Below the pieces are notes generated by a model. The model had not been told where the DNA came from and ran no database searches. It saw only the letters and a list, made by a program, of their open reading frames with translations. From the IMG/VR virus record IMGVR_UViG_3300042398_001353: a stretch of 64,000 nt of DNA; one strand, written 5' to 3'. The DNA is from a virus (Duplodnaviria; Heunggongvirae; Uroviricota; Caudoviricetes). Both the position numbers and the translations under genes were made by a program. The first letter of the stretch is position 1; every line of letters begins with the position of its first letter. Shown piece after piece: positions 1 through 64,000 of this stretch.

Positions 1-131
1 TACTCTACAAGATGTGTTAGAACAATTTGAACCATGGGGTATTGTTAAGGTTGAGTGGGTTATGATCGACAGAAACAATAACCCAACAATTGTATCAGAA
101 GGTGTGTGGACACCACAACTTCAGTACATAG

Positions 132-467
132 ATGAGAATTCGTAATTTTTATTTTAATATACAAGAAATCCATGTAACTTCGTGGTTATTAAAGGACATA
201 TTTTGGTGTCTGAAGTTTACGTGGTTAGCAACTTTAATGGTGTTCCCGACATCACTTCTTACAATATATCTCCTAATAAAGGAAAAACATAATAGAGACA
301 CTAACATTACATTATTTTCATGGGTCTTCATGAATATATTTTGGATGTTACATGAGCTACAAAATTTTCCATTTTGGCCAGTACAACTCTTTATGTTGTT
401 AGGTATTTTTAATACATTTAGGTTACTAACTAAAAGAAGAAATGAGAAGAAAAATAATATTCATTGA
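132..467 (+). CDS. hypothetical multi-pass membrane protein
   Basis: 111-aa ORF with several long hydrophobic stretches (WLLKDIFWCLKFTWLATLMVFPTSLLTIYLLI; LFSWVFMNIFWML); no catalytic motif recognised. Confidence 0.3.
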   Translation: MRIRNFYFNIQEIHVTSWLLKDIFWCLKFTWLATLMVFPTSLLTIYLLIKEKHNRDTNITLFSWVFMNIFWMLHELQNFPFWPVQLFMLLGIFNTFRLLTKRRNEKKNNIH

Positions 468-966
468 TGTCGATGGTCCATTAGCTTGGGGAACTTGGAG
501 AGATGGTAAGGTCACTATAACAGGTGGTGCAGAAGATTTTCAAATACCCTACCCTTGGGTTAAAGAAGACTGCGAGGCGTTACAAAAAATATGTGATGAA
601 ACAAATGCTGAATTAGTTGTTAGTTCAGACTGGAAAAAACATTTTACATTCAATCAATTAAGAAGAATTTTTTGGCACTATGGTATAACGGCTCGTTTGA
701 TTGATATAACTACACATCAGGATTTATGGAATAAAATGAGTAGACCATCCATAGACCACGAACGGGCATTGGAAGTTGTGAAGTGGGCTAAAGATAATAA
801 GATATCAAATTGGATAGCAATTGATGACCTTCGTTTAGCTCAGCAATTCAAATGGTTATCACCAAGAGTTTCAATGTGGAGACACGTTCAAGTGGATGGA
901 GATCATGGAGTTGGTGGAAGACTAAGAGATAAGATTGATGAGTGCATTGCGAAATTAAATAGATAA
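442..966 (+). CDS. HAD-superfamily-like hydrolase (phosphatase/nucleotidase-like)
   Basis: N-terminal IIFIDVDGPL resembles HAD motif I (DxDG); later LVVSSDW (motif II-like) and IAIDD (motif IV-like). Confidence 0.45.
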   Translation: MRRKIIFIDVDGPLAWGTWRDGKVTITGGAEDFQIPYPWVKEDCEALQKICDETNAELVVSSDWKKHFTFNQLRRIFWHYGITARLIDITTHQDLWNKMSRPSIDHERALEVVKWAKDNKISNWIAIDDLRLAQQFKWLSPRVSMWRHVQVDGDHGVGGRLRDKIDECIAKLNR

Positions 967-1328
967 TGATATATAGAACCAGGAAATTAATTAAACCAGA
1001 AGATCTAAACCCAAGAGGCACATTGTTTGGTGGTAGGCTCCTACAATGGATAGATGAGGAGGCCGCGATATATGCGATCTGTCAGTTGGGTAGTTCTAAT
1101 ATTGTTACCAAAGTAATGTCTGAGATTGATTTTGTTGCTACAGCAAATAGTGGCGACGTTATTGAGTTTGGGATGGACTTGGTTAAATTTGGGACAACAT
1201 CAGTAACAATATGTTGTGATGTTAGAAATAAGAAAACCAAACAATCTATTATTAAAATTGACAAAATAGTCTTCGTTTTATTAGATGAGGACGGTAGACC
1301 TAAAGCACATAATAAAACTAAAAAATAA
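966..1328 (+). CDS. acyl-CoA thioesterase, hotdog fold (YciA-like)
   Basis: RGTLFGGRLLQWIDEEAAIYA closely parallels the YciA/acyl-CoA hydrolase active-site region (FGGwLMsqMDxxgAI); size ~120 aa typical of hotdog thioesterases. Confidence 0.55.
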   Translation: MIYRTRKLIKPEDLNPRGTLFGGRLLQWIDEEAAIYAICQLGSSNIVTKVMSEIDFVATANSGDVIEFGMDLVKFGTTSVTICCDVRNKKTKQSIIKIDKIVFVLLDEDGRPKAHNKTKK

Positions 1329-1503
1329 AGATATGGAATACTTACCGGTTTTTGGATTAATGTTCATTGTTGTTGCACTAGTCTCTTGGAGATGGGTGGT
1401 AGGAATTGATTATATGAAGAAAAATCACCCAGATTATAAGGGTGAAGATTGGTTGAACTGGAATAATGAAGATAATGATGATGATAAGCATCAAATTACC
1501 TAG
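1285..1503 (+). CDS. small membrane protein with acidic tail
   Basis: 72-aa ORF, one TM segment (LPVFGLMFIVVALVSWRWVV), C-terminal NEDNDDD. Confidence 0.3.
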   Translation: MRTVDLKHIIKLKNKDMEYLPVFGLMFIVVALVSWRWVVGIDYMKKNHPDYKGEDWLNWNNEDNDDDKHQIT

Positions 1504-1509
1504 TTAAAT

Positions 1510-1523
1510 GATATTTATTGTTT
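1510..1523 (+). promoter_or_regulatory. ATATTTAT(ATA) box immediately upstream of start codon
   Basis: gatatttattgttt directly precedes ATG at 1524; same box precedes more than 12 other leader-tagged genes in this window. Confidence 0.4.
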
Positions 1524-4500
1524 ATGAGAATTGTACTTACTGAAGACCAAATAGCCAGAATTAAATTAAAATTAGATAAGGAAGGTCTAAATGAAGATTG
1601 GTTTAACGATTTCATTTCAAAAGGAAGTGATTTAGTTAACAAAGGTATAGAGGCTGGAAAAGAATTTATCTCCGGTCTGGATAATGATGTTGAGAAAAAA
1701 GCAACAGATGAACCAGGTAAAGCTGACTATATTGGCGATGATGTAAATGATTTTTTTGAAATATTAAAAAACATAGACACATCAATTCCAGAACAAAAGT
1801 ATGGTTCAATGGTTCGTCAACAAGCTGTTGAGGCTGTTCAAATTGGTTTACAGATCTTAGGGTATAGCTTACCTAGATTTGGTACCGATGGTTTATTCGG
1901 GCCAGAAACAGCTCAAGCTGTTAATAAGTATAAAAAAGACAAAGGTTTAGAGGCTGTTAATGAAGTAGCTATAATCGCACCATTGGCGTTACCTTCAGGA
2001 TATAGGGGTAATTTTGGTGTACAAAGAAAAACACATGTTCATAATGGTATCGATATTAGTGCTTCAGTAGGCACACCGATTAAAGCAATTGCAGATGGTG
2101 TTGTTGTAATGAGTGATCCAAACTACAATGACAGTTGTGGCGCCGGAATTTCAATTAAACACGCTGATGGTTTTCAAAGTGGATACTGCCATTTATCAAA
2201 AAATAGTGTTAATGTTGGTGATTCTGTGAAACAAGGTGATATTATTGGTTTAACAGGTGGTGCAGCAGGTGCGCGAGGTGCCGGTAATTCAGATGGGCCA
2301 CATCTACATTTTACACTTAAAAAAGGTGGAACACCAGTTAATCCAATGAGTTATTTTGGTGATTCAATTGGTACATTTAGCGCGCCAACAGATGGGTTTT
2401 TAGCTGGAGGGTCGGTTATTACTGTTGAAATGGTTGATAAGTTAATTAGTGATTTGGAAACCAAAGGAGTTACATCGGATGATTTAAAAAAGCATATTGA
2501 TCCTGCGATTACAACTGGTGGTTCAATGATTTTCAGTGACCTTGATTTAAAAACTAGTAGTGGTAAAGCTGCTTATAAAGATATTTGTGACAATTATATT
2601 AATCAAGTTAATCCATCAGCTTTTGTTAATGGTACAATGATGGCTGACTCGGCAGAAAGAGTGTTCACTAGATACGGAAAGTATGTTCCACCTGAATTAG
2701 CTTTGGCACAATTAGCACTAGAAGGTGGTTTATTGAGCAATACTAGTAAAAGACCTATCAAAACTAAAAACCCATTCAATGTTGGGAATACTGACAAACC
2801 ATATAGAGATAATTACCGACCTAGTTTTGAAGATGGTGTTGACATTTATTATGATCTTATAGCTAGAAAGTATTTGGTAAAGGGTAAAACAGCTAATGAT
2901 TTAATCAATGATTTTAGAAATGCAGCTGGAAACCATTATGCAACAGCTGGAGCATATGAAGAAGGTTTAAGAACTTTAGTTGCGTCTATAAGAAAAAGAA
3001 ACGCATCTGTTTATGCTAGATTAAATTTAAATAAAAGTGCATCTGGTTTATCAGAATCATTATTATCAGAGGCAGATAAAAGACAAGCAATTAAAAATGC
3101 TTTCCGTGTTAGTCAAGATTGGGCTGACGAATTTCACAGATTAAGTGATAAACTATCTGTGTGGATTGCTGATACATTCATTACTAAAATAGTACAATCT
3201 TACGGAAATCAAGCGCCAGCTGGTGAAGATCCTAGAGAATGGATTCTTGGCTTATTTAATGAGTCAACACCTAGTGATCGTGGTATATTTGGTAGAATAT
3301 GGAATGAAACATATAAACCAAAGTATGAATATATTATGCACTTTATTCGTGCACCAAGAAGAGAACAATTAAATGTTCGAGAGCTTACATTAGATTCAGC
3401 ATATGCTATGGCGGAAGAGTGGCATGATAATTTGGAGGTAAGTAAAGAAACTAACTTCAAAGAAGAGGGTGATGTTTTTATTGATTATAGAAACGCTGAA
3501 GGTGTTGGTTATTATTGGGTACACTTACATTCAGGATATTGTTCAAAAGAAGCAGATAGAATGGGACACTGTGCTAGATCAAATAGAGGTGAACTAATTT
3601 CATTCAGAAAAGTAAATGATTTTGGTGAAGGTGAATCTTATTTAACTGTAGACTATAGACCAGGTGGTATTATTGGAGACTTCCATAGACATGGTAACAA
3701 TAAACCAACAGCTAGATTTCACAAACAAATTGTTGATTTTTTAATTAACACAACATATCCTGTTACAAGTTTAACAAGAGAAGGTGTACATAGATATGAA
3801 GATAATTTCCAACTAAGTGATTTATCAGCGGCAGATTTAAAAACTGTTCGTGATAACAACGCAGCATTAAAATATAATATTTCAGATACAAATAGTTGGC
3901 CCGAAATTATTGATGCTATACTTTCTGGTGATCTTGATTTAGGAAATTATTCAGGTAAAATAAAATTACAATTATTGCAAAAAGCTATTTCATTAAATCT
4001 TGGTGACGAGTTTATGAGATTATTTAACCATGATGTTGTTAAAAGTATGTTAGGTGCAACAGATGAATTAAGTAACAGCGAAAGAAATTTCTTACTTACT
4101 AATTTTGGTTCACAAATTGTTGAAACAATGAAATCAGCATTAGACCTATCAATTTCTGAGAATGGTTTAAATGTCGCTAAGGAACATTTTATAGATAGTT
4201 TAAGAGCAATATCACAAGACTTATTTAGTGGTTATCAAAACTTATGTCCATATATTGATTACGGATTTAAAAAGTTTGATGAAGAAGCCAGAATTGAAAT
4301 CGTTGGATCAAGAGGTATAAAGAGAACATTATTCTCATGTACCGATGTTCTACCATTCTTAATACGTTTTGCTGAGAACTCACCTGTGGATAGTAATGGA
4401 AACATTATTGTTAAAACAGAAGATGGTTTGTGGGGATTAATTAAGAGAAGCGGTGAAACTATTCTTCACCCACAGTTCTATGCTGTAGGTATATCACCAG

Positions 4501-4598
4501 AGAACAAGAGAACTTACACCGTTCAGAACGCAAATTCAGACTGGTTTAGATTTGACCCAGAGACTGGTGAAACATTAAAATTAGCTAGAAAAAGATAA
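1524..4598 (+). CDS. multidomain virion-associated peptidoglycan hydrolase (PG_binding_1 + M23 endopeptidase + glucosaminidase-like + RMGHC module)
   Basis: ORF track starts at TTG 1518; ATG at 1524 gives MRIVLTEDQIARIK, matching the shared leader. PG_binding_1-like QAVEAVQIGLQILGY...DGLFGPETAQAV; M23 motifs HNGIDI and PHLHF; ALAQLALEGG...NPFNVGN resembles Glucosaminidase; C-terminal EWHDNL...GVGYYWVHL...RMGHC module is shared with 57953..59491 and 62317..63552. Confidence 0.8.
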   Translation: MRIVLTEDQIARIKLKLDKEGLNEDWFNDFISKGSDLVNKGIEAGKEFISGLDNDVEKKATDEPGKADYIGDDVNDFFEILKNIDTSIPEQKYGSMVRQQAVEAVQIGLQILGYSLPRFGTDGLFGPETAQAVNKYKKDKGLEAVNEVAIIAPLALPSGYRGNFGVQRKTHVHNGIDISASVGTPIKAIADGVVVMSDPNYNDSCGAGISIKHADGFQSGYCHLSKNSVNVGDSVKQGDIIGLTGGAAGARGAGNSDGPHLHFTLKKGGTPVNPMSYFGDSIGTFSAPTDGFLAGGSVITVEMVDKLISDLETKGVTSDDLKKHIDPAITTGGSMIFSDLDLKTSSGKAAYKDICDNYINQVNPSAFVNGTMMADSAERVFTRYGKYVPPELALAQLALEGGLLSNTSKRPIKTKNPFNVGNTDKPYRDNYRPSFEDGVDIYYDLIARKYLVKGKTANDLINDFRNAAGNHYATAGAYEEGLRTLVASIRKRNASVYARLNLNKSASGLSESLLSEADKRQAIKNAFRVSQDWADEFHRLSDKLSVWIADTFITKIVQSYGNQAPAGEDPREWILGLFNESTPSDRGIFGRIWNETYKPKYEYIMHFIRAPRREQLNVRELTLDSAYAMAEEWHDNLEVSKETNFKEEGDVFIDYRNAEGVGYYWVHLHSGYCSKEADRMGHCARSNRGELISFRKVNDFGEGESYLTVDYRPGGIIGDFHRHGNNKPTARFHKQIVDFLINTTYPVTSLTREGVHRYEDNFQLSDLSAADLKTVRDNNAALKYNISDTNSWPEIIDAILSGDLDLGNYSGKIKLQLLQKAISLNLGDEFMRLFNHDVVKSMLGATDELSNSERNFLLTNFGSQIVETMKSALDLSISENGLNVAKEHFIDSLRAISQDLFSGYQNLCPYIDYGFKKFDEEARIEIVGSRGIKRTLFSCTDVLPFLIRFAENSPVDSNGNIIVKTEDGLWGLIKRSGETILHPQFYAVGISPENKRTYTVQNANSDWFRFDPETGETLKLARKR

Positions 4599-5129
4599 TT
4601 AAGATTCGTAACCATCAAGACCATAGAGTTCACCATATTTTGGATCGATCTCTTTGTTCTTGATAAGGTTTAAAACGTTAGCCTTAATTTTGTTTGCTGC
4701 AGCTCTAATAAGAGTTCCATTAGCTGTTATGCGCATACCGTCTTCATATTCAACGGTTTCATCATTACCACGAATATACCATATACCCTTTTTTTGGAAT
4801 ATACCGAAGCCTCTACAACCTAAAAATTGATTAAGTCTATCTTTGGTTGTTGTGGTTTCCCAACCACCAGTGCTTATTGTGACTACATTCTCTTGGTTAA
4901 TTTTTAATATGTTGGTATTATGGTACTTTATAGCAACAGTTCCTTCATCTATTTTATGAACGATGGTGTTGTTACCAAGCTTCTTTGACTCTCTCCCATC
5001 AAGAAAGTTAGATAGTGATCCGTAATAAAGATCAGTACAAGACAATCTAGCCTCGCTTATTTCTACTTTACCCACTTTAGACTCTAATCTCTCGATTTGT
5101 TCTTCTGTTAATACTATTTTAATTCCCAT
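4599..5129 (-). CDS. leader-tagged hypothetical protein (putative virion protein)
   Basis: N-terminus MGIKIVLTEEQIERL matches the shared leader; ATATTTATATT box lies just upstream on the - strand. Confidence 0.5.
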   Translation of the reverse strand: MGIKIVLTEEQIERLESKVGKVEISEARLSCTDLYYGSLSNFLDGRESKKLGNNTIVHKIDEGTVAIKYHNTNILKINQENVVTISTGGWETTTTKDRLNQFLGCRGFGIFQKKGIWYIRGNDETVEYEDGMRITANGTLIRAAANKIKANVLNLIKNKEIDPKYGELYGLDGYES

Positions 5130-5144
5130 AATAATATAAATATC
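5130..5144 (-). promoter_or_regulatory. ATATTTATAT box (- strand) upstream of 4599..5129
   Basis: - strand reads GATATTTATATTAT immediately 5' of the ATG at 5129. Confidence 0.4.
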
Positions 5145-5196
5145 AGGCTTTTTTTTGTTTTTTTAAACAAAATCACATATATTAGTTAATAATTTT

Positions 5197-5388
5197 TTGG
5201 TTATTATGAAAATATTCTTAATTTTACTGGCGTCAATAATGTTCGCGTTTGGGTTTTGGTATCTAATGTTCTTTTTTATCAGCAAAGAACCCAATCTTCT
5301 TGAATGGCATTGGTTAACAAAAATAGTTTATTTATTCTTCAGCTTTGCAAGTGCTGAAGGTATTGTAAAAGGAACAAAAAAAGATTAA
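5197..5388 (+). CDS. small membrane protein
   Basis: 63 aa, two hydrophobic helices (IFLILLASIMFAFGFWYLMFFFI; IVYLFFSFASA). Confidence 0.3.
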   Translation: MVIMKIFLILLASIMFAFGFWYLMFFFISKEPNLLEWHWLTKIVYLFFSFASAEGIVKGTKKD

Positions 5389-5390
5389 TT

Positions 5391-6047
5391 ATGAAATATG
5401 TATCAATTGACATTGAGACTTCTGGTCTTAATCATGACATGAACCATGTCTTATCTATCGGGGCCATCATTGAGGACACCAATAAGAAGTTACCATATGA
5501 AGAGTTACCCAAGTTTAATGCAATAGTTCTTCAAAACAACATTCAGGGTTCACCAAGAGCAATTACCATGAATAAAGATATTATTTCTTTGATGGGTGAG
5601 TACCTTGAAGGAACAGATGAAGTTAGAACCGTTCTAAATAACAATAGTGGTTATGAGTTCTACGAGGAAGACGATGTTGTAAAAGAGTTCTATAAGTTTC
5701 TATGGTGTAATGGGTATGGAACTCTAGATTCACCGTCAATACATGTAAAAGGAAAATTAACACCGATCATTGATGGTAAAACTAAACCAATCACATTGAA
5801 TGTAGCTGGTAAAAACTTTGGGACATTTGATAAGTTATTCTTACAAGAACTTCCTTGGTGGCAAAAGTTAATTAGAACTCGCCAGAGGGTTTTAGATCCT
5901 GCAATCCTTTGTGTTGACTGGGTGAACGATGAGTCATTACCATCACTTACTATTTGTAAAGAACGAAAAAATATCCAAGGTATTGTTACACATAATGCAT
6001 TGGAAGATGCGTGGGATGTTATTGAAATATTAAGAAAGTTTTATTAG
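5391..6047 (+). CDS. DEDDh 3'-5' exonuclease (DnaQ-like), paralog 1
   Basis: Exo I motif VSIDIETSGL; Exo III motif HNALEDAWD (H-x4-D); ~218 aa. Confidence 0.7.
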   Translation: MKYVSIDIETSGLNHDMNHVLSIGAIIEDTNKKLPYEELPKFNAIVLQNNIQGSPRAITMNKDIISLMGEYLEGTDEVRTVLNNNSGYEFYEEDDVVKEFYKFLWCNGYGTLDSPSIHVKGKLTPIIDGKTKPITLNVAGKNFGTFDKLFLQELPWWQKLIRTRQRVLDPAILCVDWVNDESLPSLTICKERKNIQGIVTHNALEDAWDVIEILRKFY

Positions 6048-6048
6048 G

Positions 6049-6321
6049 ATGAAAAAAATAGTTTTATTTGTAATTTTGATAGTGGGAGTGCTATCGTTAC
6101 AGTCTTGTGTTGATTATCGGGTTAGAGTTATTCGTCATGATGACAAGAATATTATCTACATACCATCACAAAGAGTTGGTTTAAGATGGGAGGATTCATA
6201 TTTTGCTTACCCATCATTACACAGTGCAAACGGAGAAATAAAAGAATGGATTGTTAAGAAACAATTTATAAAAGAAATGAAACATCCAAAATATATTAAC
6301 TATGGGGACGAATTATTATAG
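6049..6321 (+). CDS. putative lipoprotein
   Basis: MKKIVLFVILIVGVLSLQSC: signal peptide with a lipobox-like LQSC. Confidence 0.4.
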   Translation: MKKIVLFVILIVGVLSLQSCVDYRVRVIRHDDKNIIYIPSQRVGLRWEDSYFAYPSLHSANGEIKEWIVKKQFIKEMKHPKYINYGDELL

Positions 6322-6805
6322 AATACCAACACACGAGGAAATGGAATCTCGTAAGCAAACCTTAATTGGGTTTGTAACTAATCTTGAACTATCAGCTGAA
6401 AATATTGAAAGCGGATTTAAGCTTATCAGCCCAAGAAAGGATTGGGAGTGGTTCTCACCGTGGGATATGTTTTTAGAAGATACGAATGTACATTTAGGTA
6501 AGAGGAGTGCTGGTTGGAAATTCTGCTGGAACTTTCATAAAAACAAATACTATTCAGATAAAGAAAGTTTGTTAGAGTTTATTCGTGCAGGTAGAGTTGT
6601 TGATGAATATGGTGAAGAACAAGATGCCGAAGCGTTTATTGTAATGGCGCTTACATGGGGTGAACCAGATGGTTTAGTTGTTAATGAGATATACCGATTA
6701 AAAGAAAGAGCCAAAGGACACGGATCATTCTGGTTGGATAACGAAAAGCATGATGATTTAATAATCGATGGACTTAGAGTAAGTTCATCAACAGATTTTT
6801 GTTAA
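6302..6805 (+). CDS. hypothetical protein
   Basis: 167 aa, W-rich (GWKFCWNFHK), no recognised motif. Confidence 0.35.
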   Translation: MGTNYYRIPTHEEMESRKQTLIGFVTNLELSAENIESGFKLISPRKDWEWFSPWDMFLEDTNVHLGKRSAGWKFCWNFHKNKYYSDKESLLEFIRAGRVVDEYGEEQDAEAFIVMALTWGEPDGLVVNEIYRLKERAKGHGSFWLDNEKHDDLIIDGLRVSSSTDFC

Positions 6806-7458
6806 TGATAAAGTTAGATAATAACACTAAAGTTTGGATAACATCTGATACTCACTATGCACATAAAAACATATGCAGAGGTGTTACTAATTGGAGAATG
6901 CCAGATGGTTCTATACCACAATCACAGACAAGACCATTTGAAACATTAGATCAAATGAACGCAGCTATCGTGGACAACATTAATGAATATGTTGGTCAGG
7001 ATGATGTATTAATACATTTAGGTGATTGGTCGTTCGGTGGGTTTGAAAACATTGAAGAATTCCATAATAGATTGATTTGCAAGAATATACATTTAGTTCT
7101 TGGTAATCATGATCATCACATCGACAGGAATCGTGATGATATTAGAAAGCTATTCTTAAGTGTTAGTTGGTTTGAACAATTTGAATACCAAGGTGAAACA
7201 ATTGAATGTTGTCATTACCCGATCTCATCATGGAATGGGCTTCGTAAGGGCCGGATTCATTTGCACGGTCATTGTCATTTACCACTTAATAAAAAGATCA
7301 GCAACGGTCGTCGAATGGATATTGGATTAGATGGTAGTTTATTGTTTACACCATATGATTTGCATGATGTAATTAAAATGTTAAAGAAGCTACCAATTGG
7401 TTTTGAGATGGGTGCCGAAGATCATCACTCAGATGATTTACAAAATGTTGATCGATAA
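6799..7458 (+). CDS. calcineurin-like metallophosphoesterase
   Basis: Motifs ITSDTHYAH, GDWSFGG and LVLGNHDHH (D-x-H / GD / GNHD). Confidence 0.65.
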   Translation: MLMIKLDNNTKVWITSDTHYAHKNICRGVTNWRMPDGSIPQSQTRPFETLDQMNAAIVDNINEYVGQDDVLIHLGDWSFGGFENIEEFHNRLICKNIHLVLGNHDHHIDRNRDDIRKLFLSVSWFEQFEYQGETIECCHYPISSWNGLRKGRIHLHGHCHLPLNKKISNGRRMDIGLDGSLLFTPYDLHDVIKMLKKLPIGFEMGAEDHHSDDLQNVDR

Positions 7459-7493
7459 TTTTTTATTGTGAAAAAAATAAACTATATTAGTTC

Positions 7494-7880
7494 ATGGAAA
7501 AATTAAAAGCATACAAAAAACAAATTGTAACATTCATTACAATTTTCTTACTGTTTGAGTTTGGAATATTCCCAAGCCTAACAGCGCAAAGCACAACATT
7601 TAATATTGTTGGTGCGATTGGATTATTATTATTGATCATCTGGGGTGGTCTGGAACTTTATCATTGGGTTAAAAAATCTGATGGCTTTGTTGATAAAGAG
7701 GAAATGAAAGAAGTTATTAAGACTTCAGAAGAAGAACTTAAAACTAAATCAAATCCTAAACAATTTGATGGTGTTAAAAGTGAAGAACCATTTGTAAAAA
7801 CAAGAAAGAAAAAAGTTAAGAAGCCTGAGTTTCCAATGGAACCACATGCTAAAACAGTAAAGAAAACAAATAAAAAATAA
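7494..7880 (+). CDS. membrane protein with lysine-rich C-terminus
   Basis: Two TM helices followed by KTRKKKVKKPEF...KKTNKK. Confidence 0.35.
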   Translation: MEKLKAYKKQIVTFITIFLLFEFGIFPSLTAQSTTFNIVGAIGLLLLIIWGGLELYHWVKKSDGFVDKEEMKEVIKTSEEELKTKSNPKQFDGVKSEEPFVKTRKKKVKKPEFPMEPHAKTVKKTNKK

Positions 7881-7881
7881 T

Positions 7882-8790
7882 ATGGAGTCATTTGAAGAAA
7901 GGTACGCACGCCAAATGGTTGAGCGTGCACAATTAAAATTAGAAAAACAATTAAAATTACAAAAACTTATGAAAACAATTGGTGCAGGCGTATTAGGATT
8001 TTTCACATTAGTATTTTTATTTTTCTCTTGCGAGAGAATTGATGCAGGACACGTTGGTGTTAAAGTAAATCAGTATGGTGACAATAAAGGTGTTAGTGAT
8101 GTGGTAGAAGTTACCGGTATGGTATTCTTCAATCCGATCACACATAGCATTTATGAGTTCCCAACATTCATTCAACACAAAGAATATACAGGTGAGAATT
8201 CATTCGTAGTAAACAGTAAAGATGGTAGCGAGTTTCACGTTTCACCAATCATCAACTACTCTGTACAAAGAGATAAAGTTCCACAAATATTTGCAAAGTA
8301 CCGCAGAAGTTTAGAGCAGATCGAAGAAGGGTTTTTAAAGACCGCTGTGTTTGATGCATTCAGATTAGCAACTAACGTTTACACAGCTGATGAATTGATT
8401 AGCAATCGTCAGAAGTTTGAAATTGAAGTTCGTAGAATCTTAGATGGAGAATTAGGTAAGGAAGGTTTTATTATCACCCAATTTACATCTAATCTATTAT
8501 ACCCAGAAACATTTAAGAAAGCTATTGAAGCTAAGAACAATGCTGTTCAAGGTGCGTTGATGGCTGAGAATAAAGTTAAACAAGCAGAAGCTGAGGCTAA
8601 GATCAAAGTTGCAACAGCACAAGGTAACGCTCAAGCAATGCTAACATCAGCAAAAGCTGAAGCAGAAGCAAATAGTTTAAAGCAAAAGACTATTACACCA
8701 ATGCTATTACAATTAGAGTGGATCAATAAATGGGATGGTAAGCTTCCAGTATATGGTGCTGCACCAATGTTATATAAACCAGTAAACTAA
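7882..8790 (+). CDS. SPFH/band-7 (prohibitin/HflK-like) domain protein
   Basis: N-terminal TM (GAGVLGFFTLVFLFF), then a globular region and a C-terminal AEAEAKIKVATAQGNAQAM...AEAEANS coiled coil, typical of SPFH proteins. Confidence 0.5.
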   Translation: MESFEERYARQMVERAQLKLEKQLKLQKLMKTIGAGVLGFFTLVFLFFSCERIDAGHVGVKVNQYGDNKGVSDVVEVTGMVFFNPITHSIYEFPTFIQHKEYTGENSFVVNSKDGSEFHVSPIINYSVQRDKVPQIFAKYRRSLEQIEEGFLKTAVFDAFRLATNVYTADELISNRQKFEIEVRRILDGELGKEGFIITQFTSNLLYPETFKKAIEAKNNAVQGALMAENKVKQAEAEAKIKVATAQGNAQAMLTSAKAEAEANSLKQKTITPMLLQLEWINKWDGKLPVYGAAPMLYKPVN

Positions 8791-9266
8791 TGGGAAAAAT
8801 TAACATTTATTTAGATGATGTAAGAACACCAATTGTTGATGGCTGGACAGTAGTGAGAAACTATGATGAGTTTGTTAGTACAATCATGTTTCATGGTCTG
8901 GAAAATATTGAAACAATATCTTTAGATCATGACTTAGGTGACAGTGCAATGACCGAGTACTATACTAATGTTAGAAACAATTATGAATTAGATTATTCTA
9001 ACATCACAGAAAAGACTGGCTATGATTGTTGTAAATGGTTGGTAAACAAGAGTCTTGAAACAAGTATACCGATTCCTCAAGTATATGTTCATTCAGCAAA
9101 TCCAATTGGTAGTGCTAACATGATGGGTTATATCAACAATTACTTAATGAATTGCCGTCAACAACAGACGTGTGTTAGGGTACACATCCCACATACAATT
9201 GATGAAGCGATACAGTTAAGTCCAGAAGCTAGAAAAGCTAGATGGGATAGATCCAAAGAAGATTAA
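8790..9266 (+). CDS. hypothetical protein (conserved ISLDHDLGD motif)
   Basis: 158 aa; IYLDDVR ... SLDHDLG acidic motifs suggest a metal-binding or receiver-like fold; family not identified. Confidence 0.35.
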   Translation: MGKINIYLDDVRTPIVDGWTVVRNYDEFVSTIMFHGLENIETISLDHDLGDSAMTEYYTNVRNNYELDYSNITEKTGYDCCKWLVNKSLETSIPIPQVYVHSANPIGSANMMGYINNYLMNCRQQQTCVRVHIPHTIDEAIQLSPEARKARWDRSKED

Positions 9267-9308
9267 CCATAATTTGGTTTTACGAAAACAATTCACTATA
9301 TTAATAAA

Positions 9309-9776
9309 ATGGCAGGCCAACCAATCAGAAACATTGATTTATTTAAAAAATACAATATCCCTTATCGAGAATTCGCTAAGGATCAGATTGTTATTGATAC
9401 TGCCAAAATTAGCTATCTAGTTGATTTAGTTCCAATTAAGAATAACCCATACGTTTTCAAGGTCTTTAATATGACCGGAAATAGAACAACAATCGAATCT
9501 AAAGATACTTTCTTAAGAAGATTATGCAAGCACTTTAAATTAGATTTTGTTCATTGGAAAGAAAACGTTGATGTTGTTGAAAATCTTTATACTAAAGAGG
9601 AACCAAAAGAAATCAAAATAGGTAATGAGTACACCACGACCTGGGCCAATCCTGTAGCAAAATGGATCTTACGAGACATTCTAGAGGATGACCAGGTTAT
9701 TATGGTGTCACCAAAAACACAAAGACCAATCATATCTAAACTATCAGACCTACGGATCTGGATTATTAAAAAATAA
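9309..9776 (+). CDS. hypothetical protein
   Basis: 155-aa ORF in operon context; no motif recognised. Confidence 0.35.
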   Translation: MAGQPIRNIDLFKKYNIPYREFAKDQIVIDTAKISYLVDLVPIKNNPYVFKVFNMTGNRTTIESKDTFLRRLCKHFKLDFVHWKENVDVVENLYTKEEPKEIKIGNEYTTTWANPVAKWILRDILEDDQVIMVSPKTQRPIISKLSDLRIWIIKK

Positions 9777-9778
9777 AC

Positions 9779-10396
9779 ATGAAAAAATTCTTTTTTGACT
9801 TAGAAACAACAGGATTAGATTACAAAGTTAATGCAATCCACCAACTCTCTGGTTGTATCGAACTTGATGGTACAATTATCGAGTCATTCAACTTTAAAAT
9901 TAGGCCATTTGAAGGGGCTATAATCGAGCCTAAAGCTCTTGAGACATCTAATGTCACCGAAGAACAGATCATGGCTTATCCGCCAGCTGAAGAGGTATTT
10001 AAGGACTTCATGCGAATGTTGTCAAGATATGTTAAAAAGTTTGATAAGAAAGATAAGATGTTTTTGGTTGGATATAACAATGCAGCCTTTGATAATGCAT
10101 TTTTAAGAGAGTTTTATGTGAGATATCAGAGAGATGATTATTTCAATTCATGGTTCTGGGGTAACACTATTGATGTAATGGTACTAGCTTCAGAACATCT
10201 TACTGAAATGCGTGTTGGTATGGAGAACTTTAAGTTAATGACAACAGCTAGGGCACTAGGTATTGAGATTGATGAATCAAAGTTACACGATGCTGAATAT
10301 GATATAGAATTAACTCGAAACATATACAGGATTGTAACAAATAGGTTTAACGAAAAGCCATCTGTTTATGGTGTTTTAGATGAAATGCCATTCTAA
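9779..10396 (+). CDS. DEDDh 3'-5' exonuclease (DnaQ-like), paralog 2
   Basis: Exo I FFFDLETTGL; Exo III HDAEYDIELT. Confidence 0.7.
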   Translation: MKKFFFDLETTGLDYKVNAIHQLSGCIELDGTIIESFNFKIRPFEGAIIEPKALETSNVTEEQIMAYPPAEEVFKDFMRMLSRYVKKFDKKDKMFLVGYNNAAFDNAFLREFYVRYQRDDYFNSWFWGNTIDVMVLASEHLTEMRVGMENFKLMTTARALGIEIDESKLHDAEYDIELTRNIYRIVTNRFNEKPSVYGVLDEMPF

Positions 10397-10404
10397 AAAT
10401 ATTT

Positions 10405-10435
10405 TTTGGTGGTTTCATAAATGTTGATATATTTG
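10405..10435 (+). promoter_or_regulatory. Bacteroidota-type promoter (TTTG-N19-TATATTTG)
   Basis: TTTG at 10405 and TATATTTG at 10428 with a 19-nt spacer, ~15 nt upstream of ATG 10451. Confidence 0.5.
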
Positions 10436-10450
10436 TGAAAACATTAAAAT

Positions 10451-10867
10451 ATGGAAATGATTAACCCTTACAGCTTTCCCGGTTTAAAAATGACCGGCTT
10501 ATCAAAAGAGAAATACCCTTATCTAACTTATGAAAACTATAGTGTGACTAGGGATGAAATTATTCAGTTAGTTTGTAAAGAGTGTGAGGTGGCTGTTGAA
10601 GACATATCATCTACATGCAGAAAAACTGAGATTGTTAATTGTAGAAAGATGTTATCTGCAGCACTTAAGATTAAATTAAACTTAAGTCTAGTTTCAATTG
10701 GTGAATTAATGGGTGGTAGAGACCACACAACGATAAGAAATTTACTCTTAAAGTTTAAAGATCATTGTCAGTATGATGATTCATTTAGACACAGAGCTAG
10801 ATTGATTCTAAATAAACTTGGGACAGATTTCCAGGGTGACTATATTGGAATCAAGGATAATAGATAA
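10451..10867 (+). CDS. DnaA C-terminal (domain IV)-like HTH DNA-binding protein
   Basis: SIGELMGGRDHTTIRNLLLKF resembles the DnaA domain IV signature (GGRDHTTV). Confidence 0.5.
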   Translation: MEMINPYSFPGLKMTGLSKEKYPYLTYENYSVTRDEIIQLVCKECEVAVEDISSTCRKTEIVNCRKMLSAALKIKLNLSLVSIGELMGGRDHTTIRNLLLKFKDHCQYDDSFRHRARLILNKLGTDFQGDYIGIKDNR

Positions 10868-10871
10868 TAAA

Positions 10872-10898
10872 CAACCCGGAGCATTCCGGGTTTTTTGT
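10872..10898 (+). terminator. rho-independent terminator
   Basis: cccgga-gcat-tccggg stem-loop followed by TTTTTT directly after stop of 10451..10867. Confidence 0.7.
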
Positions 10899-10997
10899 TG
10901 GTATTAAAAAATATTTTAAAATTAGCCCTCAATATTTTTTTATTCCAAATTTTTTATTTATATTATGTTATTAATTAAAAATTAAAATTAATATCAA

Positions 10998-11396
10998 ATG
11001 AGTACATTAACTAGATTTCCTAAAAGATGGGCTAAGCCAATCAACATTAATGGTTTTAAAAATAAGTATTTAATTACAAGGAGCGGTAGGATCTTAAACA
11101 CTGTTACTGGAAATGAAATCAAATCATGGAGAGACATGAGTGCCGCTGTTGAATACAGTAGGGTTACATTGTTAAAGAACAATGGTAAAAATAAGAAGTA
11201 TTATTTACATAGACTGGTAGCTGAGATCTTTATTAAAAAACCAAGAAAGAAAAATCTGCAGGTCAATCATAAAGATATGAATACCAGAAACAATAAAACA
11301 ACAAATCTTGAATGGGTAACACCAAGTGAAAACGTTGCACATGCTAGATTATATAAAGCAAAAAAAAGGAGAAAGCAAAATGAAAAAGCCAAGTAA
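10998..11396 (+). CDS. HNH homing endonuclease
   Basis: YLHRLVAEIF ... VNHKDMNTRNNKTTNLEWVTPSENVAHA: HNH_3-type motif (H-N...N...EW.T..EN). Confidence 0.7.
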   Translation: MSTLTRFPKRWAKPININGFKNKYLITRSGRILNTVTGNEIKSWRDMSAAVEYSRVTLLKNNGKNKKYYLHRLVAEIFIKKPRKKNLQVNHKDMNTRNNKTTNLEWVTPSENVAHARLYKAKKRRKQNEKAK

Positions 11397-11508
11397 AGAA
11401 GAAATAATTGAAGCATTAATTTTAGTGGTAGCAACAGCTGTCGGTATATTAGTTTTTGCAACAACATTTGTAATAGCTAGAGCAATTATTCAATCGATAT
11501 TTTAAATA

Positions 11509-11559
11509 CCCCACGAGCATCAACACAAATCCTCATAATTTTATGGGGATTTTTTTTTA
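11509..11559 (+). terminator. possible terminator (hairpin + T9)
   Basis: cccca...tgggg imperfect hairpin followed by TTTTTTTTT. Confidence 0.3.
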
Positions 11560-11605
11560 TTTCAAATTTTTTAATTATATTAATCATTAAGAAACAAATA
11601 TTTTT

Positions 11606-12568
11606 ATGAAATCAATTTATTTAACAAGTGCAGACACTAGATTTATTTATGACAACCTAAAAAATCATGGACATTATGAATGGTTTGTAATATTAAGATG
11701 TGTTGAGGAGATGCAATGTGATTACACATTCTTTTCAACTTTAACCTGGGCTGATATATTATATAATAACGAGATTACAGATGCCGGTGGTGGAAAATAT
11801 GCAACATATGAAGTATCAATTAAATTAAAAGATGAAGTAAGTGAAATTGTTGATATATTAGATATCACTGATCTTAATCAACTCATTTGTGGTAAATTAG
11901 CGTCGGTAACAGCTAGAGAATTATATAAAAAATTATGTGAATATGAATGTATAAAACAATATCAAAGCTCCGGTATTAAAATTAGAATAGATTCATTTGG
12001 TGAGTATCGTGTTGATAAAGATGGAACTAAAATATATGCTGAAAAGAAACTCGATTCTAATTTAGATGTAAATGGTGAAGAAAAGGTTAAACTATATTCA
12101 TTATATGTAGCTGAATGGGCAGATAAAATGGCACATAAAAGACCCAAAGGATTTGAACTTAAAAGCTATGACAAAAAAGTTGGAGTTGCTGGTAATGTTG
12201 ATGAAAGAATGAAAACTTTATCAGTTGATAAAAGAAGTGGTGGAACGCTATCACCAATGTTTGTTAAAGCATTGAGAGCATGGCATTTACCTATAAAAGA
12301 ATGTATTAAACTTGAAACAAGAATACATGATTATCTTGATGATAGAAAAACAGGTGGTGAATGGTTTACTGATTACTATGAGGATGTAATTGAGATTGTT
12401 TTGATGAAGATAGAGGAAACAATTGAAAATGGAATAAATGTAGTTGAACTTAATATAGATAAGGAAACTGAAGATATTACTTTCTACGAGAAGATGCCAA
12501 GGGATTTTTGGTTTAAAACAAAACAAGAAGAAAATAATGATGATGGTCCAGTAATATATAGAATATAA
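11606..12568 (+). CDS. T5orf172 (GIY-YIG-like) domain protein, paralog of 19643..20419
   Basis: C-terminal DDRKTGGEWFTDYYEDVIEIV (GxEWF signature); N-terminus similar to 19643..20419 (YEWFVILRCVEEM vs YDFYIIIKCLTEL; TWADI vs TWDKL). Confidence 0.5.
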   Translation: MKSIYLTSADTRFIYDNLKNHGHYEWFVILRCVEEMQCDYTFFSTLTWADILYNNEITDAGGGKYATYEVSIKLKDEVSEIVDILDITDLNQLICGKLASVTARELYKKLCEYECIKQYQSSGIKIRIDSFGEYRVDKDGTKIYAEKKLDSNLDVNGEEKVKLYSLYVAEWADKMAHKRPKGFELKSYDKKVGVAGNVDERMKTLSVDKRSGGTLSPMFVKALRAWHLPIKECIKLETRIHDYLDDRKTGGEWFTDYYEDVIEIVLMKIEETIENGINVVELNIDKETEDITFYEKMPRDFWFKTKQEENNDDGPVIYRI

Positions 12569-12622
12569 TATTTTGGAATATTAAAAAAATAATCTTAATT
12601 TTGAATTAACAATTAACTTTTA

Positions 12623-12853
12623 TTGGGTATGAGTAAGGATAGAACATATTATGCTAAACAAGCGATAGCTTTAGCAGAAGAAGCAAAACAATCAATCGTT
12701 GTTCCATCTAATATTATTACTGAATGTAATGATGATAGATTACTTGGAATGAGAGTGAGAGGGATGTTAATCAATAAAGTTAGGGAATGTGATGAACATA
12801 TTACTCATATGAAATCTTTTATTGAGAATGAAGAAGGAAAAGGTAATTTGTAA
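12623..12853 (+). CDS. hypothetical small protein
   Basis: 76-aa ORF. Confidence 0.3.
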   Translation: MGMSKDRTYYAKQAIALAEEAKQSIVVPSNIITECNDDRLLGMRVRGMLINKVRECDEHITHMKSFIENEEGKGNL

Positions 12854-13073
12854 TAAAGTTAGATTCAACAAAAGGGAAGCTAAAGCTGCTTTAAATCTAT
12901 TAAAAGATAGCAATAAACCCTGGAGAAGAGAATCTAGGTATTATCATTGTCCAATATGTAACAATTGGCATTTAACATCTAAAGATAGAGAAGATAGTAG
13001 AGTAAAAGAAATTAAATTGATAAATGAAGATCAATGGTTAAGACTCTTAAGTAAAGACACAGATCTCCTCTAG
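12822..13073 (+). CDS. small zinc-ribbon protein
   Basis: C..(~33 aa)..HCPICNNWH: probable treble-clef/zinc-ribbon fold. Confidence 0.35.
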   Translation: MRMKKEKVICNKVRFNKREAKAALNLLKDSNKPWRRESRYYHCPICNNWHLTSKDREDSRVKEIKLINEDQWLRLLSKDTDLL

Positions 13074-13362
13074 AAGAATTTACTCTCAACTTTGACTAAC
13101 CCAACGAGCTTCGGTTAACCAGATTTAATCCTCAACAGATCGTTCCCCATATTAACCTTATAAACGTTGACCTCTTTTGTAGTTGGTACGTCTCATTCCT
13201 ATTTAGAACTACCCCACCAATTAGACCCATACTCTCAATTTCTGAATTACCCTCTGGGCGAAAGCCTTCCTTTTTCTGTCAGAAAACCTACAGAAAATAA
13301 ATACGAGAAACTGGACAAAAAGTAAATAAATTGTTAATAAAAATTTAATATAATGCCACGTC

Positions 13363-13394
13363 AGAGCCCTTGAGCACTTTATGCGAAAGGGCGA
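13363..13394. repeat. 32-bp direct repeat, copy 1 (AGAGCCCTTGAGCACTTTATGCGAAAGGGCGA)
   Basis: Identical to 23388..23419; contains a 6-bp inverted repeat gccctt/aagggc. Confidence 0.85.
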
Positions 13395-13416
13395 ACATAA
13401 TGATATTTATAAACAG

Positions 13417-14109
13417 ATGAAGATAGAAGCATTATTTATATCCGATGTTCATCTCGGATCAAAGGGATCAAACGCCGAAGGCGTTCTTGCGGTCCTAAAA
13501 CAATATCAACCGGAATATCTTTTCCTGGTTGGTGACATAATAGATGGGTGGTTATTAAAAAGAAAATTCCGTTGGCCACAATCTCACACAAATGTACTAA
13601 GAAAGATCTTATCACATTCTAAAAATGGGTGTAAAGTGATTTATATCCCAGGTAATCATGACGAATTCTTAAGAGAGTACGGGGAATTCTCTTTTGGAAA
13701 CATTGAGATTCATAATGAGTTCATATGGAAGAATACTTTCATAACCCATGGGGATCTTTATGACGGTGTGGTTAAATTAAAATGGTTAGGTATTCTTGGT
13801 TCAATTGGATATGATATGGCAATAACAATCGATAGAAGACTTAAGAAATTTGGGATGAAGAGGTCATTATCTAAGTTTTTAAAGGACAAAGTTAAGGAAG
13901 CTGTTAAGTTCATTACTCAATTTGAAATAGAATTAACTAGACAAGCTAAGAAACATCATTGCCATTCGGTAATATGTGGACATATACATCATCCAGAGGA
14001 CAGGATGGTTGATGGTATAAGATACTTAAACACTGGAGATTGGATTGAAAATCATTCATACATAACATACAACAACGGGGAATATAGATCACATGAATAT
14101 AAAGGATAA
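13417..14109 (+). CDS. LpxH-like calcineurin-type metallophosphoesterase (UDP-2,3-diacylglucosamine hydrolase family-like)
   Basis: LFISDVHLGS...EYLFLVGDIIDGW...IYIPGNHDEF parallels the E. coli LpxH N-terminus (LFIADLHL...LYILGDLFEAW...GNHD). The track start 13381 lies inside the 32-bp repeat, so ATG 13417 (MKIEALF) is preferred. Confidence 0.5.
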   Translation: MKIEALFISDVHLGSKGSNAEGVLAVLKQYQPEYLFLVGDIIDGWLLKRKFRWPQSHTNVLRKILSHSKNGCKVIYIPGNHDEFLREYGEFSFGNIEIHNEFIWKNTFITHGDLYDGVVKLKWLGILGSIGYDMAITIDRRLKKFGMKRSLSKFLKDKVKEAVKFITQFEIELTRQAKKHHCHSVICGHIHHPEDRMVDGIRYLNTGDWIENHSYITYNNGEYRSHEYKG

Positions 14110-14815
14110 ACTAACAATTGTAATTCCATCCAAAAACGAAGAAAAATATATTGAAAGAACAATAGGGTGTTTGGTTAAACAATATGGAATAAAGGGGACT
14201 AAGGTTATTGTTGCTGACAATTACAGCAAAGATAAAACCAGAGCAAAAGTAATTACACTAAGAGAAACCTATAGGGATATATTAAATATTGAGTTGGTTA
14301 ATGGTGGCAATGTTGCATATGCCAGAAATTATGGTTCACATTTAGCAAAAACAAAATATGTTTTATTTCTGGATGCTGATTCTGTAATCATTGATCCATC
14401 AAACATACAAGATAATATAAAATTAATGGAAAATGATAAACTGGATCTTATGACCTGCAAGGTAAAATCTGTTGGTAAAGATATAAGAACAGCAATAGCA
14501 TTTAAGTTATTCAATATTGTTAATAAGTTTGTCAGCATAAAGACACCCTTTGCGGTCGGCACATATTTTCTAACCAGAGCAGATAGATTCAAGAAGTTAG
14601 GTGAATTTGATATAACATTGCAGCACTCTGAAGATTATTATTTGAGTAAGAAATATAAAACAAATAAATTTAAAATATCCAAGCATTTCATTGGGCAAGA
14701 TGATCGCAGGTTCAAAAAGATGGGTTATACCGGAATGGTTAAGCTACTTATTAAAGGTTACATTAACAGGGATAACAAGGATTTCTTTAAAAAAGATATA
14801 GGATATTGGTTATAA
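14093..14815 (+). CDS. family 2 glycosyltransferase
   Basis: LTIVIPSKNEE...VIVADNYSKDKT...LFLDADSVI: GT2 (GT-A) motifs including DxD. Confidence 0.65.
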   Translation: MNIKDKLTIVIPSKNEEKYIERTIGCLVKQYGIKGTKVIVADNYSKDKTRAKVITLRETYRDILNIELVNGGNVAYARNYGSHLAKTKYVLFLDADSVIIDPSNIQDNIKLMENDKLDLMTCKVKSVGKDIRTAIAFKLFNIVNKFVSIKTPFAVGTYFLTRADRFKKLGEFDITLQHSEDYYLSKKYKTNKFKISKHFIGQDDRRFKKMGYTGMVKLLIKGYINRDNKDFFKKDIGYWL

Positions 14816-14870
14816 ATTTGGAATTGCCATTTTTTTTATCTATACTAGATTAAAAAGAAGACACACCCAA

Positions 14871-15776
14871 ATGAAATTAGCTATTGTTGATATTGAAACC
14901 ACAGGATTTGTAAGGGAAAAGAACAATTCCATTGTGGAAATTGCCATTGTTTTATGTGACACGGAGACCAGAAAGACGGAGATCCTGTTCAACAATATCG
15001 TTAGGGAAAGCACACTCAGTGACTATCATAAAAGATCCTGGATATTTGATCATTCTGATTTAAGATTCAGCGATGTTGAACGCGCTCAGGACATCAATAC
15101 ATACAGAGCAGAGATTCAAGCTATACTAGACAAATACAAAGTAACAGCCTATAACAAGAAGTTTGATATGGGTTGGTTATCCAGTCTTGGTTTCAGGTAC
15201 AAAGAAAGCAAATGTTTAATGGAAACTGCTAGTGAATATGCTAAAGTTCTTCTTGACGAGGAAATAAGTCTTAAGGAAGAAAATGTATATAGATGGTTAA
15301 TGCAAGATAGAAACTATGTGGAGAAGCACAGAGCATTACCAGATGCATTAGATGAAGCTCAGATATTATATAAGCTATGTGACTTTGCTGAAGATCCCAT
15401 TATCAAGGAAAGTATTGATCAGCTAAGAACAAATAAAACTATTTCAAAAGTTAATAGACATATTAATGAGGATGCATTTAAGCCGGCACCCAAAGAATAT
15501 AAAAGTAACAAAGAAGTTAGTCACGATCCAAAAACATTTGAAGATAAATTTGACTATACCAAGAAAACCATTGAGGTTTTATTATCTGAATATGATATCA
15601 TCTCAATGATTGTATTGGATGAACCAGCAAAAGCCACATTCAGTTATAAAGGTAAGATGTATATCTTTTATTATAATGCCGGTAGATGGGGAATGATGAA
15701 AGGTAGTCAACAACCAGAAAAATATTATTTTTGCAAAGATCCAGATGATCTTTTCACAAGATTTTTAAATAAATAG
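14871..15776 (+). CDS. DEDDh 3'-5' exonuclease domain protein, paralog 3 (N-terminal exonuclease + C-terminal extension)
   Basis: Exo I AIVDIETTGF; Exo III HRALPDALDEA. Confidence 0.65.
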   Translation: MKLAIVDIETTGFVREKNNSIVEIAIVLCDTETRKTEILFNNIVRESTLSDYHKRSWIFDHSDLRFSDVERAQDINTYRAEIQAILDKYKVTAYNKKFDMGWLSSLGFRYKESKCLMETASEYAKVLLDEEISLKEENVYRWLMQDRNYVEKHRALPDALDEAQILYKLCDFAEDPIIKESIDQLRTNKTISKVNRHINEDAFKPAPKEYKSNKEVSHDPKTFEDKFDYTKKTIEVLLSEYDIISMIVLDEPAKATFSYKGKMYIFYYNAGRWGMMKGSQQPEKYYFCKDPDDLFTRFLNK

Positions 15777-15777
15777 G

Positions 15778-16344
15778 ATGGAATTTTTTAACTATAAATT
15801 AACTGAGAAGGATAAAGAATATTGTTCAGTCCATGCAAAGAAGATGGCTGAAGGGTTTTCAACATATAGCTTTAAGAATGATGAGAAACAATCTCTTGAT
15901 GTATACAACATAGGAAAGATTGGTGAATTTGCTTTCTTTAAGTTCTTAAGTAAGCTTGAAAGAAAGAATATGTTAAAGATTAAACATGTTCCATTCAGGG
16001 AGAACTATGATAAGTTAAACTTTAAGGATGATTATATCATTGAGGTTAATGGTAAGGAAGTTCAGATCGAAGTTAGAACAAAAGGTAGAAACGTTGGGCC
16101 AGAATTGGAATATGAATGTTGTACTGATTGTATCAAACCGCATTTTGTTTATGTTTTCATATCATTTAATAAACAAACTGATGTTGTTAGTGTTCTAGGG
16201 TATGCTAACTGGGATAATTTCAAAGAGCATGCTGAAGTTACATTAAAAGGAAACACTAATAGTAACTTTAAAAATAAGGTTAATGAATTTAATATAAAAA
16301 TTAAGTTCTTAAATGAGATAAATGACATAGTAAATTTAAATTAA
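15778..16344 (+). CDS. hypothetical protein
   Basis: 188 aa; D...EVNGKEVQIEVRTK is a weak PD-(D/E)xK-like pattern only. Confidence 0.35.
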   Translation: MEFFNYKLTEKDKEYCSVHAKKMAEGFSTYSFKNDEKQSLDVYNIGKIGEFAFFKFLSKLERKNMLKIKHVPFRENYDKLNFKDDYIIEVNGKEVQIEVRTKGRNVGPELEYECCTDCIKPHFVYVFISFNKQTDVVSVLGYANWDNFKEHAEVTLKGNTNSNFKNKVNEFNIKIKFLNEINDIVNLN

Positions 16345-16347
16345 ACA

Positions 16348-16587
16348 ATGAAGTTCGCGTATAAAATATCATTGGAGCTGGAGTTAGAGTTTGAAGCACC
16401 GTTACTTGGTGCTGATACAACTGTGTTTAGAAGAAGCCAATCAGATAAATTATTCAAGGAAGCTGTCAAAGAACTTCTTAAAGATAAGAAACAAACGGTA
16501 AACTCTTTTAATAAAAATGTCGATGAAGAAAATTTAAAAGGAACCATAAAAGGTTTGAAATATCTTCAAGGCGCAGTAAAAAAATAA
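16348..16587 (+). CDS. hypothetical small protein
   Basis: 79-aa ORF, tightly packed in the operon. Confidence 0.3.
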   Translation: MKFAYKISLELELEFEAPLLGADTTVFRRSQSDKLFKEAVKELLKDKKQTVNSFNKNVDEENLKGTIKGLKYLQGAVKK

Positions 16588-16592
16588 CAGTT

Positions 16593-17174
16593 ATGAAAAA
16601 CAGATCATTAGTTACAGCACTGAGACAATTCAGTCCAGATTTAAAGATTAGCCTCAAAGCGCATTTACAATATGGTTGCGAAGAGGTTGGTTATGGTTCA
16701 GGGGAGTATGAGGGATTAAGTTTCTCTCAAGATTATACCATTGGATGGAACGATGGCTACCTAAGTGCTGATACTTGGGATGGTTACACCGTTCAAGATT
16801 TAATTGATGTGTTATTGGAAAAAACATTATCAAAGATCTCTGATGCTGACTTTGGTTTAAGACCGGGTGAGCTTAGAAATGGTAATCCAGAATACACAAC
16901 AACATGGGATGATGAAGAGCCATCAGAAGATGATATGCCAGAAGATAGTGAATTATATAACATCATGGAGATTGGTGATGCTGATTATAAGTTCCAAGGT
17001 CCACATGCTTTGGAAATCGAAGTATATTATAAGGATCAAGATGGTGATGAAGCGTCGATATCATTTAGTTTAGATAGTGATGAATCAGATAGAAAGCCAG
17101 ACCCATTAGATCCAGTTGCAAAAAAGAAAGCACCATTAAAAAAAGCAGCAAAGAAAGCAGCAAAAAAGAAATAA
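16593..17174 (+). CDS. acidic protein with histone-H1-like basic tail
   Basis: D/E-rich body and C-terminal KKKAPLKKAAKKAAKKK. Confidence 0.4.
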   Translation: MKNRSLVTALRQFSPDLKISLKAHLQYGCEEVGYGSGEYEGLSFSQDYTIGWNDGYLSADTWDGYTVQDLIDVLLEKTLSKISDADFGLRPGELRNGNPEYTTTWDDEEPSEDDMPEDSELYNIMEIGDADYKFQGPHALEIEVYYKDQDGDEASISFSLDSDESDRKPDPLDPVAKKKAPLKKAAKKAAKKK

Positions 17175-17175
17175 C

Positions 17176-17364
17176 ATGAAACTATTTGAATACAAACAGA
17201 TCACTAAGATGGATTATATTAATCAAGCTCTATTATCCCAAATGGGCAAAGAGGGTTGGGAACTTATCCTATGTGATGTTGGCACATACATCTTCAAAAG
17301 AGAAATGGAATCGTTACCAGAAGAAAATGAGTTTGATGATTATGGTATGAGAATTAAACAATAA
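17176..17364 (+). CDS. DUF4177/DUF1737-like small protein
   Basis: MKLFEYKQI...GKEGWELI pattern typical of this small-protein family. Confidence 0.35.
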   Translation: MKLFEYKQITKMDYINQALLSQMGKEGWELILCDVGTYIFKREMESLPEENEFDDYGMRIKQ

Positions 17365-17368
17365 ACTT

Positions 17369-17701
17369 ATGTCTCCAATAAAAATTGTCAAAGATACTGA
17401 AGTGGAATATAGATTTATAACAAACTATTATGATGTTCCATTGCGTGGGTCTTGCTATTATCTTGGCAAGTTATATTCTTTCATGCGTAAAGATGATGGA
17501 AATTATCTATATTTGTTTTATCTAAATAAAAAAGGTGAAAGCAAATGGAAATGGAAACAGTTTTGGTTTGAACAATGCGTTGGCTATCATTGGAGTTGGT
17601 TCCCGAAGAATAGACATGATAAGTTCTATTATAGAAACCCACAATGGTTATATAAGTTATTGTTTAAACTATATTATAAATTAAATAAGAATGCTAGATA
17701 A
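17369..17701 (+). CDS. hypothetical W/Y-rich protein
   Basis: 110 aa, KWKWKQFWFEQCVGYHWSWFPKN. Confidence 0.3.
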   Translation: MSPIKIVKDTEVEYRFITNYYDVPLRGSCYYLGKLYSFMRKDDGNYLYLFYLNKKGESKWKWKQFWFEQCVGYHWSWFPKNRHDKFYYRNPQWLYKLLFKLYYKLNKNAR

Positions 17702-18290
17702 TATAGATTTAATTAAACCGCTGCTAACCTTTGATAAAGAGGGTGACTTCTATATGCTATATGTATTCAAGCGAAAGAAGGATCAGCCGGAAGGAGAAAG
17801 GGATAATCATCAGTCGGTGAGAACCATTAAAGCATATTGTGTTGACTCTATTGCATATCTCGATAAGCGATATGACGAAATTAAACAACTATGTGAGGTG
17901 TTCAAAGCAAGAGCATATATTCATGTAGCCAAGCAAAACCATATGGATGTATCAATGAATATGATCACAGAGATTGTCACCAGGATTCAATCCGGACAGA
18001 TCAATCAACAACATGTATTTGATTCTGTTGTTGGTCAGATAAAAACAACGGAGAAGAGATGGATCATTGATGTGGATGATAAAAATGTTAGAGGATTGGT
18101 ACCCATCACTTCATTCATCCATTCGTTAAGACCTGAAGGTGATAAACTGGAAGCTTGTATACCAACAAGGAATGGTTATCATCTAATCACAAAAAGGTTT
18201 GATGCACAAATGTTTAAGAAGGAATTCCCAAGCATCGATATCCAAAAGAAAAATCCAACATTATTATATTATCCAAATTCATTAGATTAA
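17691..18290 (+). CDS. hypothetical protein
   Basis: 199-aa ORF; no motif recognised. Confidence 0.35.
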   Translation: MLDNIDLIKPLLTFDKEGDFYMLYVFKRKKDQPEGERDNHQSVRTIKAYCVDSIAYLDKRYDEIKQLCEVFKARAYIHVAKQNHMDVSMNMITEIVTRIQSGQINQQHVFDSVVGQIKTTEKRWIIDVDDKNVRGLVPITSFIHSLRPEGDKLEACIPTRNGYHLITKRFDAQMFKKEFPSIDIQKKNPTLLYYPNSLD

Positions 18291-18469
18291 AAATATGAAA
18301 AGATTATTCTCAAAATTTATAGAATGTAGATTTTATGATAGAGTAAATGGTAGGGCAGTTAACTTGTATCAATGTAAAGATGGTAGTTACTTTCTTGCGC
18401 ATTCTAAATTTGATTCATTATTTTTTTATACAACATTATGAAAGAAAATACATTTAAAAAAACAATAAC

Positions 18470-18589
18470 ATGATATATCTATACGGAATCATAATCGGGA
18501 TGCTACTAACCGCGCTCGTCGCGGTGGTAGGTACATTTCAAATGCTTAAACAACTAAACGATGAAGGGGAGACTACACAAGAAGGATAA
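18470..18589 (+). CDS. 39-aa single-TM micro-protein
   Basis: MIYLYGIIIGMLLTALVAVVGTFQMLKQLNDEGETTQEG; below the ORF-track cutoff; speculative. Confidence 0.25.
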   Translation: MIYLYGIIIGMLLTALVAVVGTFQMLKQLNDEGETTQEG

Positions 18590-18767
18590 CAACTGGATGG
18601 TTGAGATGGATGGGATCGGGGATCTACAATTGCACCCAGATGTTGTTAAGGAATTTAAAGAATGGGAATTGATGTTTGATAATATCGAGGCCAGAATATT
18701 AGCACAACCATATGCGGACTTTGAGCTTGTTGATGGATGTGCAAGACTAATAAACAAAACAGAATGA
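18561..18767 (+). CDS. hypothetical small protein
   Basis: 68-aa ORF. Confidence 0.3.
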   Translation: MKGRLHKKDNNWMVEMDGIGDLQLHPDVVKEFKEWELMFDNIEARILAQPYADFELVDGCARLINKTE

Positions 18768-18967
18768 TAATAGCATTAGCAATGTATTGGTTAATCACAA
18801 CCATATACGCAACCTACTGGTTGGTAAAGAACCCATCTAATAGAACATATGAAGATCCGGAGTATGTGACCCTACTAGAAATACTGGCCAAGTTCTTCGT
18901 GTGTTTAATATTGGGTCCGTTCTTTGTACCCATAGCACTATTAAGCACAATAAGATTTAAGAGATAA
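18737..18967 (+). CDS. small membrane protein
   Basis: Two TM segments (IIALAMYWLITTIYATYWLV; FFVCLILGPFFVPIALL). Confidence 0.35.
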   Translation: MCKTNKQNRMIIALAMYWLITTIYATYWLVKNPSNRTYEDPEYVTLLEILAKFFVCLILGPFFVPIALLSTIRFKR

Positions 18968-18972
18968 TAGAT

Positions 18973-19635
18973 ATGTTAAAGATATACCAATACCTTAGAA
19001 GGTCAACACATCACCAAAAATACTCTTTATTAATCCAAAGAGAGATTATGGATTTATATATTAAAGAAAATCCAAACACATATGAAGTTATTCAAATAAT
19101 TGAGGACACATCATCAGCAACGAATGTTAATAGACCAGAATTTATAAAAATTATGAATATTTGTGTAGAAAATAATGGTTTTTTAATGGTTACTCATTTG
19201 GATAGATTAACCAGAAGTGTTAGTGATTTTGATAATATAATCAGTAAGGGGTTAAAAATAATATCTTTAGATTGTTTATCAGCAACAATTGAAGACATGA
19301 GATTTAAGGTATTAATGTCTGAGATCGCCACGAAAAGAAATAATAAAGCAACTTCGGATGTTTTAAAACATATAGGAAAATATAAAAAACTTGGTAATCC
19401 TAATGGATGGAAGGATGTACAAATAAAAGCTCAAGCGACCAGGGTGGGTAAAATGAAAGAGTGGATCTTAGGTAGCCATGAGATCTATGAAACGATATGT
19501 AGATTCCCTTCATTAAGTAAAGCCGCAGCTTTTTTAAATAATAATGGATATAAAGCATTTAGAGGTAAACAGTGGCAAACTACTCAAGTCAGTACATTCA
19601 TCAAAAAATATAATGAATATGTTTTAAATAACTAA
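18973..19635 (+). CDS. small serine recombinase (resolvase/invertase type)
   Basis: YLRRSTHHQ (Y-x-R-x-S-T-x-x-Q, catalytic Ser), DTSSATNVNRPEF and LDRLTRS match resolvase catalytic-domain signatures; probable C-terminal HTH. Confidence 0.75.
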   Translation: MLKIYQYLRRSTHHQKYSLLIQREIMDLYIKENPNTYEVIQIIEDTSSATNVNRPEFIKIMNICVENNGFLMVTHLDRLTRSVSDFDNIISKGLKIISLDCLSATIEDMRFKVLMSEIATKRNNKATSDVLKHIGKYKKLGNPNGWKDVQIKAQATRVGKMKEWILGSHEIYETICRFPSLSKAAAFLNNNGYKAFRGKQWQTTQVSTFIKKYNEYVLNN

Positions 19636-19642
19636 AGATATA

Positions 19643-20419
19643 ATGAAAAGAACATACATAACTAAAGATGAATTAAAATCTCTTTTAAACATCATTAAAA
19701 GGGATAAAAAATATGATTTTTATATTATTATTAAATGTTTAACTGAACTTAATGTTGGTTATAAAGTTCTTGAAAAAATGACTTGGGATAAGTTGGCTAT
19801 TGCTTTAAGTGATAGAAAAGATTTATATAACGAACTGGTTGAATTCAGAGACATTGCCAACTCTAAACGTAAATCCTACAAGGTAAACAATATTGTCCAA
19901 ATTAGTAATCGTTACTTTAATGAGAAAATAAAAGAGTATCAAAGATATGCTGGTATATCAAGAAGTGTAAACATAAGTAGTAAAATATTTGGTAGTAGAA
20001 TTTATTTGGAATCCGGTGAAGTGCATGGGGTTATAGAATATGTGAAAAAGAATAAATTAGCTGAACCGCCTAAAAATAACTTTTTATATGTGGTTAGACA
20101 TAAACACAGGGATGATATGATTAACACGCTTTTAAAAGATAAAAAAATTGGAATAACTAATGATTTAAACCACAGAATAAAAGGATTAACATTAGGACCA
20201 GTAGAGATAGAATGTTTAAAAGTTTGGAAAATTGATTTTTCTTTTATTCATAAAGTGGAGAAGATTTTACACAAAAAATTTGAAGATAGAAAAATTATTG
20301 GTGAGTGGTTTGAGGATATGGACAACAATATAGTACAGGAAATAGAAAAGGAAATAATGCTTCTTAGGTTATTGGAAATTGATATAGAAGAAATTGATAA
20401 TGATAATCTTATTATCTAA
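19643..20419 (+). CDS. T5orf172 (GIY-YIG-like) domain protein
   Basis: FLYVVRHKHRD ... IGITNDLNHRIKG ... DRKIIGEWFEDM: T5orf172/MUG113 signature. Confidence 0.6.
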   Translation: MKRTYITKDELKSLLNIIKRDKKYDFYIIIKCLTELNVGYKVLEKMTWDKLAIALSDRKDLYNELVEFRDIANSKRKSYKVNNIVQISNRYFNEKIKEYQRYAGISRSVNISSKIFGSRIYLESGEVHGVIEYVKKNKLAEPPKNNFLYVVRHKHRDDMINTLLKDKKIGITNDLNHRIKGLTLGPVEIECLKVWKIDFSFIHKVEKILHKKFEDRKIIGEWFEDMDNNIVQEIEKEIMLLRLLEIDIEEIDNDNLII

Positions 20420-20790
20420 ATGGTAGCAAACAATCCCTGCAAGATATAGGATAGCTTATATCCAGCAAACGCCCCAAGCGCCGACGGTATTGGAAAGACA
20501 ATAAGTTTACCAAGATCTGTTACATATTTGGGACGATTCACGATTCTACCCATAAAGAAATAATATGCAAGATAACCAAGAATAACCATAAGATCCATTC
20601 TTGTTGATATAAACACCACAATGGTTGCACCAAGGAATCCAAAGATAAAGTTATCTCTAACTCCCTCCAATACTTCCTTAGGACCACAGTCCTTCCACTC
20701 CTTAACCATTTTTTGAAATTGCTTTTTAGCCATATATATAAATAGATATAAAACAAACCACAATATAACTATGGAAAAAATAATTGGCAA
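20416..20790 (-). CDS. multi-pass membrane protein (lone - strand gene inside the + strand block)
   Basis: 124 aa, 3-4 hydrophobic helices. Confidence 0.4.
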   Translation of the reverse strand: MPIIFSIVILWFVLYLFIYMAKKQFQKMVKEWKDCGPKEVLEGVRDNFIFGFLGATIVVFISTRMDLMVILGYLAYYFFMGRIVNRPKYVTDLGKLIVFPIPSALGAFAGYKLSYILQGLFATI

Positions 20791-20989
20791 CTACAAAGTA
20801 TTCATGGAAACCATCCTAGACCCAGAAGGAGAAGTGATATACCATAAGGTAATCTCACCAATGTTCAAAGGTAAGGTATTAGAGCTAATGTATGAAGATG
20901 ATCTAACAGAAGATGTTATCAAAAAGCATATACAAGTAACAAACAATCACTATGAGTTAGATGATTGGTATCCAGATTCACACATTTAA
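20771..20989 (+). CDS. hypothetical small acidic protein
   Basis: 72-aa ORF. Confidence 0.3.
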   Translation: MEKIIGNYKVFMETILDPEGEVIYHKVISPMFKGKVLELMYEDDLTEDVIKKHIQVTNNHYELDDWYPDSHI

Positions 20990-21099
20990 CCATTAATTAA
21001 CACAAGAACGCGCACGTCCCTATATATGTGGTGTGAATTTTTTTTGTGATATCAAGGATTTTTTCTACATTCGCATATCAATAACATAAAAAAACTGAT

Positions 21100-21561
21100 A
21101 TGAATATCTTTTATCTGGACAACTCGCCAACCAAATGCGCGCAATATCATAATGATAAGCATGTGGTTAAAATGATCCTGGAGACCGCTCAACTACTATG
21201 TAGCGCCCACTGGGTAACAGGATCTTCCGCCCCATATAAACTATCCCATGCAAACCACCCATCTTCCAAATGGACCAGACAAGATTTGCATAACTATATA
21301 TGGCTATGTGAACTGGGCATCCAACTATGCTACGAATATAAACATAGATACGGGAAAACCCATAAGTCATATGATATAATCCTATGGTGCTGTGATAATC
21401 ACCCAAAGATACCAGATATCAAATTCACCCACCCACCTCTAGCTATGCCAGATGAATATAAGTCTATCAACCATGTACAGTCCTATAGAGATTATTATAT
21501 GGGAGAGAAAAGAACATTTTCCACATGGAAACATAGAGATATCCCTACATGGTTTAACTAA
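21100..21561 (+). CDS. Cys/His-rich hypothetical protein
   Basis: MNIFYLDNSPTKCAQYHNDKHVVKMILETAQLL ... LWCCDNHPK; conserved-looking N-terminal block, family not identified. Confidence 0.4.
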   Translation: MNIFYLDNSPTKCAQYHNDKHVVKMILETAQLLCSAHWVTGSSAPYKLSHANHPSSKWTRQDLHNYIWLCELGIQLCYEYKHRYGKTHKSYDIILWCCDNHPKIPDIKFTHPPLAMPDEYKSINHVQSYRDYYMGEKRTFSTWKHRDIPTWFN

Positions 21562-21570
21562 AACAATATT

Positions 21571-21909
21571 ATGAAAAGCAATAAAGAAATACTAGAATAC
21601 CTGAAACCCTATACAGAAATGGATGGGATATTCCTACCCACAAAGATAGTAGTATATGAGAAATATAATAACCAACTCATAGTAAAGATAGACATTAAAG
21701 GATCTTTTGATAAACTAGAAAAACCATTAGCCAAAGCAGATGCTATAAAACAAATGCTCAGAACTAATGGATTCCTATATCACTACTATTCAGATTCCTA
21801 TAATAGACCATGGTTTAAAAAGGATTGGCCTAAGGAGAAAAAGAAAGAAACAGCTAGAGAAAGATATGAGAGAACCCTAAGGATGATGAGATTAATAGGT
21901 CATTCTTAA
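21571..21909 (+). CDS. hypothetical protein
   Basis: 112-aa ORF. Confidence 0.3.
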   Translation: MKSNKEILEYLKPYTEMDGIFLPTKIVVYEKYNNQLIVKIDIKGSFDKLEKPLAKADAIKQMLRTNGFLYHYYSDSYNRPWFKKDWPKEKKKETARERYERTLRMMRLIGHS

Positions 21910-21961
21910 ATTTGGAAATCCGAAAATAATCCCTTATATTAGATAAAAAAACAAAAACATT

Positions 21962-22429
21962 ATGGAACAAAAAACAATTTCGGAAATCATTTCCGGCCAA
22001 AAAGTAAGCTCATTAAACATGAGAGAAAAAATAAAAACAATGTCTGATGCTGAGCTTGAGCAATTTATATTGGCAAGACTAGGCTTTGACGGTACCTATG
22101 ATGAGGACGGGCGAACAAATCATTTAAGATTTGATATGTCTGGAATGTCTGAAAGGTTTATCTGGTTAAAAGAATCTAGACAGATGATGGACTTGTTCAT
22201 TGATTGTGGGATATATGATAGAGTGGTTTTTATTCATGTGGATGCATATAAGGGTGGAATGCATATGTTCTATAAATGGTGGGAAGATGATGACTATTTC
22301 CATACCGATGGTGAATCAACAGTACAGGTTATGGACTTAACCAATATGGGGACAAGAGAAATACTTAAAACCATTATACAATTCTTTTGTATTGATAACC
22401 AAGATAAAAAACAAAGAAGATTAAATTAA
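21962..22429 (+). CDS. hypothetical protein
   Basis: 155-aa ORF. Confidence 0.3.
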   Translation: MEQKTISEIISGQKVSSLNMREKIKTMSDAELEQFILARLGFDGTYDEDGRTNHLRFDMSGMSERFIWLKESRQMMDLFIDCGIYDRVVFIHVDAYKGGMHMFYKWWEDDDYFHTDGESTVQVMDLTNMGTREILKTIIQFFCIDNQDKKQRRLN

Positions 22430-22436
22430 AAACATT

Positions 22437-22706
22437 ATGGAAAAGAGTAGATACAACGAAATCAAAGAAGAGGCTGAAAGAAGAGTAAAGCTATGGGTAG
22501 AAAATACCTCATTCTCTGAAATGACCGTTAGCGGATCAAGACTAAGATTCAATATGGGAATCGGTGCCATGGGTTATCCATTCCAAAAAGAAGAATGGAT
22601 GGGCGAAGATGACTTTAAAAGCTTTGTTACAGAAGAAGAATTTGATTCCCCACAGTATGATGAAATAGCTGATGGGTTGTTTAAGAAGTACTATGATCTA
22701 GATTAA
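22437..22706 (+). CDS. hypothetical small acidic protein
   Basis: 89-aa ORF. Confidence 0.3.
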   Translation: MEKSRYNEIKEEAERRVKLWVENTSFSEMTVSGSRLRFNMGIGAMGYPFQKEEWMGEDDFKSFVTEEEFDSPQYDEIADGLFKKYYDLD

Positions 22707-22708
22707 TT

Positions 22709-23389
22709 ATGGGTAGAAAACTAAATGTCACTATTGGTGAACGGTTTGGTATGCTAACCATCATAGAATATCTTGGACTGTTTAATAAAGCAAAAAAAGT
22801 TGTTTGTAAATGTGATTGCGGGAATACCACAACAAAATACTATAGCAGTTTAACATCTAAAGATAGTAAATCCTGTGGCTGTGATATATTAGTACCATTA
22901 ATATCCGGTACACGTTATGGTAAACTTATTGCAGTTGAAGAACTTAAAAACAACAAGTCCAGAAAAAGATTAATAAAATGTCAATGTGATTGTGGGAATG
23001 AAAAAATTGTTTCATATGGTAATCTAAGGAGTAATAATACTAGATCCTGCGGTTGTTTAGTTATCCCACCCAAAAATACAAAAATAACCCATGGGAAAAC
23101 AAGAACCATTGAATACAATTCATGGAAAGCAATGAAAAGAAGATGTTATGATATAAACCATAAATCATATAATCACTATGGAGGAAGAGGTATTATTGTA
23201 TGTGATAGATGGTTAGAACTAGATGGTAATGGTTGTTCTAACTTCATACTAGATATGGGACTAAGACCGTCAAGCAAATATTCATTAGATAGAATAGATG
23301 TTAATGGTAATTACGAACCTAGTAATTGTAGATGGGCAACCCCTAAACAACAAGCAAATAATAAAAGACAAAAACAACCATCACACTAG
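22709..23389 (+). CDS. HNH homing endonuclease with tandem Cys4 zinc-finger repeats
   Basis: Two CKCDCGN...SCGC repeats, then KSYNHYGGRGIIVCDRW and SLDRIDVNGNYEPSNCRWATPKQQANN (HNH_3-type core). Confidence 0.65.
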   Translation: MGRKLNVTIGERFGMLTIIEYLGLFNKAKKVVCKCDCGNTTTKYYSSLTSKDSKSCGCDILVPLISGTRYGKLIAVEELKNNKSRKRLIKCQCDCGNEKIVSYGNLRSNNTRSCGCLVIPPKNTKITHGKTRTIEYNSWKAMKRRCYDINHKSYNHYGGRGIIVCDRWLELDGNGCSNFILDMGLRPSSKYSLDRIDVNGNYEPSNCRWATPKQQANNKRQKQPSH

Positions 23390-23419
23390 AGCCCTTGAGC
23401 ACTTTATGCGAAAGGGCGA
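23388..23419. repeat. 32-bp direct repeat, copy 2
   Basis: Identical to 13363..13394; overlaps the TAG stop of 22709..23389. Confidence 0.85.
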
Positions 23420-24200
23420 CCCTATATGTTCACTTTTGTTCTCTGTTCACGATCCGTGAACAACGGTATTTTGTGAACACCAGCTTCCTGGTTTGGCGCG
23501 TTTTTACTTCTGTATTTGGCACAATAATAAGCCTTAAATCTGCACAATAGAAGTATGCCAAAAAGTCCATATTTATGCAAATATATGCATATAATACTGA
23601 CATAATTGGTACTGAAAACATCGTAGCTAATTTTATTGCGTTTAGAGCCCCGTTAGGGGCATTTTTTTGGCTGGCTGTATTACAATCGCAAAAAGTGGGA
23701 AAAAATGTTAATAAGTGGGAACCACCCAGGAAGTGTCCCTTGTGTGAATCACGACCCACAAAAAAAATTATTTGGAATTTATATAGTTTTATTTAAGCTC
23801 GCCCACCCCCATAAAGGGGTCGCGGGCTCGCCTGCTTGCACCGGCCGGTGTATGACAGGTCATTAAAAGTGTTTAATGTATGGGCCTAAAAGTTAAACAA
23901 AATAAAGGGGTGTCATACGGCTCCGCAGGACGAGCCCAGTATGGTACTGGGCGAGCCTATACTGGTGTCATACGCAATTTAAAATAGTTTTATTTAGAAT
24001 GCTCGCCGGTCAGTACCATACTAACCGGCTCGCTGTTGGACCGTCATACAGTGGCCCAGGTCATACGGCGCCCATAAGTCATACGCATAAAAAAACCCAG
24101 AGGGTTAGTCTGGGCGTGATACAGGGCGAGGACCAGTATGGTACTGGTCCGAGCATCTATTATTTTAAACTTATGTCTACTGCGATGTTGTCATACGGCT
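23420..24200. repeat. convergent non-coding region with iteron arrays (candidate ori/pac/regulatory)
   Basis: 7 copies of GTCATAC(G) (23850 inverted; 23912, 23967, 24043, 24060, 24078, 24190), ~8 copies of GCTCGCC/GGCGAGC, 4 copies of GTTCAC/GTGAAC (23440-23500), two near-identical hairpins ccagtatggtactgg (23934..23952, 24130..24150). Confidence 0.6.
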
Positions 24201-24858
24201 GCCACTCGATCGGGGAATAATCTCTGAGCATATCTTCTACGCTTCTCCTCATATCGTTTGGTGTTGGTGTTTTAGGATCTTTACCGTCATACGTGACTCT
24301 TACTTTGAATGTGATACCTGGAGCCAGAGTTTCCTGGTGTCTTTTGGCTGTACCGTTTGCTTGGTAGGTTATGGAAATTGGAACGCCGTCTATTGAGGTT
24401 ACATTTTTTTGAATGTACTTAATGAGTTTAACCATTTTATTTAAACGAACTTGGATCTTTCTGTTAACTTCTTCCAGGTCCATTTTTTTATTTAGATTTA
24501 TTTTAATTTTGTTCATTAGGGTGTTTAGTGATTGGAGGCCGAAGTCTTTTACTTTGTCAGCTCCCATGATCATACTACTGATCTCACCCAGGTGTTCATA
24601 CTCTTCCATGATGACCTTGTTGATCATCCACTCTGAGTCATCTATTGCTGTGCCGGCCACTTCTACTATGTGACCCATTGCGTACATGTATAAATCGACA
24701 CCTACGTAAGGTGGAATGTTTTCAATGAACAGTGAGACTGCTACAATGTTATCGTCTCCCAGAGATCCGGTTTTGATATAGATCCTGTATTGGTATGGTC
24801 CATCTTTGTAGACTACGCCGGCCAGTTGGCCAAAGTCTGGTTCTTGCTTTTCTTTCAT
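24160..24858 (-). CDS. hypothetical protein
   Basis: 232-aa ORF; first gene of the - strand block. Confidence 0.4.
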   Translation of the reverse strand: MKEKQEPDFGQLAGVVYKDGPYQYRIYIKTGSLGDDNIVAVSLFIENIPPYVGVDLYMYAMGHIVEVAGTAIDDSEWMINKVIMEEYEHLGEISSMIMGADKVKDFGLQSLNTLMNKIKINLNKKMDLEEVNRKIQVRLNKMVKLIKYIQKNVTSIDGVPISITYQANGTAKRHQETLAPGITFKVRVTYDGKDPKTPTPNDMRRSVEDMLRDYSPIEWQPYDNIAVDISLK

Positions 24859-24872
24859 AATATATAAATATT

Positions 24873-24905
24873 AAAAAAAGGGGATCCGATTCCTCAGGTC
24901 CCCTT
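24873..24905 (-). terminator. rho-independent terminator (- strand)
   Basis: aagggga/tcccctt stem with 14-nt loop; on the - strand it is followed by TTTTTTT. Confidence 0.5.
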
Positions 24906-24930
24906 CTTTGAACAAACATATAGATGAAGC

Positions 24931-25119
24931 TTATACCGCCGTCTTAAGAAGTGAGTTACGGTACATTACTGCAGCACGTTTAGAACTTAAGTTCTTGCTG
25001 TAGCGCTCTCCGTTAAGGATCATTCTTACACGATAGCTTGTGCCATCAAAGTAAATGTTTGGTCCCACTGACTTATAAACTGTCAATGGTGTGGATTTGG
25101 TTGTTCTTTGTTTTTTCAT
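24931..25119 (-). CDS. small basic protein (possible DNA-binding)
   Basis: Track ORF trimmed to the MKKQRTTKST start (25119); the 5' extension runs through intergenic sequence. Confidence 0.35.
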   Translation of the reverse strand: MKKQRTTKSTPLTVYKSVGPNIYFDGTSYRVRMILNGERYSKNLSSKRAAVMYRNSLLKTAV

Positions 25120-25192
25120 AACATTTATTAATTTATAATAAAATATACGAAAAAAATCTGGAATAAAAAAATCCTGGGGGAATATAATTAAT

Positions 25193-25819
25193 TTAATCTT
25201 CTTGCTTCGACTGCAGGAACTCGCAGTAGTTGCAGGACCCATCCGATTCTAGCTCGGCCCCGCATTCCATACAATCAGGTTCACCTTCCGATTCGTCATC
25301 GGCGGATTGATCAATGAATACTAGTTGAAGCGCGACCACTTTATCATCAACCTCAGCCCCATACACTGGATACATCCCGTCACCCCAGCCGCTGCTGCTA
25401 ACAGCTCCTGCGTCATACGCACCCCAGCCTGATTCACCTAAGGTAAACTTGCACATCTTCTCATACCAGGCGTCACCTTCTAGATCCCGTCCAGGTAATA
25501 CAAAGTCAACATATGGAGTTTGAATCGCTTCTGCAGCAGAATCATTCCTGTATGACGCCGCATCAAACACTCCCGCTTGGCCGCTGTCGACGCCGAAGTC
25601 CCCGAACCAGTCATACACAAGATCCTTGGTAATCTGGTGATCCTTGTGAACCAGGAATAGCTCAGCGTTCCTGTTGGTTCCCTGCTTCTCATCATAGATC
25701 ATTGAAACGATCCATTCACCAGGTAATACATTGGTTAGTTTGGTTTGGCACCAGGTTGGTACACTGTAGCAAGGGTCCGTTACATATACTTCGGGCCCTA
25801 GGTTAATTGTCTTTGTCAT
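25193..25819 (-). CDS. hypothetical protein with acidic Cys-rich C-terminus
   Basis: 208 aa; ...DDESEGEPDCMECGAELESDGSCNYCEF. Confidence 0.4.
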   Translation of the reverse strand: MTKTINLGPEVYVTDPCYSVPTWCQTKLTNVLPGEWIVSMIYDEKQGTNRNAELFLVHKDHQITKDLVYDWFGDFGVDSGQAGVFDAASYRNDSAAEAIQTPYVDFVLPGRDLEGDAWYEKMCKFTLGESGWGAYDAGAVSSSGWGDGMYPVYGAEVDDKVVALQLVFIDQSADDESEGEPDCMECGAELESDGSCNYCEFLQSKQED

Positions 25820-25866
25820 AGTAAAGATTTTAGATTAGGTGGAAAGTTAAGAATAATTTCTTGAAA

Positions 25867-26055
25867 TCAAAAATTTTTTTCTAATTGATATTCTTCCTTG
25901 GCATACATCTCCAGGTTGAAGTCATCTTCTAATTCATCCAGGATGTTGATGATGGCCTGGGCTTCAGCTTCGGTAAATTTAATACCCATTGCTTGACAGT
26001 ACTGGACATGAGTTCTTCTAGAATCAATCCATAGTTTTAAGATTTGCGGATTCAT
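25867..26055 (-). CDS. small acidic protein
   Basis: 62 aa; conserved start context AAATAAAACTATATG. Confidence 0.35.
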   Translation of the reverse strand: MNPQILKLWIDSRRTHVQYCQAMGIKFTEAEAQAIINILDELEDDFNLEMYAKEEYQLEKNF

Positions 26056-26066
26056 ATAGTTTTATT

Positions 26067-26321
26067 TTAAATGATTGTTGGTCCCATATAGTTTTCATTG
26101 AAGGCCCTTCTGTCTGGGACCGGTAAATCCTCAGCCGGTTCTTTAACATCGATCATCGCAACCGGTGTTGCGGTAATCATATCCGGCTGGTCCCATTCGT
26201 GGATCTCGAATACTGTAGCGATCCCGTTGACGACGCTGTCATACGCTTGCTGAGCAGCAGCCCTTGCATCCGGAGCATCGATGTCGATCTCCCATACAAC
26301 TCTATAAGATTTATCTTCCAT
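26067..26321 (-). CDS. small acidic protein
   Basis: 84 aa, D/E-rich. Confidence 0.35.
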   Translation of the reverse strand: MEDKSYRVVWEIDIDAPDARAAAQQAYDSVVNGIATVFEIHEWDQPDMITATPVAMIDVKEPAEDLPVPDRRAFNENYMGPTII

Positions 26322-26368
26322 TTGAAATAGTTTTATTTTAAATTAATAATTCCGATCCTTATGCCGGA

Positions 26369-26821
26369 TTAGAATTCCTCTGGCTTCTGCACATGGTATT
26401 CCCAATCTCTTTCATCCATATTATCCCAATACTCATCACGCTTCTGGTCATATTCTGGGTCGTCTTCGTCGCCATCATAATCTGGGGTTACATCTTCCAG
26501 GTAAGTTACTTCCAGGGTAACTACTTTATTCACCAGGTCAAAGATAACTCTACCTTCGGAGCCGTCGTTATTAAAATCTGGTGAACTCACCGCTCTATCC
26601 ATTATATCCCAGATGTATGTATCTGCTATGGAATAGAAATCATTTTCATCACGAGAGCCAGGCTCTATTACTTTTCCTTTAGAATCTTCAATAGTAAAAT
26701 CGAAGAATGAGTCAAAGCTATCACCAGAACCCTGGTATCCAACTGTAATTTTAGCCGCCGCTGGGAATCTTTCCTTAAGCTCTGCTATTGTTTCTTTCTT
26801 GGTCTTTCTTACTTCTGCCAT
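26369..26821 (-). CDS. highly acidic protein (DNA-mimic candidate)
   Basis: 150 aa; long D/E runs (DYDGDEDDPEYDQKRDEYWDNMDERDWEY). Confidence 0.4.
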   Translation of the reverse strand: MAEVRKTKKETIAELKERFPAAAKITVGYQGSGDSFDSFFDFTIEDSKGKVIEPGSRDENDFYSIADTYIWDIMDRAVSSPDFNNDGSEGRVIFDLVNKVVTLEVTYLEDVTPDYDGDEDDPEYDQKRDEYWDNMDERDWEYHVQKPEEF

Positions 26822-26840
26822 TTTAAAATAGTTTTATTTG

Positions 26841-27260
26841 TTAATCAATATACTCAATTTTAACTGTTTTCTTCTCCTGCTTAATTATTCCATCAGGGAA
26901 TCGGAGCTTGGCCGACGACGGTGCTTCTCCCATACCGTTGTTCATCCAGGGCTTGAGCTGCAAGTTCTCCAGCCAGTCCTGCGGCGTTGGAATATATCTC
27001 ATATGATAATCCTCCAAGATGTGAAGCTCGCAGATATCCTTAACGCTCACGCTTCTCCCGCTGGAGTTAGTTATATATTCACCATAGATGGGAATGATTA
27101 CCTCAAAGATAAAGAACATATTATGCGTGAGCAGCCTGTGCCTGTTATCAGGAAAATATTTCTTACTGCAATCCATCTTGGAATGTATCTCTACATAATC
27201 CTGTGGAACTCCTCCCCATTTCTTAACAGAGGACTGTGCGTGTATTAACGGTGTTGCCAT
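26841..27260 (-). CDS. hypothetical protein
   Basis: 139 aa; N-terminal TPLIHAQSSVKKWGGVPQDYVEIHSKMD looks family-conserved but is unidentified. Confidence 0.4.
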   Translation of the reverse strand: MATPLIHAQSSVKKWGGVPQDYVEIHSKMDCSKKYFPDNRHRLLTHNMFFIFEVIIPIYGEYITNSSGRSVSVKDICELHILEDYHMRYIPTPQDWLENLQLKPWMNNGMGEAPSSAKLRFPDGIIKQEKKTVKIEYID

Positions 27261-27261
27261 C

Positions 27262-27579
27262 TTATGCTGGGATTAAGGTGAAGAATTCAACTTTGATTCT
27301 TTCCAGAGGAGTTACAGCTGATGCATCCAGTTCTGGATTCTCAGGGTTGGTTCCGTAGATTAAGCCGTTACCTACAAACTCTCTACCATCCAGTATAAAT
27401 CCATAGTCAGTCCCGTTAATAAGACCTTCCTCGTCGACCCATAGAGTATCTCCATTCGGGTAGTATCTTCCAATCTCCACCATATTAACATCCAGGATTA
27501 AGTACTTGTCTTCCAGCTGTCCCTTATTTTCAACAATGGATACTTGGCGGTTCTTTGCGTCGATGAATATAGCTTTCAT
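27262..27579 (-). CDS. hypothetical protein
   Basis: 105-aa ORF. Confidence 0.35.
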   Translation of the reverse strand: MKAIFIDAKNRQVSIVENKGQLEDKYLILDVNMVEIGRYYPNGDTLWVDEEGLINGTDYGFILDGREFVGNGLIYGTNPENPELDASAVTPLERIKVEFFTLIPA

Positions 27580-27585
27580 ATAAAT

Positions 27586-27813
27586 CTATTTTAAATTCTT
27601 TTTAAATCTGTTAATTGGAAATCTCATCCCGTAGAAGACATCATTTCTGGTGAGTCCCTGCAATCGCATAATCTCCCAGTAGTTGTCATAAAGATAATCG
27701 CACCAAGTTTCTGTGCGCAGGGGTTTCTTTGGGTCGTTGTCCCATACACCTCGTTTGTCATATGCATACTTCACCCAGAATTCCATAAGTTCTCCTTTTG
27801 TTAGAGCTTTCAT
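27586..27813 (-). CDS. hypothetical W/Y-rich small protein
   Basis: 75-aa ORF. Confidence 0.3.
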   Translation of the reverse strand: MKALTKGELMEFWVKYAYDKRGVWDNDPKKPLRTETWCDYLYDNYWEIMRLQGLTRNDVFYGMRFPINRFKKNLK

Positions 27814-27998
27814 ATAGTTTTATTTAAAAGGTTATTCATCTTGTTGATTTCGGTATCCAGTAAACTGGTGAGCCTCTCCATTTCTTTCTTCCAGTCGTGG
27901 TGAGCTCGGCTTCTCTTATTTAGTTGTGGGAGCTTTAATGATTTCAGCTCCCTTAACTTCTGTTCGATTTGCTTCTTATTCTCCATGCTCGATTTCAT
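27810..27998 (-). CDS. small coiled-coil protein
   Basis: 62 aa, K/E/L-rich heptad-like. Confidence 0.3.
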   Translation of the reverse strand: MKSSMENKKQIEQKLRELKSLKLPQLNKRSRAHHDWKKEMERLTSLLDTEINKMNNLLNKTI

Positions 27999-28242
27999 AA
28001 CTTCCGCAGTTATAGTTAATGATGCTGAAGAACTTTAAGTATTTGATGCAAGTGTCATCAGCTCTGTTGATGGCTTCACGCAGATTGTTATCCACAATCG
28101 CTTGGGCAAAGCTACCACCCATTTGAACTTTATCACGAGTCATCAATACTGATGCTGCAACATCTATTGCGTGCTGCTCCTCAACTTTCCATCTTGCTGC
28201 CCATCTTTGCGCAGCCGCTTTGTACTTTGCTACTTTGTCCAT
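27976..28242 (-). CDS. hypothetical small protein
   Basis: 88-aa ORF. Confidence 0.3.
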   Translation of the reverse strand: MDKVAKYKAAAQRWAARWKVEEQHAIDVAASVLMTRDKVQMGGSFAQAIVDNNLREAINRADDTCIKYLKFFSIINYNCGSYEIEHGE

Positions 28243-28262
28243 AGTTTTAATTTTTTGTAATA

Positions 28263-28661
28263 TTAAGAAATGTTTTTTAATTCCACAAATAAAGTTTTCC
28301 CCATACTAACAATATTGTCATACGAAGCTCCGTCCACATTCTGTCCCCCGCATAACCAGTTCGGCTGCACGCGGGGATTATAAGATAGCTGCTCAAAATT
28401 CTTGAGCTGTGTAATACTTGGGCCTTCTAGATCTGTCAGGATGCTGATCTCATTGCAGAGAATCCAGGCACAGACACTTTTGTTCGCGCCCTGGTGAATC
28501 TTGTTAGCTGTTGACTTCTGGTTCTTCACCGTGCAGCCCGTCATACGCAGCTGTACAGCATCCGGGTTAATATATCTCGCCGGTTGTCCAGGGATGTCAA
28601 TCTTCCAGGTCATATAATTCTTACCGGCCGCCAGGTTAAATCTCACTTTAATTGATTTCAT
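28263..28661 (-). CDS. hypothetical protein
   Basis: 132-aa ORF. Confidence 0.35.
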   Translation of the reverse strand: MKSIKVRFNLAAGKNYMTWKIDIPGQPARYINPDAVQLRMTGCTVKNQKSTANKIHQGANKSVCAWILCNEISILTDLEGPSITQLKNFEQLSYNPRVQPNWLCGGQNVDGASYDNIVSMGKTLFVELKNIS

Positions 28662-28667
28662 ATAGTT

Positions 28668-28877
28668 TTATTTTAAAACTTCAAAGTGCTTGTTAAAAAA
28701 TTCTTCGCTAACAATTTTCTTTGCTTCCCTGTTTGCGATTTCATTACCAACTAATTTATCTCCACGCTTCGTAAACAGGACCGCCGCATCAGGCCAACCC
28801 CATACGCCGCCTTCGCGTAGTACATGAAGGATGTTAGTAAAGAATTCTTCGTTTGCTTTGATTTTATGCTTTTCCAT
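28668..28877 (-). CDS. hypothetical small protein
   Basis: 69-aa ORF. Confidence 0.3.
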   Translation of the reverse strand: MEKHKIKANEEFFTNILHVLREGGVWGWPDAAVLFTKRGDKLVGNEIANREAKKIVSEEFFNKHFEVLK

Positions 28878-28916
28878 TGTTTTAAGATTATGCAGTAAAG
28901 GTAATTGTTTTTCTTG

Positions 28917-29303
28917 TTATTCCAAAAAATTTTTTAACTTCTTTAAAAAGATTTGTTTTAAAAATTCTTCGTCCACATCTCCTGGTTTTAATTCGTCTGT
29001 CTTTCCCAGGTATTTCCTGAACTCTGTTTGCTTCCCGTTCACATTGAAGATGCATCTAGCATACGTGTAGTACGTGCCGGCCTTCTCAAGTTCTGTGTAG
29101 TAGATCTTCACATCCCTGGTGGATCTGATCTGTTTTAGCCGGTCGTTAACTATTTTGAAATCAGCCAGGAGCCTTTGTAATACCTGGTCCCTTTCCATGT
29201 GAACCAGGACTTTATTCCGCCTGGTTGTCCATCCCATTTTATCTAGCTCCGCCTCATCTACTTTACTCGGCTTCCTCACTAGCTTCGATAATTCATCTAA
29301 CAT
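28917..29303 (-). CDS. hypothetical protein
   Basis: 128-aa ORF. Confidence 0.35.
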   Translation of the reverse strand: MLDELSKLVRKPSKVDEAELDKMGWTTRRNKVLVHMERDQVLQRLLADFKIVNDRLKQIRSTRDVKIYYTELEKAGTYYTYARCIFNVNGKQTEFRKYLGKTDELKPGDVDEEFLKQIFLKKLKNFLE

Positions 29304-29656
29304 GATACTAATTGTTTGGTTATATAATTTTTTGATATGACAGCTCTGTGCACCATGGCCAGATCTTCCATCTTGAGATCACTATAAAAAACATAGCGAT
29401 CCGCGCCATCTTCATTAACAGCGATCAACTCATTTGTTGATCCGTCTATCCCTGTAATGATCACGTCTTCATTTCCGTTATGGATTGTGGGCCTGTAGTA
29501 TTGTACTGTACATTCGATCGGGTATTTAAACGCGATCTCAAATTCTTCTGGCTCCAGACGGTTATCTGTTATAACTGTACAAATAATTTCCTGGTGCATT
29601 CTATCCCTTAACCTGGTAATTTCATTTACGTAGTCCATATGTGTGTTTTTTTGCAA
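29297..29656 (-). CDS. hypothetical protein
   Basis: 119-aa ORF. Confidence 0.35.
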   Translation of the reverse strand: MQKNTHMDYVNEITRLRDRMHQEIICTVITDNRLEPEEFEIAFKYPIECTVQYYRPTIHNGNEDVIITGIDGSTNELIAVNEDGADRYVFYSDLKMEDLAMVHRAVISKNYITKQLVSC

Positions 29657-29658
29657 TG

Positions 29659-30429
29659 TTACAAAATATTTTCTTTGGATACAATAAACTTACTTTTAGA
29701 TAAATCTATTTTATTTCTCACCTTCTTATACTTTAGGCCGATCACTACCTTCCCAGGATCTTGATATCTCATATCATAAAGATCACCGTCAACAACTGGG
29801 ACGCCCCAATACTGTGCAGGAACCTCTTCGAATACTACAGCTACTCTGATCTCCTGCTCAAGGGCTAACAGTGATTCTGCAATGTTATTCCCGCTGAAGG
29901 AAAAAGTAATGTCATAGTTACTGTATTTCTTCGCCAGCTGTATACGCTTGAAGACTTTAGTATAATCATAGAACTGTACATCTGGAAACATCTCCAGGAT
30001 GTTTTTACCATCCAGGTGAAACTGTTCAGGGCTCAGGTCACTAGTACCGTTCAGCCGCACGCTAAAACTTTTGCCTGCTGCAATAGCTTTCTTCTGCGCG
30101 CTGCGTATTTCATCCTGCAGCCAGCCCATAAAGAATGCGCGCTGCTCAAAGAATAACTTTGTCTTTGTGATACGGGCTTTATTAATTGTATTCTCATGGA
30201 TATCGATTCTGTTATGTCCGCTCTCATTTAAGCAGGCTGTAGTACATTCAATGCTGCGCATTGGGCAAACTTCATAGCCGCTAGATTTAGCAGGAGCTAG
30301 ATAAAGGATGTAGGTCATCTCGTCATACTTCAGACCTTTGGCGATCTTTGAGCTAGTGTTGATCCCACCTAGGTAGCTCAGTCCTGTCATACGTTTCGCG
30401 TCCGCTTTGTTCTTGTAAGTCATAGTCAT
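29659..30429 (-). CDS. Cys-cluster protein (possible Fe-S or Zn binding)
   Basis: 256 aa; YEVCPMRSIECTTACLNESGHN (C-x6-C-x3-C). An in-frame ATG 13 codons downstream lies inside a CGTATGAC motif, so a 30390 start is possible. Confidence 0.4.
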   Translation of the reverse strand: MTMTYKNKADAKRMTGLSYLGGINTSSKIAKGLKYDEMTYILYLAPAKSSGYEVCPMRSIECTTACLNESGHNRIDIHENTINKARITKTKLFFEQRAFFMGWLQDEIRSAQKKAIAAGKSFSVRLNGTSDLSPEQFHLDGKNILEMFPDVQFYDYTKVFKRIQLAKKYSNYDITFSFSGNNIAESLLALEQEIRVAVVFEEVPAQYWGVPVVDGDLYDMRYQDPGKVVIGLKYKKVRNKIDLSKSKFIVSKENIL

Positions 30430-30445
30430 TTAAATTTAGTGTTCA

Positions 30446-30476
30446 CAAAGATAAATAAAATTATTTAATTACCAAA
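30446..30476 (-). promoter_or_regulatory. Bacteroidota-type promoter (- strand: TTTG-N19-TATCTTTG)
   Basis: - strand reads TTTGGTAATTAAATAATTTTATTTATCTTTG, 17 nt upstream of ATG 30429; near-identical copy at 35474..35504. Confidence 0.5.
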
Positions 30477-30488
30477 AATATTTTTTTG

Positions 30489-30800
30489 TTACCAAGAAAG
30501 CTCGAACTGGTTCCAGATAGATTCGTCTAGCTCCCAGCTTTCTGGTGCAGGTAATACGAGCCAGCTCAAGGCGTCCTGAATAATTACATCCCTGCTTGTC
30601 CCGTCTGGCCAGTCTTTTGTGTACGCCTTCCCTGATCCGAGAATATCCCAGATCTCTTCAGGTTCCATGTCTTCAGTCATCCTATTCTGGTAATACATAC
30701 TCACCTGATTTTCATCATTATGGTACACAGATACCACGCCGCCGTCTTCGACTATTACATCGAACTCCATTTCGTTTATTTCATTTATTCTATACTTCAT
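30489..30800 (-). CDS. small acidic protein
   Basis: 103 aa, D/E/W-rich. Confidence 0.35.
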   Translation of the reverse strand: MKYRINEINEMEFDVIVEDGGVVSVYHNDENQVSMYYQNRMTEDMEPEEIWDILGSGKAYTKDWPDGTSRDVIIQDALSWLVLPAPESWELDESIWNQFELSW

Positions 30801-30802
30801 AG

Positions 30803-31045
30803 CTAAATTATTTTAATGAATATGTTATTGAAATTAATTTGGTCATTGTTCGCCTGAAGCTCGAATCCTTTCAAGCTCCATACTAAACCCTGAGCTTCAG
30901 CTTCCTTAATAAATTCTTCAGAGCTGTCCCAGATGCTGTGCTGATCAGGTAGTACATCCAGATCAACGCCGTAGACTCTGATCTGCTGTCTGGCATAATC
31001 CAGTACTTCAATGCGTGCTGTTTCGCTGGCTGGTATAAATTCCAT
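30803..31045 (-). CDS. hypothetical small protein
   Basis: 80-aa ORF. Confidence 0.3.
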   Translation of the reverse strand: MEFIPASETARIEVLDYARQQIRVYGVDLDVLPDQHSIWDSSEEFIKEAEAQGLVWSLKGFELQANNDQINFNNIFIKII

Positions 31046-31056
31046 ATAGTTTTATT

Positions 31057-31317
31057 TTAAATTACGCTGTTGATTAATTCTATCTGTGCTTCGAAGCCTG
31101 AATCGGTTCTGTCCCATTTACCTTCTAATGCCCATTCGGCATCCTCCTGTAGCGTAATTAACGCATCGACCAGCGGAATGGTACAGGAATCAAACACGTG
31201 GGAGTCCAGCGTGGTCATATCTAAAGGTAGCTCATCATTAACAGCTAACTCTACCAGAACAGCTTTTAACTTCTCATTGAAGTTCATAATCTTGAAATCT
31301 CTTTCTGTATTTTCCAT
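31057..31317 (-). CDS. small acidic protein
   Basis: 86 aa, strongly acidic. Confidence 0.35.
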   Translation of the reverse strand: MENTERDFKIMNFNEKLKAVLVELAVNDELPLDMTTLDSHVFDSCTIPLVDALITLQEDAEWALEGKWDRTDSGFEAQIELINSVI

Positions 31318-31323
31318 ATAGAT

Positions 31324-31515
31324 TTAATTTAAAAATTGAAGTTCTGGTTTACCCTCTACCACCATCCATTGACAATTGGATAATGAATAATCTAATCCGT
31401 TCTCATCATCCTCGATAAATTCCTCATAGTTGTCATCTGGACAATTTACTAAATCTAGCACATCTATCGTGCTGGTTTCAAAATTTAGGATTACTACAAA
31501 CATTTCTTTTTTCAT
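31324..31515 (-). CDS. small acidic protein
   Basis: 63 aa, D/E-rich. Confidence 0.3.
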   Translation of the reverse strand: MKKEMFVVILNFETSTIDVLDLVNCPDDNYEEFIEDDENGLDYSLSNCQWMVVEGKPELQFLN

Positions 31516-31526
31516 ATAGTTTTATT

Positions 31527-32360
31527 TTATTTTGTTTCTTCTTCTTTTTCTGCTGGTGTTATACCTTCTGGTAACTTCTCGAATTCTACATACCCATTAT
31601 TCTCATCATAGAATCTGTAGATATCATTCCAGCCAGTATATTTTAACTTCTGTCCATTCACCATATATTCCTTCCAGTGTTCCAGTCCAGCGACCTTCTC
31701 CATTTTATTCTTCTTCTTAGCATACTTAAGACCTTCTTTATACAAAGTATTAAATCTTTTTAATTCCTCAGCATTCAAGAAATCTAATTGCTTTAATGTT
31801 CTTTCATATGATTCTTTAATCTCAGCCATATCATCTTCAAACCAATATTCCATATTGTTATCAATTTCGTGCCAGAATAAATCTTCATCAATTCTGTATA
31901 TACCAGCATAGTAATCCAGACAGAATTCTTCCAGTACATCTCCATCATCTACTACCAACTTACCAGCATACCAGTCACCACTCTCATCATATGTGTGTTC
32001 AATATGTAACCTGTACTGGCTGGAGAGTAATTTAGCAAAACCTGTTACAGGACTCCAAGCAGAATCAAAACACATAGTGATGCATTCATCATCATCCTCA
32101 AGTACAGACATAAATTCCTCAGCAGACTTCTGCCACTTGCTACCATATACACGAATGTTATGCTCGTACCAGCCACCTTCTTCATTCCAGTCATCCTCTC
32201 TGCCCACCAGATAGTCATACGCACCTCCCCAGACTTTTGGGTTGGCTTTCATATCATCCTCCATAAACAGAAGTTTGGCTCTGAGTCTTTTGATTCCTTC
32301 TTGAGTAGTATCTGACTCTGAAGGGGTAATTGTCATTGAGTTGTTGCACCAATTTGGCAT
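31527..32360 (-). CDS. hypothetical W/Y/E-rich protein
   Basis: 277 aa; begins MPNWCNNSMTI. Confidence 0.4.
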   Translation of the reverse strand: MPNWCNNSMTITPSESDTTQEGIKRLRAKLLFMEDDMKANPKVWGGAYDYLVGREDDWNEEGGWYEHNIRVYGSKWQKSAEEFMSVLEDDDECITMCFDSAWSPVTGFAKLLSSQYRLHIEHTYDESGDWYAGKLVVDDGDVLEEFCLDYYAGIYRIDEDLFWHEIDNNMEYWFEDDMAEIKESYERTLKQLDFLNAEELKRFNTLYKEGLKYAKKKNKMEKVAGLEHWKEYMVNGQKLKYTGWNDIYRFYDENNGYVEFEKLPEGITPAEKEEETK

Positions 32361-32380
32361 AGTAGTATCGTTTAGGTGAG

Positions 32381-32411
32381 CAAATATAAACCTATTTTAA
32401 TTCCAAACAAA
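32381..32411 (-). promoter_or_regulatory. Bacteroidota-type promoter (- strand: TTTG-N19-TATATTTG)
   Basis: - strand TTTG ... TATATTTG, 21 nt upstream of ATG 32360. Confidence 0.4.
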
Positions 32412-32485
32412 TTTTTTTGTAATAATTTTTATTAAAAAGAAGACCGACCTATGACAATCGGTCTTCAGGGAACAACTAACCTTTA

Positions 32486-32866
32486 CTAACCTAACCTACC
32501 TTTTATTTGATGTAGTACGTATTCACCTTCTCTCTGATAACCCACGCTGAAGTCATCAGATTTTTTATCAATGAAACATATACCACGTAATTTCTTTCCA
32601 TCAGTATTCACTGATAGTTTACCCATAAATGAGTTAAAAGATTTTTCAAGCTTGTCTGACAAATCATTGTCATTATTAGTGATGACATATTTTGTACCGA
32701 ATCTTTTGAATCTAATTTTATGTCTCTCACTCTTCAGATCTTCAGCCAATAACTTCTTCAAGCCACCAAGTGATTTCTTGATAGTTGGTAAATCATTTGT
32801 CTTTTTTGTTGTCATACGAATTTTTATTTTGTGAATAACTTTGCAAAGATATGCAACTTTTTCCAC
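32486..32866 (-). CDS. basic protein (possible nucleic-acid binding)
   Basis: 126 aa, K/R-rich; alternative start MTTKKTNDL at 32815 inside a CGTATGAC motif. Confidence 0.35.
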   Translation of the reverse strand: MEKVAYLCKVIHKIKIRMTTKKTNDLPTIKKSLGGLKKLLAEDLKSERHKIRFKRFGTKYVITNNDNDLSDKLEKSFNSFMGKLSVNTDGKKLRGICFIDKKSDDFSVGYQREGEYVLHQIKGRLG

Positions 32867-33143
32867 ATATTGGCATTTGTTTAAAGTTTTTTATTTTTGG
32901 TTAAACAAAATAAAGTAGGTGGAACTGGGGGAAGTCCCACCCCTTTACCTAACCACCATTAACCACTATGAACAAAAAACAAAATAAAACTATTTTAAAG
33001 TCCCTCGACTAATGGGAGTAATACGAACCACGTTAACGCGAACCAGAATACTACCAATGCGAACGAACCATACATGTCCCAAAATTCTTTTCGATCATTA
33101 TACCAAAGGTCTTTCGACCCTTGATATAATTCTTTTAACATCT

Positions 33144-33521
33144 CTACCATCTTTGATTATTATAATTGTTATTATAATTGTTTCTCCTTTGGTTATTGTT
33201 ATAAGGTCTTTGCTGATAACCACCACCCATATTATTGGTATAGTCATTACGCAATCTCTCGTGGAAGTCTTCTCCACCACCCGCATCAACTTCAACCCAA
33301 TCATTAGTTTGGAATTCTCCCGCTAATGTGTTCTCTCCTAACTCCTTAATTGTTTGCAGTTCCTCATCCACAATAGCGAATGTATCGTTTTGGAAGTTTA
33401 TGCGTGTAGCATACTTCTGCGTTGTCTTTTCAAACATTCTAAATGCAGTAGTCATTTGGTCTAGATTCACTAGTGTTACCTTTCCCGTTTGAGTGTAAGT
33501 TAACTTGATAATAGTTGCCAT
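33144..33521 (-). CDS. protein with N/Y/Q/R-rich low-complexity C-terminal tail
   Basis: ...NNMGGGYQQRPYNNNQRRNNYNNNYNNQRW. Confidence 0.4.
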   Translation of the reverse strand: MATIIKLTYTQTGKVTLVNLDQMTTAFRMFEKTTQKYATRINFQNDTFAIVDEELQTIKELGENTLAGEFQTNDWVEVDAGGGEDFHERLRNDYTNNMGGGYQQRPYNNNQRRNNYNNNYNNQRW

Positions 33522-33556
33522 AATTGATAAAATTTAAAATTTAAAATAAAATTGTT

Positions 33557-33892
33557 TTAATTAAAAGTTTCATATGTGTTAACGAAGATTGGAGTCTGCT
33601 CTCCTACATATGCGCAAAAGGTATTGTACTCCAAGAATTCCCAAGCATCTTCCTCAGTCATCGGCTCTAAATCCGTTTTGTCTTTGGATTCCATAATGCT
33701 TTTATAATCCATCTCCAATAATAAGTGCACCATCCATTCTTTTGAATAAACTAATTGTCCGCCATCAGTTAATCCTATTATGGCTTTGTCATACCCATTA
33801 GGGTCGCCATCGAATCCATCGGGTTTAAGTGCTAAACAACTTTCAGCAGTTTCATTAACAATGTCTAAATCTACTTTGTGAGTATTTTCCAT
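33557..33892 (-). CDS. hypothetical acidic protein
   Basis: 111-aa ORF. Confidence 0.35.
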   Translation of the reverse strand: MENTHKVDLDIVNETAESCLALKPDGFDGDPNGYDKAIIGLTDGGQLVYSKEWMVHLLLEMDYKSIMESKDKTDLEPMTEEDAWEFLEYNTFCAYVGEQTPIFVNTYETFN

Positions 33893-33966
33893 TTGAATAA
33901 AATTGAATTAATAAATTAATGATGCAATATTACGAATTATTCTTGATATTAAAAAATTATTTTTAA

Positions 33967-34434
33967 TTAGAAGATTTCAAATCCTCCACAAACTTTTAAA
34001 AATGAAATAAATCTTTTTAAATGTCCAAGCGTTACGGAGTGAGATGCTTCAACCACATCGCCAGCTTTTGTGACAACGCTTGAATATAAGATTGTACCAT
34101 TAGGATACTGAACTGATATACCTTGCGGTCTTATTGATTGATTAGTATTGGTATCAATCCACATCCCTAAACAAACATACATTCGATCATCATCGCTTTT
34201 AAGAAACGGATGGTCTTTGATATGTCTTTCAAGTTTATCAGCCATCTTCATACAATCCTTTGCATTTAATCCGCTACCATCGTTATAACCCCAACGGCTC
34301 ATATCAAAATTAAGATTGTGTTTCATATTCAAATACTCACACAAGTAGTGAATAGGTCTCCAAGACCATAGGTTCGCGTGAAAAGTTTCACCATCAGTAT
34401 TGATTGGGTTTATACCCATTACATCCATTCCCAT
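33967..34434 (-). CDS. hypothetical protein
   Basis: 155-aa ORF. Confidence 0.35.
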   Translation of the reverse strand: MGMDVMGINPINTDGETFHANLWSWRPIHYLCEYLNMKHNLNFDMSRWGYNDGSGLNAKDCMKMADKLERHIKDHPFLKSDDDRMYVCLGMWIDTNTNQSIRPQGISVQYPNGTILYSSVVTKAGDVVEASHSVTLGHLKRFISFLKVCGGFEIF

Positions 34435-34438
34435 AATA

Positions 34439-34768
34439 TTATAGTTTAATTAAGTTAGCTAATTGAAATTCGAATTCTTCGCGCATTCCCTCCTCATCAT
34501 ATACTTTGATTGTTTCATCATCGTTTGGATGGTAGAATGCAATATCCACATTAATAGTGTTGCTCACAATCTTCTGCATAGTAATTGAATACTCCGTTTC
34601 GTGAATTGTATCCATATGCTGACTGCCGGCATATCTATTCTGCGAATGCACTACTACTGAGGAGTGAGAGCCAATCGGCTCCCATCCATCAGCGGACATT
34701 TCTTCTATCTTCTTATTCAAACTTGTGCTTGAACTTGCGGTAATGATTTTAATCTTCTTCATCTTCAT
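34439..34768 (-). CDS. DUF1737/DUF4177-like small protein
   Basis: ...EMSADGWEPIGSHSSVVV pattern (GWxPxG). Confidence 0.3.
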   Translation of the reverse strand: MKMKKIKIITASSSTSLNKKIEEMSADGWEPIGSHSSVVVHSQNRYAGSQHMDTIHETEYSITMQKIVSNTINVDIAFYHPNDDETIKVYDEEGMREEFEFQLANLIKL

Positions 34769-35183
34769 CAGTATTAAAGGTTAATTCACATTTGTTATTT
34801 ACTACTTCAATAATTTGTAGCAACCAATCCAATTGAGGAAATTGATAGATACGAACTGAATGCGTTTCTCCCGACTCAATCTCGTACATATGAATAAACA
34901 CTTCGGGGTCACCATCATCATCACGGCACGCACTCACCGAATGAATTTCATAATTGTCTTGTAGGATTAACTCTCCATCGTGGAAATTTAAACACGCATT
35001 TTTCATACTTGCATTATGAATTACTTTGGTAATTTCACCAAGATTAAGATTGGATATGTCATCCATACTAACTTGGTCTCTAACTGCTTTGGTCATAAGC
35101 ATCGCGAATACTGCTCTCTCGGTTTCTAATCCGTGCTTATAATAAGACTCACGAATTCCGTTTACAATTGGATTGATTTTCAT
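34749..35183 (-). CDS. hypothetical acidic protein
   Basis: 144-aa ORF. Confidence 0.35.
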   Translation of the reverse strand: MKINPIVNGIRESYYKHGLETERAVFAMLMTKAVRDQVSMDDISNLNLGEITKVIHNASMKNACLNFHDGELILQDNYEIHSVSACRDDDGDPEVFIHMYEIESGETHSVRIYQFPQLDWLLQIIEVVNNKCELTFNTDEDEED

Positions 35184-35194
35184 AATAATTAAAA

Positions 35195-35452
35195 TTAAAA
35201 GTTATTGATAAATTTTACATTTTCTTTGATGAAGTCCATCACCTTGTCTGCGTAATACGAACTCGTTAATTCATTTAGATATTGAATAATATCAAAATCT
35301 GCATCACGCATATTAACTCTAAATTCCCTACCCATTATTTTTTCTTTGGTAGTCCAATCAAGTGCATCAATATTGATTGTGTCACTTGTAGTACACACTT
35401 GGATAATTCCTCCGACTGCGTACTCTCCGATTTTAAATGTTTTCTTTGCCAT
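35195..35452 (-). CDS. hypothetical small protein
   Basis: 85-aa ORF with its own promoter. Confidence 0.35.
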   Translation of the reverse strand: MAKKTFKIGEYAVGGIIQVCTTSDTINIDALDWTTKEKIMGREFRVNMRDADFDIIQYLNELTSSYYADKVMDFIKENVKFINNF

Positions 35453-35473
35453 AGGTTAAATTGTTTTGTTTAG

Positions 35474-35504
35474 CAAAATTAAATAAAATTATTTAATTAC
35501 CAAA
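35474..35504 (-). promoter_or_regulatory. Bacteroidota-type promoter (- strand: TTTG-N19-TAATTTTG)
   Basis: - strand TTTGGTAATTAAATAATTTTATTTAATTTTG, 22 nt upstream of ATG 35452. Confidence 0.5.
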
Positions 35505-35505
35505 A

Positions 35506-35712
35506 TTATTTTTTTGGTTCATCAAGAATTCTATAAACATCGTCATACGGCTGAACTGCAAGGCTTGACCCATTGTCCCATTTAACGTGGATCTGCCCAA
35601 TGCCATCAATAGATTGTATTACCCCACGTGTCTTTGGTGGTGGTGCTTGCGGATCATCCATTTTAATGATCTCAATGATTTGACCGATCGGCCAGGTTTT
35701 TGACTTTTCCAT
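35506..35712 (-). CDS. hypothetical small protein
   Basis: 68-aa ORF. Confidence 0.3.
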   Translation of the reverse strand: MEKSKTWPIGQIIEIIKMDDPQAPPPKTRGVIQSIDGIGQIHVKWDNGSSLAVQPYDDVYRILDEPKK

Positions 35713-35734
35713 TTTTGATTTTATTTAAGGGTGA

Positions 35735-36085
35735 TTAATTATATTCATAAAGTTCTTGATTCCTTTCACAAACATATGCAAAACACGAACGCACATTCCA
35801 TATCAAATCTTCCTCCGTACTTTTTGCTAAACTTAACCAATCATCAGTAGACTCGAACTCGTCATACGCAAATTCCCATATCAAGTCTATAAGGTTGTAT
35901 CGGAAATTACCGATCGCTTTTTCATCCGTGATCAAAAGCCATTGGTAATACGTGATCATAGTATCGTGCAGATCATCCAATTCCTTATCGGTTAAAATAA
36001 ATTCATCGAATGTGGAGGAGTTAAACTTCCAAATTGATTCGGAAAATTCACCACGAGTGTATATCAAAGTTTTAGGATCTAACAT
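35735..36085 (-). CDS. hypothetical acidic protein
   Basis: 116-aa ORF. Confidence 0.35.
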   Translation of the reverse strand: MLDPKTLIYTRGEFSESIWKFNSSTFDEFILTDKELDDLHDTMITYYQWLLITDEKAIGNFRYNLIDLIWEFAYDEFESTDDWLSLAKSTEEDLIWNVRSCFAYVCERNQELYEYN

Positions 36086-36190
36086 AATGAATGCAATTTA
36101 TTTTATTCTAATTAAATTACCAAATATTTTTTTTGTAATAAGCAGATAGAAAAATAACCCGCACCCGTAATACGAATGCGGGGTAACTAC

Positions 36191-36436
36191 TTAGAACGGG
36201 GTTGGTATGCTTTTAACCAATTCAGCAAGGGACTGCGCTATCCTACTTAAAATTGGGTCTTTACTTTCAGTGTATCCAACATACTCACTTTTAGCATTAC
36301 CAGTGAAATAAGGAGTAGGCGGAACATATCCACGACTTACATTAAGTTTTTCCGCCCATTCATTAAAGGACAATTCGCTTTTGAACTTACTTGGTCTTAC
36401 CCTTAAATTTTCGGGTGCATTTACATTGTTGCTCAT
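36191..36436 (-). CDS. hypothetical small protein
   Basis: 81-aa ORF. Confidence 0.3.
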   Translation of the reverse strand: MSNNVNAPENLRVRPSKFKSELSFNEWAEKLNVSRGYVPPTPYFTGNAKSEYVGYTESKDPILSRIAQSLAELVKSIPTPF

Positions 36437-36521
36437 AATTGAAATAGATTTAATTTAAATTGTAATACGAAATTAATAAAAAATTGGATAGGGACAATAC
36501 ATCCCTACCCAATAATTTTTG

Positions 36522-37406
36522 TTAGCTAATCAGTTGACCTAATTCTGCAAACACTTCGCGCTCTCTACGGCCGTACACTCCGAACAATTTGTTCTCGTTG
36601 CTATCACCTTTTAATTGGTGAGTAGTGTACTTTGTAATACCTGAGAACAATCCCCAAAGGTTACCGCCCTTGTCTTGCACCTCGCCCATAATATTCACCT
36701 CCAAATCGGATAGGATATTTTTCTTGCGAGTAGATAGAGTAGACAAATCAGCTAAACGCTCCTCACCCTCTAAATTAAGGATGCGAGTTAAAGCCAAATC
36801 CTTAACGGATGCAAAGCCTTTTGATTTAAGGGATTTAAGTAATACGGCACTAGGCTCATTGATCGAAATAGAGTCCATCTTGATAATCTGCTCGAATATC
36901 TTTTCCTCCGCGCGTAGTACATCCTCAATCTGCATACAAATCAAATCGATTCGCTCGTGCATCTTTTGAGTATGACGCACTTTGTTAGCCATCTCGCGAT
37001 AGTTAGCAAAGAAAGTGTTTTGGCAAGAGATAGTAAGATTGCTATGGCCAAAAGCAAGTGAGGTAGAGCCATCAAAACTATTCACGCAAGTAAGATACCC
37101 TTTTACCATATCATTATTTACGCGCTGGTCTTTTGTCTTTAATTGAACATAGACCTTTTGGCCTTCGCCAAAATAACCTCCTTTGTGTAGAGGTAAATCC
37201 ATCTTACCACTAATGCGGTCAAGAATTTCCATCATCTCTAAATTCTGCAAAGGGTGATAACCCTTTCCGTGTACTCCAAGAATAGCATTATTATCCGTGC
37301 GGACAATAGCAATGCTATCCGTTTCGATGTTACTTTCTGCGGTAACTAATCGTTCGCCTTTAACGGCCCAATTCAAATTCGCTTGTTTTAAAATTGCATT
37401 TTGCAT
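36522..37406 (-). CDS. hypothetical protein (possibly phage/plasmid-like DUF932 family)
   Basis: 294 aa; size and N-terminal pattern reminiscent of DUF932, not verifiable by eye. Confidence 0.35.
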   Translation of the reverse strand: MQNAILKQANLNWAVKGERLVTAESNIETDSIAIVRTDNNAILGVHGKGYHPLQNLEMMEILDRISGKMDLPLHKGGYFGEGQKVYVQLKTKDQRVNNDMVKGYLTCVNSFDGSTSLAFGHSNLTISCQNTFFANYREMANKVRHTQKMHERIDLICMQIEDVLRAEEKIFEQIIKMDSISINEPSAVLLKSLKSKGFASVKDLALTRILNLEGEERLADLSTLSTRKKNILSDLEVNIMGEVQDKGGNLWGLFSGITKYTTHQLKGDSNENKLFGVYGRREREVFAELGQLIS

Positions 37407-37582
37407 AACTGATAAAATTTAGGTTATAAATAAATTACTCCGCAAAGTAAATAAATCTATTTCAAATAAAAAAATAAGATTTATTTAAAAATATTTTAAA
37501 TTTTTTTTTCGATGCTAACTTACTGATTTTCAATAGATTAAAGCCAGAAAAAAAATAAATTTAATTTAATTACAAAAATAAA

Positions 37583-37615
37583 TTTGTGTATATGAAAAAT
37601 TAGTGCGTACTTTGT
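37583..37615 (+). promoter_or_regulatory. Bacteroidota-type promoter (TTTG-N21-TACTTTGT)
   Basis: TTTG at 37583 and TACTTTG at 37608; the -7 box overlaps the left arm of a long inverted repeat. Confidence 0.45.
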
Positions 37616-37664
37616 TGCCACAAACATAGAGGGATTGCCGATGCCCTATCAAGTAGGCAACAAA
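37611..37664 (+). promoter_or_regulatory. 9-bp inverted repeat TTTGTTGCC-N36-GGCAACAAA (operator or structured 5' leader)
   Basis: Perfect 9-bp arms at 37611..37619 and 37656..37664 with an inner aggg/ccct stem, between the promoter and ATG 37676. Confidence 0.45.
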
Positions 37665-37675
37665 TTTTAAGTATT

Positions 37676-38257
37676 ATGAACAATACAAAACCAACCCACC
37701 GCATTACTACAATGCAATTAGTTTTAATTCTTATGGGAATTAAAGGACATCCATTTAGCCATTGGGCTTTAATGACTGAGGCTACCCTAACGGGAGGTAA
37801 AAAAACTTTGGCACTATTCGGGGGAGTAGTTTACAAGTTTGCAACCTACACGATTGTAGCAAACCGCAAGTACAATAGAGCAATCGAATTGTTAGCGGAA
37901 AAGTTAAACTTGGACTTTGCTAATTGGAAACCACAAGACCACTTGTACGCGGAGCATTTAGGAGGTAATATCTTCCAACACAAAGCGGACAATCATTTAC
38001 CTTTGGAGCAAAAAAGATTGTATGCTCAATTTATGTTGCATACGGATTGCCAAAGAGAAGTGGAGTATTATGATGCTCAAATGCGACCTTTGACTTTTGA
38101 CCAAGTTAAGCCATATTTGAGAGATAATACAAGCAAAAAGCAAGTAGAGTTTGGCATCCCAAAGGAGCAACAAATCCCTTGCATCAATCCGAGTGTTAAT
38201 AACATTAGGTCGATTAGCATAAACGGAGAGAGATACGAGGTATTTGCGGAGTTGTAA
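37676..38257 (+). CDS. hypothetical protein (higher-GC island)
   Basis: 193-aa ORF in a region visibly richer in G+C. Confidence 0.4.
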   Translation: MNNTKPTHRITTMQLVLILMGIKGHPFSHWALMTEATLTGGKKTLALFGGVVYKFATYTIVANRKYNRAIELLAEKLNLDFANWKPQDHLYAEHLGGNIFQHKADNHLPLEQKRLYAQFMLHTDCQREVEYYDAQMRPLTFDQVKPYLRDNTSKKQVEFGIPKEQQIPCINPSVNNIRSISINGERYEVFAEL

Positions 38258-38326
38258 GACACTCAAAACATTGGGGTAGGTAGTTAGCCTACCCCATAAC
38301 TTTTTAACCCCTTAAATCAAATAAAA

Positions 38327-38524
38327 ATGGCTAAATCAAGCATTGTAGAAATCGACCAATTAATTCAGTTGCTACAAACTGAAAAAGCAAAGGGCGAAAC
38401 AATAGTAACCCTATACGGATATATTGCAGACAAGACAAACGACCGCAATATAATAGTAAGCGACAAATCAGCGTTTACCGAACCAAGTTTTGCGGAGTGG
38501 CAAATCGCTCGTAACGGATATTAA
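38327..38524 (+). CDS. hypothetical small protein
   Basis: 65-aa ORF. Confidence 0.3.
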   Translation: MAKSSIVEIDQLIQLLQTEKAKGETIVTLYGYIADKTNDRNIIVSDKSAFTEPSFAEWQIARNGY

Positions 38525-38553
38525 TATATTTTAACCCCTTAAATCGCTTTAAA

Positions 38554-38967
38554 ATGACAAGCAGACAAATCACAAACCCAAGCCAAGCACTTGAATTTCT
38601 TTTAGGCGGTAATGCCACCGCCACATTTGTAGGTACACAAAACCGCTTTACCTATAAGGTACGCAAGGCGGAGGATAGCGACCTCTATTTTGTATCAGTT
38701 TTAAGAGGCTCTAACAACGAGGCGGACTACTCCTACATTGGATGCCTAACGGAGCAAAGAGGCTTTTGGCAAACCGCCAAGAGTCAGTTTAAAGGACTAC
38801 CCCAATCCCTCGCATTTAGTTGGATATTCGCACACTTGCAAAGGGGTATAATTGACAGCCGTACGGAGATATGGCACGAGGGTCGCTGTTGCAAGTGCAA
38901 CCGCAAACTAACCACTCCGGAAAGTATTGAGAGAGGTATGGGAGCAGAATGCTATGGTAGGGGATAG
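38554..38967 (+). CDS. DUF6011-like zinc-ribbon protein
   Basis: C-terminal GRCCKCNRKLTTPESIERGMGAECYGRG matches the DUF6011 pattern (C..C.R.LT.P.S...G.G..C). Confidence 0.5.
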   Translation: MTSRQITNPSQALEFLLGGNATATFVGTQNRFTYKVRKAEDSDLYFVSVLRGSNNEADYSYIGCLTEQRGFWQTAKSQFKGLPQSLAFSWIFAHLQRGIIDSRTEIWHEGRCCKCNRKLTTPESIERGMGAECYGRG

Positions 38968-39003
38968 GGGTACAAATACCCCTCCCCTCCCTCCCCTCCG
39001 TAT

Positions 39004-39027
39004 CCCCTATTATATAGGGGTTTTTTC
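39004..39027 (+). terminator. rho-independent terminator after a poly-C tract
   Basis: cccct-attatat-agggg stem followed by TTTTTT; preceded by CCCCTCCCCTCCCTCCCCTCC. Confidence 0.55.
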
Positions 39028-39131
39028 GGCTTGTGGGACGGGGGACAATAGCGAGAGAAAAATTTTTCCGGAAAAAATCCCTAAAATTGGACTTTACCCC
39101 ATTTTCGAAAAAAAAATTTTTGGGAATTTTT

Positions 39132-39145
39132 TGTATTTATCATAG
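39132..39145 (+). promoter_or_regulatory. TGTATTTAT box variant
   Basis: tgtatttatcatag 13 nt upstream of ATG 39158. Confidence 0.3.
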
Positions 39146-39157
39146 AAACAAGAAGTA

Positions 39158-39976
39158 ATGGAATTATCAACAAATTCAGAATTAGATAGTCAAGCAACGG
39201 TAGATTCATTAAGTTATATAAATGATCTAATTGTTAATGAATGTAGTAAGGGTGGGTATCAAATATTTGTGGAATCATCGCGCATGAATGATGATATGAT
39301 GTCAATCCTAATGAATACCTATGGATATAATGTTACAAAGAAAACAGATGATATGGGTACTCATGTAACTTATAAGATTGATTGGACTAACGCGCCCACT
39401 CCAGTTCCCACATCAACTCCTACACCAACCCCTACCTCAACTCTAGTTCCAACACCAACAGCTACACCAGGTTTCGGTAGTTCAGGATTCCAATGGATGA
39501 CCATTAACTCAGTTACTAGTACAACTGCATCGGGTATAGGTCAAAACAATATTACCATTGCTATTACACAAAGTAAAGGTGGTATGCAGGTAGAAAGTCC
39601 AGGTATGTATGGTGCCTCAACATTCCCTCAAGAATATGGTGTTCCATCTACTGGAACTCAAATACGAAATACATCGGATGGTGTGTTTACAGCAACATTT
39701 AGTCAACCGGTTACAAATCCTTTGATTGCTTTTGCTAGTGTAGGTAATCCAGGTTTAGCTGTTCCCGTTCAATCAACCTTACCGTTTACCCCAATTTGGA
39801 GTACAGCAACTACTTATCAAAATCTAGTAAACGGAACACAGTACACGCAGTTTACAGGAAGTGAAGGGTTTAACATTATCCGTATAGATGGTACATTAAG
39901 TAGTGTGAGTTTTACCTATACTGTTACAGAATTCTATTGTACTGTTTGCTTTGGATTCGAGGATCAGAATAATTAA
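39158..39976 (+). CDS. two-domain protein with Pro/Thr linker (candidate fibre/receptor-binding or carbohydrate-binding protein)
   Basis: PTPVPTSTPTPTPTSTLVPTPTATP linker joins an N-terminal domain to a beta-rich S/T/G C-terminal domain. Confidence 0.4.
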   Translation: MELSTNSELDSQATVDSLSYINDLIVNECSKGGYQIFVESSRMNDDMMSILMNTYGYNVTKKTDDMGTHVTYKIDWTNAPTPVPTSTPTPTPTSTLVPTPTATPGFGSSGFQWMTINSVTSTTASGIGQNNITIAITQSKGGMQVESPGMYGASTFPQEYGVPSTGTQIRNTSDGVFTATFSQPVTNPLIAFASVGNPGLAVPVQSTLPFTPIWSTATTYQNLVNGTQYTQFTGSEGFNIIRIDGTLSSVSFTYTVTEFYCTVCFGFEDQNN

Positions 39977-39997
39977 TCAACACCAACAGCTTAATAT

Positions 39998-40552
39998 ATG
40001 AAATTACAAGAAAACATACAAAGGATCAAACAGGTAATGGGTTTAAATGAGATGAGAAATCCATGGTTCAATTATGTGCAATCCAAAACAAAGGAAATTA
40101 CTGGACAGGATTGGCCTGAGTATGTATTAAAGGATTGGTTGTATGCTTTCACCAAAAGAAGTTATTTTCCTGAGAAGGGTGAAACTCCAGAAGATTATAA
40201 AAACATTGTTAGGTCCTTTGTGGAAAGTTTTGTAGAGGGACACGGTAAAGGTAAATGGGAATACAGGGTATTGGATGTTAGTATGGATATTTTTATTCCA
40301 TCTATACAAGATTCGTTAAAACAAAAGATGGAAGGGTCTATTAGTACAGATGTTCCCAAAGATGAAGAAAGACATAATGTACAGCAATCTCAATTAGATA
40401 AGGTGGGAGTATCTCCTGAACCTATTATTGTTCTGCAGAAGAAAGACGGAATTGAATTATTGGAAGGTTGGCACAGAACCACATCAGCGCTTAAGAAATT
40501 TGGCACATATCAGCAAAATGCTTGGGTATATGTTCCTGACATGTTAAAATAG
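39998..40552 (+). CDS. leader-tagged protein, class-2 leader
   Basis: MKLQENIQRIKQVMGLNEM; shares the N-E-x-I-x-R-I/V-K-x-x-M-G/N-L-x-E leader with 46202 and 46726. Confidence 0.45.
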   Translation: MKLQENIQRIKQVMGLNEMRNPWFNYVQSKTKEITGQDWPEYVLKDWLYAFTKRSYFPEKGETPEDYKNIVRSFVESFVEGHGKGKWEYRVLDVSMDIFIPSIQDSLKQKMEGSISTDVPKDEERHNVQQSQLDKVGVSPEPIIVLQKKDGIELLEGWHRTTSALKKFGTYQQNAWVYVPDMLK

Positions 40553-40573
40553 TTTTTCCAGAATTTTTTAATA

Positions 40574-40586
40574 ATATTTATATATA
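40574..40586 (+). promoter_or_regulatory. ATATTTATATATA box
   Basis: Ends 1 nt before ATG 40587. Confidence 0.4.
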
Positions 40587-41153
40587 ATGAAATTAATTGA
40601 CATCCTTAACGAATCGGCAGAGCAACAGAACATCAATAAGGTTAAGACCGAGTTCTCAAGAAGGTTCGATAAATTTGTTGCAAAATATACCCCTGAATTA
40701 AAGCAAGCATCTAAGGTTATTGATGTTTTTCCTATTGTGGCCCAGGTTAAAATTTACGTATTAAATAGAATAGCACAAGAGTATCCCAACATGATATCCG
40801 GTAAAGGTGGTGATAAGTTTGCTTATGGTGCTTGGGTTTATGCTAGTGGTTTACTTAATAGTGAGATAGACAAGATCGGTTGGGTTAAGAAGCAAGCCAT
40901 TAAAACACTTGCGGGGAGTAGGGATAAGTTTATGCAAAACTCCAAAATTGCTGCCAATGATACCGATCAGTTATATGATTTCATTTCTGGTGTTTTGGAT
41001 ATTGGGTATATTGCTGGGAGTGAGTTGATTGATGATATGAAGTTGGCTGACAATTCAACAAGTTATAGTCAACAGTATATGGACTGGATAAGTAAGAACT
41101 GGAGAAAGATGGAGACCAGTGTGATTAATTCAATTGCAAACAAATTATATTAA
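40587..41153 (+). CDS. leader-tagged protein
   Basis: MKLIDILNESAEQQ. Confidence 0.45.
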   Translation: MKLIDILNESAEQQNINKVKTEFSRRFDKFVAKYTPELKQASKVIDVFPIVAQVKIYVLNRIAQEYPNMISGKGGDKFAYGAWVYASGLLNSEIDKIGWVKKQAIKTLAGSRDKFMQNSKIAANDTDQLYDFISGVLDIGYIAGSELIDDMKLADNSTSYSQQYMDWISKNWRKMETSVINSIANKLY

Positions 41154-41687
41154 ATGAAACTATTATCAGTAATAAGTGAGATTGCAACAGATTTAAGTAA
41201 GGTATATCCTTTTTCCAAGATAGAGAAGAGTTTTGATCCAGCTGAAAGAGATAAAACCATATATAACTTTGAGACTGAGAGTGGTAAACTATATAAGGTT
41301 AGTTTTTTCCCTATATCAAATAGATTCTATCCGGACGGAACTTATGTAAGGGAGTATGCTCCATATGATATGCTTGGGTGGCAGGGAACTGGTATTGATG
41401 ATAAGTCATTAACCGGGGAGAATAAAGCATTGAAAGTTAATGCAACCGTTATGGCAATTACCATTGATTGGTTAAATAACAATAAGGATCTGAATACATT
41501 CTATCAATTACTTATTAAGCCTGTGGATAAAAGAAGATATAAGTTGGTTATGATGTTTATCAATAATCACATTGCTGGTCAATATGACATTACACATGAT
41601 GACTCGCTGGGTGAAACGATTATCATTCGTAATATTGGTGCTAAACCTAGATATTTTGATATGGGCACACGTATGTGGACACGTTAA
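41154..41687 (+). CDS. leader-tagged protein
   Basis: MKLLSVISEIATD. Confidence 0.45.
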   Translation: MKLLSVISEIATDLSKVYPFSKIEKSFDPAERDKTIYNFETESGKLYKVSFFPISNRFYPDGTYVREYAPYDMLGWQGTGIDDKSLTGENKALKVNATVMAITIDWLNNNKDLNTFYQLLIKPVDKRRYKLVMMFINNHIAGQYDITHDDSLGETIIIRNIGAKPRYFDMGTRMWTR

Positions 41688-41698
41688 CATCCTCTAAA

Positions 41699-41710
41699 GT
41701 ATTTATATAA
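41699..41710 (+). promoter_or_regulatory. GTATTTATATAA box
   Basis: 12 nt upstream of ATG 41722. Confidence 0.35.
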
Positions 41711-41721
41711 AAACATTAAAG

Positions 41722-41985
41722 ATGGGTAAGAACATATCACTAACAGACGCTCAATTAAAAGCATTAGTTAAAAAAGTACTTAATGAAGGTGCGGAAGAAG
41801 CTTCACAGGTAAAGCTTCAAAGATGGCAGCAATTTGTTAAAGCTGTGAATATGCATTTAAATCAGATAAAAAATACTCCACAAATACAAACAAACCAACA
41901 ACTTATGGATGAAATGGTAAAAGAGATAATGTTGGACTGTAAGGACTTCCTAAGTAAAAAAGAAATTAAAATTACAATCCAATAA
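41722..41985 (+). CDS. leader-tagged small protein
   Basis: MGKNISLTDAQLKALVKKVLNEGAEE. Confidence 0.45.
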   Translation: MGKNISLTDAQLKALVKKVLNEGAEEASQVKLQRWQQFVKAVNMHLNQIKNTPQIQTNQQLMDEMVKEIMLDCKDFLSKKEIKITIQ

Positions 41986-41987
41986 CG

Positions 41988-42014
41988 AGACCCTCCAAAA
42001 CGGAGGGTTTTTTG
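41988..42014 (+). terminator. rho-independent terminator
   Basis: ccctcc-aaaacg-gaggg(g) followed by TTTTTT. Confidence 0.7.
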
Positions 42015-42015
42015 T

Positions 42016-42030
42016 TTATATTTATACTAT
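42016..42030 (+). promoter_or_regulatory. TTATATTTATACTAT box
   Basis: Immediately precedes ATG 42031. Confidence 0.4.
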
Positions 42031-42513
42031 ATGAAATTTTCTAAACTTATAGCGGAAATCTTAATGGAACAAACATCATGTGAGGATCCTGATGATTGTG
42101 TTCCGGAATCAAAGGTATCAGAATTTCCAACTCCAGAAGAGATAAAAGCGGAGATTATTGCTCAAGGTATTGCACATCCAGATATAGTATTTGCTCAAGC
42201 TAGAATAGAGACCGGTAATTTTACAAGTAACATATACAAAGAAAACCATAATTTATTTGGAATGAAGGTTCCAACCAAGAGACCACATGATTTGGTTATA
42301 GGTAAGAATAGAGGTCATTCACAATATGCAAACTGGAAAGATTCCATTGCGGATTATAAGGTTTGGCAGAACTATATGAAGACATCCAAAACAAAGACCC
42401 CATTTAGTCAATTAGATCAAGAAGCATATCTTAAGATGTTAACAAGGGTATATTGTATTCCTCCTGATTGTAAGACCCCATATGGTGAAGAGGTTAGAAA
42501 GAGAATGGGGTAA
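42031..42513 (+). CDS. leader-tagged glucosaminidase-like (FlgJ-type lysozyme family) peptidoglycan hydrolase
   Basis: MKFSKLIAEILMEQ leader; IVFAQARIETGNF...HNLFGMK matches the Glucosaminidase signature (AQA.LETGWG...NNLFGIK). Confidence 0.6.
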   Translation: MKFSKLIAEILMEQTSCEDPDDCVPESKVSEFPTPEEIKAEIIAQGIAHPDIVFAQARIETGNFTSNIYKENHNLFGMKVPTKRPHDLVIGKNRGHSQYANWKDSIADYKVWQNYMKTSKTKTPFSQLDQEAYLKMLTRVYCIPPDCKTPYGEEVRKRMG

Positions 42514-42531
42514 AAAACTATTTATTATATT

Positions 42532-43257
42532 ATGAAACTTATTATAACAGAATCTCAGCTTAAGAGAATTATTAGCGAAAATGTTAAGATTAAACCTGGC
42601 TCTCCTGAGGAGTTGGTTGGTTTATTGGATTTGTTACCAGTACATGACACAGCCAAGTATATTGGTGAAGAGATTTATCAGGATGTGATGAACTATTTTG
42701 ATAATGATGTTGAGTTACCTAGTGAAAAGAAATATTCGTTTCATCCAGAGGAAGCGTGTTTGCGTCCATATGAGGTAACCATCGATTTTATGCCATCAAA
42801 TAACAGCACGGGTCTTGGTTATGCTAGTGAGGACTATATTCAGGTAAAATTTTTAAGCAAGGATTCTAATGAATATAAGATGTCAAAAGGGTTTAATCCG
42901 GCTTGGCGTTTGGTTAAGGGATTATATCATATCCTTAAGCATGAGTGTAGTCATTTCTATTTGTCACAAAGGGGTGTTGAGCAATGTTTATATAACACAC
43001 ATCCAGATGGTATGAAGAAGTATTATCAGGATAGACAGGAGTTGGTTTTACACAGCAGAGAGATATTTGATAGATTCCAGGACGATTATCCTAATTGGAA
43101 AACGATGGATCTTGAATTAATTACCAAAAGAATTAGCAATAGGGTTAGGGATTTGCGTAGTCATACCAATATACACGCACCATTTAATGCTGGTACACAG
43201 AAGAAGTATGTTAGTTTCATTATAAACAGCTATATTAAACCAAACCTACAATCATAG
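42532..43257 (+). CDS. leader-tagged protein
   Basis: MKLIITESQLKRIISENV: consensus leader. Confidence 0.5.
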   Translation: MKLIITESQLKRIISENVKIKPGSPEELVGLLDLLPVHDTAKYIGEEIYQDVMNYFDNDVELPSEKKYSFHPEEACLRPYEVTIDFMPSNNSTGLGYASEDYIQVKFLSKDSNEYKMSKGFNPAWRLVKGLYHILKHECSHFYLSQRGVEQCLYNTHPDGMKKYYQDRQELVLHSREIFDRFQDDYPNWKTMDLELITKRISNRVRDLRSHTNIHAPFNAGTQKKYVSFIINSYIKPNLQS

Positions 43258-43271
43258 ATATTTATATAAAA
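43257..43271 (+). promoter_or_regulatory. GATATTTATATAAAA box
   Basis: 10 nt upstream of ATG 43281. Confidence 0.35.
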
Positions 43272-43280
43272 AACAAAAAA

Positions 43281-43607
43281 ATGGCTAATAAAAAGCAATT
43301 AATAGATCTATTAGAAAGATTACATGAGTACATGGATAATATCGCTGATGCTGATGGAGATTCTGAAGGATATCATCCAAATGAGGAAATGTCACTTATG
43401 ATTGAAATCGACGATATGTTGTATAGTCTAGGTGTTGAAGGACACGGATCTCATGCAAGAGCATCTGTTGATCCTAATTATGTGAGAGGTGGATTCGAAA
43501 TGGGCGAAGAAGCGCATGAAGAAGAGGAAGATCAAGAAGAAAAATATGACGCCGGATTAATGGAGTCAATAAATAAAATAAAAACAGAATTTAAAAGATA
43601 TTTGTAA
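43281..43607 (+). CDS. leader-tagged acidic small protein
   Basis: MANKKQLIDLLERLHEYMDN; E-rich. Confidence 0.4.
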   Translation: MANKKQLIDLLERLHEYMDNIADADGDSEGYHPNEEMSLMIEIDDMLYSLGVEGHGSHARASVDPNYVRGGFEMGEEAHEEEEDQEEKYDAGLMESINKIKTEFKRYL

Positions 43608-44092
43608 TGTATAAAAATTTTAATTTAACAGACGAAGAAAGAAAAGAGATCATGGAGCAGCATGCTGCGCATGGTTATAAGAAACCAATAAGCGAACAAT
43701 TAACCCCTAAAGCAACTGTTGTTGGTAAGTCCGCAACATTCTATGCAACTGAGCAAGAAGCATTGGATGCGTACGAGGCTGGTAAGCCAAATCCTTCTGC
43801 TAAGGGTTCAGTAATTGGAACCATTACGGGAATGGATAAAATCGAGAACGATTTTGTTAGTTTTAAATTGAAAGTAACTGGTGGTGTTCATGATGATAGA
43901 GGTGCTCTTGGTAAATTAATGGGTGGCGGTCTTGTTGTTACCTTTAAAAGAATCGATGGGTTTTTTACCATACAAGGTGCTGAAGGTAAAAAGTTCTATA
44001 GCGAATCCGTTAAGAAGATATTGGAAGAAACATATTTCACCTCTGATTTGGCTTCGGTTAATAAGCCGAACGCTAACGGTAATATGGCTTAA
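43607..44092 (+). CDS. leader-tagged protein
   Basis: MYKNFNLTDEERKEIMEQ. Confidence 0.4.
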   Translation: MYKNFNLTDEERKEIMEQHAAHGYKKPISEQLTPKATVVGKSATFYATEQEALDAYEAGKPNPSAKGSVIGTITGMDKIENDFVSFKLKVTGGVHDDRGALGKLMGGGLVVTFKRIDGFFTIQGAEGKKFYSESVKKILEETYFTSDLASVNKPNANGNMA

Positions 44093-44117
44093 TTAAGCCT
44101 TTTAAAAAATTATAAAA

Positions 44118-44144
44118 GACCCTCTCATTGTAGAGGGTTTTTTG
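44118..44144 (+). terminator. rho-independent terminator
   Basis: ccctct-cattgt-agaggg followed by TTTTTT. Confidence 0.7.
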
Positions 44145-44159
44145 TTATATTTATATATT
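44145..44159 (+). promoter_or_regulatory. TTATATTTATATATT box
   Basis: Immediately precedes ATG 44160. Confidence 0.4.
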
Positions 44160-44663
44160 ATGAAGTTTAGAGACGTAATAAAAAGCATATTGATTAATGA
44201 GGACGAGAACGGCCCATCTGATAATGCAAAATGGATTGCAAAACAAGTATTGGTTAAGTTTATGTTTGCTGATAGTAAAGAACAGACTGATTTTGTAACA
44301 GATTATGATCTAACTGTAAATGGTGAATCGTCCTTTCTTCTAGATCCTGGTAGTGGTCATGAGTTTTGGCTTGAATACACTTTTGAAATTGATGTCACAT
44401 CATACCCATCATATACCCCAGCAACATGGGACGATCCAGGTGACTATGATCCAGCAGAATATGGATTTAATATAACAGGTTTGTCAGTTATTGAGAATAA
44501 CGAATCGGTATATAAGGGACCAGATTTTACCAATTTTTTAGATTTTAAGGTTGGGGAATTGGAATCACGTTATGGTGCACCTAGAAAAATAGATGGTTCT
44601 GATTTCTTATATGAATTTTTTGGTGATAGAATTGAAGAAGAATTAAATAACCTAATTGATTAA
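44160..44663 (+). CDS. leader-tagged protein
   Basis: True start MKFRDVIKSILINEDENG at 44160; the track start at 44142 lies in the promoter box. Confidence 0.45.
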   Translation: MKFRDVIKSILINEDENGPSDNAKWIAKQVLVKFMFADSKEQTDFVTDYDLTVNGESSFLLDPGSGHEFWLEYTFEIDVTSYPSYTPATWDDPGDYDPAEYGFNITGLSVIENNESVYKGPDFTNFLDFKVGELESRYGAPRKIDGSDFLYEFFGDRIEEELNNLID

Positions 44664-44666
44664 AAA

Positions 44667-45560
44667 ATGAAAAAACTAATATTAATTCTGTCACTAATTT
44701 TTACAACCTTTGTTACAAACGCACAAATACAAAAGCCAGATACACTACAACTATCTGCTAAAGAATTATTTGGAGAAAGTGGCGATTGGAATAATTTGGG
44801 TATATTAGAATCATATATTGATTTTTCAAAAGATGTGCTTTCATCATCAAACCTTTCTATTGGTGTAATTGGTAAGCAGGTATCTACCACTTTAAATCTG
44901 GGATATAGTAAAACATCTAAAAATGGTAGGTGGGGTCATTCATTCTCCACGTCTATAAACCCAATATGGAAATATTATGGTGTGGGTTATGGTTTTACCA
45001 GAAATACAAATAATAGAACTACCACATTACAATCATTTTATTCTACGGATTTCGATTTTCAAAAAGACATTACCCTATCATTCATTGATGTGTTCAGAAC
45101 TAAAAAGTTTGGAACATTCGGTTATAGTGTAATTGCTTCGAAATCATTTTGGGGCGACTATGAAGGTGAGTGGGAGGGAAAATATACAGTAGATACTAAT
45201 GGTAACTTTTTGGATTTAATCTATCCTATGATGCCAGCATCAAGTGAAATGGTGTATAAGGGTATGTTAATGTACACATATACATTTAAAACAAAGTTAG
45301 TTAATATCTCACCACAAGTATTTGCTATGAGCGATATCTATAAGGATTTTAAAGATGGGACAGCGTCTGATTTAGCATATTTAGATGATTTTAATTTGGA
45401 TTTATATTATGGTACATCTATGGATTGGAAATTGGGTAAACGATTCGTTTTGAATACAAACATTAGATATAACACAACTTGGGATAAATTGTCAAAATCC
45501 GTAGGATATAAAAAGGCCAATCCAATTTTATTTATGATTGGAACAAACTTTCAATTTTAA
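44667..45560 (+). CDS. secreted outer-membrane beta-barrel-like protein
   Basis: Signal peptide MKKLILILSLIFTTFVTNAQ (Bacteroidota-type cleavage NA-Q); alternating amphipathic pattern; ends ...GTNFQF with terminal Phe. Confidence 0.45.
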   Translation: MKKLILILSLIFTTFVTNAQIQKPDTLQLSAKELFGESGDWNNLGILESYIDFSKDVLSSSNLSIGVIGKQVSTTLNLGYSKTSKNGRWGHSFSTSINPIWKYYGVGYGFTRNTNNRTTTLQSFYSTDFDFQKDITLSFIDVFRTKKFGTFGYSVIASKSFWGDYEGEWEGKYTVDTNGNFLDLIYPMMPASSEMVYKGMLMYTYTFKTKLVNISPQVFAMSDIYKDFKDGTASDLAYLDDFNLDLYYGTSMDWKLGKRFVLNTNIRYNTTWDKLSKSVGYKKANPILFMIGTNFQF

Positions 45561-45572
45561 TATTTATATTAT
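45558..45572 (+). promoter_or_regulatory. TAATATTTATATTAT box
   Basis: Immediately precedes ATG 45573. Confidence 0.4.
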
Positions 45573-46079
45573 ATGAAAATCATCATCACAGAGACCCAAT
45601 TAAAATCTATTATAGAGGTTAGCGGGAAACCAAAGTACCCAAATTTAGATTTAATGTCTGATGATGAGGTAGCACAAATTGCGTCTGAACATATCAAGAA
45701 GTATAGAACACTTAAAAATAATAAGGCTTTATTAAATGCGTGTATAGAGAGAGGTATAGATTATGACTCATTCAGACCTTTGACTAGTGCTAAGAAATAT
45801 AGAATGATGAGTGATGATGAGTTATTGAAATTGGCTAGAAAGTATAGCAATATGGGAGACCTTCAGCAGAAAGCCGGTGTATTATATTACGAATTAAAAA
45901 AGCGAGATATATCTAAGAATTTATTTAAACCTTTTATGAGGTATATCAATACGGAGATTCCAACTGATATGTTTTTAAAGAAGAAGAAAGATTATACAGA
46001 CTTGGATGATGATAGAAGATATGACAGTGATTCTTTTATGTTTAGTCCTGTTAACGAGGAAATTAGAAAGAAGAATTAA
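45573..46079 (+). CDS. leader-tagged protein
   Basis: MKIIITETQLKSIIEVSG. Confidence 0.5.
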   Translation: MKIIITETQLKSIIEVSGKPKYPNLDLMSDDEVAQIASEHIKKYRTLKNNKALLNACIERGIDYDSFRPLTSAKKYRMMSDDELLKLARKYSNMGDLQQKAGVLYYELKKRDISKNLFKPFMRYINTEIPTDMFLKKKKDYTDLDDDRRYDSDSFMFSPVNEEIRKKN

Positions 46080-46201
46080 TACTTATAACATATGGCAAAC
46101 GCAAAGAAAAAACCCGTAGCTAGAAGATCTAGAAGATCTGGGATTAAAAAAATGGAACTAGTTAAAAGAAATAATGAAATTTTAAAGAAATTTTTAACAA
46201 A

Positions 46202-46702
46202 ATGAAACAAACATTAAACGAACAGGTTGCTAGAATTAAAGCTATGATGAATCTTAATGAAGATGATTCACAAGCCATGTTAATGCAGGACACACAAGAA
46301 TTTAATGAAAAGGTTGACGAAGATTTAACTCCGGAAGAATTTAAGGAAGTTATATGTTCAGATCCTGATGCTCTTGAATTACCACAAGATATTACTAGTG
46401 AACAGAAACAAACTGTTGATCAGTTAAAACAAAAAATGAAAACTGCATCATTTTCTGAATTAATCCAGGCAAAAAGACAATTAAAGGAATTAAAAAGACA
46501 ACAGCAAAATGAACAGGTTGCTGGACCGGCTGTTATAACTTTATTGGGTGTTAGTATGCCACCCGCTTTTGCTATGGTAATTGGTGGAATAATTTTTATC
46601 ATGTTATTAACAATTTTAAGTAGATTCTTTAAATTTACAAGAACAGAAACCTATTGGTGTGATGGAAAAAAGTCACGTTTATTTGGTTTGCTTAGATGGT
46701 AG
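46202..46702 (+). CDS. leader-tagged protein with C-terminal TM anchor, class-2 leader
   Basis: MKQTLNEQVARIKAMMNLNED; C-terminal hydrophobic AMVIGGIIFIMLLTILS. Confidence 0.45.
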   Translation: MKQTLNEQVARIKAMMNLNEDDSQAMLMQDTQEFNEKVDEDLTPEEFKEVICSDPDALELPQDITSEQKQTVDQLKQKMKTASFSELIQAKRQLKELKRQQQNEQVAGPAVITLLGVSMPPAFAMVIGGIIFIMLLTILSRFFKFTRTETYWCDGKKSRLFGLLRW

Positions 46703-46707
46703 CATAG

Positions 46708-46722
46708 CGCGGCTGCGCCGCG
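46708..46722. other. GC-only hairpin cgcggc-tgc-gccgcg in an AT-rich intergenic gap
   Basis: Perfect 6-bp G/C stem with 3-nt loop between 46702 and 46726; no T tract. Confidence 0.4.
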
Positions 46723-46725
46723 GCA

Positions 46726-47334
46726 ATGATGAATATGAAAAAGAATATTAACGAAGAGATTGAAAGAGTTAAAGATGTGATGGGTCTTACGGAGAACGTC
46801 GCTGTTAATTCATTGGACGACTTTCCTGAGGATATAAAAAAGATATTTTTAAACAACTATCTTCATTTGATCTCTAAATTTGATTGGAATAAAGAAAACG
46901 CGAGATTTACAAACAGGGCCACGGGAGAGTATGATGGTGAGGGATTTAATAAATGGATGAAGGAAGAAGAGAAGCGACAGTTTGAAAAAAGCAAAAGAAA
47001 AATAATGGCCGCTGTTGCTGAAGATGTGATTAACCTTAAAAGAAAAATGTATTTTCGTAAAAAAGCTGAAGAGTTTGAAAACGAATTAAAAGATCTTTTT
47101 GGTTTTCATATTATGGGTAATCATGAAGAGGTTGGTAGTCACATCAGTGACGATGTATTTCGTAAGTTTGTTGAAGAAAGACCTAAGTATAAAAAATATT
47201 ATGACAGATGGTCAAATCTTGAAGATGAAGACACCAAATACTTATTAAAGAACTATCATTCGGCGGCTAACGTTCCATCATATGCTGAGATAAGAAAAAT
47301 ATACAACTTTTTAAAAACAGGTAAAACAACATGA
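46726..47334 (+). CDS. leader-tagged protein, class-2 leader
   Basis: MMNMKKNINEEIERVKDVMGLTEN. Confidence 0.45.
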   Translation: MMNMKKNINEEIERVKDVMGLTENVAVNSLDDFPEDIKKIFLNNYLHLISKFDWNKENARFTNRATGEYDGEGFNKWMKEEEKRQFEKSKRKIMAAVAEDVINLKRKMYFRKKAEEFENELKDLFGFHIMGNHEEVGSHISDDVFRKFVEERPKYKKYYDRWSNLEDEDTKYLLKNYHSAANVPSYAEIRKIYNFLKTGKTT

Positions 47335-47747
47335 AACTAATAGACTTAATAACAGAAGGTTCAAACAAAAAGATTAATTGCAATCATTGTGATTGGTCAT
47401 GGAAAGAATCTGAAGGTGGTAAAGACAAATATGTTTGTCATAAGTGTGGTCATGATAATAAACCTGGATCATTTGATGAGTTTGCTCAGACAAGAATGAA
47501 AGGTGCTGATAAGATTGCAACAACCGCTAAAGCAAAAGGTGGTCCAGCAATGCTAACCTATCACCACTTCCACGTTAAGAATCCTTATTATAAAAAAGCG
47601 GCTGAAGGTAAGTTTGATCTTGCTGCAGCTAAAAAAGAATTTAAACAATGTGTTAAAGACTTATCTTCTGACATGGAACAAGTTGCATTTCAGAAATTGG
47701 TTGGACGCATTGAGGTGATTGGTGAATTAATCATCAAACACAAATAA
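47331..47747 (+). CDS. leader-tagged protein with CxxC pairs
   Basis: MKLIDLITEGSNKK; CNHCDW...CHKCGH zinc-ribbon-like. Confidence 0.45.
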   Translation: MKLIDLITEGSNKKINCNHCDWSWKESEGGKDKYVCHKCGHDNKPGSFDEFAQTRMKGADKIATTAKAKGGPAMLTYHHFHVKNPYYKKAAEGKFDLAAAKKEFKQCVKDLSSDMEQVAFQKLVGRIEVIGELIIKHK

Positions 47748-47803
47748 AGAGAACCAGGGTTTGAAGACCCTGCTTAGGACCGGGACTAGTTACTTATCCC
47801 GTT

Positions 47804-47836
47804 GGGATATGAATTCGCTACTCATATCCCTTTTTT
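47804..47836 (+). terminator. rho-independent terminator
   Basis: gggatatga/tcatatccc 9-bp stem followed by TTTTTT; an upstream minor hairpin caggg/ccctg. Confidence 0.6.
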
Positions 47837-47838
47837 AT

Positions 47839-47852
47839 TGTATTTATATATT
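47839..47852 (+). promoter_or_regulatory. TGTATTTATATATT box
   Basis: 2 nt upstream of ATG 47855. Confidence 0.4.
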
Positions 47853-47854
47853 AG

Positions 47855-48499
47855 ATGAAATTTGAAGATATTTTAAAAGAGGTTAATCATGTTGATTTAG
47901 ATGAAGCAACACCCGTCGAGAAGGATGAACTTGGGTCTGGTGCTGATCACCATGTCTACCCATCTAAACATAATCCAAAGATTGTATATAAATTAGGATC
48001 GGAGCATGCTGTGGATTTCTGGTTTGATATGTTCAAGAGCAATCCTAAGGTTTTTCCTGTTGTTTATAAAAGAGGTAAAACAAAAATGAGATTAAAGAAA
48101 GACAAGGTTGTCTTTAAGGATAATGGATTTGTTAGACTTAAAGCTGGTTCTGTTGAACCTGTTGATTATGTTGAAATGGAAAAACTTGATCCAAAAAGAG
48201 CGGAGACCGAATGGAAGTTATTAAATGATGCTATTATTGATATAACAGAGGGTCAATGGGATTTTCAAGACTATGTTCTTCATTTTGCATTATTCGAAAG
48301 TTCTAATATGAAACCAGATGTTGCATTGATGGTTCACGTTGTTGATGAATTAAAATCTGGGTTCCCAAGTGAACATAAAATGATATTAAGGTTTCTGGAT
48401 CTAATTATGGAGATTAAAAAAATAAACAAACACCCGGATTTACATATGTATAACTTTGGTTATGACACAAAGGGTGTTCTTAAGTGTCTTGACATTTAA
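47855..48499 (+). CDS. leader-tagged protein
   Basis: MKFEDILKEV. Confidence 0.45.
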   Translation: MKFEDILKEVNHVDLDEATPVEKDELGSGADHHVYPSKHNPKIVYKLGSEHAVDFWFDMFKSNPKVFPVVYKRGKTKMRLKKDKVVFKDNGFVRLKAGSVEPVDYVEMEKLDPKRAETEWKLLNDAIIDITEGQWDFQDYVLHFALFESSNMKPDVALMVHVVDELKSGFPSEHKMILRFLDLIMEIKKINKHPDLHMYNFGYDTKGVLKCLDI

Positions 48500-48512
48500 T
48501 CTATTTATAGTT

Positions 48513-49226
48513 ATGAATCTTATTCAAATATTAACTGAAATATATAGAGACCCCGAAGTTATTAAAATACAAACGGCGCTTAAAAACACGAATAAGTATG
48601 ATTTAGGTAAAAGTGGACCAGCTAAAGATGGTGTGGATGGGGTATATGGGAAATTAACAGATATTGCATATAGAAAAGAATATGGTAAACCCTTTAAAAC
48701 AACTAACACAAACGCAAACACTAAAAATAGGGGTCGATTTATAATTTCTGAGCCAAACAATGCAACCGATAAAACAGTCGCTGTTGTATTTGGTGGTATA
48801 TCATACGCAACACCAGCTTGGATGAAATCACAGGTGCCAAAAGAATTATTAAATAAAAAAACTTTTGTATTCGCACCACACACATCAAGTATAGATGAGG
48901 TACAAAAAGCAATAGGTAATAAGAAAATAACATCAGTAATGGGGTTTAGTGCAGGTGGTCATAAAGTTTGGCCATTAGCTGGACAATATAACTTTGTTGG
49001 ATTAATTGACCCTTCAACAAAAATATCATATATTGATGCGTATCCAATTAACAATAAATCAGTTGTGATGATGTTTAATAATAGTAATTGGACAAATGGT
49101 TATCCACATATTGCTGAAGCACAGAAAAGCGCCGCAAAATTAATGGGTAGTAACGCAATTAAAACCAGTTCTGGTCATGCTTCAATACCAGCAGAGTTTT
49201 TTGGAAAATTTATAAATAAAATATGA
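48513..49226 (+). CDS. leader-tagged PG_binding-like + alpha/beta-hydrolase (GxSxG) protein, candidate cell-wall esterase
   Basis: Start trimmed to MNLIQILTEIY (48513); VIKIQTALKNTNKYDLGKSGPAKDGVDGVYGKLTDIAY resembles PG_binding_1; GFSAGGH is a nucleophile elbow. Confidence 0.45.
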   Translation: MNLIQILTEIYRDPEVIKIQTALKNTNKYDLGKSGPAKDGVDGVYGKLTDIAYRKEYGKPFKTTNTNANTKNRGRFIISEPNNATDKTVAVVFGGISYATPAWMKSQVPKELLNKKTFVFAPHTSSIDEVQKAIGNKKITSVMGFSAGGHKVWPLAGQYNFVGLIDPSTKISYIDAYPINNKSVVMMFNNSNWTNGYPHIAEAQKSAAKLMGSNAIKTSSGHASIPAEFFGKFINKI

Positions 49227-50413
49227 AAAAAATAAAAATAACCGAATCACAGTTAAAGAGATTGGTTCTTAAAGAACAGGGGTTAAAGAATATAGGTAAT
49301 AAAATTAAAGCCGGTGTTCAAGGTGTTGTAGATAAGGTAAAAGGTGTTACACAAAACAAGGAGGTTCCGCAACCTGGTAAACCGGATAAAGGTAGAGATC
49401 TTGAACAACTTAGAACTGAATGGTCTAAAATTAATCAAGATACCAGTAATATGAGAGGTTATGGTGAGGCTGTTGGTCAAAAAGAAAATTCAGTTAGAAC
49501 TGTCGCTATGATGAAAGCTAAGACCGCAATTTTAAAAAAATTAAATAAACCACAAGCTAGATTTGGGTCTATTATTGTTGATGAAGCATTATTTCAATTA
49601 GAAAATGATAATTACATTAAATTAGTTGTTTTGGAATTAACAAAAGTGTGGGAAGATGGTGATGTTGTTAAGTTAAACGAAAGTGACTTAACTAGACTGG
49701 TTAAAATAATTGTTGAAAATATATCAACAGAAGGTATACCACAAGAAGATTTAGATGCTTTAAGAGCAGAGGCTCAGAAAATGGTTGATAACGCTAGAAC
49801 ACAAGCGCTAAAACGCAAAGAAGAATTAGATAGATTACTAGGAAACATTAGACAGGGTATTGAAAATGGAACATATGATTCTAGTGTGGAATCAGTATTA
49901 AATGATTATGTTAAGGAGAAAGAAAGAGAGTTCGAATATTATAATAAAGCTACGGTGGAAGGTTATATGGAGGGGTTGGTTTTTGAATACAAACGAAATA
50001 AAGCACACGAAGATTACGAGAGAGAAAAAATAGAAAGAAGAAAAACAAAAAAAATAACAAAAAAAGATATTATAAATCTATTTGTAACGGCATTAGAGGG
50101 TGGGTCAAATTATTGGTATTACCTACCAGAAATACCAGGTGGTGTTCGTGAAATTATGAATGATACTGGTATGATGCCTTCGGAAGCAATTGGTGAATAT
50201 GTTCTTAGAGGTGGTAATATTCAAGTAAACGACGCTGAGGAAGAAGATGAGGTTTTGGGTACCGTAGATATGGGTAGTTTAATAGGGGCTATTGAAAAAC
50301 TTAAAGAAGATTATCCAGAGAGATATTACAACATTATAGATGAGGAATATGATGCGGAAGATGCTGATATATTTTTCCAACTAGCCACGATGGGTGACGT
50401 CGTTTTTGGATAA
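49223..50413 (+). CDS. leader-tagged protein with coiled-coil region
   Basis: MKKIKITESQLKRLVLKEQG: consensus leader. Confidence 0.5.
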   Translation: MKKIKITESQLKRLVLKEQGLKNIGNKIKAGVQGVVDKVKGVTQNKEVPQPGKPDKGRDLEQLRTEWSKINQDTSNMRGYGEAVGQKENSVRTVAMMKAKTAILKKLNKPQARFGSIIVDEALFQLENDNYIKLVVLELTKVWEDGDVVKLNESDLTRLVKIIVENISTEGIPQEDLDALRAEAQKMVDNARTQALKRKEELDRLLGNIRQGIENGTYDSSVESVLNDYVKEKEREFEYYNKATVEGYMEGLVFEYKRNKAHEDYEREKIERRKTKKITKKDIINLFVTALEGGSNYWYYLPEIPGGVREIMNDTGMMPSEAIGEYVLRGGNIQVNDAEEEDEVLGTVDMGSLIGAIEKLKEDYPERYYNIIDEEYDAEDADIFFQLATMGDVVFG

Positions 50414-50416
50414 TAA

Positions 50417-50432
50417 CAATATTTATATATAG
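50417..50432 (+). promoter_or_regulatory. CAATATTTATATATAG box
   Basis: 14 nt upstream of ATG 50446. Confidence 0.35.
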
Positions 50433-50445
50433 AAAATTAAAAAAA

Positions 50446-51348
50446 ATGAAGAAAACGATCAAATTAACAGAAAGCGAATTAATTAAATTAGTTAAAAAAG
50501 TCATATCAGAGGCCGCTCTTGAACCAGAACCAATAGAAACTGGTGAACCAATTGCACTTTACTTTTTTGAATTCCCAGAAGGAAAAGCGACACCAATAAG
50601 CGCATATATGACAGATAAGAAAAGTGGTTATACACAAAAAGAAATAAATCAAATTATTAAAGATATTGCCGATTCCTTAAAGATGAGTGGTACACTTCGT
50701 GTTCTTGAAAAATATGGCTCACAAGTACCTCCGTTTATTCATTTACACGCAGGAACGTCACATAGCGGAAGCGGTGAGGTTAATGCTGCTGTAGCTGGAA
50801 AAAGACTTATATTTTTACAAAGTTTATTAATTAAGGCAATGGATTTACTTGGTGTTGACTCATCGGTAATCAAATCAATAATTGTTAACGATTCTCATTC
50901 AAGATATAATCCATCAAAAATAAATAGAAATTTTAGTGACCCTAAGAAAAAAGCAGTAGATCCTAGGGAAAGATTTGGTCATATCATTATCAATCAATTA
51001 ATTGAGGCTGGATTAGAGACTGGAGGAATCCAATCCGTGCAAAAAGGTTTAAATCGCGGATCTAGCGTTATAAATACTTGGGCTGTAGATGGTGTTGATG
51101 AAGATATCATTGTAAATAATATCCTAAAATTAGAATCATTTTCTGATATTATTGATTTAAGTAACTCTATTAGTGCTGGTGGAGTTTGGGCAGATTTAGA
51201 AGGTTTTTTAAATGATCAATTATTTGACGACCCATCAGAAATGAATACGGTGGCTAGGCATTTATCAAGGTTGGCATTAAGAAGTAATAAACAATCAGAT
51301 ACCATTAGAGTAGTTGGTGGAAAAATAAGTATTGGTTTAGGAAGATAA
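50446..51348 (+). CDS. leader-tagged protein
   Basis: MKKTIKLTESELIKLVKKVISEA. Confidence 0.5.
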   Translation: MKKTIKLTESELIKLVKKVISEAALEPEPIETGEPIALYFFEFPEGKATPISAYMTDKKSGYTQKEINQIIKDIADSLKMSGTLRVLEKYGSQVPPFIHLHAGTSHSGSGEVNAAVAGKRLIFLQSLLIKAMDLLGVDSSVIKSIIVNDSHSRYNPSKINRNFSDPKKKAVDPRERFGHIIINQLIEAGLETGGIQSVQKGLNRGSSVINTWAVDGVDEDIIVNNILKLESFSDIIDLSNSISAGGVWADLEGFLNDQLFDDPSEMNTVARHLSRLALRSNKQSDTIRVVGGKISIGLGR

Positions 51349-51377
51349 ATAATAAAATAAAATAAAACAATATAAAA

Positions 51378-51611
51378 ATGAATAAAAAAGTAAAATTAAC
51401 AGAAAGTGAATTAACTAATTTGATTAAAAAAATTCTTAGTGAAGAAGTTAGTAACAAACAAACGATATCAATTGAAAGTTTACATGAGTACATGCACAAC
51501 GAGTATAACCAAAAAAACAATAAAGGTGTTAAATTAGAATTTACATTTGATGGTACAAATATGGTTGTGAATTTTAATGGCGCTAAAATGGTTGTCGAAA
51601 AATGTTGGTAA
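51378..51611 (+). CDS. leader-tagged small protein
   Basis: MNKKVKLTESELTNLIKKILSEE. Confidence 0.45.
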   Translation: MNKKVKLTESELTNLIKKILSEEVSNKQTISIESLHEYMHNEYNQKNNKGVKLEFTFDGTNMVVNFNGAKMVVEKCW

Positions 51612-51619
51612 TCAAACTA

Positions 51620-51656
51620 TAAAAAAGAAACCCCAAGAAATTGGGGTTTTTTTTAT
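51620..51656. terminator. bidirectional rho-independent terminator
   Basis: A-run, cccca-agaaat-tgggg stem, T-run; sits between convergent genes 51378..51611 (+) and 51653..52570 (-). Confidence 0.7.
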
Positions 51657-52570
51657 TTTATTTGAAATATATTAATTTCCAGATTTGGATTTTCATCCTT
51701 AAATTTCTTAAACCTAATTATCTGCTCATCCATATCATCAAATATGTTGATGGTATCAATCGATGGGTTATTTCTTAGAATCTCCATTATTCTATCAGGT
51801 TTTTCTCTATTATCATTTTTAAAATTATAATAATCAAACACATATAATCCACTCAGTTTCTCCTTAACAATTGGTTCAAACTTTGGAATTCTATTTGTCA
51901 TTAAAATAGTAACTGAGTTTGGTATCACCGAATACTCATTATAAAACCCCTTTGTTTGTTCAATTGGTTGAACATCAAATGGTTTTAAACTATCTATTTG
52001 ACCCCACCAACCCTTATGCGGCCATTCATTTCCTGTTAATTCTTTATATTTTTCTTTTCCTGGACCTGGCATGGGTGAATCCATTAATGTACCATCAAAG
52101 TCAAATACATTTAATACGGTTGGGTTATCTTTTGCTTTAAACGGAGCTTGAAATAAAACTTCTTCTATCCTACCTGTAACATTAAAAGATTCGTCTAGTG
52201 GGGACCACTCGGTAATGGCATTAGAATCCTTCGGTTTAGCCCCATTTGCGGCGTTTATAGCCACGGTAATATGTGGAATAGCATTCTGTGATAAAGATGT
52301 CTCTATACCCACCGCAAGCGCCAAATCTGACTTCCCTAGCTTTGTCACACGTAATGTTACCTGTTGACCAAGTTTACCCTTTAAATCTTCAGGTAATTCA
52401 CCCATTTTTATTGTCATATGATGACAAATCACCTTCCAATCATTTGGAATTGACAAATGGTTTAATATGGCTTGTCTAGATTGTGGATCTAAAACAACAG
52501 CTGAATAAGAAACTTTGTAACTTTGTTCCTCGGTAAGAATGTCTAATAATCTCATAATTGATAAATACAA
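51653..52570 (-). CDS. leader-tagged 2H phosphoesterase (LigT/Acb1-like) + HAD phosphatase fusion
   Basis: MRLLDILTEEQ leader (after MYLSI); two H-x-T-x motifs (CHHMTIK, PHITVA) ~46 aa apart as in 2H phosphoesterases; then VFDFDGTLMDSP (HAD motif I DxDGT). Confidence 0.55.
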   Translation of the reverse strand: MYLSIMRLLDILTEEQSYKVSYSAVVLDPQSRQAILNHLSIPNDWKVICHHMTIKMGELPEDLKGKLGQQVTLRVTKLGKSDLALAVGIETSLSQNAIPHITVAINAANGAKPKDSNAITEWSPLDESFNVTGRIEEVLFQAPFKAKDNPTVLNVFDFDGTLMDSPMPGPGKEKYKELTGNEWPHKGWWGQIDSLKPFDVQPIEQTKGFYNEYSVIPNSVTILMTNRIPKFEPIVKEKLSGLYVFDYYNFKNDNREKPDRIMEILRNNPSIDTINIFDDMDEQIIRFKKFKDENPNLEINIFQIK

Positions 52571-52590
52571 TACAAAATTAAGTAATTTTT

Positions 52591-52604
52591 TTATATTTAT
52601 GTAT
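52591..52604 (+). promoter_or_regulatory. TTATATTTATGTAT box
   Basis: Immediately precedes ATG 52605. Confidence 0.4.
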
Positions 52605-53459
52605 ATGAAAATAATAATAACTTCAGATCAATTTAAAAGGATTAAGGGTAGTATGGATCATGATGGCCCAAAACCAAAAAAAGATCCAACAGCCAAGTTT
52701 TTAAAATGTCAGGGTTGCAAGAAGTTTTTTACACAAACATTTCATAAAAAAAAGAAATCGTTACCTATATGTCCTTGGTGTGGTAAACACAATATGGATC
52801 TGGAAGAGGCTGAACTTGATGAAAGAAGTAGAAGTTTTGCTTTTACCAGAAAAATGAGGTTATTTAGCAAAGCGGAAATGATGGCTAACCCAATGAGATA
52901 TAAAAATAGCGAACTTAAAAAAAGAGGTTTAGATGAAATTGGTGTTTATAAGTTCTCCGAAAGATCCAATGCTGGTGTTCCAGGAGTTCAGGACTATGAA
53001 GAAGTTATGAATAATGGTTCTCTTTTTAAAGAGGTAAATGGTTTTGTTTATCTATATGAGATTGATGAGGATGATTATAGTAGCACAACAATAAAAATTT
53101 ATATTGTAGACAAAGTAAAAAAAGAACAAGTTGGTGTTGCTGAATTTGAAATGAGAGGAGCCGATTTTTATGTTAGTTTACCATATGTTAGACAGGAATA
53201 TAGAAAGAGAGGTATCGCGATGGAGGTATATAAAATAATGTTAACATTTGGTGGTTTGGTATCAGGTAGAGCACAGTCAGAACAAGCTGTTGCTTTATGG
53301 AAAAAAATGTATAAAGAATTACCAAATAAAATGGTGTTCATCGACGATGAAGGGAAAGAATATGATGTTGAATTAATTAACAACGATTTAGTGTATGGTG
53401 ATGAAAAAGAAAGTGTATACAAAGATAGAGGTGGTAATTTAAAATTATATCAAAGCTAA
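52605..53459 (+). CDS. leader-tagged zinc-ribbon + GNAT-like acetyltransferase protein
   Basis: Start trimmed to MKIIITSDQFKRIKG; CQGCKK...CPWCGK zinc ribbon; VRQEYRKRGIAMEVY resembles GNAT motif A. Confidence 0.45.
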   Translation: MKIIITSDQFKRIKGSMDHDGPKPKKDPTAKFLKCQGCKKFFTQTFHKKKKSLPICPWCGKHNMDLEEAELDERSRSFAFTRKMRLFSKAEMMANPMRYKNSELKKRGLDEIGVYKFSERSNAGVPGVQDYEEVMNNGSLFKEVNGFVYLYEIDEDDYSSTTIKIYIVDKVKKEQVGVAEFEMRGADFYVSLPYVRQEYRKRGIAMEVYKIMLTFGGLVSGRAQSEQAVALWKKMYKELPNKMVFIDDEGKEYDVELINNDLVYGDEKESVYKDRGGNLKLYQS

Positions 53460-54445
53460 TGAAAAAGCTAGTAATAACAGAAGACCAATACAAAAGATTG
53501 GTAAAGCAGATTAGACAACCAGATGGTATTAGTTGTGGGCCAACTTGTATTAAAATGGTTGGTGATTTCTTTAAGGGAGAAGTTGCTAGCATTTCTGAAA
53601 TATGTAAGAGTTGTGGTACCGACCATATTACTGGAACGCCACCAGAAAGAATGAGAAAAGGGTTAAACTCCTTGGATATAAAATACATAGAACATATTGA
53701 TGATGTGAATCCATATGATTCATTAAGAGAAGCAATCGATAGAGGTAGCGTAACAATGTTAAGAACATTAACACATAGAGTACCTCATTGGATTGTTGTT
53801 CATTCATATAACCCAGAAGCACAAAACATTTTTTACGTAAACGATCCATGGTTGGGTCAGTTAGAATATAACGAGGAACAACTAGAAGAAATATGGAGAG
53901 AAAGAAATTACTTTTTCTTTGAGGTTTTAAAAGAAAATGAACAAATAGATTTAAATGAGGATGATGAGAGTAGTGTTATAATTAGACCATATAAAAACAA
54001 TGACTATAACGCTGTTTTTAATATGTTAGAAGATGTTTATAGTAAACTTGGTGGGATGAAAGCTGAATCTATATGGGGTGTGATTAATCAACAATGTAGG
54101 GGTAATTTTGGCTTGAGCGTTGTTGCTGAAGTTAATGGAGAAGTTGGTGGTTTTTATTTTATAACACAGGAAGACTTACCACCTAAAGAAGGTACAGAAA
54201 TAACGGATGACATGATTGGTATTCAAGGTGTTGCTTTAGGTATTTCTAGCAAATATAAAAATGTAGGGATTGGGAAACAATTAATAGTTTACCCACAAAC
54301 CATTGGTGCTGATTATATTTGGGGTTATCAGTTAAAACAGTTAGATAATATTGATGACTGGCTGAAGAGACGTAAAATATATCATGAAAACCCAGGAATG
54401 TATATAACTTATCAAATATTTAATAATAATGAAAAGAATAATTAA
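53459..54445 (+). CDS. leader-tagged peptidase C39-like (papain-fold) + GNAT-like acetyltransferase fusion
   Basis: MKKLVITEDQYKRLVKQIRQPDGISCGPTCIKMV (Q...C-G motif of C39 peptidases), HWIVVHSY, VNDPW (His/Asp); C-terminal GIQGVALGISSKYKNVGIGKQL (GNAT motif A-like). Confidence 0.5.
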   Translation: MKKLVITEDQYKRLVKQIRQPDGISCGPTCIKMVGDFFKGEVASISEICKSCGTDHITGTPPERMRKGLNSLDIKYIEHIDDVNPYDSLREAIDRGSVTMLRTLTHRVPHWIVVHSYNPEAQNIFYVNDPWLGQLEYNEEQLEEIWRERNYFFFEVLKENEQIDLNEDDESSVIIRPYKNNDYNAVFNMLEDVYSKLGGMKAESIWGVINQQCRGNFGLSVVAEVNGEVGGFYFITQEDLPPKEGTEITDDMIGIQGVALGISSKYKNVGIGKQLIVYPQTIGADYIWGYQLKQLDNIDDWLKRRKIYHENPGMYITYQIFNNNEKNN

Positions 54446-55652
54446 ACTTAAAGAATCTGAGGTTTTCAATGTTATTACCAAGATTATAAACGAAGAAACA
54501 GCTGGTGAAATTACAGTAAGTGCAAGTAATGATTTAGGTACACATCCGGAGTTTGGTGGATTGTTATCTTTATTAGGACAACTTAAAAAAAATGTACAAG
54601 CAGCATTAAGAGGTAAGATCCCATATAGAATTAAAACAGATAGTCAGACAGGAACTGTTAAACCATCAAAACAAGGTAATGCTTTAGTTTTGTCGGTTAC
54701 ATTAATCCCTTGTGAAGAAAGTGAGAGACATTATTTCTTTGATGGTGCTGGTGGTATCTATAGCTATATTAACACAACAAGTGAAAAATCAGTTCATTCT
54801 AAAGTTAGAACTGCTGTTATGAATAAAGCAACTGCTGGTTTTGCGGGTGCAGAACCACAAGAAGCATACCCTAATCACATCAATCTACGTGGATTCACTA
54901 ACTTAAACACTGTTGAGCCAAATAAGGAATATAAATTAATTTTAAAGTTTTTGGTTGGAAAAAGACCTGGTGGATATTATGATGTTGGTGACGATGAACC
55001 GGAACAAAAAATTGATAATAAAACAATAGATAATACAAATAAAGCATCTACAGCGGCGACAAAACAAGATGTTGGTACTGAACCGGAAAAGAAAGTTGAA
55101 AGTAAAAGTGAAAAACCAGTTTCTGCGGAATGGGAAGCTACTGACATAGATACCGCACATAAAGTGAAAACTTTTATTACTGATGTTCAAGCACAATTAG
55201 AGGATATGTGGAAAAAGGGTAAAAATCCTATTGTTGAGGATATTGAAATGACGATTATAAAAAATTCTGACGGTTCATATAAAACAAAAACCAGTGCAAC
55301 AATAACAGAAAGCCAAGATGGTAAAGCTTGGGTTGGTATTGAAAGTAGGGGTTCTGCTGGGGGTGACTATCAAAATAGAGCGAATGATCAATATTATGGT
55401 GGTAGATATGACGATAAAGGTAGACCAGTAATTGATAAAAAGACAGGTAAACAACTTAATAAAGGTCAATCAGAAAAAAAGGCTGACGGAACTGATAACC
55501 CATGCTATGGTAAATCATTAATTGATTGTATGAAACTACCTGCTATTGGTGGTGATGAAGTTAAATTACTTAAGACGGTTGAAGACGCTAGTGTTCCATT
55601 TAAACAATATTTTGTAATTTTTACAAAACCAAAAAAATTCCCACCTAGATAA
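54429..55652 (+). CDS. leader-tagged protein
   Basis: MKRIIKLKESEVFNVITKIINEE. Confidence 0.45.
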   Translation: MKRIIKLKESEVFNVITKIINEETAGEITVSASNDLGTHPEFGGLLSLLGQLKKNVQAALRGKIPYRIKTDSQTGTVKPSKQGNALVLSVTLIPCEESERHYFFDGAGGIYSYINTTSEKSVHSKVRTAVMNKATAGFAGAEPQEAYPNHINLRGFTNLNTVEPNKEYKLILKFLVGKRPGGYYDVGDDEPEQKIDNKTIDNTNKASTAATKQDVGTEPEKKVESKSEKPVSAEWEATDIDTAHKVKTFITDVQAQLEDMWKKGKNPIVEDIEMTIIKNSDGSYKTKTSATITESQDGKAWVGIESRGSAGGDYQNRANDQYYGGRYDDKGRPVIDKKTGKQLNKGQSEKKADGTDNPCYGKSLIDCMKLPAIGGDEVKLLKTVEDASVPFKQYFVIFTKPKKFPPR

Positions 55653-56128
55653 TGAAAATAGTGATAACAGAAGAACAATTTAATAATTTATATAACGTAC
55701 CGGACAGACCAACATTGACTGAGGTTGAGTACATTATTGATGTGATTTATGAAGAGGATGAGAACAATAAAGATAACGAAGAAGATGACTTTGATTTAGG
55801 TGGAAGTGGTGAAAGAGGCGAACATCATCTATATTATTTTTATATTGGTGAAGCATTCTTTGATGAATTTTATGATAAAACTTATTTAGAATTATTTGAT
55901 CAATATAAAGATGATGCGGGTGGTTGTGAAAAATTTGTGGATGCCGTTATTGGTGATATCTTAAAAAAGATGAAGCAATCAATTGAAGAAAAAACCGCAG
56001 CAAAAATCTTAAAGAAAGTTATTAAAAGACAAAGCACTGTTAGATTCAAAGAATCTGATATACGAAAAGCTTTAGATGCGCATTTTGGTAACTTTATTTG
56101 TAATGAGTTTATTGAGGAAACTCGTTAA
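55652..56128 (+). CDS. leader-tagged acidic protein
   Basis: MKIVITEEQFNNLYN. Confidence 0.45.
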   Translation: MKIVITEEQFNNLYNVPDRPTLTEVEYIIDVIYEEDENNKDNEEDDFDLGGSGERGEHHLYYFYIGEAFFDEFYDKTYLELFDQYKDDAGGCEKFVDAVIGDILKKMKQSIEEKTAAKILKKVIKRQSTVRFKESDIRKALDAHFGNFICNEFIEETR

Positions 56129-57963
56129 ATAATATCTTTTAATATTGATTTAAAATTAAGCTTTTCAAATAAAGGTTCGATTTGCATATGATTAACTAGG
56201 TTGTCAACTTGAACAGAACCCTCTTCCGTCTTGTTAGTTTTTTTGTTAAACAATTTAATATCAACACCATTTTCACATGTAAAATGTTTAAACCAAGGCT
56301 GTTTTAACTCTATTCTAACAAATTCATTTTCATAAACGCCAGCGTCACTAAAATATTTTTCAAATATCTTAATTAAAGTATTTCTTGTTTCTTTGCAACC
56401 AGTTTCTTCGTTATCAAAAAATTCTTCATGCTTACTATCAAAATAATCATCAAAAGCATTATCCATAACTTCTTGTGATGGATATTCATAATCATATTCT
56501 GGATATTCAATATAGTCACTATCCGGTAAATCATAATAATCCATATAATCGCGAATAAAATCTTCTAGTGATTCTATTGAATAAATTTCTTTTTCACTAA
56601 TAAATTCAATTAATTTTTCTATTGGTGCTTTTATCACCTTTTCACCACCCCAGAATGTATCAAGTTCTAACACAGCTTCATATTCTTTAATTATTGCTTC
56701 AATAGCAGCTTCTAAAGCGGCACCAGATCCTTCTGTGAATTTATCGAGATATTCATCTCTAACTTTTTCATTTTTATATAGTCCAGAGTTTTCAGCAAAC
56801 TCCACGAAATTTTCATGGGTTCTACAATAAAACCCAAAAAGATCAATTAATTTGTTTTTATTTTTCTCATAATAATTGTATAAATAACCTGATAAAATAT
56901 TTTGGGCTTCATATCTATAACTATCATATTCTGATTCTGATACACTATTGTATGCATCATTGTGCCAAGATCTTAACGTTCGTAAACTATCGTCATAACC
57001 TTCAACTGATGACGGTAATATTTTAACATCAATTTCTAAATTACCTCCACTTATTGCATAATTAGCACTTTTATCAGTAAGGAAGTTAGCCAATTCATCT
57101 TCATTTTCGTTATTCAATGCGGTAACAAAAGGGTTGGTACCACCATATTCTTTATATACAACTTCTCTGTATATAGTTAGGTCAGATTGATCCAAGAATT
57201 TTTTACCTTTTGCTAATTCAGATTTAACATCATCAAGATCTGGATTTGAAATATATAGTGATGGAAAAAATAATTTTTTAATTTCTAACCTTTCGTTAAA
57301 AAAATTAGGTCTGTTACCAACCTCATTGTCTGCAGGGTTTTTTAATTGATTAGATGGGAAATGTAATTGATACTTATCGTTCTCATTTTCTTTGTTAACA
57401 ATAATATACAATGGGCCTTGTGGTGAATATGAATTAAATCGACATGTTCTATCTTTATGATCAGGGTTTAAACTATAATCTCCCCAAGCCGTACACCATT
57501 CTGTGTTAACACCAAGATAGGATGAGGCTTTTTCACTTTTTGGTACTATCACGAACCAGCTATCGCCATTGTGTTTTACCTCATATTCTTTTGGGTCTAG
57601 AGCTTCTATTAGCGTTGCTAAACTTGTATTTGTTTTTACTATTTTATTTTTAACAAGTTCGTAAAGATCTGGTATAGAATTAATTTTCATTTGACCAATC
57701 TTCATTTGATATTTGTAAATTAACTCAAGATATTCTGTTGCTTTTGGTAAATCTTCAAATTTTAAATTACCATTTCTATACATGTTAATTAAGAAAGGAA
57801 AATAAGAACCTAGTCGAATAATTTTATCATCAATTATTTTTGTTTTAGGATCAGCGGAGGCAATTCTAATGAAAGTTTTTCTTTCAACATCAGAAAAGCG
57901 TTTTTTATAAACACCTTCTTGATCTTCGGTTAATAGGCCGTATATCACTTCTCTAAATTTCAT
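56125..57963 (-). CDS. leader-tagged large protein (612 aa)
   Basis: MKFREVIYGLLTEDQ; rich in Y/E/D. Confidence 0.45.
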   Translation of the reverse strand: MKFREVIYGLLTEDQEGVYKKRFSDVERKTFIRIASADPKTKIIDDKIIRLGSYFPFLINMYRNGNLKFEDLPKATEYLELIYKYQMKIGQMKINSIPDLYELVKNKIVKTNTSLATLIEALDPKEYEVKHNGDSWFVIVPKSEKASSYLGVNTEWCTAWGDYSLNPDHKDRTCRFNSYSPQGPLYIIVNKENENDKYQLHFPSNQLKNPADNEVGNRPNFFNERLEIKKLFFPSLYISNPDLDDVKSELAKGKKFLDQSDLTIYREVVYKEYGGTNPFVTALNNENEDELANFLTDKSANYAISGGNLEIDVKILPSSVEGYDDSLRTLRSWHNDAYNSVSESEYDSYRYEAQNILSGYLYNYYEKNKNKLIDLFGFYCRTHENFVEFAENSGLYKNEKVRDEYLDKFTEGSGAALEAAIEAIIKEYEAVLELDTFWGGEKVIKAPIEKLIEFISEKEIYSIESLEDFIRDYMDYYDLPDSDYIEYPEYDYEYPSQEVMDNAFDDYFDSKHEEFFDNEETGCKETRNTLIKIFEKYFSDAGVYENEFVRIELKQPWFKHFTCENGVDIKLFNKKTNKTEEGSVQVDNLVNHMQIEPLFEKLNFKSILKDII

Positions 57964-59491
57964 TTAATCTATCGTTTAATATTTCATTAAAATTATCTCT
58001 ATCAGCATCTGGATACCATCTATCATCAACATCTAATCTAGGTTTTTCAATATAACCGTCCCCCAATAATTCATTGAATAAACATTCAACATCACCATCA
58101 TCACCATCACATCGTTCGCTAATCTCATCCATATCTTCATCACTAATATTGTTATTTGATATTAATGTTTCTAAATCTACTGAAATAACAATACCTTCGT
58201 CATTCATACTTATTATCTCACCATATTCTTCAAATGCACTCTTAACATTTTTGTATAAATAATCTTCATAATCATTCGCCTCAGCATCATTAACCGACCA
58301 ACGAATTCTATTTTTAATTTCGTCATCTTCATCATATTCCTCAATAAGTTCTAATAAATTCTCAGAGCCTGTTATATTTGGATTTTTTTGTTTTAGTATA
58401 TCAACAATTTTTAAAATATTATCATTGTTTAATTCATTTTCAACAGCATATTTCCAATCAGCATATTCACTATTATCCCAATATTGCCAGGTGTTACCAA
58501 CCAAAACGTCATCAACAATATTACTATATTCTCCTCTAACATAATCTTCAGCTTGTTTTGGGTAAATTGTTAATGTAAAAATTCCATATTTTAATGGTTC
58601 AACTAAACCGATGCTCCTTAACAATTTATATTCTTGCCTACCTTTAAACAATTCTGGCCTATCTTGATAAAGTTTTTTAATTTCTTCTTCTGTTAAATCA
58701 GAAATTTTAAAATCTTTTTCACTAGCATATTCATAACCAATATCTTCAATCAAGTACCCATCTTCATCTTTAAAATAAAATAATGGTAAAATTACTGAAT
58801 GATATTCACTCGTTGGTTTTGAATTTTTTTGACCTTTTAATTGTAATAAAGATCCAGATTCATTAATTGATGCTGTTAAGTGACTTTTATTTAGTGTGTG
58901 ATCATTTTCAATTTTTTTAAAACTCCTTAATGAATATAAAACACCTCTTGTGCTTGCACAATGTCCCATTCTCTCAGCTTCATCAGGACAATTACCTGTA
59001 CCTAAATTAACCCAGTAATACCCCACACCATTTTTTCTAAAATCTAATATAATATCTTTTGTTTCATTATAATCTATTTTTGATTCACCAATACCTAAAG
59101 ATTCGTGCCATCTTTCAGATTCATCATATAACTCTTTAAAACTTAGTTCTTGATATGATTTAATATTACCAGCTAAAGCGACTCTAACCCAGTCCATAAT
59201 TCCTCGCATCTTGTCTCTTTCTCTAGTAAAAGAGTTAGACCCATTAACCAATCCCATTCTTTGTTGAATAGAAATTTTATCTCTATTGATGATTTCTTTA
59301 GCCCTATCCGCGGTATCATAATATTCTTCTTCATACATTTCTAGTATTTTATATGCGAAAAATATTGACAATGGTCCAGCTATTCTTGATAACGCTTCAG
59401 CCTGATCGTCCTTTACTTTCAGTTTATTGATTAATATGTCCTTTTTACTAGCCTCAGTTAGTATATTTTCTAACAGTGATTTAAATTTCAT
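57953..59491 (-). CDS. leader-tagged protein carrying the RMGHC module
   Basis: MKFKSLLENILTEA; ERWHESL...DFRKNGVGYYWVNL...RMGHCAS paralogous to the modules in 1524..4598 and 62317..63552. Confidence 0.5.
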   Translation of the reverse strand: MKFKSLLENILTEASKKDILINKLKVKDDQAEALSRIAGPLSIFFAYKILEMYEEEYYDTADRAKEIINRDKISIQQRMGLVNGSNSFTRERDKMRGIMDWVRVALAGNIKSYQELSFKELYDESERWHESLGIGESKIDYNETKDIILDFRKNGVGYYWVNLGTGNCPDEAERMGHCASTRGVLYSLRSFKKIENDHTLNKSHLTASINESGSLLQLKGQKNSKPTSEYHSVILPLFYFKDEDGYLIEDIGYEYASEKDFKISDLTEEEIKKLYQDRPELFKGRQEYKLLRSIGLVEPLKYGIFTLTIYPKQAEDYVRGEYSNIVDDVLVGNTWQYWDNSEYADWKYAVENELNNDNILKIVDILKQKNPNITGSENLLELIEEYDEDDEIKNRIRWSVNDAEANDYEDYLYKNVKSAFEEYGEIISMNDEGIVISVDLETLISNNNISDEDMDEISERCDGDDGDVECLFNELLGDGYIEKPRLDVDDRWYPDADRDNFNEILNDRLNEI

Positions 59492-59963
59492 TTATTCCAA
59501 ATTTTGCTCTTATTATGTCCATACTATGCTGTGATAACACCCACTGAATATTGCGAGCAACTTCTCGTGGTAATTTTTTTTCAAGTCTTTTTTGTTCTAA
59601 GTTGTTATCTCCATATATTTTGTGAACAACAAAAGAAACTATATCAAAAGCGTTATACTCACTAGACATACCCATTAAAACCTCAACCTTTTCTCTGGTC
59701 GTTAATTTTGTGGTGTCAATATATGGGAATATTACCGGTAGTCTTTTTGTCATTTCCACAATATCCTCACAATCATTTTCGTTTTCTCGACATCTGGCCC
59801 ACATGTTCCAAACGTCATCTGACGTTAAATTACCCCCAAAATCATATTGTTGAGCTAGTTCAGTACCATAAAGTGTATCAAAAATAACCGCCGGTTTGCT
59901 ATTGATTTCAATGTGTTTTTTGATTAATTTGTTATACTGGCTTTCAGTAATGAGTATATTCAT
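59481..59963 (-). CDS. leader-tagged protein
   Basis: MNILITESQYNKLIKKHIE. Confidence 0.5.
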   Translation of the reverse strand: MNILITESQYNKLIKKHIEINSKPAVIFDTLYGTELAQQYDFGGNLTSDDVWNMWARCRENENDCEDIVEMTKRLPVIFPYIDTTKLTTREKVEVLMGMSSEYNAFDIVSFVVHKIYGDNNLEQKRLEKKLPREVARNIQWVLSQHSMDIIRAKFGINEI

Positions 59964-59965
59964 AC

Positions 59966-59985
59966 TTTATAAATATTTATATAAC
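59966..59985. promoter_or_regulatory. palindromic TTTATAAATATTTATATAA box between divergent genes
   Basis: Contains the box in both orientations, between 59481..59963 (-) and 59999..61129 (+). Confidence 0.4.
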
Positions 59986-59998
59986 AAAGATAATTTAA

Positions 59999-61129
59999 AT
60001 GAAACGTATTGTTGTAACAGAAAACCAAGCAAAAATGATTGTTGACTATATTATTAGTCAAGAAGAGACCATTAGTGAACAAAAAGTATTAGCTACAACA
60101 ACCGAAACAAAACCATCTAAGGTTTATAATATTAGCAATTCTTTTGCTAGTGGTCAATACAAATTAACAAATACCAAAGAGATTGTTGCTGCGATGGGCG
60201 CAATAAACAAAGAAATTGATGGTTATCCTGATAATCAACAATTTATAATAAATGTGGAGTCTTCCGAATCTGCTGTTCCACCACCAAGTGGTATGAGCGT
60301 AGGTGATCTTTCTAGATTAAGGGGTGAGGCTGTTGAGACTTTTTTAAGAAATGGAAAATATATTGATGATAAGGTTCAAATCAAGAAAATTGACAAAGGT
60401 GTTCAAGGTCCAGCTTGGGATGTAAATAAAGGTAAAAATGATCCAGAGTATAAAAAAAATCAATATGTGACACTTTCTCTACAAGTAATTGGTAGCAAAA
60501 CGGTGCAAACAATATGTAATTTTACCGAAAATAAAGTAGGTGGGGTTGCTAGAAAAGAAGATGATTTTGTTGGTTATAACAAAACGATTGATATTAGTAA
60601 ATTACCAGATGGTACTAAATTTAAAATTGTGTTTTCACCAGCACAAATGGCAGATATGTTGGTCGTTAATGCGGGATCTTTTAATTATAACACCGGATTT
60701 GTTTCTGGTGCACCAACAAGCCCAATGATCAATGCTTGTGTTGCAACCGCATTATATTATGGTTATAATGGTAATATTCCCAATTATTTCCCTAAAAATA
60801 TAGTTCAATTGGATAAGTATGATGCTCAGGATATATTTGCAAATTCAAATTTTGAAAATTTTGCATATTATTGGGGACATGTAATGGATAAACAATATTT
60901 TACTTGGGGTAAAAATATATTCTTAAACAGCGTTAAATTATACACATTTGATGGTCCAACCATAAAACAAACAACAACAGACGATCCGGATTTTAAAGAA
61001 TTAAACCCTAATAATGATGGGTCTGTTGGTGTTACTTTAACAAAAGATCAAAGTATGTCATCTGTTACCATGAGGGTATACAGCCCTGTTGGTGGGACGA
61101 TTTGGAAATTGGGGACTAAGTGTCTCTAA
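59999..61129 (+). CDS. leader-tagged protein
   Basis: MKRIVVTENQAKMIVDYIISQEE. Confidence 0.45.
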   Translation: MKRIVVTENQAKMIVDYIISQEETISEQKVLATTTETKPSKVYNISNSFASGQYKLTNTKEIVAAMGAINKEIDGYPDNQQFIINVESSESAVPPPSGMSVGDLSRLRGEAVETFLRNGKYIDDKVQIKKIDKGVQGPAWDVNKGKNDPEYKKNQYVTLSLQVIGSKTVQTICNFTENKVGGVARKEDDFVGYNKTIDISKLPDGTKFKIVFSPAQMADMLVVNAGSFNYNTGFVSGAPTSPMINACVATALYYGYNGNIPNYFPKNIVQLDKYDAQDIFANSNFENFAYYWGHVMDKQYFTWGKNIFLNSVKLYTFDGPTIKQTTTDDPDFKELNPNNDGSVGVTLTKDQSMSSVTMRVYSPVGGTIWKLGTKCL

Positions 61130-61351
61130 TCTAAACCCAACTAAAGATAGATCATATTCTCGGTTTTTTTTAATATATTGAATATTTGTCATGGTATTCC
61201 CAATTTTGGTGAAACCAACAACCTTTCTATTGTAAACCTTACTTAAAGAATCTACAATTTCTTTTTCTCTTTTGGTTGGGAGGTCTAGTGTGTCTTGCGA
61301 ATACACAGATAAGGATACCGAGCAAAGAATTAATGTTACAATACTTTTCAT
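61058..61351 (-). CDS. small secreted protein
   Basis: Signal peptide MKSIVTLILCSVSLSVYSQD. Confidence 0.35.
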   Translation of the reverse strand: MKSIVTLILCSVSLSVYSQDTLDLPTKREKEIVDSLSKVYNRKVVGFTKIGNTMTNIQYIKKNREYDLSLVGFRLETLSPQFPNRPTNRAVYPHGNR

Positions 61352-61405
61352 AATCTATTTTTTTACAAAACTAATGTTATTTTCTTAATTCTACAAAAAA
61401 ATTTG

Positions 61406-61422
61406 TAATATTTATTATATAA
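61406..61422 (+). promoter_or_regulatory. TAATATTTATTATATAA box variant
   Basis: 28 nt upstream of endolysin ATG 61450. Confidence 0.3.
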
Positions 61423-61449
61423 TAACTAAACATTGAAAATCAATATATT

Positions 61450-62292
61450 ATGCTTTTAAAATTAGGATCTGAAGGAGAAGACGTAAAAAAACTCCAAACA
61501 AAGTTAGGGGTTGACCCCATTGGCAAATTTGGCCCTAAAACCGATGCTGCTGTTAGAGCTTGGCAAGCTGCCAATGGATTAACTGCTGATGGTATTGTTG
61601 GTGACGGAACATGGTCTAAGATGTTTGCTGAAGGTACCGTTAGTGCACCATCTGTTATCACAGAGCCAGCACCAGCACCAAGTGTTGGTGGATTAAAATT
61701 AGAGAAACTAAAGGGGCATATACCAGACGCGGTTATTGCACAAATTCCTGATACAGCAGCTAAGTTTCAAATTAACACACCATTACGTTTAGCCCATTTC
61801 TTAGCACAATGTGGACATGAGAGTGGTGGATTTAGAGCAACACAAGAAAACTTAAATTATTCAGCAAAGGGTTTGAATGGTATCTTTAAAAAATACTTTC
61901 CGACTGAAGCAGCTGCGGCGGCTTATGCTAGACAACCAATTAAAATAGCATCTAAGGTTTATGGTGGTAGAATGGGTAATGGTCCAGAATCAACTCAAGA
62001 AGGGTACAAATTTCGTGGAAGAGGTTATATCCAATTGACTGGTAAAGAGAACTATACAGCATTTGGTAAAGCAATAAATGAAGATATTTGTTCAAACCCA
62101 GATAAGGTAGCAGCTAATTACGCGTTGTTGTCAGCCGCTTGGTTTTTCAGTAAAAATGGTTTACATAAAATGGCAGATGAGGGAGCAAGTGATCAAGTTG
62201 TGACTAAGATAACAAAAAGAGTTAATGGAGGTACAATTGGTTTACCAGATAGAATAAAACACTTTAAAGAATACTACGCATTATTGGCATAA
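61450..62292 (+). CDS. endolysin: PG_binding_1 + glycoside hydrolase family 19 (chitinase-like lysozyme)
   Basis: EDVKKLQTKLGV...FGPKTDAAVRAWQAANGLTADGIVG (PG_binding_1); HFLAQCGHESGGF and FRGRGYIQLTGKENY (GH19 catalytic motifs). Confidence 0.75.
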   Translation: MLLKLGSEGEDVKKLQTKLGVDPIGKFGPKTDAAVRAWQAANGLTADGIVGDGTWSKMFAEGTVSAPSVITEPAPAPSVGGLKLEKLKGHIPDAVIAQIPDTAAKFQINTPLRLAHFLAQCGHESGGFRATQENLNYSAKGLNGIFKKYFPTEAAAAAYARQPIKIASKVYGGRMGNGPESTQEGYKFRGRGYIQLTGKENYTAFGKAINEDICSNPDKVAANYALLSAAWFFSKNGLHKMADEGASDQVVTKITKRVNGGTIGLPDRIKHFKEYYALLA

Positions 62293-62319
62293 AAAAAGGG
62301 GTTTAAAACCCCTTTTTTA
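62291..62319. terminator. bidirectional rho-independent terminator
   Basis: AAAAAAAGGGGTTTAAAACCCCTTTTTT between convergent genes. Confidence 0.7.
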
Positions 62320-63552
62320 TTTTGCTATACTATCTTCATCATCTTCATCTGGTGACATCTTATCCACCAATTCTTGCGCTTGTTGTTTTGTTAAAAATTG
62401 GAATTTTCTTTCCAATGCGTTTTCACTCAATTTTGCAAAAATTATAAAATCGTCATTGGTTTTCACACTCTTAAAATCTTTTAATTGATACCAAGTACCT
62501 TCAATCATATAGTTGTCAGTATAATCACTAGTTTCATCTAAAAGATATTCATAGTCTTTAATTACTTCAAGTGTTTCTATGTTTACAACACCATAATACT
62601 TTGTTGAGTTACTTCTTCCATCTTCTTTAAATAAGACAACGTCATTGTTGTCTTTGTTGGTGTATATTCTTTTTTTATCTCCAAATAGATAATCAATTTT
62701 TATTTCTTTATTATTTGAAAATACTTGAGCTAATTGATCCTTACTTAAATCTTCTAATTGAAAATTTTGATCATATGCGTAAATATTTTTTTCAAATCCA
62801 ACTACTGGGAATTTCTTATTCAATAGCATATCAATAATAAACTTGAAAAAAACTTCTTTAGGTTTTCTATTTTTAGGTCCTTTCATTTGACCTAATTTAC
62901 GTGTTTTAGGATCATATGAAATTGTTACATGTGATCTACCGTCCTGTATTTCATCAATGCTTCTAAGTGAAAATAATACTTTACCACTATCATTACCACA
63001 GTGACCCATTCTTCTTTTTTCTTCCTCGGACATACTTGTGTTCAAATTAGCCCAATAAAAACCAACACCATTTTTTCTATAATCTAAAATTATTTCATGT
63101 TCTTCATTGTAGTTTGAGCTAACTCCGGTTTCCAATGATTCATGCCAAATTGTTGATTTTTCAAGAGCATCTTTAAAACTTAATATTTTAACATTAACTC
63201 TAGAAGCAACTCTTGGGTTTGATAACCAGTCAAATATGTATCTATACTTTTCTTCGTAATCTTCTTTCCATATAAGATTCCTAGGACCACTAGTGTTTAA
63301 TATTTCCCTAGCGGCTCTTTTTAGGTCTTTTTCCTCTTTAAATCTTTTATTTGCTTTCTTCTCAATTGTTTTTTTGTGTGTAACAGTATAATCATTTAAA
63401 AACGAATTTGCTACCCAAATACAGTGTTTTTCACTTAGTTGATAAAACTCTTCAGCCCATGCTGGACTAAACCCCATGGCTCTTTCTATTGTCTTTTTCT
63501 TATCCGTATTTTCGTTGATAAGAATTTCGTAAATTATATCTTTGAAGTTCAT
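62317..63552 (-). CDS. leader-tagged protein carrying the RMGHC module
   Basis: MNFKDIIYEILINENT; TIWHESL...DYRKNGVGFYWANL...RRMGHCGN. Confidence 0.5.
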   Translation of the reverse strand: MNFKDIIYEILINENTDKKKTIERAMGFSPAWAEEFYQLSEKHCIWVANSFLNDYTVTHKKTIEKKANKRFKEEKDLKRAAREILNTSGPRNLIWKEDYEEKYRYIFDWLSNPRVASRVNVKILSFKDALEKSTIWHESLETGVSSNYNEEHEIILDYRKNGVGFYWANLNTSMSEEEKRRMGHCGNDSGKVLFSLRSIDEIQDGRSHVTISYDPKTRKLGQMKGPKNRKPKEVFFKFIIDMLLNKKFPVVGFEKNIYAYDQNFQLEDLSKDQLAQVFSNNKEIKIDYLFGDKKRIYTNKDNNDVVLFKEDGRSNSTKYYGVVNIETLEVIKDYEYLLDETSDYTDNYMIEGTWYQLKDFKSVKTNDDFIIFAKLSENALERKFQFLTKQQAQELVDKMSPDEDDEDSIAK

Positions 63553-63573
63553 TATCTATATAAATATAAAATA
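63553..63573 (-). promoter_or_regulatory. ATATTTATATAGAT box (- strand)
   Basis: - strand reads TATTTTATATTTATATAGAT immediately 5' of ATG 63552. Confidence 0.4.
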
Positions 63574-63589
63574 AGTGTAAAATAATTAA

Positions 63590-63606
63590 CCCTCCAATTT
63601 GGAGGG
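63590..63606 (-). terminator. hairpin terminator ccctcc-aattt-ggaggg
   Basis: Perfect 6-bp stem downstream of 63630..63974 on the - strand, with an A/T run after it. Confidence 0.5.
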
Positions 63607-63629
63607 CTAATTTATCAATCTAAAACCAT

Positions 63630-63974
63630 TTAAACACCTATTTTTTCTTCTGACAAGGATTCTGCTAATTCCCTCAATTCGGTACTAACCGTGAGCATTA
63701 ATCTTTGTATTAAAGCTATCTTTAATGCCACATCAGCTTTTTTAGAGTCTAATGAAACAAAGTTAGTTGGGAAAATAACATCTTTAATTTGAAACCCATT
63801 ACTTTGGCTAGCTTGCTTAAGTAATTTTTGTTGGTAATACTTCTTAGCATTCAACTTGGTACAAGTCTTGCAATAGATACTTTTACCATCCTCATTTGTT
63901 TTGTTCTTGTAAAACAAATTTAGTGAAAGCTCTTTTTTGCACCCGGTACAGCATTTTTCTCTTTTTTCTACCAT
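63630..63974 (-). CDS. zinc-ribbon protein
   Basis: CCTGCKK...(20 aa)...YCKTCTK. Confidence 0.4.
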   Translation of the reverse strand: MVEKREKCCTGCKKELSLNLFYKNKTNEDGKSIYCKTCTKLNAKKYYQQKLLKQASQSNGFQIKDVIFPTNFVSLDSKKADVALKIALIQRLMLTVSTELRELAESLSEEKIGV

Positions 63975-64000
63975 AGTTATTATTTATGAAGTGCAAATAT

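Follow-up and report, generated by a model that had tools for sequence, protein, structure and literature searches.

A 13-kb block of small, often very acidic phage genes marked by a polar 8-mer: a putative host-takeover-type module

Organization of the small-gene block

In the 64,000-nt window (the whole stretch of DNA analysed, IMG/VR record IMGVR_UViG_3300042398_001353), a greedy ORF call places 33 back-to-back ORFs on the minus strand between positions 24160 and 37406, exactly the number which an earlier sequence-only reading had put at about 33 tiny genes. Genes called independently on four metagenome contigs show the same layout, the sole difference being the replacement of ORF 24931..25242 by a 62-aa gene at 24931..25119. 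This 13-kb block of small, often very acidic genes is genuine, and its presumed contrast to the flanking modules is borne out by protein length (median of 109 aa vs 174 aa in the flanks, p=1e-4) as well as by acidity, with a pI below 4.6 for 14 of 33 block proteins vs 7 of 76 flank proteins (Fisher p=1.3e-4). The higher GC content ascribed to the entire block, in contrast, applies to the 24-31 kb part (0.40-0.43; flanks 0.29-0.35), while the 31-37 kb half reaches only 0.35. Based on ORF calls, contig gene calls and regulatory class, the putatively early class comprises 32 co-oriented small genes of 51-294 aa (24931..37406, minus strand). Close metagenomic relatives are near-syntenic, and gene turnover is almost complete at about 54% GP88 identity. 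The proposed comparison with relatives for presence or absence of genes thus gave a highly plastic gene content, the pattern that an accessory or counter-defence region should show.

Predicted proteins and the question of anti-defence functions

Pfam matches in the block are exclusively of the DUF type (DUF932, DUF4314, DUF1281_C, GP88, DUF6915, DUF4241 and a weak DUF3846), and every PHROG match of block proteins is to 'unknown function'. Including DUF6878, which was assigned via distant homologues, eight genes have family matches. The first gene (36522..37406, like all following ones on the minus strand) encodes a 294-aa DUF932/TIGR03299 'phage/plasmid-like protein' (Pfam E=3e-21; NCBIfam) with 1818 homologues and 97% identity to its counterpart in the relative L002; fold comparison using its model (pLDDT 71) returned no informative match. 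Two other genes encode a 68-aa DUF4314 protein (35506..35712, Pfam E=7.6e-18) and an acidic protein of 277 aa (31527..32360) that contains a DUF1281_C domain (Api92-like ferredoxin-like; Pfam E=1e-9) and whose 21 homologues are all metagenomic. The 256-aa GP88-family protein (PF17338; 29659..30429, Pfam E=6.9e-33) had been described as a Cys-cluster protein; it possesses just three cysteines, which are invariant and arranged as CX6CX3C (alignment A4). This protein is probably an enzyme, and no relative with a solved structure was found for it. Further along lie a 139-aa DUF6915 protein (26841..27260, Pfam E=1.5e-34), the most acidic ORF (26369..26821; 150 aa, 27% D/E, net charge -23), consisting of a DUF6878-like core and a conserved acidic/aromatic C-terminal segment, and an acidic 208-aa DUF4241 protein (25193..25819, GC 0.49, Pfam E=2.9e-6). 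The small basic 62-aa protein (24931..25119, contig gene calls) adjoins the terminal array described below and is kept across the entire motif-bearing clade. It has no match in Pfam or PDB profiles and is a putative binding protein for the 8-mer.

Small, strongly acidic proteins of phages or plasmids that act early are exemplified by Ocr and ArdA, and the sequence-only reading had proposed the acidic proteins of the block to be DNA mimics of this kind. Such an anti-defence island, directed against restriction and including also anti-CRISPR or anti-CBASS genes, would agree with the strong enrichment of small acidic proteins, the early-type promoters and the fast gene turnover among relatives, and DNA mimics are encoded by the early modules of other phages (PMC8208478, PMC8892312). 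None of the block genes, however, has a match to Ocr, to ArdA or to a family annotated as anti-defence or defence in Pfam, NCBIfam, PHROG or PADLOC, and sequence comparison with solved structures gave no match. Structure prediction, which had been suggested as a check for mimicry, was carried out for one candidate, ORF 26369..26821, and gave a confident compact alpha/beta model (DUF6878-like) with no resemblance to either Ocr or ArdA. In addition, the known acidic early proteins of Bacillus phage SPO1 act on targets other than defence systems: Gp44 targets RNA polymerase and Gp46 targets HU, so acidic early proteins can equally be aimed at such host factors (PMC8208478, PMC8892312). As no gene matches an annotated family of this type, an anti-defence island is at present a rather doubtful description of the block.

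Promoters, terminators and regulatory classes

Three perfect Bacteroidota-type promoters of the form TTTG-N19-TAnnTTTG are located in intergenic minus-strand DNA: one at 35474..35504 in a repeated 43-nt cassette (family D3), one at 32381..32411 immediately past a terminator, and one at 30446..30476 that is near-identical to the first. All three had been recognised before, together with a fourth at about 36094, which turned out to be a degenerate copy of the cassette (36094..36141, minus strand, family D7) with two mismatches in the -7 element. An additional perfect match at 34305 is intragenic, and the left flank has a few host-type promoters as well (10405, 12572). Intrinsic-terminator-like hairpins on the minus strand follow the DUF932 gene (36483..36513) and occur at 36158..36182, with a copy of CGTATTAC inside, at 32917..32942, at 32439..32466 and, as the last of the block, at 24095..24115, where the terminal motif array begins 10 nt past the T-run.

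The conserved leader AAATAAAACTAT-ATG precedes 10 block genes and one gene outside, whereas the upstream element TATTTATATA is found ahead of about 13 genes in the flanks, but in the block ahead of the last gene only (0 of the 32 others). The block is therefore a separate regulatory class with host-type promoters and terminators and a leader of its own, and this distinct class agrees with early transcription by the host polymerase, a timing that we infer from promoter types. The TAnnTTTG consensus and the absence of Shine-Dalgarno sequences are traits of Bacteroidota (PMC9723704, PMC6847099); these signals point to a host of that phylum.

The exception, a 232-aa gene on the minus strand (24160..24858; inverted repeats I7, I8 and I10), lies after a terminator and bears the flank-type element upstream, which corrects its earlier assignment together with the rest of the block. 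This gene shares only 45% identity with its counterpart in L002.

A polar 8-mer confined to the block

The most unusual feature of the block is GTCATACG, a motif which the sequence-only reading had rightly described as confined to this region, yet undervalued. It occurs 15 times within 23912..35868, exclusively on the plus strand (starts at 23912, 23967, 24060, 24078, 24190, 24286, 25412, 26238, 28317, 28540, 30386, 32214, 32811, 35542 and 35861), compared with a chance expectation of 0.54 and a maximum of 3 among 100 shuffles. Together with the variant GTAATACG (plus-strand starts at 30551, 33018, 35252, 35945, 36167, 36462 and 36839), 22 copies span 23912..36846, with none on the opposite strand and none in the remaining 50 kb of the window, including its other minus-strand gene clusters. 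Read on the gene-sense (minus) strand, the consensus is CGTAT[G/T]AC with one degenerate position. Copies appear at a density of about one per kb and at least once in every transcription unit, in all three reading frames as well as in intergenic DNA, uniformly distributed within genes, and some of them directly past or within terminators. The first copy follows a promoter at a median distance of 170 nt vs 611 nt for random positions, a statistic that derives mostly from three orthologous promoters in relatives which are not independent. Of the copies, four to seven are located beyond the last terminator and two inside the flank-type gene 24160..24858.

Across the clade (18 loci), 253 sense sites stand against almost no antisense ones, while 432 kb of more distant loci contain 8 sense and 6 antisense sites, i.e., background counts. 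In nine close relatives, 71-88% of the sites are retained, compared with 13-48% for background 8-mers; in two relatives of about 70% identity, 2 of 4 sites are retained. Terminal arrays of 4-7 copies exist in all relatives, and polarity, density and terminal array are kept clade-wide even where the genes differ. We read the 8-mer as an undescribed polar cis-element that is a property of the region rather than of individual genes.

Short length (8 nt), strict polarity, strong over-representation, frame independence and a single degenerate position are the defining properties of Chi, and Chi-like recognition is the principal competing explanation for the 8-mer. A RecBCD/AddAB-type helicase-nuclease of host or phage, entering from a nearby DNA end, would recognise the 8-mer on one strand and stop degrading; early DNA that enters first would thereby gain protection in cis, and the plastic region would experience stimulated recombination. 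The many copies and the dense terminal array would permit cumulative recognition, selection on sites that nevertheless turn over and persist through gene change is in line with it, and the copies past the terminator and inside gene 24160..24858, with its flank-type promoter, suit a role at the DNA level. Chi and polar 'architecture' octamers such as KOPS, which resemble the 8-mer in being 5-8 nt long, strongly over-represented, strand-polar, frame-independent and present in many copies, are distributed genome-wide on bacterial chromosomes and oriented with replication. The 8-mer, unlike these, is limited to one 13-kb phage region ending in a dense array, and a Chi-like role requires the extra assumption of a physical genome end adjoining the block. 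Clusters of contig ends are indeed seen at about 38.9-39.07 kb and 23.38-23.42 kb, but they are equally well explained by a low-complexity tract and by a repeat with an HNH-gene indel. Moreover, the distant phage loci show background counts only, and the promoter-proximal bias is left unexplained. A Chi-like function of the 8-mer is accordingly judged rather unlikely.

The terminal array and the untranslated region

The minus-strand terminal array (23912..24085) is non-coding and consists of four exact and two degenerate 8-mers placed in the linkers between GC-rich hairpins. It lies in an untranslated region of 770 nt (23390..24159; alignment A1, repeats), in which the hairpin/motif array is followed by two copies of TTCCCAC, two to three copies of GTGCCAAA..CGGAAGT, four copies of TGTTCAC/GTGAACA and finally an AT-rich palindromic patch. 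This region is 85-94% conserved, while the adjoining gene is only 45% identical. No match was obtained in Rfam (E<=5) or by blastn in phages, and no DnaA boxes are present in it. The array surpasses shuffled controls in folding (z about -3.9), but the palindromic hairpins let either strand fold as well as the other, so that folding does not establish a structured RNA. In divergent relatives, the hairpin sequences differ and the hairpin-linker layout is kept.

A related arrangement is known from phage T5, where the small pre-early host-takeover genes of the first-step-transfer DNA adjoin a large untranslated 'injection stop signal' region, conserved among relatives and containing repeats, inverted repeats, palindromes and ordered short boxes (bioRxiv 10.1101/866236). 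By analogy, the 770-nt region might be a replication origin or a T5-like injection-stop/regulatory hub, in which the 8-mers would act as iteron-like or DnaA-box-like boxes for an initiator or anchoring protein, with the scattered copies as auxiliary or titration sites. Conservation above that of neighbouring genes, the repeat families, inverted repeats and AT-rich patch beside a gene of the other promoter class, and the shared layout of a small-gene block next to a conserved repeat-rich untranslated region speak for this possibility. The boxes of T5, however, are DnaA boxes restricted to the untranslated region, whereas DnaA boxes are absent here and the 8-mer is also strewn, strictly co-oriented, over 13 kb of coding sequence, an orientation that boxes for a protein binding double-stranded DNA do not need. 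Furthermore, the adjacent 232-aa gene is 45% conserved and the array 90%. The likeness to T5, whose DNA enters in two steps, is one of sequence layout. An origin or hub is quite unlikely.

CsrB and RsmZ are sponge RNAs for CsrA. A non-coding RNA from the array, either an antisense silencer whose 4-7 single-stranded GU[C/A]AUACG seeds would pair with CGUAU[G/U]AC in all early mRNAs or a sense, CsrB/RsmZ-like sponge for an 8-mer-recognising RNA-binding protein, would make use of the linker position of the 8-mers between stable hairpins, the folding above shuffled controls, the persistent layout and the occurrence of the 8-mer in every transcription unit, but it is very improbable given that no conserved promoter was identified on either strand (relatives do not conserve the flank-type element at about 23776), that the palindromic hairpins fold equally on both strands, that the seven T-variant sites of the window lack a perfectly complementary seed in the array and that an Rfam match is absent.

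A putative host-takeover module with a polar signal

Among the closest known counterparts of the block is the host-takeover module of SPO1 (genes 37-60). Its roughly 12-13 kb hold about two dozen small genes, most of them without a known function, which the host polymerase transcribes early from several strong promoters, and its products include very acidic proteins directed at DNA-binding proteins of the host (PMC8208478, PMC8892312, PMC6873191; Stewart et al. 1998, cited therein). Block size, small genes, multiple promoters, very acidic proteins and presumably early timing are shared, while the two are unrelated in sequence and differ in host phylum and promoter type. The module of SPO1 sits in the terminal redundancy. 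To our knowledge, no polar 8-mer or terminal array has been described for SPO1. A short, directional signal that is read by early machinery only via a virus-encoded factor is the vaccinia early-gene termination signal TTTTTNT (U5NU), which is avoided within early genes and used at their ends. The 8-mer, in contrast, is enriched within the early region, and virus and host are unrelated.

Among the options for the 8-mer, we tentatively prefer, at somewhat less than even odds, that it is read directionally during host-polymerase transcription and used by a phage factor acting on early transcription. The form in which it is read could be non-template DNA, nascent RNA or an asymmetric site occupied by a protein; a purely RNA-level signal of early transcripts fits poorly because of the copies past the last terminator and in the flank-type gene. 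No candidate for the reading factor was identified through family or structure matches, the 62-aa basic protein included.

Taken as a whole, the block is best explained, with a probability of roughly 0.55, as an early host-takeover-type accessory module of an uncultured freshwater phage that is transcribed by the host RNA polymerase and marked by a polar cis-element. About 32 small genes would form 8 or more short transcription units, each running from a Bacteroidota sigma-A-type promoter cassette to a hairpin terminator, and would be expressed immediately upon infection. Their products, many of them compact and strongly acidic, would most plausibly bind and neutralise host proteins, possibly including defence nucleases. 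Through the 8-mer, the phage factor would stop or otherwise control early transcription, such that promoter-proximal copies may shut the units off and the terminal array may insulate the convergent neighbouring module.

Layout, composition and genomic setting of the block

A mechanical ORF call places 33 contiguous minus-strand ORFs at 24160-37406, with plus-strand modules on either side, and the same genes were called independently on four metagenome contigs of identical or near-identical sequence, with the one difference that 24931..25242 of the ORF call corresponds to a 62-aa gene at 24931..25119 in the metagenome gene calls. The median length of the block proteins is 109 aa versus 174 aa for the 76 flank proteins (p=1e-4), and a pI below 4.6 is found for 14 of the 33 block proteins versus 7 of the 76 in the flanks (Fisher p=1.3e-4). 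The basic observation of the sequence-only reading, a block of about 33 tiny minus-strand ORFs of which many are acidic, is thus confirmed by ORF calls and flank statistics. Its claim of a higher GC content holds for 24-31 kb (0.40-0.43) but not for 31-37 kb (0.35), with 0.29-0.35 in the flanks; the two minus-strand genes 25193-25819 and 26067-26321 reach 0.48-0.49, with about 0.33 for the genome. Since relatives share the higher GC at 24-31 kb, any foreign origin would be older than the split of the clade, i.e. of those relatives that bear the 8-mer motif described below.

Close relatives of the window were not detected among 50,697 GenBank phage records (megablast, blastn, tblastn), these searches returning distant DUF932 matches alone. 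Relatives are plentiful in metagenomes, on contigs of about 85 kb to more than 300 kb, and the related contigs originate from freshwater lake metagenomes. The left flank encodes exonucleases, phosphoesterases, HNH endonucleases, a serine recombinase-like protein and a 1026-aa M23-peptidase protein, and the right flank lysins together with mostly unknown proteins. The serine-recombinase/invertase-like gene (PHROG 125/95; 18973-19635, plus strand) lies in a phage that otherwise looks virulent. A tRNA search of the window gave no hit.

Gene turnover among relatives

An IMG/VR contig (loci L001/L002) is collinear with 38879..23416 of the window at 73-88% nucleotide identity. Gene order is unchanged for 32 of the 33 genes, whose products are 45-97% identical in amino acids; the contig lacks the 63-aa acidic ORF 31324..31515 and has two small insertions. 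Altogether, 20 loci were compared and graded by the identity of their GP88 protein (29659-30429 in the window). At 93% identity or above, only single genes are gained or lost; at about 79%, replacement or relocation affects some half of the genes; and at about 54% (L072-L076), only GP88, DUF932, DUF4241 and a few others are left. This graded turnover marks the block as an accessory, fast-turnover compartment, and the hypervariability that had been proposed for it was thereby corroborated, up to near-complete gene replacement.

Promoters, terminators and regulatory classes

Three gaps between genes contain a perfect TTTG-N19-TAnnTTTG promoter on the minus strand (30446, 32381 and 35474); a fourth one proposed earlier, at ~36094, turned out to be a two-mismatch variant. 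The promoters belong to a 43-nt cassette, one repeated unit found at 30446, 32377 and 35474, with weaker copies at 36108 and 37546. Six terminator-like hairpins (36513-36483, 36182-36158, 32942-32917, 32466-32439, ~24905-24875 and 24115-24095), followed by promoters, split the block into at least eight short units. The leader AAATAAAACTAT stands immediately before the ATG of 10 block genes, versus one doubtful case outside. A second element, TATTTATATA, is found upstream of about 13 flank genes, 2-25 nt before the start codon, and within the block before the last gene only (genes at 5129(-), 10998, 24858(-), 40587, 41722, 43281, 45573, 47855, 50446, 59963(-), 59999 and 63552(-)). It probably serves as promoter to a second transcription class, middle or late, whose leaders are very short. 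The last block gene, 24160..24858, follows a terminator, carries TATTTATATA and is the least conserved of all (45% identity in L002). Block-specific leader, host-type promoters and absence of TATTTATATA hence define 32 genes as one regulatory class and the rest of the window as another. From these signals we infer that the block would be expressed early by the unmodified host polymerase; a few host-type promoters are present in the left flank too (10405, 12572).

A Shine-Dalgarno sequence precedes none of the genes, and leaders are A-rich. In Bacteroidota, TAnnTTTG promoters and initiation without Shine-Dalgarno sequences are the rule (PMC9723704, PMC6847099), so promoter type and leaders suggest a Bacteroidota host. 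A scan of a bacterial genome collection for the host gave one distant, uninformative match in an alphaproteobacterial MAG.

Another feature of the flanks is an N-terminal peptide, roughly (M)K.I.ITE(S/E)Q(L/F/Y)..L, with which 11-13 flank proteins but no block protein begin (gene starts 1518, 5129(-), 42532, 45573, 49223, 50446, 51378, 53459, 54429, 55652, 59963(-) and 59999), the 1026-aa M23-peptidase protein being one of them. It could be a targeting signal, a propeptide or an N-terminal domain, e.g. for virion packaging.

The block is compact and made up of many small genes in one orientation, most of them of no known function, with host-type promoters and terminators and with regulatory signals unlike those of the rest of the genome. 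It thereby resembles the host-takeover module of SPO1 and the pre-early region of T5, which hold many small early genes under host promoters, along with acidic proteins directed at DNA-binding proteins of the host (PMC8208478, PMC8892312, PMC6873191, bioRxiv 10.1101/866236); it is homologous to neither. Judged from these sequence features, it is likely an early accessory or host-takeover region, which bears out part of the sequence-only interpretation; the anti-defence role proposed there is hypothetical.

Block proteins and DNA mimicry

A Pfam scan of all 33 block proteins (E<=0.05) matched DUF-type families only: DUF932 (36522..37406; also TIGR03299, the sole NCBIfam match), DUF4314 (35506..35712), DUF1281_C, Api92-like (31527..32360), GP88 (PF17338; 29659..30429), DUF6915 (26841..27260), DUF4241 (25193..25819) and, below threshold, DUF3846 (27262..27579). 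Additional Serglycin matches were discarded as an artefact of Gly-Ser linkers in the query. Every PHROGs match of the block proteins is to a family of 'unknown function', PADLOC reported nothing on them, a PDB sequence search with all 33 gave no match, and neither did PDB profile searches with DUF932, GP88 and the 62-aa basic protein. The publications retrieved mention these DUF families incidentally and give no function, and an exact-protein lookup of a GP88 homologue returned no record. The model of the DUF932 protein is of medium confidence and gave no informative match.

What had been described as a Cys-cluster protein (29659-30429, minus strand) is this GP88 family member, and instead of a cluster it has three invariant cysteines. 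An alignment of 31 diverse phage sequences shows CX6CX3C, R86, K89, R125, N127, T129, D131 and QFYDY to be invariant, and such cysteines and polar residues suggest an enzyme or a metal/cluster site, not a mimic. GP88 homologues also occur on contigs of jumbo-phage size (about 300 kb).

The sequence-only reading had further interpreted the acidic ORFs as DNA mimics of the Ocr/ArdA type. Small proteins of strong net negative charge, as are Ocr and ArdA, do occur (the 14 of 33 with pI below 4.6). However, none of the 33 matches Ocr, ArdA or any other annotated anti-restriction family in Pfam, PHROGs or NCBIfam, and a B-DNA-mimic fold was not found in the one candidate modelled for this purpose, so this part of the reading is not upheld by the sequences or by that model. 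The structure prediction that it had called for was run on the most acidic ORF, 26369..26821 (150 aa, 27% D/E, net charge -23), which has 37 homologues, all of them metagenomic. Their alignment comprises a globular core with an invariant PDFNNDGSEG and a strongly conserved acidic/aromatic C-terminal segment (residues 108-150) ending in PEEF, or PEIF/PEVF in relatives; more distant homologues are DUF6878 proteins of about 113-118 aa without the acidic end. The AlphaFold2 model (pLDDT 88.5, pTM 0.76) is compact, its C-terminal segment packing back as a helix and a strand. With a DUF6878-like globular core and a confident packed model, DNA mimicry is left without support for its best candidate. 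The C-terminal segment loosely resembles the acidic, aromatic-ended C-terminal tips of single-strand-binding proteins; a protein inhibitor is possible but weakly indicated.

A strand-polar 8-mer confined to the block

The octamer GTCATACG occurs 15 times in the window (expected 0.54), always on the plus strand and always within 23912..35868, in line with the earlier claim that it is confined to the block region. Seven more copies on the same strand and with the same confinement are contributed by the one-mismatch variant GTAATACG, other variants not being enriched. Read in gene sense as CGTAT[G/T]AC, the motif thus counts 22 sense and 0 antisense copies, with none in the other 50 kb. The other minus-strand clusters of the window (51.6-52.6, 56.1-60.0 and 62.3-64.0 kb) are part of these 50 kb, which rules out a general trait of leftward genes. 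Over the clade, copies fall in each of the three frames as well as between genes (60/77/35/55); an extended consensus is lacking, positions inside genes are uniform (KS p=0.47), and 12 of the 33 block genes contain a copy. A peptide-level or translation signal is hereby ruled out, and the 8-mer is to be regarded as a nucleic-acid signal acting at the level of the region instead of the single gene.

All relatives down to about 53% GP88 identity carry the 8-mer roughly once per kb in sense and hardly ever in antisense; in more distant loci (432 kb), 8 sense and 6 antisense copies were counted. In nine close relatives, 71-88% of the window's 8-mer sites are kept, compared with 13-48% of background 8-mers fully conserved, and two relatives of about 70% identity keep 2 of 4 sites. 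Relatives bear copies at new positions too, and L076, a locus with almost no genes in common with the window, has 19 sense copies. The 8-mer has the formal properties of Chi or KOPS-type octamers, but its occurrence is limited to one phage region, at whose end it forms an array. A literature search for polar octamers in phage early regions returned nothing relevant, and no such arrangement is described in the limited literature covered.

Terminal array and conserved untranslated region

A dense cluster of the motif (4-7 copies per 300-400 nt) closes its distribution in all relatives, lying in non-coding DNA between the last gene and the convergent genes. The corresponding array of the window (23912..24085) begins 10 nt past the T-run of the last terminator; its GC-rich hairpins are separated by linkers that hold four exact copies of the motif and two degenerate ones. 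In the more divergent relatives, hairpin sequences differ and the hairpin-linker layout is retained. The array is part of an untranslated region of 770 nt (23390..24159), which is 85-94% conserved where the adjacent gene is merely 45% identical. This region additionally contains TTCCCAC (two copies), GTGCCAAA..CGGAAGT (two to three), TGTTCAC/GTGAACA (four) and an AT-rich palindromic patch, and it has no match in known phages.

A possible small RNA gene inside this conserved region, at ~23565-23667 (plus strand), combines a promoter-like AT-rich palindrome, ATGCATATATTTGCAT, with a terminator about 60 nt further on, GCCCCGTTAGGGGC plus T7, the stem of which varies in sequence among relatives. 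A 37-nt hairpin-forming repeat is present in two copies of 95% identity (13363-13399 and 23388-23424), the second of which is the exact end of homology with relatives as well as the end of two metagenome contigs. The adjoining HNH-endonuclease gene (22709-23389) is missing in L002, which suggests a mobile endonuclease insertion.

What the 8-mer may do

Strict polarity implies that the 8-mer is recognised either in single-stranded form, as RNA or as DNA, or by a machine that works directionally. It is tied to transcription of the block by its confinement to a co-oriented, host-promoter-driven region, by its presence in each transcription unit, with one copy or more, and by its distance from promoters. 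The median from promoter to first copy is 170 nt downstream versus 611 nt for random positions, a figure which includes divergent relatives with different promoters and relatives that are not independent of each other. Several copies stand inside terminators or shortly behind them (24078, 36462, 36167), and the final terminator is closely followed by the array. A factor-dependent polar stop or insulator signal for the host polymerase would account for confinement, per-unit copies, promoter proximity and the placement at terminators and in the array; it is the likeliest option, to be taken as tentative and at odds below even. Promoter-proximal copies would then switch off the early units, and the terminal array would shield the convergent module.

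Alternatively, the 8-mer may be a Chi-like signal, as it is a short and over-represented word, bound strictly to one strand and independent of reading frame. Polarity, density, frame-independence, turnover and copies outside early transcripts fit this explanation equally well. The early modules of SPO1, T5 and T7 are located at the genome end that enters first, and a Chi-like signal would require a DNA end adjoining the block. Contig ends of relatives do cluster near both block borders, yet they are explained equally well as assembly breaks, at a low-complexity tract and at a repeat with an HNH indel, and were set aside as proof of genome termini. The tract in question, C-rich CCCCTCCCCTCCCTCCCCTCC at 38955-39030, adjoins a terminator-like hairpin, the two sharing a 190-nt gap between genes, and three independent metagenome contigs begin within about 200 nt of it.

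As a further rival, the copies could be origin-like binding boxes or boxes resembling those of the T5 injection-stop region. As in T5, where a conserved untranslated repeat region adjoins the early genes (bioRxiv 10.1101/866236), the block is bordered by a large untranslated region that is conserved and contains repeats, inverted repeats and palindromes; the ordered DnaA boxes that define the T5 region are, however, missing in 23390..24160 (TTATCCACA, up to one mismatch), and window-wide matches are at chance level. Finally, the array might be a multi-seed or sponge RNA. Rfam gave no hit in the whole window at gathering thresholds and nothing in 23300..24300 even at E<=5, and both array strands fold equally (z ~ -3.9), so that structure alone identifies neither an RNA nor a strand.

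The only partner of the 8-mer that could be pointed to is the 62-aa basic protein (24931..25119), a candidate by virtue of its position, as it adjoins the array and is conserved over the whole motif clade. An AP2/Arm-like DNA-binding domain in this protein found no support from Pfam or PDB profiles, and neither a protein family nor a solved structure related to it was detected.

Taken together, 8-mer and array may constitute a previously undescribed, region-confined polar cis-element which would define and control the early region of a widespread clade of phages from freshwater, with Bacteroidota as putative hosts, independently of its gene content, a reading to which we assign a probability of roughly 0.45. 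Such an element might be a factor-dependent directional stop or insulator for the host polymerase, or else a phage-borne Chi-like 'self' mark guarding the first-entering DNA.

Implications for early regions of uncultured lake phages

As a gene set, the block is of a familiar kind, and the polar 8-mer system is its new part. Early accessory regions are where phages gather host-takeover and counter-defence genes, and this one supplies about 30 compact proteins without known function from abundant uncultured lake phages, with DUF932 and GP88 among the families recurring in other phages. The 8-mer is strictly directional, selected for and confined to the block, and it outlasts complete replacement of the surrounding genes. 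If it is a transcription-control signal, it would show how a Bacteroidota phage turns off or insulates its early genes, for which we know of no mechanism. If it is Chi-like, it would amount to counter-defence in cis, and the host group's own Chi sequence might be deduced from it. In both cases, the 8-mer affords a simple sequence signature to find early regions in related metagenomic phages.

What the first reader, a model, noticed from the sequence alone, without database searches (positions are those of the whole stretch)
39998..63552. About 30 virion-module proteins share a cleavable-looking N-terminal leader, MK-x-I-(I/V)-(I/L)-T-E-(S/E)-Q-(L/F)-K-(R/K)-(L/I)
Reading the N-termini in order, nearly every gene from 39998 to 63552 starts with the same 10-15 residues. 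Examples are MKLIITESQLKRII, MKIIITETQLKSII, MKKIKITESQLKRLV, MKKTIKLTESELIKLV, MNKKVKLTESELTNLI, MKKLVITEDQYKRLV, MKIVITEEQFNNLY, MKRIVVTENQAKMIV and MNILITESQYNKLI. A second leader class is seen in MKLQENIQRIKQVMGLNEM, MKQTLNEQVARIKAMMNLNED and MKKNINEEIERVKDVMGLTEN. The same leader starts 1524..4598 and 4599..5129 at the far left of the window, so the module lies on both sides of the accessory block at 5-23 kb. Both leader classes end in (I/L)-x-E (ITE, LTE, LNE). In T4-like phages that is the prohead-protease cleavage consensus, and it terminates the capsid-targeting sequences of the internal proteins. The tagged set includes enzymes: an M23 peptidase, glucosaminidases, an alpha/beta-hydrolase, a C39-like protease, GNATs and a 2H/HAD phosphoesterase. 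One reading is that the phage packages and then ejects an unusually large enzymatic cargo whose members are all addressed by one propeptide. Cargo-tagging on this scale, about 30 paralogous leaders, would be novel.
Basis: partly seen in the sequence, partly recalled or inferred. Interest (0 to 1): 0.85.

Follow-up and report, generated by a model that had tools for sequence, protein, structure and literature searches.

The report
Shared capsid-address tag on phage proteins
About thirty unrelated proteins of an uncultured T4-like jumbo phage of Flavobacteria-type hosts begin with the same short peptide, most likely an address label that loads them into the phage head, much as in phage T4 but on a far larger scale.

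Summary
29 genes, plus one possible, start with one of three related leaders. Class A is MK-x-I-x-[IL]-T-E-x-Q-[LFY]-K (15 genes), class B is MKxxxNExIxRIKxxMGLNE (3), and class C is MKFxD[IV][IL]xE(ILTE) (11). The motif occurs only at N-termini. The protein bodies are mutually unrelated, and codon usage shows selection on the peptide.

The leader is widespread in low-GC viral contigs, on more than 100 body families. Those phages are T4-like: they carry Gp23 capsid, Gp20 portal and S77/gp21 prohead protease genes. Their closest cultured relative is Flavobacterium phage immuto.

- Leader genes sit beside or inside head operons in several relatives.
- They share the TATTTAT box found before 78 of 79 gp21 genes.
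- 28 of 29 carry [ILM]-x-E, the T4 gp21 cleavage motif.
- In one family, the leader/body junction (ISE|A) coincides with the AlphaFold confidence boundary and with the start of a leaderless homologue.

Best reading: an expanded, three-class analogue of T4's capsid-targeting sequence. Packaging and cleavage are inferred, not shown. This genome's own head genes and protease were not reached. The block contains no identifiable structural genes, so the 'virion module' label is unsupported. I rate it a new variant of a known kind.

The parts
1524..4598 (+). Class A leader gene, 1024 aa: MRIVLTEDQIARIKLKLDKEGLNE. Carries PG_binding_1, Peptidase_M23, a weak glucosaminidase match, and a domain shared with 57953 and 62317.
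   Evidence: TATTTAT box at 1512-1518
4599..5129 (-). Class A leader gene, 176 aa: MGIKIVLTEEQIERLESKVGKVEISE|ARLSC. Kyano_Gp96 family.
   Evidence: The leader is conserved in 19 homologues. AlphaFold pLDDT is below 50 for residues 1-27. A leaderless homologue starts at A27. Box at 5136-5142.
39998..40552 (+). Class B leader gene, 184 aa: MKLQENIQRIKQVMGLNE
40587..41153 (+). Class C leader gene, 188 aa: MKLIDILNE
   Evidence: box at 40575
41154..41687 (+). Class C leader gene, 177 aa: MKLLSVISE
41722..41985 (+). Class A leader gene, 87 aa: MGKNISLTDAQLKALVKKVLNE
   Evidence: box at 41700
41987..42011 (+). Intrinsic terminator hairpin, directly followed by a TATTTATA box and the next leader gene
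42031..42513 (+). Class C leader gene, 160 aa: MKFSKLIAEILME. Glucosaminidase domain.
   Evidence: box at 42019
42532..43257 (+). Class A leader gene, 241 aa: MKLIITESQLKRIISE
   Evidence: box at 42519
43281..43607 (+). Possible class C-like leader, 108 aa: MANKKQLIDLLE
   Evidence: box at 43259; not scored by the HMMs
43607..44092 (+). Class A-like leader gene, 161 aa: MYKNFNLTDEERKEIME
44112..44145 (+). Intrinsic terminator hairpin followed by a TATTTATA box
44160..44663 (+). Class C leader gene, 167 aa: MKFRDVIKSILINE
   Evidence: box at 44148
45573..46079 (+). Class A leader gene, 168 aa: MKIIITETQLKSIIE
   Evidence: box at 45561
46202..46702 (+). Class B leader gene, 166 aa: MKQTLNEQVARIKAMMNLNE
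46735..47334 (+). Class B leader gene, 199 aa: MKKNINEEIERVKDVMGLTE
47331..47747 (+). Class C leader gene, 138 aa: MKLIDLITE, then a Zn ribbon, then a body homologous to immuto gp082 and to the class A head-operon gene of L046/L073
47855..48499 (+). Class C leader gene, 214 aa: MKFEDILKE
   Evidence: box at 47841
48513..49226 (+). Class C leader gene, 237 aa: MNLIQILTE
   Evidence: box at 48502
49223..50413 (+). Class A leader gene, 396 aa: MKKIKITESQLKRLVLKE
50446..51348 (+). Class A leader gene, 300 aa: MKKTIKLTESELIKLVKKVISE|AALEPEP
   Evidence: box at 50420
51378..51611 (+). Class A leader gene, 77 aa: MNKKVKLTESELTNLIKKILSE
51653..52555 (-). Class C leader gene, 300 aa: MRLLDILTE. Weak 2H-phosphoesterase and HAD matches, below cut-off.
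   Evidence: box at 52561-52567
52605..53459 (+). Class A leader gene, 284 aa: MKIIITSDQFKRIKGS. Weak GNAT match.
   Evidence: box at 52594
53459..54445 (+). Class A leader gene, 328 aa: MKKLVITEDQYKRLV, directly joined to a Peptidase_C39 domain (from residue 16)
54429..55652 (+). Class A leader gene, 407 aa: MKRIIKLKESEVFNVITKIINE
55652..56128 (+). Class A leader gene, 158 aa: MKIVITEEQFNNLY
56125..57963 (-). Class C leader gene, 612 aa: MKFREVIYGLLTE
57953..59491 (-). Class C leader gene, 512 aa: MKFKSLLENILTE. Its body domain is shared with 1524 and 62317.
59481..59963 (-). Class A leader gene, 160 aa: MNILITESQYNKLI
   Evidence: box at 59969-59975, in a palindromic divergent promoter region
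59999..61129 (+). Class A leader gene, 376 aa: MKRIVVTENQAKMIVDYIISQEETISE
   Evidence: box at 59974
62317..63552 (-). Class C leader gene, 411 aa: MNFKDIIYEILINE
   Evidence: box at 63560-63566

Best explanation
The leaders are capsid (prohead-core) targeting propeptides. They are functional analogues of the T4 capsid-targeting sequence (CTS), expanded to three interchangeable classes and to about 30 or more cargo genes in this roughly 250 kb T4-like phage of a Bacteroidota (Flavobacterium-type) host.

**Proposed mechanism.**
1. Each cargo gene is its own late transcription unit. It is driven by the clade's head-gene promoter box (TATTTAT, ending 4-7 nt before the ATG), so cargo is made together with scaffold and protease.
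2. The 9-26 residue amphipathic N-terminal peptide docks the cargo onto the assembling scaffold core.
3. The gp21-type S77 prohead protease then cuts after Glu in [I/L/V]-x-E. This releases mature cargo inside the head, for ejection with the DNA. Cargo includes peptidoglycan hydrolases, a C39 protease and many proteins with no known relatives.

**Shown:**
- the tag, its strict N-terminal position and its modularity;
- selection at the peptide level;
- its spread in T4-like contigs that carry S77, Gp23 and Gp20;
- its promoter link to head genes;
- the domain boundary at ISE|A in one family.

**Inferred:** docking to the core, cleavage, packaging and ejection, and that this very genome encodes the protease.
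For: 1. **Tag on unrelated bodies.** Only 3 of 34 module bodies share a domain. 180 class A ORFs in 1.3 Mb fall into 108 body clusters.
2. **Strictly N-terminal.** 174 N-terminal hits against 1 internal hit. 26 of 36 significant hits among 1.84 billion representatives start at residues 1-3.
3. **Peptide-level selection.** Ser is encoded by TCT, TCA, AGC and AGT; the I/L/V column uses 7 codons.
4. **Classes swap on one body.** The family FEEFA..GAEKIA..LTYHHF carries class C in the window (47331) and in immuto gp082, and class A in L046, L073, L104 and L062.
5. **The clade is T4-like.** Neighbours of leader genes include Portal_T4, Gp23 and tail sheath. T4 gp21, gp23 and gp20 homologues are found in L080, L121, L073, L046 and L041. 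All 120 listed gp21 relatives are PF03420, many on 200-333 kb contigs. The nearest cultured capsid protein is in Flavobacterium phage immuto, which has portal, prohead protease, scaffold and Gp23 genes. The window shares 49-62% identical genes with immuto.
6. **Position near head genes.** L046/L073: gp21, two class A genes, scaffold, capsid gene. L041: capsid gene, then class A, then class C. The 484 kb phage LR756508 has more than 25 variant-leader genes around its protease, scaffold and capsid genes. Immuto gp072, between portal and protease, has a leader-like N-terminus.
7. **Shared promoter box.** TATTTAT precedes 17 leader genes here. It precedes 78 of 79 gp21 and 60 of 63 scaffold genes in relatives, against 27% of all ORFs, and 49% of class A ORFs against 20% background.
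8. **Cleavage-type motif.** [ILM]xE occurs in 28 of 29 leaders, 5.1 times denser than in the bodies. T4 substrates read from NC_000866 show the same pattern: MKTYQEFIAE|A, MELITE|L..STITE|A, MLKEQLIAE|A (PMC9026906).
9. **Gp96-like family.** The first 13 residues have 0.79 mean pairwise identity against 0.49 for the body. E9 and E26 are nearly invariant. AlphaFold gives pLDDT below 50 for residues 1-27 and 77-89 for the body. The leaderless homologue P0164 starts exactly after ISE.
10. **Amphipathic leaders.** Median maximum hydrophobic moment is 0.56, above the 90th percentile of body 11-mers.
Against: - No capsid, portal, scaffold or S77 gene lies in the window or in 10 kb on either side. 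I could not reach the head genes of this lineage.
- There is no detectable sequence homology to the T4 CTS, only a shared pattern. The leaders are longer: 9-26 aa against 10 aa.
- In class A, conservation continues past the first ITE site, so which site (if any) is cut is unclear.
- The cargo is not uniformly basic like the T4 internal proteins; body pI ranges from 4.1 to 9.8.
- In 0.9 Mb of gp21-centred loci only 11 class A ORFs occur, so leader genes are usually not in the head operon.
- The commonest recognisable cargo domains are cell-wall hydrolases: Phage_lysozyme in 10, LysM in 7. These could equally be tail- or baseplate-associated.
- Scaffold N-termini do not score significantly with the leader HMMs.
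- No proteomic data exist for any member.
Confidence: 0.55

Rival explanations
1. The leader is an uncleaved docking or assembly helix. It attaches diverse late proteins to some common partner other than the prohead core: tail or baseplate, portal, a chaperone or a membrane-proximal assembly site. It would be a virion-incorporation or complex-formation tag, but not a gp21-processed capsid-targeting sequence.
For: - The leader is amphipathic, conserved and not packed on the body.
- It shares the late or structural promoter box.
- Many cargoes are peptidoglycan hydrolases, which in other phages are tail-associated.
- Leader genes often lie beside tail sheath genes.
- Class A conservation extends beyond the first [IL]TE.
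Against: - The invariant Glu with a hydrophobic P3 at the leader/body junction, and the leaderless homologue starting right after it, fit a cleavage site.
- Genes sit between protease and scaffold in L046/L073 and around head genes in LR756508.
- Very small cargoes (77-114 aa) and enzymes are unlikely tail building blocks.
Confidence: 0.2
2. The leader marks a family of late, non-virion effectors. It would be a shared interaction or localisation module that brings them to a host or phage hub (for example the cell envelope at lysis), with no role in particles.
For: - No structural family is found in the block.
- Cell-wall enzymes are enriched among the cargo.
- Mixed pI values are unlike the T4 internal proteins.
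Against: - The leader is charged, not a Sec, Tat or SAR-type signal. True signal peptides occur on 44667 and 61058, and the real endolysin (61450) is untagged.
- Co-occurrence with the T4-type head machinery, and placement in head operons of relatives.
Confidence: 0.12
3. The conservation is primarily a nucleic-acid feature. The promoter box abuts the ATG, so the mRNAs are near-leaderless. The first codons would then serve translation initiation, and/or the repeated terminator-promoter-leader cassette would serve as a recombination site for gene shuffling, as the PeSL cassettes of T4-like phages do.
For: - The box ends 4-7 nt before the ATG.
- Terminator-box cassettes occur at 41987 and 44112.
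- PeSL-mediated shuffling is documented in T4-type phages (PMC2839356).
- The gene content of the module differs between the window and its 75%-identical relative.
Against: - Synonymous and six-fold codon variation at conserved residues.
- Three distinct peptide classes exist, and leader motifs are kept at 43-60% protein identity.
- Box-preceded genes without the leader exist, for example 24858(-).

This may be a real secondary effect, but not the cause.
Confidence: 0.06
4. The leaders are double-glycine-type leader peptides processed by the phage's own C39-like peptidase (53459-54445), for export or activation.
For: - A C39 domain is encoded in the module.
- Class A resembles LSxxELxxIxGG-type leaders. 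This resemblance is from my own recollection and was not tested against a model.
Against: - A G[GAS] site at a plausible distance occurs in only 5 of 29 leaders, at inconsistent positions.
- No ABC transporter is present.
- The C39 protein itself carries the leader.
- C39 was seen once among 128 tagged proteins from other contigs.
Confidence: 0.03

Closest known systems
T4 capsid-targeting sequence (CTS) of internal proteins IPI, IPII, IPIII and Alt, processed by the gp21 (S77) prohead protease
   Same: - A short N-terminal peptide on otherwise unrelated, non-essential proteins.
- It ends in [I/L]-x-E.
- The phage clade has Gp20, gp21, scaffold and Gp23 genes.
- Late co-expression with head genes.
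- Cargo includes enzymes. T4 N-termini were checked; the concept is described in PMC9026906 and PMC3012670.
   Different: - No sequence homology to MKTYQEFIAE.
- Three leader classes of 9-26 aa.
- About 30 or more tagged genes in 24 kb, against 4-5 in T4.
- More than 100 cargo families across relatives.
- Cargo is not uniformly basic.
- The host phylum is Bacteroidota.
- Cleavage and packaging are unproven.
Head propeptides and ejection proteins of giant phiKZ/SPN3US-type phages (processed at S/A/G-x-E by a gp21-related protease)
   Same: A jumbo phage, with many head-internal or ejected proteins matured after Glu by a T4-related protease (PMC9026906, PMC5694885).
   Different: Those propeptides are long and not a conserved transferable tag. 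The motif differs ([ILV]xE here). Here the head genes are canonical Gp23 and Gp20.
Encapsulation peptides of bacterial microcompartments and cargo-loading peptides of encapsulins
   Same: A short amphipathic helix plus linker that addresses diverse enzymes to the interior of a protein shell (for helix and linker; the comparison is from my own knowledge).
   Different: No microcompartment or encapsulin shell genes were seen. The context is a tailed-phage head with a maturation protease.
Double-glycine leader peptides with C39 peptidases
   Same: An N-terminal amphipathic leader of 15-25 aa, with a C39-like peptidase encoded nearby.
   Different: No conserved GG, GA or GS cleavage site, and no ABC exporter.
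PeSL promoter-terminator cassettes of T4-type hyperplastic regions
   Same: Repeated terminator-plus-promoter units flank small genes of unknown function in a variable region of a T4-like genome. They plausibly aid shuffling (PMC2839356).
   Different: The promoter here is the clade's head-gene box, not a sigma-70 early promoter; sigma-70-like sites are not enriched. The repeat also extends into the coding leader.

Membership tests
T4-type CTS / gp21-processed prohead-core proteins | Tag at the extreme N-terminus of otherwise unrelated proteins | tested here: met
T4-type CTS / gp21-processed prohead-core proteins | Tag ends in the gp21 cleavage motif [L/I]-x-E | tested here: met
   28 of 29 leaders. 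Junction Glu and hydrophobic P3 are conserved in the Gp96-like family. T4 sites verified.
T4-type CTS / gp21-processed prohead-core proteins | Same genome encodes an S77 (gp21) protease and a Gp22/Gp23-type head | tested here: inconclusive
   Absent from the window and from 10 kb flanks. Present in other leader-bearing contigs and in immuto. The 251 kb relative's head genes were not reached.
T4-type CTS / gp21-processed prohead-core proteins | Sequence homology to the T4 CTS (MKTYQEFIAE) | tested here: not met
   Only a shared pattern (MK, hydrophobics, [IL]xE) on comparison with T4 N-termini. No alignment-based similarity.
T4-type CTS / gp21-processed prohead-core proteins | Co-expression with head morphogenesis genes | tested here: met
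   Shared TATTTAT box. Promoter function itself is inferred.
T4-type CTS / gp21-processed prohead-core proteins | Protein present in the capsid with the tag removed | not testable with these tools
   Needs virion proteomics with N-terminal mapping.
Double-glycine leader / C39 system | GG, GA or GS at -2/-1 of the leader | tested here: not met
   5 of 29, at inconsistent positions
Double-glycine leader / C39 system | C39 peptidase fused to or beside an ABC exporter | tested here: not met
   A stand-alone C39 domain that itself carries the leader. No ABC transporter in the window.
Sec/Tat/lipoprotein signal peptides | Hydrophobic h-region after a basic n-region | tested here: not met
   Leaders are rich in K and E and are amphipathic. 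Genuine signal peptides are seen only on 44667 and 61058.
Microcompartment / encapsulin cargo peptides | Shell protein genes (BMC-H/T/P or encapsulin) in the locus | tested here: not met
   No such Pfam hits in the window or flanks
T4-like phages (Gp23/Gp20/gp21 head lineage) | Gp23 capsid, Gp20 portal and S77 protease genes | tested here: inconclusive
   Shown for leader-bearing relatives and for immuto, with which the window shares 49-62% identical genes. Not shown for this genome.

The most novel reading that the evidence does not exclude
The three leader classes form a sorting code. Classes A, B and C would address cargo to different partners, copy numbers or fates in the head (retained, ejected early or ejected late). 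These abundant aquatic Bacteroidota jumbo phages would then inject a programmable arsenal of more than 100 effector families, including anti-defence enzymes, that can be read directly from sequence by the tag.
Probability: 0.12. Interest if true: 0.85.

Novelty: new variant of a known kind. Interest (0 to 1): 0.68.

Why it matters
If the tag is a capsid address, a simple sequence rule would identify the packaged and probably injected proteome of a large, abundant and almost uncultured clade of freshwater and marine T4-like jumbo phages. That proteome includes dozens of proteins of unknown function that are candidates for host takeover or anti-defence roles.

It would also extend the T4 CTS principle, which is used for protein delivery and display, to new leaders and hosts. 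It would show that phages can scale internal cargo from a handful of proteins to tens.

One cultured relative, Flavobacterium phage immuto, carries a few such leaders. The idea is therefore directly testable.

Tried and rejected
- **Leader-only profile search** in the word-indexed protein search returned only 126 candidates and 6 hits. Uninformative.
- **No close cultured relative.** Megablast and tblastn against cultured phages found none for the module proteins.
- **Attempts to find this lineage's own head genes all failed.**
  - The gp21 profile scan of IMG/VR returned 80 of at least 591 loci, without the 251 kb contig.
  - The gp21 homologue list showed no contig-length match.
  - Look-ups of P0137 (255 kb scaffold) and P0012 (324 kb contig) showed no shared record.
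  - Walking 10 kb per scan was judged too costly. The syntenic region of immuto lies about 90 kb from its head genes.
- **Leaders copying the scaffold N-terminus** (as the T4 CTS resembles gp22): scaffold N-termini score only about the 90th-95th percentile with the leader HMMs. Not significant.
- **Cargo basic like the T4 internal proteins:** rejected; pI 4.1-9.8.
- **Double-glycine leader:** rejected.
- **Fold and sequence searches of the Gp96-like body** gave nothing significant: best Foldseek E=0.16; PDB hmmsearch E=0.11 to 8y6v 'gp85'.
- **PHROGs** added only endolysin- and peptidase-type labels.

Full report
**1. Observation**

The window is AT-rich (about 33% GC) and encodes no tRNA. ORF translation shows that nearly every gene from 39998 to 63552, plus 1524-4598(+) and 4599-5129(-), begins with a stereotyped peptide.

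- A strict class A regex is found 11 times in the six-frame translation. Every match lies 2-4 residues after the initiator Met of a long ORF.
- A degenerate DNA pattern for the motif matches 4 times, against 0.00 expected in shuffles.

I distinguish three classes:

| Class | Consensus | Genes |
|---|---|---|
| A | MK-x-I-x-[IL]-T-E-x-Q-[LFY]-K-x-[LI] | 15 |
| B | MKxxxNExIxRIKxxMGLNE | 3 |
| C | MKFxD[IV][IL]xE, often extended to ..ILTE | 11 |

- One further gene (43281) is a possible variant.
- Of the 31 genes in the block, 27 carry a leader.
- The exceptions are two signal-peptide proteins and the PG_binding_1+GH19 endolysin.
- More leader genes lie beyond the right end of the window.

**2. 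It is a modular peptide tag, not a fold element or a DNA signal**

- With the first 30 residues removed, only three of 34 proteins share any BLASTP similarity. That shared domain carries class A in one protein and class C in the other two.
- An HMM of the window's class A leaders hits N-terminal 26-mers of ORFs 174 times at 15 bits or more, across 1.3 Mb of fetched sequence. It hits one matched internal segment. The loci were chosen by a leader pattern, so one hit per locus is by construction; the contrast with internal segments is not.
- The 180 class A ORFs fall into 108 body clusters.
- In an unbiased scan of 1.84 billion protein representatives, 36 proteins pass E of 0.001 or less with the 29-column profile. 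In 26 of them the match starts at residues 1-3.
- Conserved residues use synonymous codons, and Ser uses both codon families (TCT, TCA, AGC, AGT). Selection therefore acts on the peptide.
- Orthologues at about 75% identity (L009) keep the motif while the exact residues drift.

**3. Who carries it**

- The source is a freshwater metagenomic phage. A 75%-identical relative lies on a 251,149 bp IMG/VR contig, and another on a 255,292 bp scaffold. The genome is therefore jumbo-sized.
- A DNA pattern for the leader finds at least 120 stretches in IMG/VR. Most true leader genes are on contigs of 27-35% GC, many of 100-356 kb, and often 3-7 occur in tandem.
- Large neighbours of these genes include Portal_T4 (Gp20), Gp23 major capsid protein, tail sheath, and T9SS sorting domains that point to Bacteroidota hosts.
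- T4 gp21, gp23 and gp20 detect homologues in leader-bearing loci L080, L121, L073, L046 and L041.
- The protease relatives conserve the ELNHP and SSRG motifs. They are annotated PF03420 throughout, many on 200-333 kb contigs.
- The canonical order TerL, Portal_T4, S77, scaffold, Gp23 is seen on a 324 kb contig.
- The nearest cultured capsid protein is that of Flavobacterium phage immuto, 160 kb. Immuto has the same head gene set and shares 49-62% identical genes with the window and its flanks.

**4. Links between the tag and head assembly**

(a) *Position.*
- In L046/L073 two class A genes lie between the protease and the scaffold and capsid genes.
- In L041 a class A gene and a class C gene follow the capsid gene.
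- In L080 a class A gene abuts the protease gene.
- In the 484 kb phage LR756508, more than 25 genes with a variant leader (MK[LI][ST]E.KLR.II.EE) or a class C-like leader surround the protease, scaffold and capsid genes.
- Immuto has about six leader-like N-termini, including gp072 between portal and protease.

(b) *Homology.* The body of window gene 47331 (class C) is 62% identical to the class A head-operon gene of L046/L073, and 56% identical to immuto gp082, which has a class C leader (MRLLELLRE). Classes are therefore exchanged on one body.

(c) *Regulation.*
- A TATTTAT box ends 4-7 nt (sometimes 15-19 nt) before the ATG of 17 leader genes.
- The same box lies within 45 nt upstream of 78 of 79 gp21 genes and 60 of 63 scaffold genes in 80 protease-centred loci, against 27% of all ORFs.
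- It lies upstream of 49% of class A ORFs elsewhere, against 20% background.
- Sigma-70-type sites are not enriched in the block.

(d) *Cleavage-type motif.*
- [ILM]-x-E occurs within the first 25 residues of 28 of 29 leader proteins. That is 5.1 times the density in their bodies, and compares with 26 of 76 non-leader proteins. This partly restates the motif itself; the second site, at residues 13-27, is more independent.
- T4 substrates read from NC_000866 are MKTYQEFIAE|A (IPII, IPIII)..STITE|A (IPI), MELITE|L (Alt) and MLKEQLIAE|A (gp22).
- The review literature states that the first 10 residues of IPIII suffice for targeting, that residues 8 and 10 govern processing, and that related phages carry other CTS-like proteins (PMC9026906; PMC3012670).

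(e) *One family in detail.*
- The Kyano_Gp96-like protein (4599-5129) has 19 homologues at 43-100% identity. All keep MGIKIxLTE.Q...L...V......E.
- The first 13 residues (0.79 mean pairwise identity) are more conserved than the body (0.49).
- Glu9 and Glu26 are nearly invariant, with a hydrophobic residue at position 24 and a variable one at position 25.
- AlphaFold2 with this alignment gives pLDDT below 50 for residues 1-27 (helix at 9-18) and 77-89 for the body.
- The most distant homologue lacks the leader and starts exactly at the residue after ISE.
- High conservation without packing onto the body is what a partner-binding propeptide should look like.

**5. Mechanism proposed and its limits**

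I propose that the leaders dock late-made cargo onto the scaffold core, and that the S77 protease removes them after Glu, as in T4. The cargo would then be carried in the head and probably ejected.

Recognisable cargo domains, in the window and among 128 tagged proteins from other contigs, are mostly cell-wall enzymes: M23, glucosaminidase, Phage_lysozyme in 10, LysM in 7, Hydrolase_2. There are also C39, M78, DUF932 and others. Most cargo has no known relatives.

Unproven steps are docking, cleavage, packaging and ejection. I also could not show that this very genome encodes the protease; the window and its 10 kb flanks hold none, and my attempts to reach the head genes failed.

Points against:
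- no sequence homology to the T4 CTS;
- mixed pI of the cargo;
- leader genes are rare in most head operons, 11 in 0.9 Mb;
- scaffold N-termini do not significantly resemble the leaders;
- cell-wall hydrolases could be tail-borne.

**6. Rivals**

| Rival | Probability | Key points |
|---|---|---|
| Uncleaved docking helix for another virion site or partner | 0.2 | See rival explanations |
| Non-virion late effector module | 0.12 | See rival explanations |
| Nucleic-acid explanation: leaderless-mRNA translation signal, or PeSL-like recombination cassette (PMC2839356) | 0.06 as primary cause | Contradicted by codon data; plausible as a side effect that helps shuffle cargo genes |
| Double-glycine / C39 leader | 0.03 | Rejected for lack of GG-type sites |

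**7. Novelty and verdict**

The principle is known from T4. New here are:
- the leader sequences, in three interchangeable classes;
- the scale, about 30 tagged genes in 24 kb and more than 100 cargo families across relatives;
- the clade, uncultured T4-like jumbo phages of Bacteroidota;
- the tight coupling to a box-at-ATG promoter.

I found no paper describing this. I rate it a new variant of a known kind, with interest 0.68. It is testable in the cultured phage immuto.

Noticed in passing
window 24000-39200 (mostly minus strand): A block of about 40% GC, against about 33% elsewhere, encodes DUF932, DUF6011, DUF4314, DUF1281_C, GP88, DUF3846 and DUF6915. This is a gene set typical of conjugative-element or anti-restriction islands. 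The same block occurs on separate short contigs (L007, L008). It looks like a horizontally acquired island that splits the leader-gene region.
   Followed up: partly
window, e.g. 1512-1518, 40575-40581, 42019-42025, 44148-44154, 45561-45567, 59969-59980: A TATTTAT(A) box ends only 4-7 nt before the ATG of many genes, so transcripts would be leaderless or nearly so. The same box precedes 78 of 79 gp21 and 60 of 63 scaffold genes in related contigs. It is therefore probably the clade's late or head promoter. On the coding strand it reads as the reverse complement of T4's TATAAATA.
   Followed up: partly
window 41987-42030 and 44112-44159: Two near-identical cassettes, CCCTC...GAGGGTTTTTTGTT(T)ATATTTATA, combine a terminator hairpin, the promoter box and an ATG. 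They resemble the PeSL promoter-terminator cassettes that shuffle genes in T4-type phages.
   Followed up: partly
window 59964-59998: A palindromic TATAAATATTTATA sequence lies between the divergent leader genes 59481-59963(-) and 59999-61129(+). It places a box at the proper distance for both.
   Followed up: no
window 47331-47747: A CxxC...CxxC zinc ribbon (CNHCDWSWKESEGGKDKYVCHKCGHDN) is inserted between the class C leader and the conserved body. The same ribbon follows class A leaders directly in small proteins of other contigs (L026, L035, L036, L067, L043, L031).
   Followed up: partly
window 10998-11396, 11606-12568, 18973-19635, 19643-20419: There are HNH_3, two T5orf172/MUG113 genes and a resolvase gene. 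These are probable homing or mobile endonuclease-type genes, scattered in the non-leader block.
   Followed up: no
L004 1-10000 (left of the window): The phage flank carries NifU_N and Fe-S_biosyn (IscA-like) genes, AdoMet decarboxylase, thymidylate synthase, NlpC/P60 and a PcfJ-like protein. These are unusual auxiliary metabolic genes for a phage.
   Followed up: no
L224 9241-9432; L080 3276-3467; L121 1754-1939: A ribosomal protein S21 gene sits inside the head module, between portal and protease, in the related T4-like clade.
   Followed up: no
L080 280-2541 and other large neighbours: Some portal or neighbouring genes are oversized, and Intein_splicing/LAGLIDADG_3 domains were detected in two large proteins. 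This suggests inteins in structural or replication genes of this clade.
   Followed up: no
immuto NC_055915 117631-118931 (gp077, gp076): Two adjacent genes just upstream of the terminase share yet another N-terminus: M(A)DNFNLRSFLTENKLT.N..LLKE and MENFDLKKFLVENKLT. This may be a fourth leader type.
   Followed up: no
window 53459-54445: The C39-like peptidase itself carries a class A leader, only about 5 residues before its catalytic Cys motif (GISCGPTC). If packaged, it would be an injected protease.
   Followed up: partly
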